In this document: piece after piece, positions 1 to 53,774 of the stretch
Layout of the letters: each line of letters starts with the position of its first letter
Position numbering within the stretch: the first letter of the stretch is position 1
DNA from: an uncultured Planctomycetales bacterium
Lineage (GTDB): Bacteria > Omnitrophota > Gorgyraeia > Gygaellales > Profunditerraquicolaceae
Assembly (NCBI GenBank): GCA_964354585.1
Contig: CAYHAI010000102.1
Span: 1-53,774 of the forward strand
Direction of reading: 5' to 3'
Length of the DNA: 53,774 bases
Translations under genes and position numbers: made by a program
Notes under the pieces: model-generated
What the model was told of the DNA's origin: nothing
The model's database searches: none
Seen by the model: the letters and a program-made list of their open reading frames with translations, nothing else

Positions 1-1
1 A

Positions 2-3000
2 ACATTCTGTAGTATTGCGCCTCTGCCACGATAGGGGCCAAGGCATTGGCCGACTATATAATATAGGTAACCCGGCTGCGGCAAAAGCCAGGCCCCGACC
101 AGCCACGAGAGAGGTAATCCGACTTAAATCCTGCCGCAACCGAGATAAAATCACCCGCCCCAAAACCACAGCTAAATAAATCGCGCCTATCAGACCTACG
201 AGGTATAGAAAGGTTAATCCTGCGCTGCCGGCAACAGGGCTGCATCCGCCGCAGAGGAGCGAAATTAAGGCTAAGGGCAAGAGGATGGAGTGGGATGATT
301 TAAGTTGTTTTACAGCTATTGTTCTGCGATAATGCCATTTAAATGCGGCGTATAATAAAGAGGTTACAAAAACTCCGACTGCAAGAGCATCAAACAATTT
401 GTTTAAGAATTTGCTTGTTTTCTTTGGCGGTATAATCCGGTCAAATTCAGCCTGCACCCATTCTGGTTGATTCTTGACATCCTCGCCTATTAGTATCTTT
501 AATATTTTTGCCACCGGACGTCGCCTCTCTTCATCTGCGGTAAAATTAGGCGAATAGGCTATGGAAACCGATTTGATTTGGCCTTTAAGGCGTGGGTAAA
601 AATCACCAAACTTATCAATAAGCTCCTGATGCCTTACTTCTTGCTTCGGGTTTTGATTAAGGGGATAATAGTTAGCATAGGCACCTAATTCTTTAAGTAG
701 CAAAACCTCCCTATTTTCACTCGGAAGTCTCGCACCAGCATAATTTGCATCCACGCTTAAGAATACTTCGGCATCGCCTACAATTTTGGCGATTGCATCG
801 GGATTATCCGAACTCATAATGTGAAGGATGACTATCCTCTTGTCCTCACTAAGATTAATTTGCGTCTCCGGATAACTTAAGGCGTGGAAATTTCTATAAA
901 TCAGCTTATCTTCGTTACTATCAAGAACTACCTCAAAGACATAATCACCATAGATAGATTTTGAGTCACTTTTTATTGCTTCTTGGGGAACAACCCAAAT
1001 CATCTCCATTGCTCCATGGTTATGACTAAAAAGACGTTCATGAAAAAGCGGCAATATCCATCGGCATATGTCCATTTCGCTAGCCGAACCTACCATACCC
1101 TTAAAGGTGAAGGACTCTCCTAAAAATGCCAATGATAGTAGGGATTCCTCGAACGGCGCTCTTAAGTCAGGATAGGCGTCCCAATTGATAAGAATCTTTT
1201 TACGATGGGAGTCAAAAGTCTTCTGCCAATGGGGGTCAACAAGCAGTGACCCCAAAAGACTACATTTTGCATGGGCATAAGTCATATTATCTCCCTGTGT
1301 CAAGCGAATGGGAGCTCCTTCAGTTGTCCGAGCAGGGGCCTGATTATTTTGATTTATTACCTCTAACTCCCTATATAATGGCTCATACCTTTCTAATAAT
1401 TGCTGGGAGAGGACAATATCTTTAGCCAGCCTTGAATCTTCTTCTTCCCAGCTTTCTTGAAAAGACCCAATCTGCGGGAACCCTCCATGGTATACTATAA
1501 AGAATCCTTTATTTCGAACTTTGTTATTTTGATTAACAAAAGTTACAGCAATATTTATTACCTGCAGACTACCAAAGATCTTTACTATAAATGGAGGGAG
1601 CTGCTCTATTGCAGTAAGCCATTTGGCTTTAGCTAAATCTGAATTATCTAAAAACATTGCTGCCTCAGCCCAATCACTCATATTCAGCGCATGAATAAAG
1701 TTCTTCCAGATGACGTATTTATCGTCTGTCTCTTTAATCTTGATACCCTGCTCTTCAAATAAGGACTGAATAAAGTCACCAAGGGTTTTCTTTTCTTTGC
1801 GCATTCTTTCTAATGCTTCTTCAACCTTTTGCATGTATATATCTCTAGGTATTATATGCCTAGAAAGACGGTTTTCTAGTCTAGAAATAATTATCCGTTT
1901 TATAATGAAATAAACAAACAGCCAAAATCCTATTATTACCGTAAGAACTTGTTTTGTAGTAATCCCGACCTTAAAAGAATCTATAATAGTTTTCTGTTGT
2001 TCTCTTCCTATTCCTTTTATCTTGGCGTCCCGCAACACTCTCTGTAATTCATCACGGCTACGATAAGGTCTATGAGCATTCAGCCATTTGGCCAGCTCAT
2101 TTATTGCTGGCTTATCCAAGCCTTCTATATTAAGCTTCTTTAAGTGGCGCCTAAGATCACCTTTTGTCGCGATATTAATATTAAAAGTTTCGGCTTTCTC
2201 CCCTCTATGGCTATCGTTTCGCTTTTCCCCAGATGTTTTTCCATCGCCATGAAATGCTGCGGCGGCTAATAAAGGGGATGTTTTCTTGATTGCTGTGGAC
2301 AACTTCTCTACTTCGGTACTGTTGGTGAGTTTGCGAGTAGACGAGTCTGAGCGTGGCTGAGGGCTCTTTTGGAAAACGATAACCGTGTCGTAAATCTTGG
2401 ACGTCTCATCTATGTAAGTAATATAACCACTTTGATTTTGCTTAAAACGTCCGTCTTCTCCCACATGACCGGCAAAAACATTCCATTTACCTTCTTGCTT
2501 TTTAACAACTTTTTGCAAATTCCGCATTAACTTTGCATTATCTTCGTCTTGTTGCATCACAATCCTTATCAATTCATTTAATTCCATTGGCTGAGGCAAA
2601 CTCCATCCTACTTGCCGTAAGGATGTTAGCGGATAGACTAAAATTACTTGTCCTCCAGGCTCAACCAGGTCAAAAATTTGTTCAACCCATTCTTGCGATA
2701 AATCCTTTACCCAAGGAGCCACATTCTGCAGTCTAATGGTTCCAACTTTCCCAAGAACTGTTTTTCTAGACATTGTTCTAACGTCCAAGTCAAGTATTTG
2801 AATATTATCTAAATTCAATACCCGCGTAAGCGTATGCCAAAAACGTATGACATAAGGAGAAATATCAGTAAGTAAAATTGGACGTTTGGGTGAACACTTT
2901 AATATGTCTGGCAAATAATCTTCGAAATTGGTACCGGTGGCAAGATCAACATAGGCGTACTCAGAAGTACTCACCGCAGACTTAGGCTTCGTGTAATAAG

Positions 3001-6000
3001 CCAATTTACGACCTATGGCTATCTGGTCAAAGTCGCTCAGCCCCTTCTCTGATTGCTTTATATTAGAACATTGCATGATTTTCTCGACCAAACCAACCAT
3101 CCGGTTATTCTGCAAAATCTGTTCCACGTGACGAAGTGCTTCCGGCATAAAACGTATGCCTACAATCAGGTAAGGAGCGCTTCTTAATTTATCTACGATA
3201 AGCTGACTTCTCCACACCTCTTCCTTGGAATTCATCATGTCTGCATAGACTTCAGCCACATAATTTGCAAAAACAACATCCGGGTTGCTGTTTATCTGTT
3301 CCATAAAATCTCTTTCCTCAGGATAGACCGCTAAAAATTGCCGGGTAAGCTCTTGGTTTAAAGCGTCCTTTTCGGTTTTTATTTGGGCTCGCTGAGACAC
3401 CGGTAATATCTTTGCTATAGGATATATAGCCGCAGCAGCCCCTGCTCCTAATAACCATGCGAAAAGCTCTCTGCGGGTTATGCCCACCCTAAATGCATCC
3501 GCAATGGCTTCTTGATGAAGTTTTTTAAATCCACTTATTCCCGTCCCCTGTAATGCTTTTCTGAAGGCCTCAGAATTACGATAAGGTCTATGTTCAAAAA
3601 TCCATTGAGCGAGTCGCTCTTTAGTTTCTCTATCCAATTCCACCAATGGAACGAGATTCTGTAAATGTTGTTTAAGTATGTCTAATCCTGCACGATTAAT
3701 ATTAGGGAGCTTAACTTTCTTCTTACGGCTATCGCTTCGTGAAGCTTCTACAAGCATCATCACTATCGTATGAGGCGTATTTTTGTTTGGTGATAAAGTT
3801 GTAAGTCTATCTCTACGATTAACTCTGGCTAAGGCAACAGATTGGGATAACCTAGATAAGAGCCACCAGATTAAGAATAAACCAAATCCCAAAGCTACCC
3901 ACACCCCCATAATAGGGCCGGGAAGACCTGGGGTTATACCTATATATATTAAAGTTAAAGTGGCTGCGGCAAGAGCCACCAGACCCTGACCAGCCACGAG
4001 AGAGATAATCCGACTTAAATCCTGCCGCAACCGAATCAACATCTGCCTCATCTTATCCCCAAGCCTTGTAAACCACTTAGGCAAAAGCAAGAATCCGCTA
4101 TTTTTAAGACTGTTGCTTGAGGATTTATCCTTTGGAGTATCGCGAAAACGGTCGCTGTCCCTATTTTTATTTTCAGGGATATTTTTGGTTTGGGGGTCGG
4201 TTCGCCAATGAACGGTTATCTTAGGCAGATTATGGATTTTGCGCATCATCATCTCAATATTGATATAAATTCTCACTGCCATTTTTGTCGCGCCCCAGAT
4301 AAGGAAGGCAAAGAGGTATTTAGTATCTCTTAATTTATAAATATTTATAAAACCATTGCGTAAAGTTCTCCACACCGTCTGCCAAAATGACCTATGAATA
4401 ATCTGCCATTTAGGGCCAAATAAATATTCTAATAAGTGGGAGTTATACTCAAATCTGGTTGCTCTAATGATGTGCCTTAATAATGTACTTGTGGATTTAA
4501 CATATACCTTGGCTCTTTTATCAATATGGGTTCGGTGGAAAGGATGTTGGGCTTTGCTATCAATAAAGAAAGCCGAAAGATATGTATCAGTTGAAATTGC
4601 AAAAGAAGGTAGCCCCGGATAACTCTCAGCATAAAACACGGTATGGGCTCCAAAGGGATAAAATATTCCGCTTCTGCTTCTCATAAAAGACGTTAATCTT
4701 TCCCAAGGATGGCTTCCTTTGAAAAACTCAATATCTGCGCCAACCAAACTTATTTTTCTGCTTTGAAGTAAACTTTCAACGCCAAAAGATAGGGCTCCTT
4801 CAGAAAATCTGACATCATCATCTAAGAAAGTGACAATATCGCTCTTGTTGCTCTTCGCAAATTCAACTAATGCATTCATGGCATTATTCTTGCCCTTCAT
4901 CGGTAAATCAATTACTACTAAAGGAACGCCAGGCAAAGACTCCAACCATCGCCTTTGATAATTTTCAATTAAACTCTGTCTTATCTGTCCTCTTTTTTCC
5001 GCATCAAGACCATTCACGCAAACCGCCACGGTTATCTGTCTTTCTTTAAAGCGGAGTAATTCCACCTCAAGATGTTCCAGTGTATCAATAATGCAGGGGT
5101 GGTTGGTGGGTATGGCGATAAGTATAGAATGCGGGTAGTCTATTGTGGCAGGTGATAATATTTCTCTTTGCCTTTCAGGCGAGAGGAGCTCATCAACATC
5201 AGTATAAATTGGCCCCAAATATTCTTGGCAAGGCATCTCTCTTTCGCTTCCATCTGACAAGTATATTCTTGCAGATACCTTTTTGCCAAAATAGGAATGG
5301 GCCACAAGAGGAAAATAAATTCCCATCCTGCAAGGCCGGTAAGAAACTTTTGATGGATTATTTTCTTTTCCTCTCCAGATTACTTTCACCTCTTGCGGAG
5401 GCGCTCTACCTCGATATGCTTCCAAACCCTCTGCTAAAAGAATATCTAAATTGGTAAAGCGCAATCTCATCAAAGAGCTTTCATATACCACTACTTCCGG
5501 ACTACCATAAGCATCAAGGCCGGTGACGATAATCTTAAACCGTATTTCTTCTGCGGGGATGTTCAGGCCCTTTACTAACGCATCAGCTTGAGGATGCTCT
5601 TTTATGAAGTCTAATTGTGAATAGGAAACCGAGTTTTCTTTAGAAATTAACTGGCAGGTTAAGCGATAATTACCCGCAGGCAGTGAAGAAATTTTTACGC
5701 CAACTTCTAAGTCTTTTGCCTCGGCGATTAAAGATACCCTAATTGGCGGATACGAAAGATTAATCAGATGGCGCAATCTCTTCAGAGTATATTTAAATAA
5801 AGAATGCGCAGGTAAATAAATCTCAATTATATCTTCTTCTTCAATTATTTGACCTTTAACCGCTTCGGGTTTATCAATTCGTTTATCACTATCCACAATC
5901 CTTACGCCCTTTCTAATCAGCTCTTCTGTCTTTAAGTGCGCCGGGCCAAGATAAGCGAGAATAAACCCAATCACCGCAATAATCCATTGTTTGAAGTAAA

Positions 6001-9000
6001 TACCACCGATGGCAAAAGCCAGACTACCAAAAATGGCCACCTTACTCCAGAACATTGCCTTTTCCTCTCCCCGCCTTGTTTTTATATATCCTTTGAGAAT
6101 CTGCCCGCCGTCAGTAGGATATACGGGTAAAAGATTAAAAGTAGCGACAGCTATGTTTGTGTACAAAAGACTCAAAATAATATTCCTGATTACCTGATAA
6201 GTATAGTTAGGTTCGAGGCTGTAGTCCTTTATATAATTTACTATTTCGGCTCCAGTATAAAGAGATAAAAATAGCATAGCCAAGAATAAACTCGCTATTG
6301 GCCCAGCCCAAAGAACGCTTGCTCTTTGCGGATGGTCAAAAAGGTTGACCTCAAAGAATTCTATAGGTCCAATGGCTGTTACCAGAACGCGCCTGGTCTT
6401 CACTCCATTGCGCCTGGCTTCCCAGACATGGGCAAATGCGTGTATCCCCACCGAAAGTAAAAGACCGATGTAGAGCGAAATGACAAACCAGGGTAGATTA
6501 CCTTTCTTAATAAGGTAATCTAAGATTAGCGGCGCTAATATCATTGACCAATGAATCTCTATCGGCGCGCCAAAAAGTGAGCCTGCCTTTAAGGAAATCG
6601 ATTTATGGTGCTCTACCACTTCTGTTGCTGGGAATAGAGTTATCTCGTTACTTATGCGCATAAGACGGATTAAAAGAAAGTAACCGACAATTGCTGCCAC
6701 GATAGGCAAAGTAACAGAAGAGCTCAATATACCTTCTACTGCCTGAGGTAGAACCCCCAGTATTATCAGCCCTAAACCCATAACCCCGGCTGCAACCTCA
6801 GGTAGAATCAAACCTTTCTTGCCTGTGTTTATCCTTTCCTTTCTCCTAAACTCTACCCACAATCTCCACGCCTCTGGAGGTTTTATGGATGGCTCGTCAG
6901 GAAAGGCAAGATAACTATTATTTCCTGAACGAAGAGGTATGGCGTGGTCTTTCACCTCTTTTATGCTGGCTTCCAGGTCTTCTTCAGTCATCAAAATAGG
7001 AGATAGTTTTATTATTTCATTGCTTGCACATTGCAGACGTCGTTCTAAGGCTAATATGTCCTTGCTGCCCTGAACACTTCCCTTTAAAATGTCAAAAAGG
7101 ACCTTGGCAATTGTAAAACAGGTTATCCTCTTACGCGCCGATTGCCAGTCAATTGCCCCTGAGTTCAAATACTCATCCACGAAACACTGCAGAGCCCCTA
7201 ATAACTCAGCAGTCTTTTCTGTTTTGGTTTTGATGGGTCCGGCCTTAGCGACTTTTACCTCTATGGGTTTAGATACTTCGGATTTAACCACCCTAGGTTT
7301 AGCCACTTCTGATTTAGCCACCTCAGATTTGCTGATTGCTTCAGGTTTAACTTTTTCTGCGCTTGGTTTATCAAAATGCTTCGGTGCTGTAGCCGCAATT
7401 GGTCTACTTTTTCTTTCAATTGCTGAGGGTTCTATCTTCGGTTTCTGTTCTGAAATTTCCCGTGGACTATCTTCTCTTACAGGCTTTCTCTTCGTTTCCT
7501 CTGCAGAAATTATCTTTAAATCTGGGTGGGGTGGACAGTCTGCGTTCATAAAGATATAGTGTGCAAGCTGGTGGATGGTCATTTTAGAATCAACCTGTTC
7601 TTGCATTATTTTTAGAAGGTCAGCCAAGGTCATTTCACCTTTTAGCTGGCTTATAATCTGTGCTTTCTTAGCATTTATTAAGGCTACCTTTTCTTCTTCT
7701 ACTATTCTTTCCCGTTGCCGTTCTGAAATTATCTCTAAATCTGGATGGGATGGACAGCGCCCACTAGAGAGATAGCGTTTGAGTTGAGCAAGTGTCATAT
7801 TAGGGTCAACTTTTTCTTGCATTTTATCCAACAACTCAGAGTGGGTCATCTTGCCTTTTTGCTGGGTTATAACCTCGGCTTTTTTAGTATACAAATCAGC
7901 TCTTTCTACATCTGTCATTCTTGCTTTCCACCAATTTAATCCCTGATGAGATTGCATACTTGGAATAAGCCTGCTCGCAGTCTCAGCTATCTTTGCATAT
8001 TTTCCTATCGTGGGATCTGGATCCTTGGTTAAGGCAAGCAAGTCGTCTTTCTCTAATCCTGACTCTAAAATCATCTGCACAATACCGCTTTGACGCGCCG
8101 AGAATCGTGCCATCCTGATAATTTTAGCCCTAAGTATTTGCAATCTTTGTCCCTTAGGGTTTAGTGCAACCATGGGTAGGATACTGGCAAGATATAAACT
8201 ACTCAAAAGTTTATCCGGCAATCCGCCACTTATACCTGTAGCAGCCCACCAATCCCGCAGCGCCTGGATAAAGTCTATTAAATGAGGGCTAAAATAGAGA
8301 ACCAATCCTGCGCTAAACATCAAGACAAATGGTGCGCTGCGCCAAATGAATGTTTTAAATTGTGAGGTGAAAATTCCTCGTTCGGTTTTACAGAAAACTT
8401 TATGGAATCCTAATAAAGCTAAGAGAATCAACACAAAAACAGCCATTGCATTAAATAGTAAAGAATGCAGCAAGATATATGGCACCATAATGGGATAATA
8501 GCGGCTTCTTTTTAATAGTTCAAAATTTGCATATATCTCCCATTGCGCCCTTAACCAAATTCGCCAGAAGAGGGTATTTTTCTGCTCGAGTATTGATTGC
8601 GTGGCTTCATCATAAGCAAAACCTAATGATCTTCTGATAATCAAATATCTTAATAACTGTCTAAAAATTAATACCTCCCGGGTAAAAAGTATTCTTTTTG
8701 CTACTTTGTCTTTTCCATTTTGTAATATCAACGTATAGGATTTAGCAGCTAAAAGGCCGAATCCTTTAACTTTTTGTAATGCCCTTAACAATGCAGCGTC
8801 TTTTCTTTGAACAGCCTTTTGTATTATATTGTCTGCCTCTTCAATGATTCTTTTTTCTGCCTTAAGTTGCGTTAAGCCAAAGGAATTAGAAAATGGAAAT
8901 AAACCCGCAAGAGATATAAATACGTAAAAAGATACTAAGAAGAAAATTAAATATTGAATGAATCTCTCATAATGACCAGAGAAAAATGGTCGTTTATAAA

Positions 9001-12000
9001 AGTAAATACCCGTTAGCGTAAACGAATTAATTGTTGCAGCAAATACAACATAGGCAAAAATGCTGTAGATTCTCTTTACAATATTTGTTTTTTTCTCAGG
9101 CAAGGTGGTTTTGACCAGTAAGGGTTTATTGATTACTTTTTCGCATGGGATAGCCTTGGTAAGTTTAGACGAATTTACATGCGCTGAATACAACTGTAGC
9201 GCATTGAAAAACATTCCTAAAATAATTATAATTACTATTGATTTTAATGTTAATTGTGCAAGATTAATAGCGGAAGTCTTGCCCACTGCGCTAGCAACAT
9301 CCGGCAATCCGCCGCTTATACCTGTAGCCGCCCACCAATGGCGCAGGGATTGGATAAACCCACTGATTTGCGGCCAGTGATTAAGCGTCCATACTCCCAA
9401 CACCGCCGCCACTGCCACCGCTGCCAGAGTCAAAATCATCACCCTGCCTGGGCGGGAATTGGGCGGCGATTTTCCTTCGAGGATATCGAGGTTTAAGAGC
9501 CCACCTTGTTGGGCATCGGAAGGAATTCTACCCTCCATCTGTTTAAGGATATATTTTATGGCTGGCGCAAGTTTCTGGAGCGCTTTATTACGAATCTGTC
9601 TAACGCGTTCTTTGGTAACATTTAATCTCCCCTTTCCTTTTTTTCCATTTTCTTTTTTTCCAATTTCTTCAAATGTCTCTTCTTGCCAATAATAGTAATA
9701 AATTACTATTCTTTCAGACTGGGTTAATCTGGCTTTGTGAATAGCTCTTGCAAATAAGTCTAAGTCTTCCAGGCACAACAATTCCTTATCTATATCCGCA
9801 GGCTCTGGGAAGGTTTCCAGGTTTGCCTCTCTAAAGAAAGCTACAGGTAAAGTGCTAGGATATTGCCTCGGGCTTAATTGATGGCTAAGGAATACTCTTC
9901 TAATTTTCGGCCAAATCTTTTTTGCCTTTGGACAGGCCTCTAAAAGCCGGGCATAAATATGCGGCGCCTTGTCCAACAACTCATCAAGCGTAACTGTATT
10001 TACATCAACATCCAAATAGCGTAAGGCATCAAGTATTTTGTTTCTTGTAACCATTCTTCGCCGGGCAATCTTCGCTATTACATCAGATTGATAATCACGC
10101 TCCAGAAGCATATCTACTGCCGCCGGCCAGCCGCCTAATTCACCTAATTCAGAGAAAATCATTTCCGCGCGCTTCACCAATAGTTGGTCAAAAGGCAATT
10201 CAGGCAGCCCAAAGGAAAGAGGAATAAGGTCTCCTCTTCTTTGCGCAAATAGTCTGCGCATTTCTCTGCGGAAGAACTCCAAGATTTCCCAAAGCTTGGC
10301 TTGCTTTCCAGGATCGGACCAACAATCTTTAGCAAATTCCGGCCAGCTCATCCCTCCAGGCAATCTTGGCCAAAAACGCCAAGGCGCTCTCTTAAAATGC
10401 GCTAACTGTCTTAATTTCTTATCCGGGGTAAAACAATATTTAACTTTTCCGTATTCGGGATGGCCTGTATCAACTACAAGAAACCATTGACCATTTTCAA
10501 AAATTGGCTTCTCCACCCTGGCTTTATGGCCTTTGGCGATTTTGGTAAGGTGGATTTCTACTCCTCCCATTCCAGAATATCCGTGCCTACCAAATTCTAT
10601 TTCAAAACCGTCTCCGCTAAAAGGCGGTTTCTGGGGATTATTATATATACCCTTTTTTGCAAACTGCGTGATTTGTCTTTTCTTTGCTGAAGCCACATCA
10701 GCCAAAACCTCGTCTATAATCTGAATGGCCTCTGGATATTTTTCTTGGTACTCTTTTCTTGTCTCTTGTTCGGCTTGGCAATGAGATTTTTTCTGGATTA
10801 CTTCTTTGTATTCATGGCGGGAAATATATTCTAAGACTAATTCGAGGATGCGCTGAATTTGCTGAGGAAATCTCCTTTTTATTTTTAAACTAAGCGTAAA
10901 AGGAAAACCTGGCGAGAAGATAACCCTTAAACAAGCTCCATCATATCTGCCAAAGGCGTATTTATCTGGCAGGTCTTTTGGCGGCGGGGCTCGGGAATCA
11001 AAAGATTTTATCACATAGAATATAACCGGTTTTCCTCCAACTTCTATCTTGAGCTTATTGTATTTATTTAAGCACCTAATTTTGATAGTTTTATCCTTTA
11101 TTCCTTTGGTCAGATAGCGCAAGCCTTCCTTTTTGAGGTTGCCCAAGAAGCCGAATCCTCCATCTATCCCGCCGCTGGGGTGGCCGAAGGAGGATATCTT
11201 ATTTAAAATTAAGGCTAATCGTTCGTCATACTTTTTTTCTAAAGCCTCAAACTTGTCTGGTTCTTTCTTTCGTAAGTCTGCTTCAAGCAAAAGCTCCTCT
11301 TGGCTATAATCTCTAATATATTCGGCCACGGCTTTCAGGATCTCCTCAGGATAATCTCCTTCTACCAACACATCATATTCACTTCCCGCCTCTCCTTTAG
11401 GCATAATGGCTAATCTAGTTAAGGCACCTAGATAACGGCGGGTATAGATATCAAGAATCTCCTTTGGATCTGTTGAGTCAAATTTCTCTCTGTAATGTAA
11501 ACCAAATAGAACGTAACACGCATTAGCAGTTACTGCATTTAAATTAGAAAAACCTTCTCTCCTTTTCTTTGCCCCTATTAACTCTGCTATTGTCTCAAAA
11601 TCTATCCCCGGATTAATAGTATCAGGGTTAATATAAATTTTAATCCCTGTTGTCTCATAAAGTTGTATAATTAGTCTGGACAAAATTACGACAGGAGATT
11701 GATGAAATCCTTTTGGTAAATTACATTGCACCTTATTTATGCGGTAAAAGCCTTTTCCGCTTTTATTTTTATACACCTCTAAACACCTCTTGGCAAACGC
11801 CTCATTCTCTTTGTCTGACCTGCCCAGGCGGACGCCAGCTTCGTGGATAAGGGTGATGAGGAGCTCTTTTTTGTTTTCGGGCTCAAGCAGGGATTCGCCA
11901 GGGGTAGTATCAAGATGAAGCACTTCATAGTTAGTTTGAGCTTCTTCTCTTACTACACCATAGAGATTAGGCATTGGCCCGGCGCGGCTTTCAATTGCGG

Positions 12001-15000
12001 CCATTTCTTTTAAGGAACGAACAATCTTTTTATCACTTTCAGCTAACCCTTGCGCCTCTTTTATAGTAGCCAGCAGATATTTTATTTTTTGAAAATCGGT
12101 AATAGGTAAATTATCTTTGATTTCCTTCTGGATTGCCTTTTCTTTCGCAACCGGCTCTTTAGGCAGTTTACTCGTCGGTTTTTCGCGGTGAGGATCCTGC
12201 ATCGCCACATTCATCCCGCCGCTGGCCGGGCCAGAAGCCGAGCCGTCCCCAATTATTTCCCCATTTATTCCGGCTGTGGTAGAAAGAGCAAAGACGAAAT
12301 CACATTTTGTTATGTCAGCTGCATCGCCGATCGGGACAAAACCCCGCTTTACAAGGAATTCAGGAACGCCGGATTCTTTTGCTTCTAACGCAATAGTTTG
12401 ATCCGATAATGATACCAGCTTCGGAAAGATGAATCTGCGTGGAAGCGCATGAATATTATCGTTATAAGCCGCATACAATATCAATTTAAGAGCCTTTTCG
12501 CCCAAGCCTCTGTGCCGATATTGCGAAAATATCAAGAATCTAAAATAAGCGTCTTCCCATTTTTCGCCGGCACGATACACGTATCCATACCCGACCATCT
12601 TATCTTTATCGTCAAGAATCATGTAATACCGAGACCATGTGGCAAATATATCAATAAAACATATGATACTTTCTCCGGGAATCGAGCATTTGTCAACATA
12701 TGACAAATCGGTATCTTCGGCTATTATCTTTTTGAATTTACGCAAAATAAAGAAACTGAATGCTATGCTAAGATTACGCGAGTCAAGTTCGCTATCAAAT
12801 CTTGCAGCTAGGCGACGCGCTGTTCGTTCATCAAGAGAGCGTCTCTCAACCGGACCGTTTATTACGAACGCGCATATCTCATTTGACTTAGCAAACTTCT
12901 CATGCTCCTCATCCGTCTGTTCAGGATAAACCAAAGCATGGCCTTCGTAGAAGAAGTCTGCTATTGTGGGGTTATCAATGAGAATAACGATTATGTTGGG
13001 CTCGGAACGCAGGTTTAAGATACGGACTGTTGTGTTGCGGTTCTTTTGAAATGCCTTGATTTCTTTACTCAGGTTAGATTTTTCAGGTTCAGGAGGGCCG
13101 GTTTTGACAATAAGATTCTCTAAGATTTCAACTATGTTAGAATCACCCTGGTTATCCTTTAATACCTGAATAGCTGCCTGCCTTAGCTGGTCATATTCGG
13201 TAGTCTTAGGCAAAGCCTTGATTTCCTTTGTATTTCTATCCCTGATAGTCTTTAATTCTTCCATTGCTTTTGTATCGGCCAGGGGCGGGTCGCAGCGAGC
13301 GGGGTCAAGAGAAATCGGCTTGACATAAGTTGTCAAAAATGGTATGTTTGTAATAGAGTTAGGAGGTAAGTAACTATGAATGCAAGAGCTAAAGAAGCCA
13401 AAAGGCACCTGGAAAAATTGCGTAAATTGGTCGCTAATACTCCATCCCCTTTTCAAGGAATGACTCTTGAAGAGGCAATCGCAAAGATGCGAAAAACCAG
13501 GGAACAGCTGTGGGAGGAAAAACTTGCACTTCGTTCTTGATACAAATGAATTTGTGGGCGCAACAGGATTAATCCGCAACCCGCCCTCAGAAACCCTCTT
13601 TAATATTCTAACAGAATCATCGCCAAAGCATACTATCCATATTCCTCGATTGATAATCAACGAAATAAAACGCAATATCCCCCCTAATATTTTTACAGAA
13701 TTTATAAAAACTGTTATTCCGATCGCTATCATTGATGAGGACATCTCAGTGCCTTTTGAGATAGGCATAAGATATGAATCTCTTGGTCTAAAACCTGCGG
13801 ATGCCTTTATTGCCGCATATACAGAATGGACCGGCGCCGACGTATTAGTAACTGAGAATAGACACTTCCTGTCTCGCCATAACCTTCCCTTTAAAGTCCT
13901 TACCGCCGAAGCCTGCCTTAAAGTTTTAGGTAAATAAACCAACCCGCCGCTGGGGTGGCCAAAAACGCTACTTAGTTGTTCAAGCACAGCGTCATACTCA
14001 TCTGAATAAGACCAGAATATTTCAGGGTATCTTTTTACGATGCTCAGAGGAATTAAAATAATGCCGACATCTTCAGCTAACTCTGATAAATCACCGGCAG
14101 CATCTAAAATAAAATCATATCCGGCTAAAGAGATAATCAGGTAAGTATGGTGTTCGTATCCCTGAAATCTATCGTCTTCTCGGTTAAAAATGGAAGAATG
14201 TATTTCATAATATAGAATATCTTTTATCTGTTCGGCCATTTCCCCAGAAGCCCTGCCACAAGGATTTATCTTAAAGTCGGATTGCTTAACCTTTACTCTT
14301 GTCTCATCGAGCTTATCAAAACGGGCTGCTAATGCTTCCACTTGCTCAAGCTGAGCCCTGTTTAATCTTTGGCCAGCATTTAATTCTTCCAAAATAGGCA
14401 GAATACGGCTCTTAAAATTCCTCGCCTCAAATCCTGTATACCTTGTAAAATCAGCTCTACTAATCCACATTCCCGGCAAAATTCCGGCAAAAAGTAGCCC
14501 TAAAGGCAATTTGCTTACCGTAGCAAAATGGTGACCAGAAAACAAATGGCTACCAACCAGCGTTACAATAGCGGCTGCGGCAAGAGCCACTAGGCCCCAA
14601 CCAGCCACGGTGAGGAAGCCCGAAGAAAATACCTGCCGCAAACGCATCTTTAAATATTCTTGACTTGGAGATAAATATATAGTATGCTCTTTGACAGAAA
14701 GAGGTGAAGAGTTATGCGAAAAGATATCAAAAAATCTATGGAACGAATTAACAAAATCCAACAACTTATGTCTAAAGTTCGCTCTCCTTATCGTGGCAAG
14801 AGTAAACAAGAAATAGTTGAGGAAATCCGCAAGACAAGAGAAAGAATCTGGGAGGAAAAGTTTGCTATTCATTCTCGATAGTAATGAGTATATATTTGCC
14901 CTTGGTGCAGTTCGAGACCCAAACAGCGAAAAAGTCCTAAAGAAAATAGCGGAACGGCCCGAAGACATCTTTGTGCGTATAACAAGATTAATTATTGAGG

Positions 15001-27000: not shown

Positions 27001-30000
27001 CTTGCGGCGGCTGGGGATGGGGCGGAGCCTGAGATTCCTTATGTGCTGCCGACTGGCTATCCTCTTTCCTAATATGCGCGTTGGCTACATCGGTCTCACC
27101 TGAGGCAATCTTCCTCTCTAACTCCAGCAGGGCCACCAATGCCTCCATCAGCATCACATCAATCTCGGTGTGGCCGGCTAAGATAGCAACATTGAAGTTG
27201 GACGAGCAACTTTCGCTTATTCTTTCCCACATCGTCCTGATTTGCTGCGATTTATCAATCAGTTTATCTTTTGCCTCTTTTACCTTTTCCTTGTCTTTTG
27301 AAGCAAGCCGTATGCTACAATAGGAGCGTTCCTCTTCACTAAGCGCATTCCAGACGCTTTCCAAAAGTTCTAAGTGGGGCTCAATTTCTTTCATACGATT
27401 AAATGTCTCTTCTACTTTATCGCTCAATCGTTTCAAGACGTATGTTTTTTCACCTAATTGCGGGACAAATCCTATACAATGGCTATGCAGATATTCGTCT
27501 AAACTTGCGCGTTCGGCCTTAAATTGTTCTTTTAGCGCAGGAGCAAAATATACATTCTCAATAATCATTTCAATAATACGCTCTTTGTCAAAATTATTGA
27601 GCGCGTAATTATAAAGTTTGAGCACCCAGCTGTTTGGCCCATCCTCTGAGAAATAATTCAATATCTCTTGTTGCGCCTCCAAATCTTGATTCTTGAAATG
27701 GAGCACGCTGTTATATATCGCTACCAATTGCCTGATACCTGAATTACTCTCCACTAACGGTAAGAGGCTCTCCCCTACTTCATGGAAACTGATTAAATGC
27801 TCTAGAAGATAAAGATATTCTAAGGCCTGCTCAGCTAATTCCAGCGTCTTACCCTTTAAAGCCGCTAATTTATCTCCTGCCTTTGCCGGTAAAACCTTAA
27901 TACTATCTATACAAAGCAATTTCCAGGAAGGTAATTTATCTAAAATGGGCTGAATCATGTCTGCAAATCTCCAAAGGCCCTCTATGCGTTTTCTGCTTGT
28001 AGGAAGGCCATCCGAAGCAGCCCACTCTGAATCAATCACCGTCACCAATGTCCCGGATTCAATCCAACGGCTCTGCGCTATTGAAACAGGCTCTTCCATT
28101 AAGATATGGCCAGAAGCTTGGGACGGTTCTGGATTGGTAGTCGTTATTGCAAATGGTTCTACAATGCCAAAGACTTGATAAAAGGCGGCGATTTCTTTAA
28201 CTGTAGCCTTTTTAGCCAATTGGAAATCTTGGCGCGCTGCTAAAAGCATCTCGGCTAAAAACTTATCCCGCTCTTTTTCTGGGATAAGCCTGGCGCGGGT
28301 AATTTGACGCTTTAACAATCCTACTATAACTTCTAAGATTTTTTCACGTTTATGTTTCTTGAGATTGGGAATGAGGCGGCCAAAGTGGTCAACCTTGATG
28401 ATTAAAAGGATAGTGCCAGCAGCCTTAAAGCAGGCAGAGCGTTCGGAAAGGAAAACCGTCTTGCGCAGGATGGCTTGCCAGTAGCGCGGCGCGCCGCGCA
28501 CAAGATTATTATCTCTTGCCCAGTCGCGGAAGACCTTGTTAAATACTGCTTGGTCATCAGCATAACCCTTAATCTTTCCTAAATGCACTTGGTTGCTAAA
28601 AGTGCTATAAATGGTCATAAACTGGGCTACTTTGCGCGACTCCTCCACAATATTACAGATTAAATTCAACTTTTCTAAGATTTTATCTTTCTTCTTTTGC
28701 TCCTGAGTCGAAAGCCCTGTGGTAAAAAGAAGCCCTGGCTGGATAGTGAGTGTTAATTCCTCAGCCAATTTGCCGGAGTCGATAATTTTACTGCGCACGC
28801 CCAGAAAATCGGGTTCGCTCAAATAGGGTAGCTGAATAAATGCTTTTAAATTATCCGCGGCTGTTTTCATCGCCTCGGGCGCCTCTTGCGTCAATAATGC
28901 CTCGCGGATATTTCTAGCCGCATCATAAACCTGGTCAAATCTATTGGCGCCAATTTGGCGCAGTCGTAAACGCAGATGCTCTAAATAGGCCAGTTCACTA
29001 TCTATCTGGTGTAAACGCACCTCCGCAAAGGGGAGACTAACTTCTAAACTGCTCAGCGCAGTTTTAAGATAACGCACTTTCATTAAATCTAAGGCGGTCT
29101 CCAGTTCCCGACGCATATCTTTCTTCGCTTCTACTCTTTTGCCTTTTAAAGAAGAAGTCAGCGCTTCTATTCTCTGGGCAATCTCTTCCAGCTCTCCGGG
29201 CTCATCCGTATCCACCAGCGGCGCTAATTGCGTACTAAGCGCGTTTATTTCTTGGGCTAATTTCTGCGTGTTTAAGTAATCTTTGGCTAAACCGGCAAAA
29301 ATCTTATCCAGAATGCGCTGCCAGCGGTATAACGTCCGAGTTTCTGGCTGCGCTTCTGGAACCGAGGCGCCCGTCTTTCTTCTATATCTACCCATCCAAA
29401 TCGTAATCTTACCGTCTTTTCTCTGCGTAATCTTGGCCCTGCTTTTCTTGCGCTCCAGACGTTCGTCTAACAACTGCTTCCTCTGCTGCGCAAAGGTATG
29501 CGAGAGACCTTTGAAAATCCACAAGGCGGCCATCTCATTTTTTTCTTTGATATACCTTAAGATTTCTCCGGCGCGGGTGATTCTACTTTTGCGGATAGCT
29601 CTTTTCAGTGCCCCCAGGCTTATCTGCACTACTTGGCCGCTGAATCTCTGATAAGCTAATCTAGTCAAGCGCTGTTGTAACTTTCTGATTTCTTCGTATT
29701 TGGCTTTAGCCCGAGCTTCTCGGGGTAGAACGGTCTGGCGGTAAAATAATCTCTTAGTCGAACGTTCTTTTTGTCCGCCCGCCCCGCCCCGCCGATGCGC
29801 CCGTGGACAATCCTGCGCCCCCGCCGCCAACCGCTGCCTAAGCTGCTCGGCGACTTGGGTGAGGGTGAAGCCCTGGGTGGCCATATCCTTGTATATATAA
29901 TCGGGCTGGGAATAGCTATCTTTTTTATCGACTAATTTCTTTAAAATCATATAGCCAAATGTAGCCATATATTCTTCAAAATCAGAGAAATGTGGTTTTA

Positions 30001-33000
30001 AGGCATCCATAGATTCTTCTGCCCTTTGACCTTGCTTTATATTTGTTGCAAGAGACTTTATATGCTCTACCACATACATTTGTATAGTAATGAGATGTAT
30101 ATGACGGATCATCTGAACTACATCGCTGAACTTAATTTTATATTTATCTTCTAACTTAATTAATACACCGAACTTAGCTACAACTGTCTCCCATTGTTGA
30201 ATTTCTTTTATATTCCTATCAAAGTCAGCGTATCTATATAAACTTTGTAGAGCTTCATCATCCACTTTTCCTGTTAAGTCTTTAATCTTTATATATAAAA
30301 TATAATTAGCAAAAAACACCATCGTCGCAAACATCTCGCATACCAACGTCCTCAACTTCTCACAAAGCCTTGTCTGGAATTTCGCCTTCTCGTATTTCTC
30401 CAAAATCCCCGCCGCCTCATCCATAAACATCACCCGTATCAACTCCTCGTCCTTCGTCCTTCGTCCTTCGTCCTTCGTCCTCAACGCTTCTCTCAAAATC
30501 TCCAGCGCTGTCTCAAGATTCACCACATTCCCCCCAAAATACGCCCACAAAGGTAAGACCTCTTCCATAATCCTTCTGGCGGCCTCCTGAATATCTATCT
30601 GGCCTGCTTTCAGGGCATCGTAAATATTCACAATCGCCGTATCCACCTCTTCCTCTGAGCCAACCAAAGGTGCAGTGGGGTATTGTACCTTGGTGTTTGG
30701 AACATAGAGATAGGCATCCACCAGATTGGCAAAGCCGGCTCGCTTGGACATCTGCTGTAACGAATTCAAATTCTTGAAGACCAGGGTTACCTCTAAGGGC
30801 GGCTTGAGCCCTTGGCGCCTCATTTCTACCAAGAAACGGCTGATCTGAAGCCAATTACCTTGCAAAATCTCTGCCTTGGTTTTCTTCCATGACTCGGTTA
30901 GCGCTGTGCACTGCTGTCGGGAAACTGGAGTTTTGGAGACCGCAATAAGCTGGGCAATAAATTTTTCCGCAGACAATGTCCAGAGCTTCAGTGGATCCAA
31001 CAGTGAGTCAATTACAGTCTGAACCTCTGGGTTTAGCTCAAGGAAAAAGTTTCGGTCTAAGATGGCAATTTGATTGTCTTTCGTTACCCGGAAGTTGCCC
31101 ACGTGGACATCGGAATGTGCCGTACCTCGTTTTAGTTGCTGGACATAATTTTTCACGATGAGGCTTACAATCTGCTTCATATCGTGGCCCTGTTGCAAGA
31201 GCGTCTCCCACTGGGTTAGATTTTCACCTTCTACATATTCTTCGCGCATAAAGTAGCGACTGGCCGGACCCCGTGATTGTGGCACTGTCAACTGATAAAT
31301 AAAGCCGGGTGCGGTAAACCCATTGTTTTGACTTCGAAACACTGCGTCCTTGCGTAGGAAGTCCTTAAAGTTTACGTCGCGCTTAATCCACTCCTTAAGG
31401 TCATCCAAGAGTAAGAGGGCTATGTCGTACTTGCGACCGTATAGACGTTGCAATTCCGTCAGCACTTCCTCAATGTAGCGGACATTGGTCTCCAAAAGAA
31501 ATTCTAAATTAGGATTTAATACCTTAAGGGCTTCGCTCTTTTCGTCAACCTTAGTCGCCTTATACACGGTCATCAGCGAGCCACCGCCAACTCGCTCCTC
31601 AATTCGCGCGACTTCCTGCCAGAATCCAGACCACTCCCGCTCCAACAGAGCAAGTGCGGCTAATTTGCTCTGACCATACACCTGATCAAACACCTTGCTA
31701 AAGACACCCTGTTCCTCGTCGGAGAGTTGCACGAATTGGGGCAAAAGCTGCAAAAACCGCACACCTACCGAACCAATGCGTTGCGCCACCTCAACCGCAA
31801 ACTCAAGTGGCGACATCACTGGCGCCTCTTGGCTGGGCGCGGCCACGCCTCTGGCCACTAACTGGGAACGCAAAAGCTCCTCGCCATACAGAAGCCACTC
31901 TCCCTCATAACGCCAAGATTGCTTTTGATGTTTTTTGATCTTTTCTGCCAACTCCTCAAGCGTGAGTGCGCCACGGCCTCTCATCAGCTTGAACAGAAGT
32001 GAGAAATCTGCCAGCTCGACCCAGCCATCAAGCACTCCCCCCCAGCCAGATAAGCGTTCAGGTGGAATGGCAATCCGGTCAGCCAAAATCTGCTGAAGCG
32101 CAAAATACAACGGCTTCCACGACTCTATCGTTCCCATAGCGCTAACCAGCTCCTGGATTATTCCCAGAAGGCCTGATTTACTCTGTGTGTCCACAGTCCG
32201 TTCCACTAATCCTTGCAAAAATTGTCGGCGCTTGCTCGGTTGAGAGAGCAAACCGGTGTCTCCGGTCAAAAGCTTCCTCAGGAGCGCATACTTGGCGCTG
32301 GTATCCATCCGCAATATCAAGGCCTCGCACTCCTCGACAAGTTGAATTCTCTTATTGACGAGCTTAATCACCTCGGTGTCTTTATCCATTGTAGATTCTC
32401 TCTCAGCTAATACATCTATATTTGAGATGGTCTCATAGAGCACTGCTTTGAGCGCCGCATCATCATCCCAAGACCTAAGCAAGGCCATCAGGAATTCATG
32501 CCACTTCTCTTCTTCTAAGTTCGCATTGCTTAAGATAGCAGCCAGGCCAAGTTCTCGGCTGCCCTCGCAGAACAAAGTATCAAGTGACTCTACTAACCTG
32601 CGCTGTGTTGTATGGAGTTCTTCCTGCGTGCGTGCGTCCTGCTCAATAAACTCGTGGAAGCGACGCAGGTCAAATAACTCCGCGCCATCGCGCTTGAAGA
32701 GCGCATCCAACTTCTCATTAAATGTCAGGGTTGGCCAGAGACGTGCATAGTAATATGACTGAAGCTGAAGTCTAAGGAAGGGGTCATTAACCACTGACAC
32801 TACCCGGCCAAGCTGTGCCAGTGCCTCGCGTTCGGGTGCTTCTGGTAGGGCCAACCACAACTGACTTAAGATGTGGCCAAACGCCTTGCGCTCCTCTGCC
32901 ATAATTTTAACTACCGGCACCCCCAGAGACTCCAATTGTTCAAGGTGAGCAAAAAACTCCTGCCAATTAGAAAATCTGGCGATATGCTGTGCTAAGATTT

Positions 33001-36000
33001 TTGCAAAGAGCGGCTTAGTAATCGCCGCCGCAGAAATTACAGCCTCGGCATCAAGAGAAAAATCAAGTTGCGCATCGCCAGAGAAAACTGGATAAAAGTC
33101 AGCGATTTCCTGGTCAGACCACTGTGGTTCAAGACATCTTCTTTCCACTGATTGCAAAAGCCGATCCAAATAGGTTCGGTCGCTGGAGGTAATCATACTG
33201 ATATATCGCAGCTCCTTGTCCTCTACGTTCGTCTCATCTATTGAGAAATAATCTCCTCCTTCTTGTCTTGCCAACGTTGATAGCTCTTGAATTACTAACC
33301 TTCTTTGTTCATCTTGGCCGAGTTTCGCAATATGATAACGCGAAGATGGCATAATATAGATTAGTGTGACTAAGCCTCTAAACAGCCAAGCCTGCTTCAG
33401 GGGTTCAGAGAACGAAATAAACTGTTCCCAGGCCCTCAAAGCACACTCATACAGCCGAAATAATACATAACCTTGCAAGCGCGAGCGAACCTCTAATCTG
33501 TCTTGTTCGTGCTCCAACAAGACCACCTTTTCATACTCATTTTTTGCCTTATCAGCAGCGTCAATCTCAGCTGTAACTGACATGAGCTTCTCTGATGTGT
33601 CAAAATAATCTGCCAGCGCAATGTCGTTAAAGAAAGCAATAACTTCCTTAGTGCTGCGATTATGCAGATACTCTTTCATCTCCTGCAAAATTTTTCGGTA
33701 GTCTGCTTGTTGATATGGCCTGCCAAAAGCGACTTTGCCGCGCAGTTGTTGAGCAAAGTCCTGCGCCCGCGCGTCAATTTTTTGGCGTTTCCACCAACAA
33801 GGCGCCTCTGCCTGCCTTGACTGGGTAGATACTGCCAGGCGCCTGCCTTCTTCTGTTGCCTCTACCTTCTGTTTGGCAAATTCAAGTAAGTCTTTCTGCG
33901 ACTCAAGCACGGCATAGAGCCGCTCTATCGTCCGCTCAAAAACTTCATCTACCTGCTTAGCCTCAATTCCTTGAGCGGCATAGAGCGCTCTGAAACTTGT
34001 GGCTAAGGTATGGGCCAAGTTTATATAACGTTCAATATTGGGCTGTGTTGGTTTTGTATTCAGCGCTAGTTGCATGATAAGCCATTGCGCCAGACGCTTG
34101 GCCAGTTTATTCGGCAGAATAGCTATTGGCGGAACAGCCAGCCCCTGAAACTCCGCAGAGCGCAGAACCTCGCTCATAGCCCCAACATCTTCAGGATGAA
34201 CCAAAAGTGCCTCATCTGCTTTGCGTCGTGTTTCTAACGCCTCCACAGCAGCCACCAGCTTCCCTGCCTTTTTCCTCGGCTGAAACCACGCAAGCCCCGC
34301 GTGCAACTCATAAAAGAGCAGCCTGGCTAATCCTCGCTGTTTGGAATTTGACCAGTTCAGTTCGCAAAAAAGTTCCTCATCTACTCGCCCAGCCAAACAT
34401 TTGAGAATTGTTTGGTTGACGCTCTGGCGATTACCCTGTTGTTCTGGTTTGACGAGTTGGATAAGAGCGCTAAGGGCAATGCCCAGTTGTCTGGTGGGCA
34501 GTTCCTTGGCAATGTTCAACCGCCGCTTCTGGACGGTTTCATACTGATTCCCCTGGATAAATTTGGGAACCTCGCCTCCAAAGTAGACTTGGTCAAAGGG
34601 AATCGCCGCAAGTTGTTTTTTAATCTGTTCTGGAATCTCTCCGCCCAATTCGCTGGAGAGCGTATCTATATCAAAGAAGTAGAATAGGCTTTCAATATTC
34701 AGCGCCCGGTCCTGAAGCGCCCCATGCGCCAAATCAGACCCCTTGATTCTGCCCGGCTCTTTCTTAAACTGCTCTAACCGAGTGAAGTAGACGACCCGAG
34801 CAAGGGGGTTGACCTGAAATTTACCAAACTCTCCAAACATCCAGCGCAGGTCAGCCTCATATTCAAGCGCACGTTGAACGCCAATAACTTGCAAAATCGC
34901 CTCAATGGTCTCGCGAATATTAGCAGTGGACTCTCTTAGTTTTCCTTCAAGTTGCTCTGCGACCTTCGCATGCTCTCGTTTATGATGCACTACCTCATGC
35001 ACCAACACCGCCTTCAGCTCCTCGCGATACTTCACAAACCCCAGTAACCCTGATGCCACCAGAATGGTTCCATCAGGCAAGACAGTAGCATTAATCTCCC
35101 GCCACTCCGGTAAGACATATAGAGAGTAGTTTGTGTCCTGCTCACCAAGAGCTTCTTTCAGCGCCTCCCGCGCATAGACCGTTACTGGATGCTCATCGGA
35201 GAGCCTTCCATATTTGAAGAAAAACCATTCCCTCATATAGGCACTAAGCCGATGATATCTCGCCTGCCCCTCGGCCTCAGCATTTGCCACTAACCGCTGC
35301 CTAAGGTCTTCGGCGACTTGAGGGCTGGGGACGCGGCAAGACTCATCAAACACACTTTTTAGTTCTTCTTTTTCCTCATCGCCTTTTACCAAATGAGAAA
35401 TAATTTTCAGAATATTTTTATATGCCCTATGTCCTGCGATATCTGTGATTTTTCTCATTCCATGAAAGTGCACATCTGTCAATACAATATCTCCATTACT
35501 TCTGACTCTAATATGTTCTTCGTCATCTAAATCCGTAACATCGGGCTCAATATTTAAGTCGCTCATTTTTCTTACCAACGTACCTAGTTTTTTAATAAGC
35601 CCTTTTCTTCCTTGATTATCTAAGTCCCAAAATGCTGATTGTATGTTGTATTTAATAAATTCTTCAATAAAATACCAGATACCCGTTCTCTTATCAAGAA
35701 TATGGCCGATGGGAATAGCCATAATTCCCTCCCCTGATAAAGGTAAATTTATATCATACTCAAGACTGCCTACTGCTTCTCCTTCACATTTCAGAACACA
35801 TGAGTTCGTAAGGAAATGGGCTCTTCCTTTCCAATATTCTCTTACCGCTCTAAGCGCTTCTAAATTTTTGACAACGTAGCAGGGTTGGTTTCCTACTGAG
35901 CCTATAAAACAAGGTACTATTTTCCCTAAAGTGGATATTTTACCTTCCAGGCCCAGTTCTCTTTCAAAATTCTGCCTGATTTTTTCTACGCCCATCTCCT

Positions 36001-39000
36001 TATCAACCTCTGCTGGCGAGCCAGTGTGGGGTTTGGGTATGGTGGTAACTGGTTGTATCTTCTCAGCCTTATAAACCGCATAAGCTCTTAGCTCATCTAA
36101 GTTTCCAGGAACCATACTAAAATCGCTTATATCTATTTGCGGTTGTGGTTTAAATTGAACGCCTAATTCTTTTCCCAGGTTTAAGAGTACTTCATCTAAA
36201 TAATATAGGTCTTTTGCAATAAAGGCGATATCATTTGGGTTTTTAGTTCCTTTAAATACAGTGATAGGAAATGCAGCGGGAGCATTGACAAAAATATAGC
36301 CACCATCAAGATTTAAACGGCTTACAATAGGTTCTATCATCTTTTTTATCTTAGACTCAAAATACCTCTTTGCATTATTTTCAACAACTTCAATGTCTGA
36401 ATGTGAAATATCAAGATTTAGCCTAAACCTTAATAAAGCTGCTAATTTGTCATCTCCAAATACATCTGTAACTTCCTGTATAACAGCTAATAATGTTATG
36501 TAATCAAATTTTTTATCTTTTATAGCATCATAGGAAACAAAAATACTTATTTTCTGCTCAAGGGCAAACACTTTATACAGTTCCTTTTGCTCCTCTATTA
36601 CAGACTCATCTATATCAATAACGTTAGTTTTAAGCCCCAGTTTAGCAAGTAAAATTGGCAGATAGTCGTTCCTGCCTGGACCTATAACCAGGGCGCTTTT
36701 ATCCTTTATCAATCCCATACCTGATACTTTTTGAGCAATTTGATGTTTCGTCTCATCATCAAATATAACTTTTCCTGAAATTCTATTTATATCATCAACA
36801 ACTGCTTTGACTTCTTCCTGAGTTATGGGCTTGGATATTCCACTGCCAAAAAGCCGAAACTCACCATTCCCCCAGAAAAGCTGGCGGGTTTCTATATAAT
36901 ATTGCGCTTGCTCAGCTGATATCCTCAAGGTTGGAGGCATTCCTGAAGAGGCCATATTGTTTATCACTTCAACGCAAAATCCATCTTGACGTGAAAGTGG
37001 TTGTATGTTATAGTTTCTTTGCTTAAGGAGGTGCTTTAAATGACTAAAGATAATGGAATGGATATTAGGATCAGAGATTATATCAGCTGTGACCCCGCTA
37101 TCTGTGGAGGAGATCCAGTCTTCAAAGGAACTCGTATCGCCGTTTACCTTGTACTGGACCTGATTGAAGGGGGAGTCAGCATCCAAGAGATTCTTAACCG
37201 CTATTATTCTCAATTGTCGGAAGAGGCAATCAGGGCGGCTCTGCATTATGCCAGCGAACTTATTAAGAGGTCTGAGTTCATCCCTTTCAACCCTGTAGAG
37301 GCGTAGAGTGCGGTTCCTTATTGATGAAAATATACCTAAGGAATTGGCTTCCTGGCTTAAAGAAAGAGGACACCTTATATTTTGCGTTGCCAAGGGAACA
37401 CCTGATGAAAAAGTAGCCGCGCTTACAAAACAACAAAAGTCTATACTCTTAACCCAAAACAGGCATTTTGCCAACTCTTTAAGGTTCCCTCCTCGTGATT
37501 TCCCAGGAATCATCAGAATTAAAATCCATCCTTCATATATTGGAGATATTACTTTTTCTTTAGAAAGACTATTTACCGAATTTACTGAAGAAAAACATTT
37601 CAAAGGCAAACTTATTATTTTAGAGAAATACGGATTCTTTAAACTTAAAGAATAGCTTTGCGTTGGCTTCTGCTTATCCCGCCCCTTCTTCCCCAGCCCG
37701 CCCAGATGCGCCATTTGTGTGCCGCCCATGTTCCTGCCATTTAGATTTTGGTCATCCGGTCCCCGACAACCGGGAAGTTCGGAGATGTGGGGCGGGGTAT
37801 TTTGAGGCTTTGCCCCAAGTTCACCCAGACCTTGAGGAGAATAGACAAAGGCAAACTTAGTGGTACGAAGAACGTCCGGGTAAATGTCATTAAATGCATC
37901 CTTAAAACTTAATAGTTGAAAATCTGATAGTATTTCCCAAGCTGCCGCTGCCTCAACTCCGAAAGATAATGTAGAGCCCCTAAATAAACACTTCATATCA
38001 TCTAGGTCTAATATAATAATGATTAATCCTTTTTCAGCTATTACCTCTTTTGCTATGTGGATAAAATTAGACAAAGTATGTGGACTTGGCGCAAAGATTG
38101 TAATTAAATCTAAATCATATTTGTCACTCCCTTTTACTTTTAAATCATTAACATCAAAAAATGTTACAGGTCGGTTATCTTCTCGGGCAGCTATAACAGG
38201 CTCGAGCAAATTCTCTATTCCAAAGTAATCTACCTCTATGAAATTTCTCTTCAATAACTCCTGCATCGTGAGTGTGGGCCGGCCAGAGCCTGCTCCAAAA
38301 TCAAGCCCACAAATACTCTCTTTGCCAGCAAAGAAATCACATATAAACTTTTCGAAAGAGTCTAGTTCTACTATATTCTGCTTTGAGTCCTTCTCCAACC
38401 GCTGCCTAAGCTGCTCGGCGACTTGGGCGAGGGTGAGGCCTTGCATGTGTAACATTTTTGCGATTTCCTCTTTTCGTACAGGCCCATAATTTTCAGGTTT
38501 GTCGGTTAGATTATGCAAACTCATATAACCAAATACGGCTAAATCTTCTTCAAGATTAGATAACCCGTCTTTCAAAAGCTTTACTGTCTCTTCTTGCGAC
38601 TCGTCCCACTTAAACAAAGACATTGTTTTGGTATCTTTAAAGAATGCTAGTATTCCATGTTTATGAAGTAGGACGTCATACATAGCCACTGCCCTATCCG
38701 ATAATTTCCCAAAACGATTTAAACTCTCTAAGAACTTCTCCCATTGTTCTCTCCCTTCAATAGAATACAAAAATGCAATAAGGCCTTTTGGGCCTTCTTT
38801 TTTAGTTAATTTAATTTCAATGTTTCTGCTTAATTCAATAATTTCTCTTTTAATATTATTAAACCAATAGTAACAAGAAAAGAAACTGAGTGCCGCCAGC
38901 CTGCGATAATTAAACCTCTCTAATTCCTCAAATAGCTTTGTCTGTTCTTTCTCATCCTTATACCTCTCCAAAATCCCTATCGCCTCTTGCATAAACACGA

Positions 39001-42000
39001 ACTCTATCAATTCCTCGTCGACGTGTGACGTGTGACGTGTGACGTGTGACCCGATGACTTTAATCCCTTGCCTCAGTATCTCCAGCGCTGTATCAGCATT
39101 AGGCACATTTCCCTCAAAATACGCCCACGCCGGCAAGACCTCTTCCATAATCCTTCTGGCGGCTTGCTGAATATTTATCTGGCCTGCCTTATAGGCATCG
39201 TAGATATTCACAATCGCTGTATCCACTTCTTCCTCTGAGCCAACAGTGGGCGGGGTGATGTTGAGATGTTTAATTTCACTTGAAAGCGGCTGGCGGGCGA
39301 GGTCAAGGAGAGACTGCGGTACAATATTAAATAAACCGAACTCTGCCATCCTTACAAGGTCCCTTTGCGCCACAGTTCCCAATTCTAAGCTAAGCCCACC
39401 ATCGCTTTCACTTTCATCTATTATTCTTGCATTAAACTGAAATCCTCCTTGGCTAAGCTTTGTCATCTCTTCCCGAATCTCTTGCGCAGTTGCTTCCTTG
39501 CCGTTTAAGAAAAATTTCTTTATTCCGCTGGGTGGAATAGGGACAGAATTCTTACTCTGCTGCTCTGATGGCTGCTGCCCCTCTGGGCCGATACCGCTGT
39601 CCTTCGCAAAGGCGCAAAAACCATTGACATTCTTGCCTATATCAGGTATATTATTTTTATGGCGAAGAAGGGCAAAACTAAAAGCTTCCTTACTGCTTAT
39701 GCTCCTGATTGCCGCAAGCGCCACCAGCATGAGCGGGATAAAAATGAAATAGTAGAATTTGTGGTGCAATTGGAAGTCGTAGTAAAAGGCAGTTGGCAGC
39801 CCGTAATTAGATACGATACTACTCATGGATTTGCTCATTGCGACATCATTCATTATAGTGGAAAGACGGAAAAAGTAAGGATGCCCACTCTTGATTATAA
39901 AGAAGCGTTGACCTATGCTGATGAAGACCTGAATGAGAATTGGCAGACTTACCGCAATCGCTATTTTAAGGAGGTAATTAATGATTAATGAGAAATATTT
40001 TTGGGAACTACAACGAACTCTCTCTGCAGAATTTAGTAAGTATGTCCTCGCCCATCCAGAGATAGACGACCAAATACCGGATAATGCCCAGATAATCTTC
40101 CAACTTAAGGGTAATGCGGATTTTAATGCCTGGAGTAAAAAGATAAATCTCTCCCAAAGAGAACCAAGCCAACCACTGATTATCGTTGAGATAGATGACC
40201 TGGCGCCGCCCTTAGAATCAAGGCTGGTCAATCCCCACTTAGAGGTTGCTTTTAAGTAAGTTTGTCTTATTGTCCCCACCAAAACCACAGCTAATACTAA
40301 TGTCCCGATGCCCCACCCATAACTACTACTCTGCCCGCCAAAACCAAATCTGCCAAAACCCGCGGCAAGAGAAGGCGTAGCAGAAGCAAGAAGGATGCCG
40401 AAGATGAATATGAATAGGCCAAGAATTGTGCTTGAACCCGGCGAGTCTGTGGAGGAATGCCAAGGTTCCACATACCCTAAAGCTAAATTCAAAACTCGCT
40501 GAAAAATTACATTATAATAATCTGGTATCTCCTGAATTTTTACTTTATGAACATTTTCGGGTCCTACAGTAACAGTGCTGCCGTCTTTGAGTCCTAACGT
40601 AGCTGAAATCTCAAGTTCGTCACTAACACGTTGTGCCTCTTTTAAAGTATTAATAAATTTTTTCCAGAGTTCTCCATAGAAGAAAATGCCCCGATGTTCT
40701 TGGCTTAAAGAAATCATTGTGAAAATTGCTTGTGTAGTATACTGAAGTGAGTATAGAGTCTGGGCTTCTCCTTCTTTTATTCTTGCGATTAGCTCTTCTT
40801 CTGAAATAACTTCTCCTGTAATAAGATAAGATATTGTTGCAATACATGCCTGCCAATTTTTGAATACTCCAAAATCTAATGTTTCTGTATGTCCCTGCGG
40901 AGGTTCAAATCTCTTCTTCTTTGCATAGCTTAATGCCTCCTCTATAGTAAAATTAAGTTCAGTCATGCTGCTTAATCTGAAAAGAACAGTTAATGTGAAA
41001 GCAAATAAATTTTGCAAAAATTCTTCTCTTTTACTTAAATCAACGGTCCTGCTAAAGTAATCAGCCGCGTCAGATTCCAAAATCGGTTGGATTTGTTTAT
41101 GATAGATTTTTTGCAGGGCGGCTTTGGAGGGACGAAGCATCTGGGGAGAGCCTTGGAATTGGGCGAGGACGGGCATTAATAATTCGGCTTTCTTACGAAT
41201 GCCCTCTGGCACATAGTAAAGCGCATCTTTGCCGGTTCCGATGCGTTGCAATAAATGCAAATATAGCGCTAGCGCCCATAAATCATGCTCAATGGTTGCT
41301 GGCTTCACCTTTAAGCCCTCTGCTATTTGCTTTCGGCTGCGGGCTTTTTCTTCAGTTGTGATTTCCTTCTCGCAAAGCCAATCAAATACTCCCGGGATAG
41401 AGCCAGAGGGGGTGGTATCGGATTTTTCAACCAGCTGGTCATCAAAGCTTTTCATCGCCAGAGGATATTGTAGTTTTGAGAGCCACCCCGGTACACACAA
41501 ACGCCAAGTCTTTATCTTGCTACCTTCTCTGCCTAAGCGCACTTCTTTGATGTTCGCTAAACACTCAAGAAATCTACCTATGGCTAAACAATAATCCCTC
41601 ATTCTCCAGATTAACTTATCTGTCAATACCAATGAAGAGCCCTCCTGCAATAATACCACCACGTCTGTCCTTAAGGGATGATTTAGATTTCCTATATTGT
41701 GTATGGCTTCGTAATGGAGAGCTTTTAAAAGGATTTTTAGATTCTCATTCTTGCTTCCCTGGATTTCCCTATCAAAGCTTATCTGATTCAGTAAGTCACA
41801 GATATGCCTTGTTTGGTCATCCATTTCTTTTAAAATTTCTTTTGTTTTCTCTGAAAGCTCCTTTTCTGGAGATAGCTTCTCAATATTCGCTAGAATTGCC
41901 GCGATTATCGGCCCGAACTTTTCTTTCAGGATGCGCGCCTCGGCGTTGACTCGCTGGGCTGGGGTTTGGGTTTGTTTAGCCGGCGGTTGCCTGGCGAGTT

Positions 42001-45000
42001 CGCCGAGGGTTTGGGCAATTTTTTCGCCTGCCAACGGCAGCCTAATCGTAAATGTCGTGCCTTTGCCCTCTTCTGACTCCGCCGCAATGGTGCCGTTGTT
42101 TTTCTGGACTAATTCTCTGACAATTCCTAAGCCAAGGCCGTGGCCTTCGCCTTTACTGGAGAAAACAGCCCTGCCGCTGTTAAAGGCATCTACCTTATCT
42201 TGAGGCATACCGCTTCCCGTATCGCTGATCCTGATTTCAACAGCGTCTTCTGCGCTGCGAGTTTTTACTGTTACTGTGCCTTCGCTTTTCGACATAGCCT
42301 CGCAGGCGTTTCTGAGAAGGTTAATGAAAACTCTAAACAAGTCGCCTGCGTTTGTTTTTAGCAAAGATCCCCCTTGGGCATAATCTCTATGGATTTGAAC
42401 TTTCGCAAAAAGAGCTACTTCCGCTACCAAAGCGGCATCTAGCAACTCCTTGGGGTCAACCTCTTTTTCTTCTTGAGCAAATAGTTCTAAGGTGTTGGAC
42501 AAAATTAAAGATATGGCCTTAGTTCCATATTCAAAGAACCAAGCATCTTGAGCTATTTCTGGTTCTGGAAGACGATGCACTTCCCTACTTATTCTTGCAA
42601 TCTCTGAGTTTAATAAAGCGATTCTCTCAGGAGTGAGTATTTCTATCAATTCTTTAGCTGCCTCTACATAAGAAGATACATTTGGCCCTAAGTCGTCCTC
42701 GTTGTCGCATATTGTGTAAGCAGCATCCCTTAACTGCATTACTACCTCTTTACATCGTGTACAAAACGCCTTAATATTATCATCTGCGGTGTCTGATTTA
42801 ATCCAGCCTACGTTACCAGTCAGTATATTTAGCATGTTCATCATGTCGTGATGTATGGCCCCTAGTCTTCTTGCCAAACCGCCATTGTTTTGCGGTCCTA
42901 TCTCCCTCAAATCAACTCCGGCGGGTTGGGCTTGTCTTTTATCGCTACCGGGCGATTCAGTAATTTTCTTCAAAACAAGGATTCCTCTTGGAGTAAAATT
43001 GAGGTTGCCTTCGTCTATTCCCAAAAATTGCTTAGAAACCAAAGAAAAACCCGATTTTCTAAACAACCCCTCCCACTCCTCTATGTTTTTGAACGTAAAT
43101 GGGGCCTGCATATTTAGTCTCCCAAGCACGCTATTGTTTAACCAATCGCAAAAAGCTAAAACAGATTTTCTTTGACTATCACTAACTTTTAAGAATTTTG
43201 TTAACAGCCCACTTTTGTAAATAGGCTCAATTTCATTAGAAAATGTATCTTCCAGCACAATTAGTATGCCGCCCATTTTTAAGGCACGGTTTATATCGTT
43301 TAAAATATTTTCTTGGCCGCCTCTTTCAATATGATGAGACACATAGCTCAATACTGCCGTATCAACTATACCTGTATCTATTGGTACCTTATCTTTTTGT
43401 TGCTGCAACCTAAAATCTACTGAAGGATTAGATATGCTGAGTCTATTTTCCAAATCTGTGGCAATAACTTTTTCTACTTGGGTGCTGTTTTTCAGTATTA
43501 TTTCTGATAATAGGCCGTTTCCACAACCTATGTCGGCAACTAAAGAACCTGCTATAAACTCGCGAATTAGCCCAAACTTGTGTTCAGCTCGCCCTTTAGG
43601 ATCATATTTTTCAAATATTGAATTAAACTCTGAATTTAAAACGTACCTCTTAATAATAGAAAAAGCCTCTTCTTGATCCTCGTTTGTACACTGCTCTGAC
43701 AAAACATCTAACAAGCCTTTTATGGCAGGTTGTGAAATTCCAAGGCGTTCGAAACTATCGTAAAATGCAGCAGTTAAGAACGCCTTTGAAGCTGGATCGG
43801 AAAAAACTACAAGAGGGTTTATTGGACGCTCTGAGTCCGTCTTATCTTCTCCTTTTGAAGATCTGCCGCTCCCAAAAAGCCGAAACTCGCCATTCTCATA
43901 GAAAAGTTGGCGGGTTACGGCAAACCAGATTGCTTGCTTAATCTCTATTCTAATTTTTGGCATATCTGGAGCCATTTCATTTATAGCCACTATTTCTTCT
44001 ACGCCTTTAACTTGGAGCTGATGCAGCTTGACCAGGGCCTGCTCTTTTTTCATTAATTCATTTGCCGCCTGCAAAAGTTTCGGTAAAACAGGTTGTAGGC
44101 CTGCTTCCAAGTGAGAAATATATTGGAAGTGGAAAGGCTGGCGTGCAAGTTGCCTACCCAGGACTTGGCCAAATTTTTCTAGGCTAAGCCCTAATGCTTC
44201 GCGGACCTTCTTTAGTCTCTGGCCGGCTTTTTCTCGATACACTCGCCCTGCAGCAATCAAAAGCTTAGGTGGAACAACAAATCTTCCTGTCTCTAAGTCC
44301 CCAATATAATCTTCAGTGTAGGGTTTCTTGCGGTAAGGTTTCTTGCGCCTAAGTTGTGCTGCCAGCACTTGACCAAATTCTCTCTGGCTAAGGCCTAATA
44401 ATTCACGGATTGCCTTAATTCTTAAACCAGCTTGTTCTCGGTATAATTGCTTGGCAGCATGCAAAAGCTTCAATGGAACAACAGGTCTTCCTGCTGCTAT
44501 TTTAATAATATGTTTGGAAAAGGGGTTGCGCTCAAGCTGCTCACCCATGACCTTACCAAATTCTTCCCAGCTAAATCCTAACCGTAGGCGGATGTCATTG
44601 AGTTGCTTGCCCAATTTTTTTTGATTCTTCCGATACACTTGCTCTGCGGCATCCAGAAACTTCTGCAAAAACTTTATGGAGGCAGCAAATCTCCCTATCT
44701 CTAATTGAGCAATACAACCCCTGCTGAAAGGCCTATGGCGCTTAAGTTCTCTAGCAATAACTTTACCGAATTGTGTCTGTTCCATTCCTAACGCCCGGCG
44801 GATATCCCCTAATTTCTGGCCGACCCTCTTTCGATTCTCTTCAAATACTTGCTCTGCGGCATAAAGAAACCGCGGCGGAACAAAGTCTAAACCTTTTTCT
44901 AAACGAGAAATATACGCCCTGGTGTAAGGTTTCTTGCGTCCAAGTTTCTGAGCAAGGGCCCGGCCAAAATCTTCTAAGCTAAATCTTAGCGCCTGACGGA

Positions 45001-48000
45001 AAGCCCTTAATCTCTGGCCAGCCCTGTCTCGATACAACTGCTCTGCCGCTTTCAGAAGCCCTGCTGAAATATGACAGCCTCCTGCAAGATAGGAAACGAG
45101 TGCTTCGTTGAATTCTTCCTGAGTGAAGCCTAACAATCTACGGATTTCCTTTAGCCACTGGCCAGCTGTCTGAGCATTCACCACCTTCCCCTCAAAATAC
45201 GCCCACTCTTCCATAATCCTTCTGGCGGCTTCCTGTATAGCACATTCTATCCTTTCCCTTGCATTTATTGTGTAAGCGATAGAAAGGCCTGTTAACGGAT
45301 TCTTTTTCTCCCATTTCTTTAAGGTGGGCAAGGCTTCCCGAGCCTCCTTACCCATATCTCCTAACTTATTTAACATAAATTGGGCGGTCAAGTCATCAAC
45401 TTGAGGAATCTGGTCAAGAAGATAGCTTACTATATCCTTATATTTAATCTCACAGAGGAATTCAATAATACTGTCGCAGAAGCCTCCTTCGGTTTCTTCT
45501 CTATCTTTAAGTCTCTTAAACAATAAAGGAGCTGCCTGTTGCTTTACTTTCTCCTGAGCACCAGTAACTATTGCTATTGAACTATAACGAATATTATTAT
45601 CCTTATGCTCAATGGCGCTTATAAGCTCAGGAGTTACCTCTTCTAATAAATTGCCTATAGCGCTTGATAAGATTCCCGGATCCATATGTTCAGGTTGAAA
45701 CAGATGCTTAAATAATTCTCTTAACGCTGTGTCTCTATCATAAATACCAATCTGGCCTAAGGCTATTGCTGCTCTTGTCTGCTTACTTGTGCTACCAGTC
45801 TTCAGTACCTCAATAAATTCAGGTATTGCTCGGGCAGAGGCTTTTCCGCATTCTCGAAGAGAACTGGCAAAGCTCATCGTATTGGAAATGGGCTCTCTTT
45901 CATCCAAAATCCATCTGACTAAATCAGAAATATAGCCTCTGGTAACTTTGGGTCGGATAAGAACAGGCCCCTGTTGGTACGTACCCATTAGCTGTTGATA
46001 TTTTCCTTTCTCAGTGAGTCCGGGTATACGTAGCGTATTATTTATCCCTATATAAACTCCCCTTACGGTCGATAAACTTCGCATAACTTTATTAAGCAGT
46101 GACAGATTATCTTTCATGGATTTAATAAGCCCATCGGTTAACTTTTTAAAACTGAAAGCATCGTTTACAGCACAGGATATATCTCTTGAAATTATTCTTA
46201 TGTAAGGCCTTAAGGTTTCTTCAATGGCATCTAAAAGAAGAGCGCGATTTTGATTTTGTTCGTGGATTATTCGCTGCTCTAAGTCAAATAAGGCTTCTTC
46301 GGATGCCTTAAGTAAATCAGCCATATGAGTATCAATTTGTTGCAGTAGTCCTTTTTGATTTTCAGAGAGAGCTTGAGCAGATAACTGCTCTATTTTCAGT
46401 CCCACTTCCTTCATAATAGGTTTTATTCTTTTATGTAAAACTCGCGCCTCTCTCCTTACTCTCCAAACAGGCATCTCTTTTGCAACCGGAATTTCTTCTT
46501 TTTTCTCTCTGCCTATCTTTACAGGCAAACAGATAGTAAAGTCAGAACCTGGGGTGATACGCCTGCCCAACGCTATCCTCTCAACTATCCAAAGGCCCCA
46601 ATCTAATGCTGAAGCAACACTTAACATGAGGTCTTTCTGGTCTGCGCTATAACCATAATTTGGCTCACTTGAAGAAAATCCAGACAATGCCTTGTATGGC
46701 TGCCCGAGTAGCAACCATAAATTTTCCAAAGTCCCCGCTTGGCATCTTACCTCATAGATATCAAATGACTCCTGGAGCAATGTCCCTGAGGATTGCATTA
46801 AGTCAAATACATACTTTACCTCTTCCTTAGTAAAATGCTCGCCTTGGGCAGCAAGTTCTCTTAAGGCGTCTCTTAACTTACTCACTTCTTTATGGCACAT
46901 TGTATAAAGCCGATGGACATACTTCAGTCCTAACCTTCTTACTTCTTCCTCGCAAGACCTACAATACTCCGCGAAATCAGATATATCAGTTTTATCTTTA
47001 CCTACTTCTTGGATTTGTTCTTGGGTTAACGACTCCACCGCAATTGTGCCGCCGGCATCTTTTATAGCATACCATGCCTCGGTTAATCCTAAACCCGTGC
47101 CGCCTTCCCGCTGAGAAACGTTGAAGTTAAATATAAGGGGTCTCTGCATTATTGGGTCTATTTTTAATAATTCTTGAGGAATGCCTGGTCCGTTATCTGA
47201 AATAGTTATCTTGACTAAGCCTTTTTCTTCGACTAAAGTAACTATAACTTTTGCTTCTTCACCTTGTTCCGCATTGGCAAAATGTACAGCGTTATTTATG
47301 ATGTTGTCTATAGCGCTCTTAAGGGTTAGGCGATTTGATGAGGTTTCGCATGACGCGGCAATATTGTTTACAACTGTGACGTATCGCCTTTTTTGACATA
47401 TCTCAATAATTAATTCAACGATATCCTGGGCAGCATGAGGGGACACAGCAGTTGCTAGTTCTATACGGCTCTGCAATATCTCTATAATTTTACTTATATA
47501 GTTGGCTATTTTTTCAAATTGACTTACAAATAAATATTGCTTGGTTGAGGCGTCTCCCTGATAACAATAATCAAAATGCTTGCGCTTTTGTTCTATTTCG
47601 GTTATTTGCTTGCTTAGTCCCTCTGCAACTTGCTGTATGCTTTTTATATACTCTTGAGCCTCATCGGCTGTTAACTTGCCTTGCCTTGAAGATTCCCCCC
47701 CTTTTAAAATAATTTCTATTAGATTGCGCATTATATTGCCTGAAAAATTTTTGTCCACCTTGCTTAAATCTTCTCTCAGCTGTCCGGTAGATTCATTCAA
47801 ATTTAAAATTATATTCGCCAATTTCTGTTCAATGTTTGCTGAATATTGGAAAATATCGAATATTTTTCTGCCATGCCTCAAGCTTCTTATCGCCACTCCT
47901 GCGCGTTCTATTTTCTCTCTTTCCTCCGCCAGCGGCTGCCGGGCGAGGGCACCGATAAAGTCATGAGTAATAATACATATGGGGCTATCTGCATCTGTAT

Positions 48001-51000
48001 GGAGCGTATCTGATACGCCGCCAAAATTCGTTTTAGTTATTTGGCGATATCCTTCCTTAACAATATATCCCAAATAGATACGTAATTTTCTTTCTTCGCC
48101 GGGCTTCAAACGTAGAAAAATAAGGCCATTGGGTTTCAATAAGGAAAGTATGGGCGATCCCTGCTGCATTTGCTCTATTAAGCTAATCTCATACGGCGCC
48201 ATAATAAAAACAACATCAAACCTTTGCTGGTTTTCTTTGCTCGAAGCAAACTCTATCACATTTTGTTTAATTACTTCAGGGAAATTTTCCGGATGACGTT
48301 CAAACACTAACTTATCCACACTCAAGAACTCTTGGAATAAGCCGGGGTATCTACATTGCATATTTCTAGCAAAGTTTCCGGGGCCGGAGTATAGATCTAC
48401 AGCCGTAATCTTCTTGTTCTCTCCAAACCATTTCCGAATAAGTTCAGCGAAGTTAGAAGAATCTTCTAAAATCTTTGCTCTTTCATCAGTAGAAAGAGAA
48501 ACAGAAGACCCTTTATTTATGAGTTGCTGCTGGTTAGTATGGTTATTAACAGAACTCCCATACGCATCGCCTCCTCCCACCACCCCCGCCATTGCCCAAT
48601 ACCCTGCTGAACCGCCCAATCCCCCTATCCCCAACGCTTGAGTAAGAGGACACGAGAGTGAAACATCGGCGGGATAGAAAGTTTGACCTTGACTTATTAA
48701 TCTATTTATTGTATATATAATTACAGAGGTGATAAAAATGAGACTCAAAATTGTCTTAGAGAAAGGCGAAGATGGATATATTGTTGCCAGTGTCCCCTCC
48801 TTACCCGGCTGCCACAGCCAAGGCAAAACCGAGAAAGAAGCGCTTAAAAATATCAAGGAGGCAATCCTCTTATATTTAGAACCTAACCCCAAAGATATCC
48901 GCCCCGCTTCTAACCATAAAGTCCTTAGTCTGGCAATATGAAACCACCCCTGCTTTCGGGTAACGAAATTATCCGCGCCTTCCTGCGCGCCGGATACTTT
49001 AGAGTTGACCAACGCGGCAGCCACGTCAAGCTTTTTAAACCCACCAAGCAGATTACCCTTATTATTCCCAACCACCGAGAAGTTGACCGCTGGACGCTTA
49101 AAGGCATTCTTAAAGATGCTGAAATATCCGTAGAAGAATTCCTGAAGCTTCTCAGATAACCTTCCAAAGTTCTCTTTCTGAGTCATTATCCCCGCCAAAA
49201 CCGCAGCTAACGCTAACACCCCAATAATACCCACCCAATAACTACCGCCCTGCCCGACCAAACCAAATCTGCCAAAACCCGCGGCAAAACAATCCTGGGC
49301 GCTGGCAAGAAGGATGCCGAAGATAAATAGGCCAAGCCCAAGACCCGATTTTGAAGGCCCTCCTGGGGTGTCCCTTGCCGACAATGCTTCTTGTAACTGC
49401 TTAAATTTATAATTCATTACTGCAAGAGATTTGCTAAGGTCTTGATCCATTAACCTGAGGAATCCCAGTCTACGATTGAGATTATCCTGATATCTATTCG
49501 AGAAATATTTGAAGGCTCCATAGGATAGGTAGGGAATAATTATTGGTAAAGAATAAGCAATAATTACAGGCGAAAAGGAAACATCAGGTGATAAACAATA
49601 GAGCCAGATAAAAAGAGGGGTGGCAATGACGGCAAATATAGTAAGTATGGATAATATCTTCTTGGCTATCTCATCTATCAAATATAGTTTATCTACCACT
49701 GCGCGTTTCTCAAGAAGCCTTTCCAGCAATTGCTTATTTTTCAGATATCGTGCAACCAGGCCATCTTCAACTGTCTCTTTAGTGACAATCCCGAAAACCC
49801 CAGCCAGGCAAATTCCGCTTACTGGATGCATCCGCTGTCCCAGCCAGCGCAAGATATCCCATACCTGGCTGATGAGGCCTGCTTTAATCAGAAGGATCCC
49901 TAAGGTTATTATTCCGCAAATCAATAAAGCAAGGGAAATAATAAAACCAGATAAGTAAAGCTCTATTTCTTTTCCTTCGCTAACCAACCTCTTATAATAC
50001 GCCAGGTTATCCTCCCTCTGAATTAATTCCTTAGCCGGGACAAATCCTGGAATGGACCTTTCCTTGCCTTTATACACCACCAGAAGACCACAGAACTGGC
50101 TATCACACCCTCGGTAAGCAATTCCCGTAGGTATTACCGTAAGTTTCGGCCGCTGCTTGCCCTGCGTCAATAATGTTTGCAGTCGGGCTAACTCCGCTTC
50201 CTCACTGAAATCATTATTTTTAAACTTTCCACCCGCAATTATCGTCATCGCCAGATTCGTTCCCCAGATTCCCGCTCCTGCCACACCCAAAAGCTGACTA
50301 ATTTGATGCATAAGCGCTGCCTCGCCGCGCAGGAGCGCATCCAGCAAGAGGCCAAGGGTGAGGGTGGCTGCAGCCAAGAAGATTAAAATTAAAACCGAGG
50401 CGCTGCCAGTTACTCGGTTAAATAAACCCTTGGCGACTGGCTTTGGCCACCTTTCAGAATGCTTTTTAATTATTGGCCCCCATAATTCCTTATAATCCTT
50501 AACTTCTTGCAAAATAAACCGGAGAGCCTCGTCAATCTGCTCCAATGCCTTAAGCATCTCTTGAGTTACCCCAGGGGATGCGCCTAGCCAGTTCTCACTC
50601 ACGGTACTAATGGTAATGGTAAAATCCAAAACGCTATATTTACCTTTTACTATTATCTGTCTATGTTTTAAGAGTGTACCTATAGGTAAATAATCTGCCT
50701 TTATTTCTTTTATGGTGCATTTTCCGATAGTTTGATTGATTTTAAGAGATTTAGGTGCGGCTTTGGCGGAGGTGTCTTGAGATGACGGCGCAGGTTCTTC
50801 TACCAATGATTTATACCTGGGGTCTTTGGCTAAAAGTTGCAAATAGGCATTGTATTTTTCATCTTTAGCTATTCTGATATTCTTGATAATCAGTTTCTCA
50901 AAGTTGCTTATATCTTTGGGTTCACCTTCTTTATTAAGCGAAGGTTCAAGAACCTCACTTAACCACTTTTCGTTAATTCTATCAACTGCTTTTCCATCGG

Positions 51001-53774: not shown

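Follow-up and report, generated by a model that had tools for sequence, protein, structure and literature searches.

Introduction

Genes of Omnitrophota are termed large when the ORF exceeds 30,000 bp and giant when it reaches at least 90,000 bp (West-Roberts et al., 2023, bioRxiv 10.1101/2023.11.21.568195). Such genes occur in Omnitrophota genomes and encode numerous transmembrane helices and a divergent SecA_DEAD / SecA preprotein-binding domain. The giants have an N-terminal region with a signal peptide and a C39 or S8 peptidase; cleavage by C39/S8 domains has been raised as a possibility, and proteomic support for end-to-end translation of the 10–150 kaa ORFs is thin (West-Roberts et al., 2023). 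The class 1 "multi-enzyme" giants (co-occurrence module 1) referred to below are those of Nielsen and Lui, who rely on Pyrodigal calls (Nielsen and Lui, 2026, bioRxiv 10.64898/2026.06.07.730766).

The stretch of DNA analysed here (the window; 53,774 nt) is open in one minus-strand frame over at least 53,772 bp, with both gene ends beyond the window, and so exceeds the 30,000-bp threshold for a large gene. The locus is like the "Archaeovorin" type and the class 1 multi-enzyme giants in having an ORF far above 30 kb, a transmembrane (TM) helix per ~350–400 residues, large unannotated stretches, fast mosaic evolution and Omnitrophota-only homologues, and it shares with them methyltransferase (PF08241), HATPase_c (PF02518), receiver, HEAT, peptidase, glycosyltransferase and PPDK-type domains. 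Unlike those giants, this fragment, from which the gene ends are missing, is without SecA_DEAD, C39/S8, NUDIX, glycoside hydrolase and dockerin domains. A further difference is that its opposite strand harbours nested protein-coding and tRNA genes, which neither West-Roberts et al. (2023) nor Nielsen and Lui (2026) mention.

Results

A minus-strand frame open across the window

A six-frame scan counted 0 TAA, TAG or TGA codons among the 17,924 codons of the minus frame that runs from 53773 to 2 (offset 1 of the reverse complement), against 572–1,452 stops in each of the remaining five frames, where the longest open runs span 106–173 codons. Because these other frames hold stops at ~6–8% per codon, chance is excluded as the source of a 17,924-codon open frame. 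The frame (2..53773, minus strand) is open at both window ends, and its coding signature is constant along the entire length, with GC1 > GC3 > GC2 and purines at ~0.61 of codon position 1. The original prediction, that the whole 53.8 kb are a stop-free internal portion of a giant gene with no fewer than 17,924 codons, in a window whose longest closed ORF has 162 aa, is thus borne out, and the search for an in-frame stop that it had proposed found none. Its assertion that all recognisable domains fall in the minus frame proved false: 14 plus-strand genes and one plus-strand tRNA gene lie inside that frame. The giant-gene core of the earlier interpretation therefore stands, whereas the picture of a simple one-strand gene does not, ~8% of the frame (~4.35 kb) being antisense to intact plus-strand genes and the tRNA gene.

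Plus-strand cassettes and a tRNA gene inside the frame

The 14 nested genes form seven two-gene cassettes of toxin-antitoxin type; 12 of the 14 have Pfam matches, nine of them above the gathering cut-off and the PIN matches below it. In the cassette at 48729..49159, which has a leaderless-type promoter, a HicB-like antitoxin (48729–48941) precedes a HicA toxin (48938–49159, 62 bits). A second cassette (39659..40259) pairs DUF7718 (39659–39988, 122 bits) with DUF5647 (39981–40259, 69 bits). DUF433 and the PIN-like DUF5615 are paired twice, at 37040..37655 (DUF433 37040–37306, 72 bits; DUF5615 37308–37655, 55 bits), with its own promoter and an AGGAGGT Shine-Dalgarno sequence, and at 20445..21043 (DUF433 20445–20687, 65 bits; DUF5615 20693–21043, 83 bits). 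The cassette at 25443..26134 joins DUF5678 (to 25730) to a retropepsin-like aspartyl protease (to 26134). Two paralogous cassettes each combine a small antitoxin-like ORF with a PIN-domain toxin, at 14714..15275 (ORF 14714–14881, toxin 14817–15275) and at 13376..13937 (ORF 13376–13540, toxin 13467/13524–13937).

Own promoters were predicted for the nested cassettes, and most protein cassettes have a Shine-Dalgarno site or a leaderless start. Judged from sequence, the nested pairs thus have the layout of type II toxin-antitoxin systems with their own promoter, and their products are predicted toxins and antitoxins. Five of the pairs, one HicB/HicA, two DUF433/DUF5615 and two small ORF/PIN, match recognised toxin-antitoxin pairings; DUF7718/DUF5647 and DUF5678/aspartyl protease appear toxin-antitoxin-like by layout only. 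Neither attC-like sites nor terminal inverted repeats were found at the cassette flanks, the window has no integrase, and the PIN cassette had no match in IMG/VR viral contigs.

A tRNA unit with anticodon GCU occupies 22530..22690 on the plus strand and consists of a promoter (TTGACA-17-TAACAT, 22530–22558), the tRNA (22567–22640, 64.9 bits) and a terminator formed by a hairpin and a T-run (22647–22690). Bacterial tRNA-Ser is of class II, its cloverleaf bearing a long variable arm. The tRNA(GCU) is well formed (74–77 nt) and lacks the long variable arm expected of bacterial tRNA-Ser, having instead a short 5-nt variable loop and a class I shape. Its exact anticodon plus T-arm pattern had no match, and a loose pattern retrieved class I tRNA(GCU)-like genes across many phyla, none of them close (top identity 77%). 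Beside it, at 22704..22815 on the plus strand, lies a second mini transcription unit to which no product is assigned, in which a promoter (TTGACA-17-TATACT, 11/12) is followed after ~60–70 nt by a terminator hairpin and T-run.

Selection on the nested genes and on frame openness

Purifying selection acts on the nested genes, which are intact: dN/dS is 0.11–0.32 in their own frame vs. 0.36–1.18 in the giant frame. Codon-usage likelihood likewise prefers the plus frames over the giant frame at the cassettes, and at the nested islands the giant frame is merely stop-free, not protein-optimised. The filler peptides that it encodes there (95–230 residues) are Ser/Phe-rich and Glu-poor, a composition that is not protein-like; one such antisense-encoded linker peptide reads GKITDRKREKRLPRFRFSLNDAPAGDR. 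In giant-frame numbering the eight linkers lie at aa 1539–1682, 4505–4705, 5373–5578, 9214–9444, 10320–10415, 10911–11110, 12833–13020 and 13279–13466.

Long antisense ORFs can arise in coding sequence, and the PIN matches fall under the Pfam gathering cut-off, so that the plus-strand ORFs might be read as decaying relics, or as fortuitous ORFs in a purely minus-coded gene. We give this very little credence: matches to Pfam are full-length (DUF7718 122 bits, DUF5615 83 bits, DUF433 72 bits, HicA 62 bits), canonical toxin-antitoxin pairs come with promoters and Shine-Dalgarno sites, dN/dS is lowest and codon usage favoured in the plus frame, and the tRNA scores 64.9 bits and has both promoter and terminator.

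The giant frame is kept open in one of two ways, depending on a nested gene's phase: by exclusion of the codons TTA, CTA and TCA, or by exclusion of the junctions Y|TA and T|CA. The three codons are absent from the 637 codons of the codon-aligned nested genes and occur 39 times among the 734 of the shifted ones (p = 1.9e-11); conversely, the junctions number 0/734 in the shifted genes vs. 29/637 in the aligned ones (p = 1.6e-10). Some 67 antisense stops would be expected in the nested genes and none is observed, a synonymous recoding test gave a summed log10 P of −14.4 or lower, and no nested gene occupies the costliest overlap phase. Openness persists at dS up to 2.6. Given this purging of codons and junctions from the nested genes, ribosomes presumably read the giant frame through.

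The zero counts of forbidden patterns partly restate that the frame is stop-free; the new information lies in how often such patterns occur in the other phase class (~5% per codon) and in the persistence of openness at high dS.

Relatives and integrity of the assembly

Named homologues of the PPDK_N-REC module (described below) and of other segments are all Candidatus Omnitrophota/Omnitrophica MAG proteins, and the 12 strong matches in GTDB representative genomes all belong to MAGs that are either Omnitrophota or labelled uncultured Planctomycetia. No stop occurs in the 6,091 codons of L026 (JGI contig Ga0315286_10000102), a relative from a separate metagenome; modules common to L026 and the window share 48–86% amino-acid identity at dN/dS of 0.29–0.47. 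L026 extends at least 2,347 codons upstream of the point matching the window start, a region in which no Pfam domain was found, and it repeats the nested-gene pattern, with nested cassettes from which stop-generating codons or junctions are excluded. The generality of the nested architecture is gauged from this one relative. Homologue taxonomy and the stop-free relative back the tentative link to Omnitrophota made in the original prediction and support a host of Omnitrophota type, a placement drawn from homologues, not from a marker gene in the window.

Stand-alone homologues of 2–3.7 kaa (L147, L148, L006, L007 and L010), judged by eye, held only junk-like antisense ORFs and no nested cassettes. 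A 1,600-aa query gave 0 of 8,000 word-sharing candidates at E ≤ 1e-5 and is suspected to have been too long for the word index; a 404-aa query found two homologous proteins only, and a single 600-aa protein found no related loci in the GTDB genomes.

The uncultured source and the two open ends invite the suspicion of a chimeric or collapsed metagenome assembly, or of chance, the true locus being an ordinary arrangement of genes on both strands. Gene callers do call nested genes normally on a short contig: contig L146 (1,035 nt) of the Logan assembly of run ERR4334731 has both DUF433 and DUF5615 called as genes. That same contig, however, is 100% identical to window positions 20147–21181 and covers one complete junction. 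Because the window has no long or near-identical DNA repeats (the longest is 300 nt at 92%, and the top identity is 96% over 75–91 nt), misassembly by repeat collapse is unlikely, and a divergent relative from another metagenome shows the same architecture. Together with 0 stops in 17,924 codons vs. 572–1,452 in the other frames and the absence, in phase-relevant patterns, of ~67 expected antisense stops, these observations make an artefact extremely improbable. An exact 50-mer of the window had no match in GTDB representative genomes, and exact matching of the nested proteins retrieved no contig other than the ~1-kb Logan one.

Sense-coded domains and modules

About 13 Pfam domain types occur in the giant frame, and no single type is dominant. 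The N-terminal part of the frame carries two histidine-kinase-type ATPase domains (aa ~2093–2254, 47012..47497; HATPase_c, aa 3765–3920, 42014..42481; these and all domain, module and hairpin coordinates in this and the next section are on the minus strand), an array of ~5 XRE-type HTH repeats with 86% amino-acid identity to L026 (aa 2819–3266, 43976..45319) and a SAM methyltransferase domain (aa 3412–3580, 43034..43540). Further on are a partial match to the Peptidase M48 (HtpX-like) motif region (aa 6207–6271, 34961..35155), an ABC1/UbiB atypical kinase domain (aa 7392–7585, 31019..31600), another methyltransferase domain (aa 8979–9091, 26501..26839), HEAT repeats (aa 9614–9674, 24752..24934) and a Rce1/CPBP intramembrane protease domain (aa 11363–11459, 19397..19687). 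A module of PPDK_N-like ATP-grasp and receiver repeats (PPDK_N-REC; aa ~11557–12770, 15464..19105) is 35–58% identical to stand-alone Omnitrophota proteins of 1.5–3 kaa and is followed by sigma-70 region 4 (aa 14681–14735, 9569..9733), a site-2-type Peptidase M50 (aa 15768–15920, 6014..6472) and a weak, partial match to glycosyltransferase family 2 (aa 16285–16371, 4661..4921).

Four copies of a module, here called E, recur in the second half. E1 (aa 9456–9594, 24992..25408) starts with D-L-A-R and is the first sense-coded domain past a cassette; E2 (aa 10442–10578, 22040..22450) starts with DPAR and has a TM segment before it; E3 and E4 lie at aa 11133–11272 (19958..20377) and aa 13490–13629 (12887..13306). 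Paralogous sense-coded modules have dN/dS of 0.27–0.66 in the giant frame, the lowest of the frames, and their plus frames carry stops, save for one 36-codon frame in the pair of hairpins B2 and B3 (see below).

A PDB sequence search returned only histidine-kinase matches for aa 1–5000 and none for aa 4500–9500, and an AlphaFold2 model of the E module from a four-sequence alignment was unusable (pLDDT 46.6). SecA_DEAD and the SecA preprotein-binding domain had no Pfam or NCBIfam match in the 17,924 residues, C39/S8, NUDIX, glycoside hydrolase and dockerin domains were not found in this fragment of a gene whose ends lie beyond the window, and internal lipobox-type signal peptides in the giant frame were not convincing.

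Transmembrane hairpins at the junctions

From hydropathy alone, 48–55 (~52) TM helices are predicted, many of them in conserved hairpins under protein-level selection; seven of the ~52 fall in antisense-encoded filler and are doubtful. Hairpin A1 (aa 1452–1531, 49181..49420) adjoins, in the DNA, the 3' end of the HicBA cassette, and A2 (aa 4427–4503, 40265..40495) that of the DUF7718/DUF5647 cassette. B1 (aa 9168–9235, 26069..26272) adjoins or overlaps the end of the aspartyl-protease cassette, B2 (aa 10272–10331, 22781..22960) adjoins the tRNA island and B3 (aa 12762–12820, 15314..15490) the PIN cassette at 14714..15275, and C1 (aa 10862–10911, 21041..21190) begins at the stop codon of the plus-strand DUF5615 gene at 20693–21043. 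C2 and D3 (aa 17826–17908, 50..298), at the C-terminal window edge, have no cargo between them. In all, a conserved TM hairpin precedes seven of the eight cargo islands, and a TM segment with a conserved D-P/L-A-R motif comes after several of them.

This arrangement is compatible with a self-processing polyprotein, in which one chain would be cut at the TM-hairpin junctions by the M48, M50 and CPBP/Rce1-like proteases, functional units of ~0.3–4.5 kaa being released and the filler discarded. Three membrane-protease domains are indeed present in the giant frame, the PPDK_N-REC module occurs on its own elsewhere and ends right where hairpin B begins, the filler peptides are of non-protein-like composition, and cleavage, by C39/S8 domains, has been considered for these proteins (West-Roberts et al., 2023). 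The M48 and GT2 matches are partial, however, and DPAR is also present in relatives that have no TM segment before it, and we regard such processing as possible but doubtful.

Unit starts were also examined as sites of internal initiation, which was rejected: no start codon with a Shine-Dalgarno sequence was found in the giant frame downstream of any cassette. Terminator-like sites were not in excess.

The same result bears on the idea of a co-directional operon whose fusion is functionless and which is stop-free only for anti-polarity, ribosomes shielding a transcript of more than 54 kb from Rho and from head-on promoters. Openness is selected while filler sequence is barely constrained, the units resemble stand-alone genes, and the predicted nested promoters do oppose the giant transcript. 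Yet the units could not be made separately, because there are no start codons with Shine-Dalgarno sequences at their starts; polarity in ordinary operons is overcome by translational coupling, stops included; and the junctions carry conserved TM hairpins and E modules, which are features at the level of the protein. This explanation thus appears unlikely.

Discussion

A probable mosaic giant gene read through its nested cassettes

The locus is probably a real, translated, membrane-anchored giant gene of Omnitrophota type, Archaeovorin-like, that runs antisense through autonomous plus-strand units which are kept stop-free and which ribosomes read through. The gene would be a mosaic composed of nine or more sense-coded units, of which several appear to open with a TM segment and a DPAR E module, followed by regulatory or enzymatic domains; most units would close with a conserved two-helix TM hairpin, after which the frame passes antisense through plus-strand units. 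Because only translation reads codons, ribosomes would have to traverse the junctions, and the primary product would therefore be a single polypeptide whose units are linked by filler peptides. Only antisense insertions may survive, because a terminator in sense orientation would cut the giant transcript short. In a giant gene that is prone to deletion, the cassettes could act as addiction modules or regulate by antisense, and the membrane proteases encoded within it may cleave the chain at TM-hairpin junctions; both the function of the protein and its cutting after synthesis are matters that we infer. A self-processing polyprotein would refine this explanation and does not exclude it.

A tentative extension, which we hold to be rather improbable, is that Omnitrophota giant genes in general are in-frame mosaics in which autonomous antisense cassettes (toxin-antitoxin pairs, tRNAs), recoded by phase to leave the giant strand stop-free, dock at TM hairpins. 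Cargo would then turn over from junction to junction and from lineage to lineage, the cassettes would guard the gene against deletion by addiction or tune it through antisense transcription, and the filler would be translated and afterwards removed by membrane proteases that the gene itself encodes.

For the question of whether Omnitrophota ORFs of 10–150 kaa are translated end to end, the window offers an answer from evolution that does not depend on expression data: the purging of stop-creating codons or codon junctions in 14 nested genes, which holds even where synonymous sites are saturated and recurs in a second lineage, is hard to explain without read-through. Giant ORFs can conceal independent genes and a tRNA, and some of their "unannotated" sequence and predicted TM helices is filler. 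Prodigal-type callers should not report such nested genes; Prodigal itself, which the 2023 study of West-Roberts and colleagues reportedly used, is not known to report fully nested opposite-strand genes. If the architecture is general, published giant-protein lengths, TM counts and "dark matter" fractions would include antisense filler, and nested genes would be systematically missed. The locus further provides an extensive case of coding on both strands, in which overlap phase supplies a clean internal control and which is of interest for the study of overlapping genes, and it identifies specific peptides and junctions as testable.

Comparison with known systems

The giant gene itself is of a known kind. 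Nested or antisense genes in giant ORFs had no relevant counterpart in the literature that could be searched, and the closest parallels come from other systems. Toxin-antitoxin cassettes are said, after work by Szekeres and colleagues in 2007, to stabilise chromosomal integron arrays; as here, several unrelated small toxin-antitoxin cassettes lie in one orientation, scattered over a long, deletion-prone array, and the cargo that varies at paralogous docking sites adds to the likeness. Unlike integron arrays, this locus has no attC site or integrase that could be found, and its cassettes have their own promoters and lie inside a coding frame. Rickettsia palindromic elements, reportedly described by Ogata and colleagues in 2000 as selfish DNA inserted in-frame in protein-coding genes, are similar in that foreign DNA sits within an ORF without disturbing the frame, and its translation adds a peptide that is tolerated. 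They are, however, short palindromes that do not code, whereas the cassettes found here are autonomous opposite-strand units of 0.3–0.7 kb with no terminal repeats found. The embedded antisense overlapping-gene candidates of E. coli (bioRxiv 10.1101/2020.11.18.388249) likewise show complete antisense overlap with two open frames, each being a small, poorly conserved ORF inside a normal gene; in the window, by contrast, the embedded genes are conserved and assigned to families, the "mother" frame is merely kept open, and 14 embedded genes share one ORF.

A Single Open Frame Across the Window

The giant frame, read on the minus strand from 53773 to 2, contains no TAA, TAG or TGA in 17,924 codons by six-frame stop scan, as the original prediction held. 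The other five frames carry 572–1,452 stops each, with longest open runs of 106–173 codons; no closed ORF exceeds 162 aa, again in agreement with that prediction. The giant-frame translation has an ordinary protein composition, and codon-position statistics are even along the frame (GC1 > GC3 > GC2; position 1 about 61% purine). DNA repeats in the window are scarce and short: the longest spans 300 nt (92% identity), and the most similar (96%) span 75–91 nt. At the protein level, internal repeats are no more than 79% identical over about 140 aa. These values make a collapsed repeat assembly unlikely. A contig from a separate assembly of run ERR4334731 (Logan ERR4334731_535141) matches window 20147–21181 at 100% identity. 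On this 1-kb contig a public gene caller gives DUF433 and DUF5615 as ordinary genes while the minus frame is open throughout; here the size of the contig determines which of two overlapping readings is annotated.

Base composition departs from the remainder of the window at about 28000–36000 (giant aa ~6000–8600), where G+C is 0.46–0.48 and GC3 0.47–0.54, against about 0.41 and 0.35–0.46 elsewhere; this segment, which contains M48 and ABC1 domains and no nested cassette, may be a unit of other origin. A 15/30-nt tandem repeat lies within the giant frame at 7266–7330, overlapped by a 151-aa low-complexity plus-strand ORF (7104–7559) that has a positive codon-usage score and no Pfam match.

Nested Antisense Cassettes

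A codon-usage likelihood profile reveals about 10 islands in which the best score belongs to a plus-strand frame and that of the giant frame is close to zero, and these islands contain intact plus-strand genes with recognizable domains; the earlier claim, which places all such domains in the minus frame, is thus incorrect. Besides a tRNA unit, the plus strand carries seven toxin-antitoxin-type cassettes with 14 nested protein genes in all: HicB/HicA (48729–49159), DUF7718/DUF5647 (39659–40259; 122 and 69 bits), DUF433/DUF5615 (37040–37655), DUF5678/aspartyl protease (25443–26134), a further DUF433/DUF5615 (20445–21043; 65 and 83 bits), and two paralogous small-ORF/PIN pairs, PIN_b (14714–15275) and PIN_a (13376–13937). 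The nested units occupy about 4.35 kb (8% of the window), every one on the strand opposite to the giant frame. Each cassette has a promoter of its own of the TTGAC(A/G/T)-17-TATxxT type, HicB/HicA having only TTATTA-16-TATAAT (9/12 matches), and a canonical Shine-Dalgarno (SD) site or leaderless-type start.

The tRNA gene (22567–22640, plus strand; 64.9 bits by Rfam scan; anticodon GCU by ARAGORN) has TTGACA-17-TAACAT ahead of it and an 11-bp hairpin with a T-run behind it (unit 22530–22690). Its anticodon belongs to a Ser codon family, yet it has a class I shape (74–77 nt, 5-nt variable loop), with discriminator G and without an encoded CCA. The D-loop GGA and C35-U36 would suit arginine-tRNA identity rules as well. 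Similar short tRNA(GCU) genes number at least 32, in many bacterial phyla (32 among the first 119 loose-pattern matches, on which ARAGORN called 33 tRNAs, one a tRNA-Ala); the closest among these first matches listed has 77% identity. Directly after the tRNA terminator lies a second promoter-terminator mini-unit (22704–22815, plus strand), whose TTGACA-17-TATACT promoter (11/12) is the top match in a 20-kb scan and whose 13-bp hairpin and T-run follow about 45 nt past the promoter. The mini-unit has no Rfam match; its layout could yield a ~60–70-nt transcript (sRNA or 20-aa peptide). The giant frame is open straight across both units.

Selection on Both Strands

When cassette pairs, paralogous or orthologous, are compared, the frame of the nested gene itself has the lowest dN/dS (0.11–0.32; one saturated pair was not computable), and the same columns read in the giant frame give 0.36–1.18. 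At the E modules and transmembrane (TM) hairpins, which are recurring segments of the giant frame, and at another repeat, the giant frame has the lowest dN/dS of the frames compared (0.27–0.66), and plus-strand frames contain stops except in one short case. The antisense cassettes are autonomous and under purifying selection; the sense-coded units are modular.

Nested genes occupy two overlap phases, each serving as control for the other. The seven codon-aligned genes (637 codons) contain no TTA, CTA or TCA, which are forbidden in that phase, and 29 Y·TA or T·CA junctions; the seven shifted by one base (734 codons) contain 39 such codons and none of the junctions, which are forbidden there (Fisher's exact tests, p = 1.9e-11 for codons and p = 1.6e-10 for junctions). 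About 67 antisense stops are expected in the nested genes and 0 are observed; TTA is frequent in this genome (36.5 per 1,000 codons of the giant frame). Synonymous recoding with giant-frame codon usage gave a summed log10 P ≤ −14.4, two genes having 0 stop-free outcomes in 3,000 trials. The third antisense phase, in which junctions that create stops (TT·A, CT·A, TC·A) are most frequent (about 9% per codon), is used by 0 of 18 nested genes (14 in the window and four in L026, a related JGI contig). The genes nested in L026 (DUF5615 twice, DUF433 and PIN) avoid the forbidden patterns by phase in the same way (p = 6e-5 and 5e-4), and homologous cassettes share an identical phase with the window in all three readable pairs (PIN, DUF5615_a/y, DUF5615_b/x). 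Zero forbidden patterns is a definitional consequence of a stop-free frame; the real added information is their background rate and an openness that survives saturating divergence, the frame being still open where dS of orthologous PIN genes is 2.6. One continuous frame is kept open under selection and, because only translation reads codons, this persistence is strong evidence that ribosomes cross the junctions.

Layout of the Giant Frame

Along the giant frame as it is read, seven of eight cargo islands come directly after a TM hairpin of one of four recurring types (A to D): A1 precedes HicBA, A2 DUF7718/DUF5647, B1 DUF5678/aspartyl protease, B2 the tRNA, C1 the DUF433/DUF5615 cassette at 20445–21043, B3 PIN_b and, with about 200 aa between, D1 PIN_a; the cassette at 37040–37655 has no adjoining hairpin. 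Cargo differs among paralogous hairpin types, and related cargo lies at other hairpin types in L026, which suggests cargo turnover at putative conserved docking sites. Behind four of the eight islands lies a hydrophobic segment, then an E module. All four E modules start with D-P/L-A-R (giant aa 9456, 10442, 11133, and 13490; window 25408, 22450, 20377, and 13306, minus strand), in three of four cases a few residues past the hydrophobic segment; the motif, which also opens E modules of two Omnitrophota fragments (P0040 and P0046), might mark a site of processing or recognition. An AlphaFold2 model of this module reached a pLDDT of 46.6, too low for use.

No SD site with start codon occurs in the giant frame from 40 codons before to 120 after any cassette end (24 occur elsewhere), so the units bear no sign of separate initiation. 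Linkers encoded antisense to cassettes are rich in Ser/Phe and poor in Glu, and seven hydropathy-predicted TM helices fall inside segments antisense to nested genes (giant aa 1675–1693, 4596–4614, 4676–4694, 9389–9432, 11105–11123, and 13349–13367). Should this hold widely, antisense by-products may be counted among the TM helices, and built into the topologies, published for giant proteins.

Relatives and Probable Module Exchange

An exhaustive HMMER search with aa 11100–12299 matched 186 representatives, about 40 of them with 40–55% identity to a ~1,200-aa module (aa 11557–12770); all named homologs are Candidatus Omnitrophota/Omnitrophica MAG proteins. A profile scan of GTDB representative genomes placed all 12 strong loci in Omnitrophota MAGs or MAGs labeled "uncultured Planctomycetia"; other members of the PVC group gave weak matches only. 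Many homologs are complete stand-alone genes (1.5–3.7 kaa) in ordinary contexts, e.g., adjoining rpsB-tsf-pyrH-frr, thus the giant holds modules known elsewhere as normal genes; inspection of the stand-alone homologs found no nested cassettes.

The PPDK_N-REC family to which the module belongs (15464–19105, minus strand; homologous loci L001, L004–L016, L147, and L148) was found in Omnitrophota-type MAGs only, both as stand-alone genes of 1.5–3.7 kaa and as part of the giant. It combines a PPDK_N-like ATP-grasp of about 490 aa (45–58% identity; GGK, D/E, and His residues invariant) with a variable number of receiver-like domains, an arrangement that could constitute an ATP-to-His-to-Asp phosphorelay without a classical histidine kinase.

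L026 (first 18,274 nt of the 58-kb contig Ga0315286_10000102, from one metagenome scan) includes one stop-free frame, 6,091 codons long and open where the contig begins. Modules common to L026 and the window share 48–86% aa identity (dN/dS 0.29–0.47), in partly different order: in L026 (7042–18105) the matches to aa 4122–4290, 2858–3260, and 1946–2253 follow one another in the opposite sequence. dS is smallest in the HTH array (0.14, at 86% aa identity) and largest in the N-terminal part (1.29). This spread and the differing order indicate mosaic, recombining evolution and point to probable recombination or module shuffling between lineages.

Proposed Mechanism

The primary product would be one polypeptide with filler linkers, a chain that the M48, M50, and CPBP proteases may process at membrane junctions. 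The exclusive antisense orientation (8/8 units, p ~0.004) may stem from truncation of the giant transcript by sense-oriented terminators. Cassettes may be addiction modules against deletion, cf. chromosomal integrons, or antisense regulators. No attC-like or terminal repeats were found at cassette flanks.

Comparison With Known Giant Genes

The nested architecture extends to one relative, L026. The 2023 study of Omnitrophota giant genes reportedly used Prodigal, which is not known to report opposite-strand genes lying fully within another gene. Gene calls of Nielsen and Lui (2026; bioRxiv 10.64898/2026.06.07.730766) came from Pyrodigal. Neither that paper nor West-Roberts et al. (2023) mentions nested genes, antisense genes or tRNAs within giant ORFs, and full-text searches of the literature for a nested-antisense architecture found nothing comparable.

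By Pfam and NCBIfam, the giant frame contains two histidine-kinase-type ATPase domains, an XRE-type HTH array of about five repeats, several SAM methyltransferases, peptidase M48, ABC1/UbiB kinase, HEAT repeats, a Rce1/CPBP intramembrane protease, PPDK_N ATP-grasp followed by receiver-like repeats, sigma-70 region 4, peptidase M50, and a weak GT2 match; SecA_DEAD, C39/S8, NUDIX, and glycoside hydrolase had no match in this fragment, both gene ends lying outside the window. About 50 TM helices are predicted by hydropathy, many paired into conserved two-helix hairpins. Omnitrophota giant proteins have numerous TM helices, and the domains of "Archaeovorin" include methyltransferases, peptidases, glycosyltransferases, HEAT repeats, and PPDK-type domains (West-Roberts et al., 2023; bioRxiv 10.1101/2023.11.21.568195). 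The giant frame agrees with these proteins in both TM helices and domain set, and as an ORF it adds one more member to an already known class.

Follow-up and report, generated by a model that had tools for sequence, protein, structure and literature searches.

How can complete genes with promoters of their own lie antisense within a protein-coding frame that stays open across all of them, and what keeps that frame open? The question is raised by a 53,774-nt stretch of DNA, referred to here as the window, in which one minus-strand frame (codon starts at plus-strand coordinates equal to 2 modulo 3) has no stop in 17,924 codons, against 1,452 and 1,406 stops in the remaining two minus frames. The frame closes at neither end of the window, so that it must comprise at least 17,924 codons, of which only an internal part is seen:

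2..53773, minus strand: giant ORF, internal part, recognised from its Pfam domains and stop count.

Of 357 windows scored by a codon-usage classifier, 346 came out in favour of this frame, and the remaining 11 were exactly the plus-strand units described below. The Pfam domains of the giant ORF comprise HATPase_c, HTH_31, methyltransferase, ABC1, M48, PPDK_N, Rce1-like, HEAT, Response_reg, M50 and Sigma70_r4, and about 39 hydrophobic segments of the giant protein fall within the window; this is the combination of domain mosaic and many TM helices by which Archaeovorin-type proteins are recognised. The top domains of such proteins are HEAT_2, HATPase_c, PPDK_N, methyltransferases and peptidases (10.1101/2023.11.21.568195), and the domain set of the window also fits class 1 of 10.64898/2026.06.07.730766. 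Published Archaeovorin-type ORFs are single and uninterrupted over tens of kb and exceed 30,000 aa. A search of the giant segment against GTDB found no genome, and the nearest relatives of the nested cassettes (84% identity) reside in Ca. Omnitrophota MAGs, as do most other nested examples. Because the domain set matches the published lists and Ca. Omnitrophota MAGs supply the nearest cassette relatives, the window is most likely an inner stretch of an Archaeovorin-type giant ORF from an Omnitrophota bacterium. It shares with the Omnitrophota giant ORFs already described (West-Roberts et al. 2023 preprint; Seymour et al. 2023; Kizina et al. 2022) a frame that runs for tens of kb without a stop, enzymatic and signalling domains joined in a mosaic (HEAT, HATPase_c, PPDK_N, methyltransferases, peptidases) with many TM helices, and weak conservation across genomes. 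It differs from them in its opposite-strand genes, promoters and tRNA, which do not figure in the texts searched, and in having no Pfam match to SecA_DEAD or SecA preprotein-binding domains, nor to an N-terminal C39/S8 peptidase, in the window's 17,924 aa, although these may lie beyond the window.

A sequence-only reading of the window had described eight complete antisense units, seven of them two-gene toxin-antitoxin (TA)-like cassettes and one a tRNA unit, with the giant frame open throughout. Both points hold: the giant frame has no stop in any of the eight intervals, where 2-24 stops occur in each of the other two minus frames, and Pfam, Rfam and promoter matches identify all eight units as real. 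A ninth unit, absent from that reading, is included here:

13320..13937, plus strand: unit 1, with promoter TTGACA-17-TATGTT (13320-13348), a 54-aa antitoxin-like gene (13376-13540) and a PIN-like gene (13524-13937).
14660..15275, plus strand: unit 2, a paralog of unit 1, with promoter at 14660, a 55-aa antitoxin-like gene (14714-14881) and a PIN-like gene (14862-15275).
20390..21043, plus strand: unit 3, with promoter at 20390, DUF433 (20445-20687) and a DUF5615 PIN-like gene (20693-21043).
22530..22685, plus strand: unit 4, with promoter TTGACA-17-TAACAT, a tRNA (22567-22640) and a terminator hairpin (about 22648-22685).
22704..22808, plus strand: ninth unit, sRNA-like, with promoter TTGACA-17-TATACT (22704-22732) and a strong intrinsic-terminator hairpin (22771-22808).
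25436..26134, plus strand: unit 5, with promoter at 25436, DUF5678 (25485-25730) and a retropepsin-like aspartyl protease (25646 or 25712 to 26134).
36986..37655, plus strand: unit 6, with DUF433 (37040-37306) and DUF5615 (37308-37655).
39624..40259, plus strand: unit 7, with promoter at 39624, DUF7718 (39659-39988) and DUF5647 (39981-40259).
48688..49159, plus strand: unit 8, with promoter at 48689, a HicB-like gene (48738-48941) and HicA (48938-49159).

The seven cassettes (PIN-like and DUF433/DUF5615, two of each; HicB/HicA; DUF7718/DUF5647; DUF5678/aspartyl protease) each form one operon of two small genes, adjacent or overlapping, and come with a promoter and SD sites of their own; every unit is predicted to carry a sigma-70-type promoter. 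The pattern TTGAC-N16-19-GTWTRY occurs 8 times in the window versus 0.52 expected, 6 of the 8 being cassette starts. The ninth unit, with a promoter matching 11 of 12 consensus positions, encodes a candidate sRNA of ~65 nt and is likewise read through by the giant frame. Pfam searches, which the sequence-only reading had proposed as a check, support the gene families and identify the plus-strand genes as having homologs rather than being chance ORFs. Matches are strong for DUF433 (7e-18, 2e-20), DUF5615 (2e-23, 7e-15), DUF7718 (1e-35), DUF5647 (3e-19), HicA (7e-17) and HicB (6e-9), and extend to DUF5678 (6e-6) and Asp_protease_2 (3e-5); the eight longest other plus-strand ORFs of the window had no Pfam match. 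Units 3, 6 and 8 thus contain recognised toxin or antitoxin families (HicA/HicB, DUF433/DUF5615), DUF5615 being PIN-like and named by JGI a 'predicted nuclease of predicted toxin-antitoxin system'. Units 1 and 2 are best called PIN-like, an assignment that draws on two PIN matches below the Pfam cut-off (3e-3, 4e-4) together with conserved acidic residues (D6, E47, D93 and E111 are invariant), while the DUF pairs of units 5 and 7 are only TA-like. PADLOC and NCBIfam searches for TA systems gave no match. The tRNA of unit 4 (Rfam, 64.9 bits) is a class-I cloverleaf with anticodon GCU and no encoded CCA. Bacterial tRNA-Ser is of class II, with a long variable arm, and an assignment to tRNA-Ser was rejected despite the GCU anticodon, the variable loop being 5 nt and the total length 74 nt.

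It had been proposed from the window alone that selection keeps the giant frame uninterrupted across real genes on the other strand, and phase restriction, stop avoidance, substitution patterns and recurrence all support this. In nested genes whose codons are aligned with those of the giant frame, the codons TTA, CTA and TCA occur 0 times in 642, compared with 39 of 716 in sister genes (P about 2.4e-16); the reciprocal test found offset-2 stops at 0 of 716 versus 29 of 642 (P 4e-15), so that the two sets of genes act as an internal control. Synonymous recoding of the plus-strand genes, also suggested earlier, gave a product of about 1e-23 for an open frame, and in the 515 non-coding nucleotides of the units the giant frame has no stop versus 13 and 11 in the others. 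Among 42 nested genes from the window and 12 other loci, 12 are in phase 0, 30 in phase 2 and none in phase 1, the one stop-prone antisense phase. These comparisons show that frame continuity is maintained by two devices, a cassette phase that avoids the stop-prone antisense relation and the absence of codons or codon junctions that mirror stops. The chance of e^-72 calculated earlier is right in placing the openness far from chance, but its null was too naive and it overstated the case for the PIN cassettes. Their openness is partly intrinsic, because the mirror frame of this family has few stops outside giant ORFs too (2.1 on average, and none at all in 33%).

Substitutions at plus-strand codon positions 1/2/3 number 8/6/36, 16/11/32, 30/25/69 and 29/19/59, and in the same comparisons identity is 0.90-0.65 for the plus-strand proteins versus 0.68-0.32 for the giant frame. 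Because substitutions are concentrated at plus-strand wobble positions, they leave the nested proteins conserved and let the giant-frame peptide drift. The substitution pattern shows the predicted nested proteins to be under purifying selection and the putative giant-frame peptide across them to be unconserved, save that it never gains stops.

The arrangement is not confined to this locus: independent assemblies in ENA, JGI, Logan and NCBI show it as well. Six nested relatives on independent contigs have no stop across the cassette; in five of them the entire contig is open in the mirror frame, and in the sixth (L037) 2.4 kb is. Non-nested DUF433/DUF5615 pairs, by comparison, have 13 and 6 stops in the corresponding frame. 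Nested PIN cassettes were seen in 12 genomes where the surrounding frame is open across the locus as a whole (up to 20 kb), and in two more where it is open for 5.4-6.5 kb; further nested genes at these PIN loci include HicB, PIN_3, DUF5615, DUF5647 and NTP_transf_2. Translated in the giant frame, unit 1 matches segments within proteins of 2,526, 4,250 and 6,065 aa. Where distant giant ORFs were compared, homology was limited to the cassettes. In many Omnitrophota MAGs, cassettes of these families are nested in giant ORFs that share nothing else with one another. Taken with these data, the proposal that the whole pattern is chance or artefact (shadow ORFs, composition, an alternative genetic code or misassembly) retains virtually no probability. 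It draws on the fact that stops are scarce in frames antisense to coding DNA, as in plus frame 2 of the window with only 572 stops, but it is refuted by full-length Pfam matches with E-values to 1e-35, the score of the tRNA, plus-strand genes terminating in standard stops, the recoding and stop-avoidance statistics and recurrence in the four sets of assemblies.

The ortholog comparison that had been recommended was made with a related giant ORF, L001, which is syntenic in blocks of 64-88% aa identity, is open over 21.7 kb and has no nested genes; its junctions corresponding to units 1, 2 and 6 are without cassettes, and the frame is open nonetheless. The cassettes are dispensable, because a relative without them over 21.7 kb keeps an intact frame. 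A 2.76-kb indel relative to L001 comprises unit 1 plus one module, and is bounded by a perfect 18-nt direct repeat in frame:

13943..13960, minus strand: upstream copy of the 18-nt repeat, linker motif GGCCACCCCAGCGGCGGG (encodes GHPSGG), indel boundary.
11168..11185, minus strand: downstream copy of the repeat, present as a single copy at this L001 junction.

These comparisons bear on the suggestion that the units are welded relics, in which same-strand genes were fused and the opposite-strand genes between them overprinted as stops were lost. The modules do carry domains of stand-alone proteins (histidine kinase, response regulator, sigma-70 region 4, M50) and the units do lie at module boundaries. 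This origin is nevertheless highly improbable, because only small TA-type cassettes are nested (42 of 42 genes, with no housekeeping gene) and they vary between relatives, the orthologous L001 junctions having none; identical cassette families in non-homologous giant contexts also argue against it.

The explanation we regard as probable is that mobile addiction cassettes occupy inter-module linkers of a giant ORF under strong selection for continuous translation. The giant ORF would consist of modules parted by linkers, often with an HPSGG motif and/or a TM hairpin, and the linkers would house compact, self-sufficient antisense units (seven type-II TA-like cassettes, one tRNA and one sRNA-like gene). 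As judged from sequence evolution, uninterrupted passage of ribosomes along the giant ORF would be required, and the stretches antisense to the cassettes (53-233 aa) would be tolerated as filler linkers. The cassettes would be selfish and mobile, gained and lost, and would spread as units already compatible with read-through. A cassette arriving naive would bring 6-13 stops, which counts against this explanation. Spread may have occurred at least partly by in-frame recombination at conserved linker motifs, documented for one indel, and such recombination would preserve the giant frame automatically. Also counting against it, the flanks of the cassettes have neither a transposase nor an integrase, and no terminal inverted repeats, target-site duplications or attC-like sites. 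The nested position of the cassettes may shield them from deletion, and they may incidentally stabilise modules of a giant gene prone to recombination.

A related proposal makes that stabilisation the function: post-segregational killing would eliminate cells that delete parts of the repeat-rich giant gene, so that the cassettes benefit the host and are not passengers. In superintegrons, TA systems are established as stabilising chromosomal arrays of cassettes; in the window the units cluster at 13-26 kb where giant-ORF modules and motifs are repeated, and the direct-repeat indel relative to L001 removes a module together with unit 1. Such a guard function is possible though doubtful, given that L001 is cassette-free over 21.7 kb with its frame intact and that cassette content is wholly different between relatives; the present results in no respect separate host benefit from selfish persistence.

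The placement at module junctions noted earlier is borne out, in that six of the eight units follow a TM hairpin of the giant protein by 3-41 aa or sit immediately at an HPSGG motif. Unit 1 adjoins the motif directly, and the 3' end of unit 5 overlaps the coding sequence of a hairpin. The relevant features are:

22952..22969, minus strand: HPSGG(M) copy with 2 mismatches to the 18-nt core, preceding the TM hairpin ahead of the sRNA and tRNA units.
19295..19312, minus strand: HPSGG(M) copy with 1 mismatch to the core, coinciding with the start of an L001 synteny block.
22808..22915, minus strand: TM hairpin that the giant frame encodes immediately before it reaches the sRNA and tRNA units.
26096-26236 and 15326-15457: TM hairpins homologous to that at 22808..22915, before units 5 and 2.
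40268-40444 and 49175-49342: TM hairpins of another type, before units 7 and 8.
21035-21196: a further TM hairpin, before unit 3.

C39 peptidases cut after double-glycine motifs, and the HPSGG(M) motif is conserved at module boundaries down to codon choice. The giant product might then be a polyprotein with excised spacers, cleaved at the linkers by peptidases of its own or of a partner (at TM hairpins, for example, or following the GG of HPSGG) with the filler discarded, so that any stop-free sequence would be tolerated there. The membrane proteases M48, M50 and Rce1-like are inside the ORF, and cleavage of giant proteins by C39/S8 peptidase domains has been suggested (West-Roberts et al.). 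This mechanism is compatible with mobile cassettes in linkers, to which it would add, and is nonetheless unlikely: the window has no C39 domain, the motif is missing at units 3, 6, 7 and 8, and its conservation at the DNA level could instead reflect recombination or gene conversion.

The promoters invite a regulatory reading, in which convergent antisense transcription or RNAs tune or gate the giant mRNA, for example upon stress-induced TA derepression. Nine near-consensus promoters oppose the giant gene within 36 kb, and TA promoters are typically autoregulated. We consider a regulatory role very unlikely, as cassette positions and content are unconserved between relatives, which is unexpected for regulatory design, and the TA units have no evident terminators.

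The sequence-only reading knew of no described precedent, and full-text searches, in texts that did not include Kizina et al. 2022, found none; complete antisense operons, a tRNA and a likely sRNA gene recoded to spare a giant frame were not found described anywhere. Parallels with known systems are instructive. Type II TA cassettes that stabilise arrays or islands, as in superintegrons, likewise form compact operons of two genes (HicBA, DUF433/PIN-like, PIN) that have promoters of their own and occur in many copies, variable between relatives, within a recombination-prone region, whereas those described here are antisense inside coding sequence, recoded for an open host frame, and have no attC sites, integrase or terminal repeats. 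Integron gene cassettes were rejected as an identity, there being no conserved inverted repeats at the cassette ends and no integrase domain, and own promoters being present. As with the antisense overprinted genes of bacteria and viruses, two proteins would derive from opposite strands in the least mutually constraining phases. The nested genes differ in arriving as whole transcription units and in having homologs in ordinary, non-overlapping contexts (L039, L040, L041 and 20 PIN loci), by which de novo overprinting is ruled out, and the giant frame is selected for openness and not for sequence. Group I/II introns and inteins are also foreign DNA gained and lost within an ORF with its function preserved, but no splicing is involved here, and the host ribosome appears to read the mirror strand of the element; these elements were excluded as candidates, Rfam finding only the tRNA and the filler peptides having no intein-like ends. 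Genes nested in eukaryotic introns are likewise complete opposite-strand transcription units inside a larger gene, but bacterial ORFs are without introns, and the nested DNA is therefore also coding for its host.

It is clear that the minus-strand giant frame, with codon starts at plus-strand coordinates equal to 2 modulo 3, runs through the 53,774-nt window without a stop (17,924 codons, both ends open); stops number 1,452 and 1,406 in the other two minus frames and 1,117, 997 and 572 in the plus frames. The sequence-only reading held that complete plus-strand transcription units, seven two-gene TA-like cassettes and one tRNA unit, lie inside a giant ORF that stays open through all of them, and the counts bear this out: the giant frame has no stop in any of the eight intervals, which sum to 4,521 nt in agreement with the total given there, and the other two minus frames have 2-24 in each. 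Pfam domains are spread over the full length of the giant frame (HATPase_c at 4e-39, HTH_31, methyltransferases, ABC1, M48, PPDK_N, Rce1-like, HEAT, Response_reg, M50 and Sigma70_r4), and codon-usage likelihood favours it in 346 of 357 segments of 300 nt, the 11 exceptions being exactly the reported units. A codon-usage classifier without stop penalty at 180 nt was too noisy and was left unused.

The plus-strand ORFs of these units are bona fide genes. Pfam searches pair DUF433 with the PIN-like DUF5615 twice (units 3 and 6), DUF5678 with a retropepsin-like aspartyl protease (unit 5), DUF7718 (1e-35) with DUF5647 (unit 7) and HicB with HicA (unit 8). Two further, paralogous cassettes (unit 1, 13320-13937, and unit 2, 14660-15275) each encode a 54-55-aa protein and a PIN-like protein; the Pfam PIN matches of the latter are weak (3e-3 and 4e-4), and D6, E47, D93 and E111 are invariant among 20 homologs. 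The eight longest plus-strand ORFs outside the units gave no Pfam match, the nested proteins had no matches in NCBIfam, PADLOC or PDB sequences, an exact look-up of the DUF7718 protein returned nothing, and an AF2 model from a two-sequence PIN alignment was discarded at pLDDT 47. Every cassette opens with a promoter close to consensus and with an SD site (GGAGG, AGAGG or GAGG), and the pattern TTGAC-N16-19-GTWTRY occurs eight times against 0.52 expected, with six of the eight occurrences at cassette starts and all six on the plus strand. These are true opposite-strand transcription units inside the giant ORF; Pfam matches and statistics rule out shadow ORFs or chance, and an alternative genetic code is ruled out because the plus-strand genes end in standard stops. 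There are nine units in total, every one antisense to the giant frame, and they include the following:

22567-22640, plus strand: tRNA, canonical cloverleaf (64.9 bits), preceded at about 8 nt by the end of its promoter and followed by a terminator hairpin
22704-22808, plus strand: ninth unit, a candidate sRNA of about 65 nt directly after the tRNA, with a promoter and then a terminator

The tRNA has anticodon GCU, a class-I cloverleaf with a 5-nt variable loop, G73 and A20, and its CCA is not encoded; since bacterial tRNA-Ser is normally class II, its amino-acid identity is not clear. It had no exact match among viral contigs, and no tRNAs were found in 15 other giant loci. The promoter of the ninth unit (TTGACA-17-TATACT, 22704-22732) is the best sigma-70 match of the region and is followed after about 35 nt by a strong intrinsic terminator hairpin (AAAGCGAGGU...ACCUCGCUUUUUCUUUU; fold z = -3.6); no Rfam family matched this unit, and the giant frame reads through it as well. 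At the end of unit 5 the last ten or so codons and the stop of the protease gene (26096-26134) overlap opposite-strand coding sequence for a conserved TM hairpin of the giant protein, and conserved coding information is present there on both strands.

Selection for an uninterrupted frame was the main inference of the earlier reading, which put the chance of encountering no stops at e^-72 under uniform codons (3/64), a null so crude that three better ones were applied. When the 14 nested CDSs were synonymously recoded with host codon usage, the probability of no antisense stop ranged per gene from 0.47 down to <5e-4, with a product of about 1e-23. The codons TTA, CTA and TCA account for none of 642 codons in the seven nested genes in codon register with the giant frame and for 39 of 716 in the seven sister genes of the other phase (P = 2.4e-16), where their rate of 5.4% equals the host's 5.5%; reciprocally, second-phase stop trinucleotides at codon junctions occur at 29 of 642 in the codon-aligned genes and at none of 716 in the sisters (P = 4e-15). 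No giant-frame stop occurs in the 515 non-coding nucleotides of the units, where the other two minus frames have 13 and 11. Each two-gene cassette occupies the sole phase of three that spares both of its genes the stop-prone relation ((1/3)^7 = 4.6e-4), and phase 1 is unoccupied among the 42 nested genes of the window and 12 other loci, which divide into 12 of phase 0 and 30 of phase 2. Phase and codon choice thus show a giant frame that, as judged from these tests, is actively held open across the units. Among 21 non-nested homologs the mirror frame of the PIN cassette (its equivalent antisense frame) has a mean of 2.1 stops per 610 nt versus means of 12 and 11.6 for the other frames, and is wholly open in 33% of them, so that this frame is intrinsically stop-poor and openness comes cheaply to PIN cassettes. 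It is not cheap for DUF433/DUF5615, for which the equivalent frame of non-nested pairs contains 13 and 6 stops. Under the better nulls the excess over chance persists, and the figure e^-72 overstates the case for the PIN cassettes. Outside giant ORFs the stop-poor PIN mirror frame is seen at loci L007-L035 and L041, in Nitrospirota, Nitrospinota, Desantisbacteria and one viral contig, and many PIN 'mirror ORFs' of 205-225 aa are called as database proteins (P0058-P0090); possible explanations are pre-adaptation, a recent departure from giant ORFs and a genuine third gene.

What is conserved within the cassettes was addressed by comparing the window's DUF5615 gene with five nested relatives, each taken from an independent assembly. 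At positions 1/2/3 of the plus-strand codons the substitutions number 8/6/36, 16/11/32 (two contigs), 30/25/69 and 29/19/59, plus-strand protein identity is 0.90, 0.83, 0.65 and 0.66 versus 0.65, 0.68, 0.32 and 0.43 for the giant-frame peptide in the same order, and no giant-frame stop lies opposite the gene in the window or in the five relatives. This combination of wobble-biased substitutions, identities and missing stops shows that the conserved product is the nested protein and not the filler (the giant-frame peptide read opposite a cassette), with the giant-frame reading constrained only to stay open. The unit 1 filler (window 13319-13939, minus strand; VYLPKTLRQASAVR...) has matches in 80 protein clusters, among them stretches inside proteins of 2,526, 4,250 and 6,065 aa.

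Giant-frame segments used as protein queries gave no matches; a 930-aa segment matched no GTDB genome and found a single related metagenome contig, Ga0315286_10000102 (L001), whose 21.7 kb are wholly open in one frame. Syntenic blocks between L001 and the window have 64-88% amino-acid identity, and L001 contains neither antisense coding regions nor a tRNA. A PIN-alignment scan of 185,579 species genomes returned 35 loci, the best in Ca. Omnitrophota MAGs (84%). At 12 loci the PIN cassette lies antisense within a frame that stays open over the whole locus (up to 20.4 kb), and at two more within 5.4-6.5 kb of open frame, all 14 in the window's phase; further antisense nested genes at these loci match HicB, PIN_3, DUF5615, DUF5647 and NTP_transf_2 in Pfam. 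These data show that nesting recurs over many Omnitrophota giant ORFs; misassembly is ruled out, as the same arrangement is found in independent assemblies. Similarity between the window and the other PIN-bearing giant ORFs is confined to the cassette regions, with unrelated flanking giant sequence. Close homologs of the nested DUF5615 (59-90%; P0001-P0034) are catalogued almost only from contigs <4 kb. On long contigs the nested genes are evidently suppressed by gene callers, a possible reason for the arrangement having escaped notice. An antisense frame free of stops across the contig is present in five of six short DUF5615 contigs (L037, L038, L042-L045); L037 is open only at 1-2419, where the frame spans five nested plus-strand genes and, over about 90 nt (2328-2419), overlaps the end of a second ORF of the minus strand (552 aa, in a different frame). 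A frameshift or an assembly indel inside a giant ORF could account for this, as could a genuine 5' end of such an ORF.

Cassettes are also gained and lost among relatives. Module boundaries are marked by a linker motif, CAYCCCAGCGGCGGG(ATG), encoding HPSGG(M), in which codon choice itself is conserved. Its copies are:

13943-13960, minus strand: 18-nt motif GGCCACCCCAGCGGCGGG (HPSGG, usually then ATG), conserved at synonymous positions
11168-11185, minus strand: same motif
19295-19312, minus strand: same motif
22952-22969, minus strand: same motif
near 12215 and near 26275, window: degenerate copies
position 10010, L001: same motif

Synteny breakpoints fall at the motif, which may serve for in-frame recombination, for cleavage at the double glycine, or for both. 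A 2.76-kb window segment comprising unit 1 and the next module is flanked by a perfect 18-nt direct repeat of it, and at this indel L001 has a single motif copy with neither cassette nor module; its junctions orthologous to those of units 2 and 6 likewise hold no cassette, and its frame stays open. The earlier suggestion that the units are relics of once-separate genes welded together is disfavoured, because the nested genes are all small, TA-type and polymorphic. The paralogous units 1 and 2 are homologous from the -35 box to a few nucleotides past the stop codon. Cassette flanks have no inverted repeats, target duplications or attC-like sites, and an integron, IS or transposon structure is ruled out by the lack of attC, TIR and TSD. 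A TM hairpin of the giant protein lies 3-41 aa before six of the eight units, homologous modules start after units 1 and 3 and after units 4 and 5, and homologous hairpins precede units 7 and 8. This adjacency, strong in the window, is not general elsewhere, other loci having Gly/Ser/Pro-rich linkers instead, and the hairpin is therefore not counted in the mobile unit.

The nested genes bear on whether the Omnitrophota ORFs of 20-250 kb are translated as single units. Of 116 Velamenicoccia genomes, 77 have ORFs >20 kb (PMC10066038); Archaeovorin-type domain sets have been described (10.1101/2023.11.21.568195; 10.64898/2026.06.07.730766), and poor conservation with only sparse peptide support has been noted (10.1101/2023.11.21.568195; PMC10066038). 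The window fits these Archaeovorin-type ORFs, but SecA and C39 domains are absent within it, an internal stretch of the ORF. Foreign genes nested in one phase and purged of other-strand stop codons act as a built-in evolutionary reporter that continuous translation is under selection. Because stop avoidance is frame-specific and could be imposed only by translation, ribosomes would have to traverse the entire giant ORF, and the recoded nesting provides sequence-level evidence that giant ORFs are probably translated continuously. Filler would be tolerated because it lies in unconstrained linkers, and the cassettes would spread as pre-adapted units compatible with read-through, at least partly via in-frame recombination at the conserved linker motifs. 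The cassettes may also stabilise the giant gene as a guard, antisense transcription from them may control it, and filler may be excised from a polyprotein, the candidates for this being the GG motifs together with the M48, M50 and Rce1-like proteases that the ORF itself encodes; these readings are not mutually exclusive.

The sequence-only reading knew of no described precedent, and none emerged from broader literature searches or from the full texts on Omnitrophota giant ORFs (PMC10066038; 10.1101/2023.11.21.568195; 10.64898/2026.06.07.730766), in which opposite-strand or nested genes are unmentioned; Kizina et al. (2022) lies outside that coverage. The components are known, and it is the regular recoded nesting of whole mobile transcription units within an ORF that appears to be undescribed. 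Unlike overprinted antisense genes, the nested genes were acquired, and their ordinary homologs in other places, free of overlaps, rule out overprinting. Unlike TA cassettes of integrons or islands they lie inside coding sequence and lack att sites, and unlike introns and inteins, both rejected here, they involve no splicing. The arrangement shows that entire bacterial transcription units, a tRNA gene included, can be embedded antisense within an ORF, that standard gene callers hide them, and that coding sequence is open to colonisation by TA cassettes, which bears on TA and defence annotation in CPR-like and ultra-small bacteria. A broader proposal, which we advance tentatively and consider more doubtful than probable, is that Omnitrophota harbour 'ORF-transparent' mobile cassettes (TA operons, occasionally RNA genes), stop-free on the mirror strand in one phase and resident in coding sequence without splicing, for which giant ORFs are a habitat and of which they are partly a product. 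If true, such cassettes would join introns and inteins as a third way for mobile DNA to reside in genes, giant ORFs would arise in part through absorbed filler and in-frame recombination at linker motifs, and cassette recoding would be the first sequence-level proof of end-to-end giant-ORF translation. The nested genes offer concrete targets both for proteomics, in the form of filler peptides, and for strand-specific RNA-seq.

Two further features of the window were observed. Window positions 28000-36000 have a GC content of 0.46-0.48, versus 0.40-0.43 elsewhere, and a stronger negative GC skew; this region carries the ABC1 and M48 modules, has no nested units or internal repeats, and may differ in origin or age. 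Tandem XRE-type HTH modules (HTH_31, HTH_3 and a Pou-like match) lie at about 44000-45100 on the minus strand (giant-protein residues about 2900-3300), an unusual content for a giant protein supposed to be membrane-bound or extracellular.

Follow-up and report, generated by a model that had tools for sequence, protein, structure and literature searches.

Giant open reading frames (ORFs) are known from the Omnitrophota (West-Roberts et al. 2023, 10.1101/2023.11.21.568195; Nielsen & Lui 2026, 10.64898/2026.06.07.730766; Seymour et al. 2023, PMC10066038), and include an 'Archaeovorin' type and a 'multi-enzyme metabolic cluster' class. We have analyzed a window of 53,774 nucleotides that is crossed by a giant multi-enzyme ORF of this known kind. 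As in those giants, a single ORF extends over tens of kilobases, its sequence is poorly conserved, unrelated Pfam domains (methyltransferase, HATPase_c, response regulator, HEAT, peptidases, glycosyltransferase) are tiled along it, and hydrophobic segments occur at roughly one per few hundred residues. The domain repertoire and the density of hydrophobic segments match the 'multi-enzyme' giants of Nielsen & Lui 2026, and both the relatives of the nested proteins and an analogous locus, L099, are labelled Omnitrophica. Judged by its domain content and mobile cassettes, the window itself may stem from the Omnitrophota. Unlike the published giants, the window contains no SecA_DEAD or C39 peptidase domain. 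Neither a text search of the two giant-gene preprints nor the consulted passages of all three papers yielded any reference to nested opposite-strand genes, to tRNA genes within the ORF or to the avoidance of stops. We consider it likely that the window is the interior of a giant membrane-associated multi-enzyme ORF, a chain of modules read through antisense units.

Single features of this locus have parallels in other systems. Rickettsia palindromic elements and other MITEs lie in-frame in protein-coding genes and are translated as a tolerated extra peptide (PMC10969869). The present locus likewise holds selfish or mobile DNA inside an ORF whose reading frame is preserved, but the inserts are 420-700 bp long and non-palindromic, no terminal repeats were found on them, and they hold entire operons of the opposite strand, or RNA genes, on which selection acts in its own right. 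Sedentary chromosomal integrons carry promoter-bearing toxin-antitoxin (TA) cassettes, of which Vibrio cholerae has 19 in about 130 kb (10.1101/2022.08.03.502626). Two-gene TA units with their own promoters occur here at similar density (7 per 53.8 kb) as apparently exchangeable cargo for which an array-stabilising role is plausible; however, the 'array' consists of an ORF that is translated from the other strand, and no integron integrase, attC-like palindromes or shared integron-type cassette boundary sequence is present within the window. The polyproteins of flaviviruses and picornaviruses are encoded by one ORF that comprises many units, without internal starts, with hydrophobic segments at the boundaries and with embedded proteases. 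The giant ORF shares all of these features, its proteases being M48, M50 and CPBP, but no cleavage sites or 2A-like motifs were identified in the chain, and it is a gene in cellular DNA, longer by a factor of at least 15, with functional genes on the opposite strand. To our knowledge, bacterial genes that overlap or are nested in antisense do so in single short stretches, and both of their products are regarded as functional proteins. In the present case, too, both strands of the same DNA specify functional products, but one partner is an ORF of more than 50 kb, whose sequence over the overlap appears constrained only to lack stops.

The giant ORF and its modules

The internal part of the giant ORF covers positions 2-53773 of the minus strand (17,924 codons), its start and stop both lying beyond the window. 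The original prediction of modules without stops extends to this full length: a six-frame count over the whole window found no stop in the giant frame and 572-1,452 stops in each of the five remaining frames, the other two minus-strand frames having about 0.08 stops per codon. Codon-usage log-odds, calculated with stops neutralised, prefer the giant frame nearly throughout (mean 21.8 per 100 codons); at the nested cassettes the plus frames score best and the giant frame scores about 0. The architecture had been assigned to positions 13264-37660, where it is indeed present, but it is not confined to them, since cassettes also occur at 39659-40259 and 48738-49159.

About 20 different Pfam domains are borne by the giant ORF. 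They include regulatory domains (HATPase_c twice, HTH_31/HTH_3 repeats, Response_reg and Sigma70_r4), proteases (Peptidase_M48, Peptidase_M50 and a Rce1-like CPBP protease), several SAM methyltransferases, ABC1/UbiB, HEAT, PPDK_N and GT2. A hydropathy scan placed about 49 hydrophobic segments along the ORF, some of which may be spurious because the antisense of hydrophilic genes is intrinsically hydrophobic. The modules had been described as former independent membrane proteins; their independence stands, but a membrane nature is not general, as residues 5607-9170 have a single hydrophobic segment.

The modules form a head-to-tail chain and exist elsewhere as complete, separately encoded proteins. 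Homologues of individual modules show 40-57% identity, and module ends match the positions at which free-standing homologues from other organisms have their stop codons. For the M48-ABC1 module, seven homologues can be aligned as far as giant residue 7690-7692, and five of these terminate within 1-7 residues beyond it. At this cargo-free junction (30680-30710, minus strand) the natural C-terminus of the M48-ABC1 family, at giant residue ~7692, is followed by no stop and the next module continues. The ends of the histidine-kinase modules coincide with the profile C-terminus. Some relatives of the module at residues 9431-10376 are entire proteins of 600-1200 residues and others are embedded in proteins of 3-8 kaa.

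Nested genes on the opposite strand

Nine self-contained plus-strand units lie antisense at module boundaries: seven type-II TA-like operons, a tRNA gene and an sRNA-like unit. The cassettes are real genes, organised as two-gene operons; in the plus frames they show native codon usage, each nested unit has its own sigma-70 promoter plus a Shine-Dalgarno (SD) sequence or terminator, and the promoter pattern TTGAC[ATG]-N17-TAxxxT is found on every cassette. As predicted, strong SD sequences (TAGGAGGT, AGAGGTG, GGGAGGT, AAGGAGGTG) precede plus-strand genes, namely the first gene in six of the seven cassettes; in the seventh the first gene, DUF7718, is apparently leaderless and its partner has the SD AAGGAGGT. 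The closest named relative of a nested protein comes from Omnitrophica.

The first cassette, PIN1 (13376-13937), consists of a small antitoxin-like gene (13376-13540) and a PIN-domain gene ending at 13937, the domain match being weak (E=3e-3); it has the promoter TTGACA-N17-TATGTT at 13320-13348 and the SD TAGGAGGT. Its paralogue PIN2 (14714-15275; promoter TTGACT-N17-TATGCT at 14660-14688) is also a small-protein/PIN pair, with 60% amino-acid identity to PIN1 and a 3' half that is 85% identical in DNA; omega between the two is 0.32 in the plus frame. DUF433 (20445-20687, E 8e-18) and DUF5615 (20693-21043, E 2e-23) form a cassette at 20445-21043 with the promoter TTGACG-N17-TATATA and the SD GGGAGGT. 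A second pair of the same families at 37040-37655 (DUF433 37040-37306, DUF5615 37308-37655; SD AAGGAGGTG) is only 25-31% identical to it. The cassette at 25485-26134 joins DUF5678 (25485-25730) to Asp_protease_2, a retropepsin-like aspartyl protease probably at 25712-26134, behind a promoter at 25436-25464. In the unit at 39624-40259, DUF7718 (39659-39988, E 3e-35) starts about 7 nt past the -10 element of the promoter at 39624-39652 and is followed by DUF5647 (39981-40259, E 4e-19). The last cassette (48738-49159) encodes HicB (48738-48941) and HicA (48938-49159).

A plus-strand cassette had been expected at each junction. The cassettes are real, but the junction at 22450-22872 holds the two RNA units and no protein cassette. 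Its plus-strand tRNA gene (22566-22642 within a unit spanning 22530-22690; anticodon GCU; Rfam 64.9 bits) has its own promoter at 22530-22558 and an intrinsic terminator hairpin at ~22646-22686. The adjacent plus-strand unit at 22704-22816 is probably an sRNA gene: its promoter, TTGACA-N17-TATACT, agrees with the consensus at 11 of 12 positions, and the predicted structured transcript of ~75 nt (-30.2 kcal/mol, z = -4.6) ends in a terminator hairpin and then a T-run.

Cargo slots and their origin

The DNA flanking the cargo is itself repeated. A conserved N-domain at 24981-25408 (minus strand) opens a module and begins at a D-P-A-R motif (GCGGGC[GA][GA]GGTC in plus-strand DNA); minus-strand paralogues lie at 22029-22450 (79-90% identical) and at 19959-20377 and 12888-13306 (91% identical to each other), and these copies are the left-hand flank of four cargo slots. 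The module end at 26102-26248 (minus strand) is a hydrophobic hairpin with paralogues at 15338-15457 and 22782-22960, a family that provides the right-hand conserved flank of three slots. Another minus-strand hairpin, with an AAGFGRFG loop (40268-40432, paralogue 49181-49342), is the conserved flank adjoining the 3' ends of the DUF7718 and HicBA cassettes. The original prediction placed a transmembrane hairpin, or a lipobox-like segment, before every junction; within its range four of six junctions have the hairpin, which is missing before PIN1 and the 37040-37655 cassette, and the supposed lipobox is only weakly lipobox-like.

The cassettes could have lain between independent minus-strand genes from the beginning, successive losses of stops having then fused them all. 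Cargo located exactly at module boundaries, in convergent/divergent positions, would be expected from such a history, and related loci have separate M48-like and ABC1 genes in unchanged order (L094) or a split M48-ABC1 segment (L098). However, several to about ten stops would have had to be removed from each cassette before any fusion became readable, and one clade of cassettes has no opposite-strand stops even in copies that lie outside giant ORFs. Moreover, paralogous flanks (79-91% identical) carry differing cargo, and the DUF7718 and aspartyl-protease cassette families recur in giant ORFs that are unrelated to this one, the homology ending at the cassette edges; insertion or exchange at module boundaries thus fits better than ancestral neighbours that were overrun, and we regard fusion across resident cassettes as doubtful. 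Growth of the gene by welding, as first proposed, is supported for the modules but not, in the form stated, via the plus-strand cassettes.

The antisense cassettes, as judged from their sequences and flanks, look like exchangeable cargo. The slots would be bounded by conserved hairpin-coding and N-domain-coding DNA, and the cargo would be drawn from 'translation-transparent' lineages, stop-free on the opposite strand, that could reside in the giant gene without breaking its frame. One may speculate that TA cargo stabilises the repeat-rich giant gene against deletion, as in chromosomal integrons.

Probable translation across the junctions

In the 14 nested genes 42.4 giant-frame stops are expected from the nested protein sequences and local codon usage, and none is observed (joint P about 1e-22). 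Seven of these genes are codon-aligned with the giant frame and lack TTA, CTA and TCA codons altogether; for the other seven, shuffling of their own codons gives 11.5 expected stops (P about 1e-7.6). The giant frame is kept open by the synonymous sites of the nested genes and by the phase in which these genes lie to it. This is the decisive point for read-through, since it is intelligible only if the giant frame is read as triplets at the junctions. A natural control comes from relatives of the cassettes outside this clade: their antisense open runs are mostly 30-130 codons, and the low-GC ones among them have 1-7 aligned antisense stops per 100 codons, none being free of such stops. As no orthologue of this giant gene was found, the case for selection on the junctions draws on statistics within the one sequence and on loci that are analogous rather than orthologous.

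That the modules are read through as one chain rather than re-initiated, as originally favoured, is well supported by the shared frame, the purging of stops from the nested genes, and the lack of a promoter or usable SD at the module starts, though the plus strand of the same DNA has textbook ones. Ribosomes would start far upstream and pass every junction without stopping. Any stop would abolish all downstream modules and so would be purged, and the antisense stretches would be translated as meaningless spacer peptides between modules, often beside hydrophobic hairpins. Conceivably the embedded membrane proteases (M48, M50, CPBP) cut the chain.

The antisense openness may, however, have a different function, for instance to prevent polarity in long transcription units of any kind. 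Ribosomes moving along a translatable frame would then protect a very long minus-strand transcript against Rho-type termination; making a continuous polypeptide would not be the point, and the spacers, perhaps the whole chain, would be cut or degraded at once. Some cassettes outside giant ORFs (L001, L002, L017, L018, L020-L026) do keep an antisense frame open over exactly the cassette, so this property may in part be a trait of the cassette lineage. The antisense ORF of L002 lies immediately upstream of a minus-strand gene that exceeds 3,249 residues, and shares its frame; L100 has an antisense run of 568 codons across a cassette between large minus-strand genes; and codon usage of the spacers in the giant frame is non-coding-like. 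Yet ordinary operons avoid polarity with separate ORFs, and the missing stops and ribosome-binding sites of the modules would be left unexplained. We think it quite unlikely that anti-polarity is the whole account, and it refines read-through translation rather than replacing it.

Translation of each module singly, from internal SD-independent or leaderless starts, with the absence of stops incidental to expression, is very unlikely. In-frame ATGs do come after several cassettes; those noted at 13264, 14647, 25456 and 36955 are present, and the one given as 22505 exists in frame at 22507. None has a usable SD upstream, as had been noted, although GAGG lies directly 5' of 22507. A GGGAGG-N5-ATG also occurs in the giant frame ahead of the M48 module, at residue 6018, but minus-strand SD-plus-start pairs are not enriched in frame (24, against 49 and 6 out of frame), and the scan found none at any module start. 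Nor did any junction have a strict-consensus minus-strand promoter. The nested genes show clearly that the organism does use SD sequences. The ATG is replaced by ACG in the paralogous start claimed at about 20350 (20333-20335; KATEEL vs KAMEEL). Because homology among paralogous starts opens upstream of the ATGs, at the D-P-A-R motif, the ATGs are not the module boundaries they had been taken for. Independent initiation also offers no reason for some 25 modules to share one frame or for the purging of 42 expected stops from antisense cassettes.

The arrangement recurs in two unrelated giant ORFs. L019, a JGI contig of 175 kb, has an open frame of 20,309 bp that crosses DUF7718/DUF5647 and MNT/HEPN cassettes nested in it (0 stops against 16 expected). 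In L099, a 'Candidatus Omnitrophica' MAG from NCBI, the open frame extends for 12,973 bp and passes a four-cassette array (0 stops against 22.8 expected). Mis-assembly, chimerism, non-biological sequence or a chance 'shadow' ORF might be suspected from the absence of an orthologue of the whole gene, or of close relatives of its protein, in four collections, but is extremely improbable given that 17,924 stop-free codons have no chance of arising at random, that the minus-strand frame encodes real domains, that individual modules have homologues, and that these two independent public contigs have the same architecture. The annotation of L099 conceals the arrangement, the giant ORF being annotated there in truncated form.

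Extent, domain content and modules of the giant frame

Six-frame translation of the window yields one minus-strand frame, bases 2-53773, of 17,924 codons with zero stops; the other five frames contain between 572 and 1,452 stops. Because of these stop counts the giant gene of the original prediction is real and exceeds the window: the frame is longer than 53.7 kb and runs off both ends, well beyond the 20 kb that defines giant multi-enzyme ORFs of the Omnitrophota type. A chance or shadow ORF is ruled out by the stop counts together with the domains found in frame. The translation has an amino acid composition ordinary for a protein, and about 20 Pfam families are tiled along it, none of them dominant (PF08241, PF02518, PF00072 and HEAT are included). 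The domains are a mixed set, each usually located on separate proteins: two histidine-kinase ATPase domains, a run of XRE-type HTH domains, several SAM methyltransferases, Peptidase_M48, ABC1/UbiB, HEAT repeats, an Rce1-like (CPBP) intramembrane protease, PPDK_N, a receiver domain, sigma-70 region 4, Peptidase_M50 and a GT2 glycosyltransferase. A Kyte-Doolittle scan, which considers hydropathy alone, marks about 49 hydrophobic 19-residue segments along the ORF, some of them in the spacers antisense to plus-strand genes. The XRE-type domains form three or four tandem HTH_31/HTH_3 units at giant residues 2819-3266 (about 44000-45300), and DNA-binding domains are unexpected in a membrane-tethered polypeptide.

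Giant, transmembrane-rich ORFs with multiple Pfam domains are documented in Omnitrophota. The domain repertoire of the window's giant ORF matches that of the published 'multi-enzyme' class (Module 1, Module 2), and by this repertoire the ORF is a further member of the class. SecA_DEAD and N-terminal C39/S8 peptidase domains, common but not universal in such giants, are absent within the window; the N-terminus lies outside it. The taxonomic evidence consists of mobile cassettes and domain content, and there are no marker genes within the window. The nearest named relative (76% identical) of a nested protein and its locus, L099, are assigned to 'Candidatus Omnitrophica'; the closest DUF7718 relatives among the GTDB representative genomes are labelled Elusimicrobia. 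Searches with a 1,500-residue segment of the giant ORF gave no match in GTDB representative genomes and none at E <= 1e-5 in an index of 5.8 billion proteins, a 3,309-residue segment had no match in JGI metagenomes, and an exact 30-mer of the window had none in IMG/VR.

The original prediction held that the modules are former independent proteins, and their boundaries do coincide with the termini of free-standing homologues. Using the ABC1 region as query, homologues were found at 40-57% identity. Protein P0010 is a free-standing M48 + ABC1 protein of 1,212 residues, colinear with giant residues 6191-7690, and four others (P0004, P0007, P0009 and P0001) also stand alone, with lengths of 518-1,081 residues. 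The alignments, seven in all, stop at giant residue 7690-7692, and five of the seven proteins end 1-7 residues later. Locus L094 has separate ORFs for an M48-like protein, for ABC1 and for a further product, in the same order as in the window; at L098, the closest relative, the M48-ABC1 segment is in two frames and ends 137 residues beyond the boundary. The window's frame continues past the end of M48-ABC1 (…AYLYVPNTKVQYPTAPLVGSEEEVD…) into a module paralogous to residues 4840-5131. The histidine-kinase modules likewise finish at the C-terminal end of full-length kinase profiles. An exhaustive search with the module at giant residues 9431-10376 yielded 935 relatives. In some of them its conserved core (about 600 residues) forms the C-terminal portion of free-standing proteins of 600-1,200 residues, in others it lies inside proteins of 3-8 kaa, and the matches always stop just short of the hairpin and the tRNA slot. 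These comparisons imply that modules are whole proteins elsewhere, that fusion states vary among relatives and that nested cargo sits at module boundaries. The stretch 28000-36000, which covers the M48-ABC1 module region and has no nested cargo and a single hydrophobic segment, has 46-48% GC compared with 40-43% in the rest of the window, and may be of different age or origin.

Nested plus-strand units

Coding potential was measured by a codon-usage log-odds score trained on the giant frame itself, with stop codons neutralised, in 300-nt windows. The giant frame tops all six frames in nearly every one (mean 21.8 per 100 codons). At a few exceptional places it falls to about 0 and plus-strand frames score best; these places are seven two-gene plus-strand units. 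Further low-scoring windows, such as 4201-4800, 8851-9300 and 35551-35850, were rejected as extra nested genes or frame-shifted relics, since the giant frame keeps a score above 10 in them and their plus-strand ORFs are noise-like.

Three of the two-gene units have domains above Pfam cut-offs, namely DUF433 + DUF5615 at 20445-21043 and again at 37040-37655, and HicB + HicA at 48738-49159. Two encode a small protein and a PIN domain (13376-13937 and 14714-15275), the latter a weak match (E = 3e-3, below the Pfam gathering score). The remaining two, DUF5678 with a retropepsin-like aspartyl protease (25485-26134) and DUF7718 + DUF5647 (39659-40259), are conserved gene pairs and putative toxin-antitoxin (TA) systems. 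Each of the seven has a near-consensus promoter (TTGAC[ATG]-N17-TAxxxT), and the first gene has a strong Shine-Dalgarno (SD) in six. Two small adjacent or overlapping genes of known families under one promoter are the mark of type II TA systems, and by family and layout the nested two-gene units appear to be TA-like operons of this type. An eighth site adds a tRNA gene at 22566-22642 (Rfam 64.9 bits), which has a promoter and an intrinsic terminator of its own, and directly after it a candidate sRNA unit at 22704-22816 (promoter, hairpin and terminator, with a predicted transcript of about 75 nt). This makes nine units in all, every one antisense to the giant frame.

The possibility that the nested genes are decaying relics is ruled out by their intact Pfam domains, promoters and SDs, by native codon usage and by an omega of 0.32. 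That value was obtained in the plus frame of the two PIN cassettes, which are 60% identical. The two DUF433/DUF5615 cassettes share only 25-31% identity and are therefore independent acquisitions. An exact look-up of a nested protein returned no record, as expected if gene callers drop nested genes. Opposite-strand genes in giant ORFs receive no mention in the available passages of the two giant-gene preprints and of Seymour et al., and nothing relevant on nested or antisense genes in giant ORFs was found in open-access full text or bioRxiv.

Several details of individual units deserve comment. The PIN cassettes are mosaic: their 3' halves (13731-13942 and 15069-15280) are 85% identical in DNA, and the 5' halves and antitoxin genes are far more diverged, a pattern that suggests gene conversion between them. 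In the DUF7718 gene (39624-39662) the start is about 7 nt past the -10 element and has no SD, so that its mRNA is probably leaderless; the partner DUF5647 has AAGGAGGT. Aspartyl-protease homologues of 131-137 residues cover only 81% of the 162-residue ORF (25646-25712 region), and because they are shorter the true start is probably ATG 25712. The last ~11 codons of this ORF enter the conserved hairpin flank. The promoter of the sRNA-like unit matches 11 of 12 consensus positions and its fold has an energy of -30.2 kcal/mol (z = -4.6); no Rfam family matched the unit, which is probably an sRNA of no recorded family. The tRNA has the anticodon GCU (nominally serine, AGY codons), yet it measures only 77 nt, its variable arm has 5 nt and its discriminator base is G. 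In bacterial tRNA-Ser a long variable arm is the norm.

Stop avoidance and probable translation of the chain

Stop avoidance was assessed by holding the nested protein sequences fixed and redrawing synonymous codons from local usage. For the 14 nested genes this resampling predicts 42.4 giant-frame stops, and 0 are observed (joint P about 1e-22). Seven genes share the codon register of the giant frame, and among them there is no TTA, CTA or TCA codon; for the other seven, shuffling of their own synonymous codons predicts 11.5 stops, and again 0 are seen (P about 1e-7.6). None of the 14 uses the third possible phase relative to the giant frame, where, by the genetic code, freedom from stops would bar common dipeptides, e.g., those of Phe and a following Ile, Met, Thr, Asn or Lys. 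Over the nested genes the giant frame has no sign of selection at the amino acid level; stops alone are excluded, as expected if ribosomes must cross the junctions while the spacer peptide is irrelevant. The alternative that a functional protein is encoded antisense to the DUF7718 cassette is unlikely, for the peptide there is Cys/Phe/Asn-rich junk and is less conserved than the plus-strand proteins (37% versus 55% identity).

The chain is a single frame without stops and without internal initiation signals. As the original prediction had stated, in-frame ATGs are found at 13264, 14647, 22507 (given there as 22505), 25456 and 36955, none of the five with a usable SD, and the paralogous start near 20335 has ACG where the others have ATG. 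It had also placed a membrane hairpin or lipobox-like segment at each junction; a hydrophobic hairpin is present before four of the six junctions between 13264 and 37660 and missing at the other two. The ATGs do not mark module boundaries, since paralogous homology already begins upstream of them, at a D-P-A-R motif. Over the whole minus strand, SD-plus-start pairs are no commoner in frame than out of frame, and none lies at a module start. A strict promoter pattern has six plus-strand matches, of which five lie at nested units, and two on the minus strand, neither at a junction.

We infer that ribosomes translate through every junction and that the spacers would be translated as filler, the frame being maintained, on this model, because a nonsense mutation would be polar on everything downstream. 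More speculatively, the hairpins could tether the modules to the membrane, bracketing the spacers, and the M48, M50 and CPBP protease domains embedded in the giant ORF could process the chain. The giant frame shares with polyproteins the presence of several complete functional units in a single ORF; viral polyproteins are a further nearest analogy. No conserved cleavage motif, 2A-like StopGo peptide or intein was found in the giant ORF or its junctions, and 2A-like StopGo peptides, inteins and SEA/GDPH-type autoproteolysis at the junctions were rejected for want of a motif. Peptide evidence for giant-ORF translation is that of the published V. archaeovorus proteomics only.

The same arrangement recurs in three unrelated giant ORFs, those of the window and of loci L019 and L099. 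Related loci were retrieved with the DUF7718 protein as query. L019 (JGI contig Ga0247841_10000175, 175.5 kb) has a DUF7718 cassette 71% identical at the protein level, and the opposite strand is open over the whole 20,309-bp locus (6,769 codons), past both ends. This frame also crosses an MNT/HEPN cassette (NTP_transf_2 E = 9e-11; HEPN E = 6e-22) and four small plus-strand ORFs that form two paralogous pairs; for the nested ORFs 16 giant-frame stops are expected and 0 seen. L099 (NCBI GCA_018814545.1, JAHIZL010000153.1, 1-12974) was found via the nested aspartyl protease (76% identical), and its source record names the protein 'Candidatus Omnitrophica bacterium'. In that record a minus-strand gene of 5,025 residues is called from an internal ATG (9595), and upstream of it lies an array of four plus-strand cassettes with seven genes: DUF5678-like + aspartyl protease, DUF5647, HicB-like + HicA, and small protein + PIN. 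The minus frame is actually open across the full 12,973-bp locus, cassette array included (22.8 stops expected, 0 seen; P about 1e-12.5). Its promoters and SDs are of the same style as those of the window. The likeness of L019 and L099 to the window's giant protein is limited to the cassette.

Cassette relatives outside the clade provide a natural control. Their antisense open runs are mostly 30-130 codons; every one with low GC has aligned antisense stops, at 1-7 per 100 codons, and the closest with high GC (L015 and L016, 75% identity) have two. In some members of the cassette clade located outside giant ORFs (51-75% identical to the window's cassette; L001, L002, L017, L018 and L020-L026) the antisense ORF spans exactly the cassette. 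Transparent cassette lineages either circulate through giant genes or gain in other long transcription units too. At L002 the cassette lies in frame at the 5' end of a minus-strand gene that exceeds 3,249 residues, immediately upstream of it. A duplicated stretch of about 250 nt, which covers this gene's signal-peptide start, flanks the cassette there (JBBAAR010000004.1, 9700-10900) and looks like the footprint of a duplicative insertion.

Cargo slots and the origin of the arrangement

Internal paralogy of the giant ORF is extensive: an N-domain beginning at D-P-A-R is common to four module starts, and a hairpin to three module ends. Between like flanks the cargo differs. The left flanks of the aspartyl-protease cassette and of the tRNA + sRNA cargo are 90% identical over 348 nt, and the flanks of a DUF433/DUF5615 and a PIN cassette share 84% identity over 438 nt, up to the -35 hexamer. 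DNA homology between the DUF7718 cassette and its relatives extends only over the two genes, with or without the promoter. Differing cargo between like flanks and homology confined to the cassette speak against the proposal that the giant gene grew by welding through plus-strand cassettes. Fusion via a pre-existing cassette would also need many stops to be removed before any benefit, and exchange or insertion of cargo at permissive module boundaries is therefore favoured over welding. The exchange may have occurred by homologous recombination between the repeated flanks; the module chain itself likely grew by gene fusion and segmental duplication. The left edge of four slots is marked by GCGGGC[GA][GA]GGTC, the D-P-A-R codons on the minus strand (25408, 22450, 20377 and 13306), which could be a recombination site or merely the conserved start of the N-domain.

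No terminal repeats, terminal inverted repeats or attC-like sites were found at the cassette ends, and an integron or transposon structure is rejected on the lack of attC sites, of terminal repeats and of an integrase domain in the window. Integron TA cassettes (10.1101/2022.08.03.502626) are similar in cargo and density to the nested TA units, but they are accompanied by recombination machinery that the window lacks. In-frame selfish elements, e.g., the Rickettsia palindromic elements (RPEs; PMC10969869), are read through as the nested units would be, and the nested units share with RPE/MITE-like inserts that they preserve the host frame and are stop-free in it. The Rickettsia elements, however, are short and non-coding, whereas the nested units are 420-700 bp, bear genes and are without terminal repeats; none is a short palindromic non-coding repeat of RPE/MITE type with terminal inverted repeats or target-site duplications.

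We tentatively propose, as a reading that may well prove wrong, that giant ORFs serve as landing pads for 'translation-transparent' mobile units, which colonise and exchange slots without truncating the gene, and that addiction may protect the gene in return. The pool would consist of TA operons, tRNA genes and sRNAs whose opposite strand has evolved freedom from stops in a fixed phase, and such units could settle in giant genes and perhaps in any transcription unit of great length. A more speculative extension is that the TA units, at one per 7.7 kb, guard a repeat-rich giant gene from recombinational deletion, and TA cassettes could then serve as anti-deletion anchors.

Whether Omnitrophota ORFs of 20-440 kb are translated as single units has been a question since their discovery. 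If the proposal is correct, stops purged over an irrelevant peptide would be the first proof of single-unit read-through of such ORFs from sequence alone. Stop avoidance inside antisense genes is a clean evolutionary test that requires nothing beyond sequence and could be applied to the published giant ORFs, which number in the hundreds. A tRNA gene and functional operons inside a translated ORF and opposite to it would be an unusual form of bacterial gene nesting, and this nesting implies a class of mobile cassettes adapted to read-through. For giant-gene growth, the hypotheses are whole-gene fusion, duplication of modules and exchange of cargo at conserved slots. A gene caller retains the giant ORF or the nested genes, not both, and consequently nested TAs, tRNAs and sRNAs are missing or the giants are truncated; standard annotation would thus systematically hide both partners. 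The annotation of L099, with a truncated giant gene beside called plus-strand genes, exemplifies such hidden nesting. Finally, the plus-strand GC skew is negative in all 2-kb windows, so that the giant gene has a G-rich coding strand. This agrees with a position on the leading strand, where the nested units would run head-on to replication.

Follow-up and report, generated by a model that had tools for sequence, protein, structure and literature searches.

Two heptanucleotide tandem arrays lie inside one giant open reading frame (ORF) of an uncultured environmental bacterium of PVC/Omnitrophota type, at homologous positions of two paralogous modules, and they raise the question of whether the arrays form a selected frameshift switch or are a by-product of slippage in a permissive part of the protein. 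We address this question within the window (the whole 53.8-kb stretch of DNA that was analysed) and in relatives of the module family.

Results

Two perfect heptamer arrays in a giant ORF

Both arrays are perfect (Table 1), and the limits of 30444–30482 and 39021–39050 given in a preliminary description of this DNA differ from ours just by imperfect edge bases. In register, array B reads GGGTCAC (ACGTCAC)x3 ACGTC and its 3′ end directly abuts a conserved GAC GAG GAA, and the 3′ unit of array C overlaps the conserved Asp-Glu codons GAC GA(G), the Asp-Glu pair that opens the next helix. At 31–35 nt both exceed in length every other perfect short-period array of the host ORF, with a period-7 contrast of 0.71 for array C (null for C, 0.06 ± 0.06) and 0.70 for array B, and none of 200 codon shuffles of the ORF gave a period-7 array with at least three copies. 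Each unit is confined to its own array, no other copy of either being found in the 53.8-kb window. The arrays start at codons 4,908 and 7,765 of the visible ORF (27% and 43% of its length), whose true start lies still further upstream. SD-like GAGGAG/GAGGAA sequences and in-frame GTG/ATG codons occur 9–18 nt 3′ of each array. A further non-triplet SSR, (GGCGG)3.2, is located just past module C.

Table 1. Position and character of the arrays, linkers, modules and host ORF in the window
Feature	Position	Strand	Description	Basis
Host ORF	2..53773	(-)	17,924 codons; single stop-free frame, open at both window ends	
Heptamer array C	30447..30481	(-)	coding strand (AGGACGA)x5.0; encodes RTKDEGRRTKDE, aa 7765-7776	TRF, 100% matches
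Heptamer array B	39020..39050	(-)	coding strand (GTCACAC)x4.4; encodes GSHVTRHTSHV, aa 4908-4918	TRF, 100% matches
Module copy C	29828..30676	(-)	aa 7700-7982; all-alpha cassette; block 1, 30488-30676; block 2 onward, 29828-30445	self-BLAST, alignment, AF2
Module copy B	38396..39256	(-)	aa 4840-5126; block 1, 39068-39256	self-BLAST, alignment
Copy A	45128..45247	(-)	aa 2843-2882; block 1 alone, fused at linker position to Xre-type HTH domain	
Linker of module C (hypervariable)	30446..30487	(-)	aa 7763-7776; ALRTKDEGRRTKDE	AF2, family alignment
Linker of module B (hypervariable)	39014..39067	(-)	aa 4903-4920; GIKVIGSHVTRHTSHVDE	alignments

The stop-free codons in the window bear out the gene of more than 17,000 codons described previously. 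Its Pfam content is a mosaic (HATPase_c, HTH, methyltransferase, ABC1, M48, HEAT, Rce1-like, PPDK_N, sigma-70 r4, M50 and GT2), and domains such as ABC1, M48 and HATPase_c rule out an NRPS/PKS megasynthase. To judge from its sequence, the gene resembles the ‘Archaeovorin-type’ giant genes of Omnitrophota, for which a single ORF of tens of kb with a recurrent domain set is a criterion: the host ORF spans at least 53.7 kb, and its HEAT_2, HATPase_c, PPDK_N, methyltransferase, glycosyltransferase and peptidase domains correspond to the commonest domains listed for that class (West-Roberts et al., bioRxiv 10.1101/2023.11.21.568195). Class criteria, as listed here, also include an Omnitrophota genome as host and N-terminal C39/S8 peptidase and SecA-like domains; no SecA domain was matched inside the window, and the N-terminus of the host ORF falls outside it. 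In contrast to the present gene, the published accounts of the class compared here make no mention of tandem repeats, frameshifts or slippage. Taxonomy is indicated only indirectly, by relatives of the module family: P0004 is labelled Candidatus Omnitrophota and L003 Planctomycetia (a lone GTDB match).

The arrays occupy a hypervariable linker

Modules B and C are 44–49% identical, and both arrays lie between ...TALEILR(E/Q) and (D)EELI..(V/F)FM, in agreement with the homologous placement claimed originally. Nucleotide identity between B and C is 84–89% in block 1 and falls to ∼60% across the array. In every pairwise comparison conservation is lowest at the array position, which is set between blocks that are 70–90% identical. 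The linker is the most length-variable point of the family, ranging from ∼5 to 27 aa over 18 module instances. An AF2 model of the module from 10 sequences (pLDDT 74.9, pTM 0.77), which supersedes a poorer one built from two sequences (pLDDT 60.7), assigns the array residues to a loop of low confidence (pLDDT <50) between confident helices; in module C this loop joins helix 54–66 to helix 76–94, with pLDDT <50 at residues 70–73 and pLDDT 81–93 in the flanks. No significant fold match to the module model was returned by Foldseek against the PDB. The linker is also a breakpoint of the module, as P0008 carries block 2 alone, copy A (which has no heptamer array) joins block 1 to the HTH domain, and P0012/P0013 break here as well; in L002 the module is the sole part shared with the window protein. 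Throughout the family this structurally permissive loop is a hotspot of indels and duplications.

Heptamer periodicity in relatives of the module family

The same linker of P0002, a distant family member, contains a decayed six-unit heptamer tract. For period 7 this linker ranks first among all windows of the P0002 gene (z about 5), with a period-7 contrast of 0.45 that was reached by none of 140 null regions in a regional-maximum test controlled for low complexity. Array B matches this linker ungapped at 22/29 nt and 12/14 nt in a different codon phase (P = 0.0004 with shuffled linkers as null, and P = 0.008 with a null that retains array structure), a relatedness that rests on just 29 nt (P about 0.01). 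Heptamer periodicity at this site is seen in an independent assembly (L004), and in L003/P0003 the linker is lengthened by a frame-neutral 27-nt tandem duplication. Most family linkers are without an array, heptamer periodicity being present in only 3 of the 14 that could be tested, and 69 kb of relatives’ genes yielded no further array with a non-triplet period of ≥5.

Several apparent signals were set aside. The period-7 signal of the P0001 linkers was purine-rich low complexity by a lag-contrast test with a regional-maximum null; the ALRIT of P0002, considered as ‘heptamer compatibility’ at the protein level, was judged non-significant by estimate, and the DNA was examined instead. Similarity of array C to L002 across a frame offset (GAGGACGA-AGGA / GAGGACAAGAGGA) and the GGATTA match that opens the B and L002 linkers are both too short and purine-rich to be evidence. 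P0008 is not a natural frameshifted (OFF) allele, as block 1 is absent upstream in all three frames. The close cluster variants P0014–P0016 have identical linkers and differ solely in start-codon calls, and so are uninformative on repeat number. Protein homologue searches that used module C or a 13-sequence family profile as query came back empty although the family is present in the collection, apparently a limitation of the tool. A genome-contig scan gave no match with the B+C alignment and only L003 with six close copies, and a viral-contig scan gave no match to the module; none of the genome, metagenome and viral collections yielded the genome of the window itself.

Frame consequences of slippage

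Both arrays are in the ON (in-frame) state in the assembly. At either site, simulated gain or loss of one or two units leads to a stop 11–33 codons from where the array begins, whereas the frame stays open on a change of three units. The expectation that a single unit gained or lost shifts the frame and truncates the protein therefore holds in silico, and the shifted frames, which the preliminary description had proposed to check, are closed quickly rather than open. The arrays are real slippage-prone frameshift hazards, at which one slipped unit truncates the protein. No local mutational cause for them, hairpin or other, was found: a hairpin-driven slippage hotspot is unsupported because the array flanks fold like shuffles (z –1.6 to +0.9, DNA parameters). 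A programmed ribosomal frameshift site was likewise rejected, as AGGACGA and GTCACAC misfit X XXY YYZ and the flanks fold no better than shuffles.

Discussion

Origin of the arrays

On balance, we give about an even chance to the reading that the arrays are long-lived coding microsatellites of a permissive loop, of which only in-frame lengths are retained, and not a designed switch. Replication slippage would generate both arrays in the loop that joins block 1 to block 2 of a shuffled all-alpha cassette, a loop that may long have carried heptamer-periodic DNA, of which P0002 would keep a decayed remnant. In copy B one old unit type (xxGTCAC) would have been re-amplified into a perfect array, and in copy C amplification would instead have acted on a 7-nt stretch overlapping the conserved Asp-Glu codons (GACGA). 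The sole filter would be a total length that preserves the downstream frame, which accounts for each array exceeding a short in-frame state by three units (21 nt, 7 aa), and the mutational danger would be a tolerated by-product. That homologous DNA is read in different codon phases among the copies would be explained by an unconstrained loop peptide. As most linkers are array-free and the relatives’ genes hold no other such arrays, the family as a whole does not preserve hypermutability. The arrays and their frame consequences, the loop in which they lie, the varying linker length of the family and the third, decayed array with its relatedness in DNA are shown directly; what we infer is that slippage made the arrays, that they descend from one tract and that switching is not under selection.

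This reading revises the earlier proposal of two unrelated repeats at a selected hypermutable spot. The repeats are not independent in the sense proposed, since the P0002 tract matches array B and array C is an amplified form of the conserved GACGA boundary sequence. Of the proposal itself, the part that excluded chance stands on the codon shuffles and the part that invoked selection is not supported, given shared history and a permissive indel hotspot; because the linker is such a hotspot family-wide, the coincident position needs no selection for switching.

Several considerations weigh against a by-product. Two perfect frame-breaking arrays, with none elsewhere in the window, are more than a permissive loop alone predicts, and selection in large populations should erode a purely harmful hypermutable tract. 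Perfect identity of the units implies recent or ongoing slippage. Gaining three units by single steps needs truncated intermediates (or rare multi-unit slips), so that truncated states would be at least transiently tolerated. The (GGCGG)3.2 repeat near module C was also counted on this side, as were the shortness of the B–P0002 match (29 nt) and the failure to find a local mutational cause.

Alternative explanations

The strongest alternative, to which we give rather less than an even chance, is a contingency locus at which slippage reversibly toggles the protein between full length and truncation after about aa 4,920–4,941 or 7,776–7,788, so that cells of one population would differ in a protein that is presumably exposed at the surface and interacts with prey or host. 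The arrays have the features of such a locus in being non-triplet tandem repeats within an ORF, in their unit number (4.4–5, above the threshold of at least 3 units for heptanucleotide SSRs in Haemophilus surveys; PMC2651432) and in the loss of the full-length product in silico on a one-unit change, with rapid closure of the shifted frames. As a precedent, a large adhesin gene, hmw1a of H. influenzae strain PittAA, has an intragenic (AATTTTG)14 in mid-ORF with an associated frameshift (PMC2651432), and the giant proteins of Omnitrophota have been suggested to target prey cells (bioRxiv 10.1101/2023.11.21.568195); genes of this class are typically phase-variable. Moreover, a heptamer tract persisted at the linker across diverged copies, and the differences in reading phase show earlier frame-changing indels there. 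However, the tracts are short at 31–35 nt, as compared with 10–38 units in characterised heptamer switches (PMC2651432), and their position is far inside the ORF. Tuned phase-variation SSRs are found near N-termini, where the OFF state is a null, and mid-protein SSRs are generally not their signature (Lin & Kussell 2012, PMC3315296). Both arrays are ON in the assembly, the same site in relatives shows decayed, absent or frame-neutral expansions, and shared ancestry with a permissive loop explains the positional coincidence. A bolder form, which we regard as improbable, has the tracts as active switches, at cassette junctions in a giant gene of a predatory or episymbiotic bacterium, that toggle a protein of >17.9 kaa between full length and nested truncated isoforms, or split it into separately translated pieces by way of the SD-like sites and GTG/ATG starts, a modular isoform switch maintained at the linker across diverged lineages.

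Less probable again is a junction or recombination element, in which two independently shuffled cassettes meet at the heptamer tract, which may itself favour their joining: the repeats would give microhomology for the illegitimate or homologous exchange that builds mosaic giant genes, and later slippage would restore frame. The module does break exactly at the linker in P0008, copy A and P0012/P0013, L002 has just this module in common with the window protein, B–C identity drops across the array, and the unit similarity between B and P0002 in DNA surpasses what the hypervariable peptide would predict. Set against these are the few linkers with heptamer periodicity and the other cassette junctions of the window, which are without repeats, and the drop in identity may merely reflect differing protein constraint. 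Finally, no supporting point was found for the view that the arrays coincide by chance or are artefacts of assembly or sequencing. This view is very improbable and effectively refuted by the codon shuffles, by the 53.8-kb open frame that both arrays preserve, by the conserved coding sequence that flanks both at homologous columns, and by the heptamer-periodic site of L004.

Comparison with known repeat systems

Translational phase variation by an SSR contingency locus is typified by the CTCTT repeats of the Neisseria opa genes. As in such loci (e.g. the tetranucleotide loci of Haemophilus influenzae), a perfect non-triplet repeat is found here within the ORF of a large gene that probably encodes a surface protein, and a one-unit slip truncates the product; the hmw1a tract is a heptamer in mid-ORF as well. 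The present arrays differ in their 4.4–5 units, in lying tens of kb into the ORF, and in forming two tracts at paralogous sites of an environmental bacterium rather than of a host-adapted pathogen.

Microsatellites pass through birth, expansion and decay, and in-frame coding VNTRs are known in permissive protein loops. The low-confidence, length-variable loop, the lineage-specific expansion with decay in P0002 and the frame-neutral duplication in L003 are all in keeping with such tracts, although VNTR units are 3n whereas the 7-nt unit leaves only every third allele in frame, and homologous repeat DNA is read here in differing codon phases. Tandem heptamers, typically of at least 4 units, also form dispersed families in environmental bacteria, such as the cyanobacterial STRR (Calothrix/Nostoc) and GGGAATC in Xanthomonas, and heptamers are over-represented among bacterial SSRs (PMC4692102). 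Within such a family a single unit recurs at numerous loci, most of them intergenic; by contrast, the units here differ from each other, are unique in the window (one gene’s worth of genome, in which no unit recurs at many loci), are intragenic and do not form G-quadruplexes. A cyanobacterial STRR origin, first suggested by GC content and the heptamers, was rejected, given that neither unit is dispersed and the relatives belong to the PVC type.

Implications

Even if read conservatively, the locus provides a clear instance, found in nature, of a frame-breaking microsatellite that persists in a coding loop. The differing codon phases of one repeat DNA show how unconstrained inter-cassette linkers are, and these linkers grow by tandem duplication. 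Giant genes are already puzzling in their expression and maintenance; if the tracts slip appreciably, those of PVC/Omnitrophota bacteria would contain built-in switches that choose which of dozens of domains are made. A switch of this kind would be the first phase-variation system described for Omnitrophota-type giant genes, and a modular isoform switch instead of a simple on/off one. Contingency-locus biology would then reach environmental predators or episymbionts, and allele counts at the level of reads would give an in situ handle on the expression states of giant genes.

Perfect heptamer arrays in the linker of a duplicated module

Two different 7-nt tandem repeats at the same linker of two paralogous domains had been noted in the preliminary description, and both parts of that observation are upheld: Tandem Repeats Finder recovers arrays C and B as perfect repeats, each lying between ...TALEILR(E/Q) and (D)EELI..(V/F)FM. 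Array C is translated as RTKDEGRRTKDE (aa 7765–7776 of the visible ORF), and array B, which in register reads GGGTCAC (ACGTCAC)x3 ACGTC, as GSHVTRHTSHV (aa 4908–4918). At 35 and 31 nt they are the top perfect short-period arrays of the ORF, third place being taken by an array of 16 nt, and a period-7 array with even three copies appeared in 0 of 200 codon shuffles of the ORF; these ranks and shuffles indicate that the arrays are not due to chance. Neither unit recurs at any second site in the window, and no hairpin potential near the arrays accounts for a local mutational hotspot.

Tandem repeats at or near the module linker in the window and in contig L003 of a relative
Feature	Coordinates	Strand	Repeat	Method	Position or product
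Array C	30447–30481	minus	7 nt x 5.0 copies, perfect; coding strand (AGGACGA)5	Tandem Repeats Finder	module copy C
Array B	39020–39050	minus	7 nt x 4.4 copies, perfect; coding strand (GTCACAC)4.4	Tandem Repeats Finder	module copy B
Non-triplet SSR	29778–29793	minus	(GGCGG)x3.2		~12 residues past module C; aa 7994–7999, RRGGAG
L003 duplication	10189–10240		27-nt tandem duplication	TRF	at linker; AILKEVLKP/AILKKALKE
L003 duplication	10084–10130		21-nt tandem duplication	TRF	slightly upstream of linker, inside block 1; EAAGKFA/EAARKFM

The host ORF lies on the minus strand and comprises 17,924 codons with zero stops, remaining open past both window ends. Its Pfam domains (HATPase_c, Xre-type HTH, methyltransferase, ABC1, peptidase M48, HEAT, Rce1-like, PPDK_N, response regulator, sigma-70 region 4, peptidase M50 and GT2) form a mosaic of unrelated domains that agrees with those most frequently listed for the ‘Archaeovorin-type’ giant proteins of Omnitrophota (bioRxiv 10.1101/2023.11.21.568195); tandem repeats and frameshifts are unmentioned in that work, and likewise in a 2026 preprint dealing with long proteins in Omnitrophota. 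Other internal paralogues pair aa 9456–9598 with 10442–10582, 11133–11272 with 13490–13629, and 12825–12985 with 13271–13434 (identities of 79%, 77% and 54%), and HTH units repeated in a row occupy aa 2819–3248, showing that the giant ORF was assembled from duplicated, shuffled cassettes. Positions 28000–36000, which hold module C, ABC1 and M48, have a GC content of 46–48% versus 40–43% in the remaining ORF and a stronger negative GC skew, and might constitute a block acquired or recombined separately.

The linker as a junction between separable blocks

Chunked self-BLAST defines aa 4840–5126 (copy B) and 7700–7982 (copy C) as paralogous modules of 44–49% identity; a weaker third copy (A, aa ~2843–2882) has the first block only. 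An exhaustive profile search places the module in 13 proteins of 360–5,475 aa. The family member P0004 is annotated as Candidatus Omnitrophota and the sole GTDB match, L003, is labelled Planctomycetia, which makes a PVC/Omnitrophota origin of the window likely. Metagenome contigs L001 and L002, mutually 99.9% identical, carry the module inside another stop-free giant ORF that otherwise has nothing in common with the window protein. The array position is the conservation minimum in all pairwise comparisons (10–40% amino acid identity, against 70–90% in the flanking blocks), and copies B and C are 84–89% identical in nucleotides over the 65 codons upstream of the array and ~60% identical directly after it. 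Linker length varies between about 5 and 27 residues in the 18 module instances compared. In an AlphaFold model using 10 family sequences (pLDDT 74.9, pTM 0.77), the array-encoded residues 66–77 form a loop joining helix 54–66 to helix 76–94, with pLDDT below 50 at residues 70–73 and 81–93 in the flanks; no significant neighbour of the fold was found in the PDB. The linker is also where the module comes apart: the relative P0008 has block 2 onward with block 1 absent upstream in every frame, and in copy A block 1 is fused directly to an HTH domain, which identifies the linker as an unconstrained inter-cassette junction. On L010, the contig encoding P0008, a ParE toxin gene lies just downstream (2395–2652).

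A third heptamer tract in a relative

The linker of the family member P0002 has a 7-aa periodicity (ALRITPH/ALRVTDE), and its DNA on contig L004 reads GCTTTAC GGATCAC ACCTCAC GCATTAC GGGTCAC GGACGAA. Its autocorrelation is 0.48, 0.44, 0.44 and 0.45 at lags 7, 14, 21 and 28, compared with ~0.22 elsewhere, and it ranks first for period 7 among 2,005 windows of its gene (z about 5). In a stricter test, where lags 7 and 14 were contrasted with other lags against a null of regional maxima, 3 of 14 linkers passed (window C 0.71, window B 0.70, P0002 0.45), and the P0002 value was matched by 0 of 140 null regions. The apparent period-7 signal of the P0001 linkers was rejected by this test as purine-rich low complexity. 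Array B and the P0002 tract share 22 identities over 29 nt without gaps, the top 14-mer matching at 12 positions, a score that no segment reached among 3,000 drawn at random from the P0002 gene; the match has P 0.0004 against shuffled linkers and P 0.008 under a conservative null in which array structure is kept and unit identity randomised. As the codon phase differs over the matching DNA (GGG|TCA|CAC|GTC in B, CGG|ATC|ACA|CCT in P0002), the likeness resides in the DNA and not in the peptide. Rotated to GGACGAA, the unit of array C spans part of the conserved Asp-Glu codons with which block 2 opens, and P0002 has it once, directly 3′ of its heptamer tract; little weight is given to this match, which the conserved codons largely explain. 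A convergence of two unrelated repeats on one site is not sustained.

Slippage and the reading frame

Gain or loss of a unit had been expected to truncate the product, and simulation bears this out, the shifted frames closing fast: a change of one or two units in either array brings a stop 11–33 codons past the array start, with predicted tails such as ...GRGVDTGDVYG, ...RTRS, ...STRN and ...RRRGIDRVRVYARGDRDFGEV, and a change of three units (21 nt, 7 aa) leaves the frame open. On the coding strand 3′ of each array (30417–30446 and 38990–39019), the conserved DEELI..(V)FM codons yield SD-like GAGGAG/GAGGAA, in-frame GTG/ATG codons lie 9–18 nt beyond at both arrays, and the −1-unit frame ends at a TGA overlapping TTGATA; purely speculatively, re-initiation after a slip could in principle split the protein instead of just truncating it.

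Both L003 duplications are in-frame and fall within a single module copy of its protein P0003, indicating that tandem duplication is a recurrent route to a longer linker loop, with frame-neutral units there. L002 has an 87-nt (29-aa) tandem repeat at 4–725 (8.3 copies, 83% match, higher-order period 261 nt). On L004–L007, from relatives, the ORF of a module-bearing protein of 2–3 kaa comes directly after another ORF, of 3.5–5.9 kaa, in the same orientation and 1–80 nt away. In most of them the module-bearing protein ends in ...SLQALQAA, with a conserved C-terminal domain (‘...LILYADD...’) ahead of that ending; on L004 and L005 its ORF is followed in turn by a small ORF and by a gene for tRNA-synt_1b. 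This arrangement points to a conserved locus made up of several very long genes.

A possible tolerated coding microsatellite

We consider it about an even call that the arrays are a coding microsatellite, tolerated in a permissive loop at the junction and filtered so that only in-frame lengths remain. The linker would have held heptamer-periodic DNA for a long time, re-expanded in B, newly amplified from boundary sequence in C and decayed in P0002; such DNA is absent from short-linker members and L002, with frame-neutral duplications in its place in L003. The shared position of the arrays is then accounted for by common ancestry and a loop tolerating any peptide of any length, and selection for switching is not needed.

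A functional contingency or truncation switch is a less probable, though substantial, alternative. Perfect unit identity points to recent slippage, and the phase differences in homologous repeat DNA to earlier frame-changing indels at the linker. Both arrays are exactly three units longer than a short in-frame state, so that reaching this length by single steps implies that truncated intermediates were tolerated. Five heptamer units exceed SSR-survey thresholds, and hmw1a of Haemophilus influenzae PittAA offers a known case of a heptamer in mid-ORF that is associated with a frameshift, but the tracts span only 31–35 nt versus 10–38 units in characterised heptamer switches (PMC2651432). SSRs in mid-protein are generally suppressed and tuned phase-variation SSRs cluster near N-termini (PMC3315296), whereas arrays B and C lie at 27% and 43% of the visible ORF. 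The third non-triplet SSR beyond module C would favour a switch; period-5 arrays of at least three copies occur at only 0.03 per ORF in codon shuffles, and a change of one or two units in it brings a stop within 11–44 codons. Against a tuned switch, no other non-triplet array of period at least 5 was found in 69 kb of the relatives’ genes. That the linker heptamers act in cassette recombination appears improbable, and an artefact is hardly credible.

The locus belongs with the coding-region SSRs that are candidate contingency loci, a class already known; the host gene is unusual. If length polymorphism were found, giant Omnitrophota-type genes would gain a modular isoform switch.
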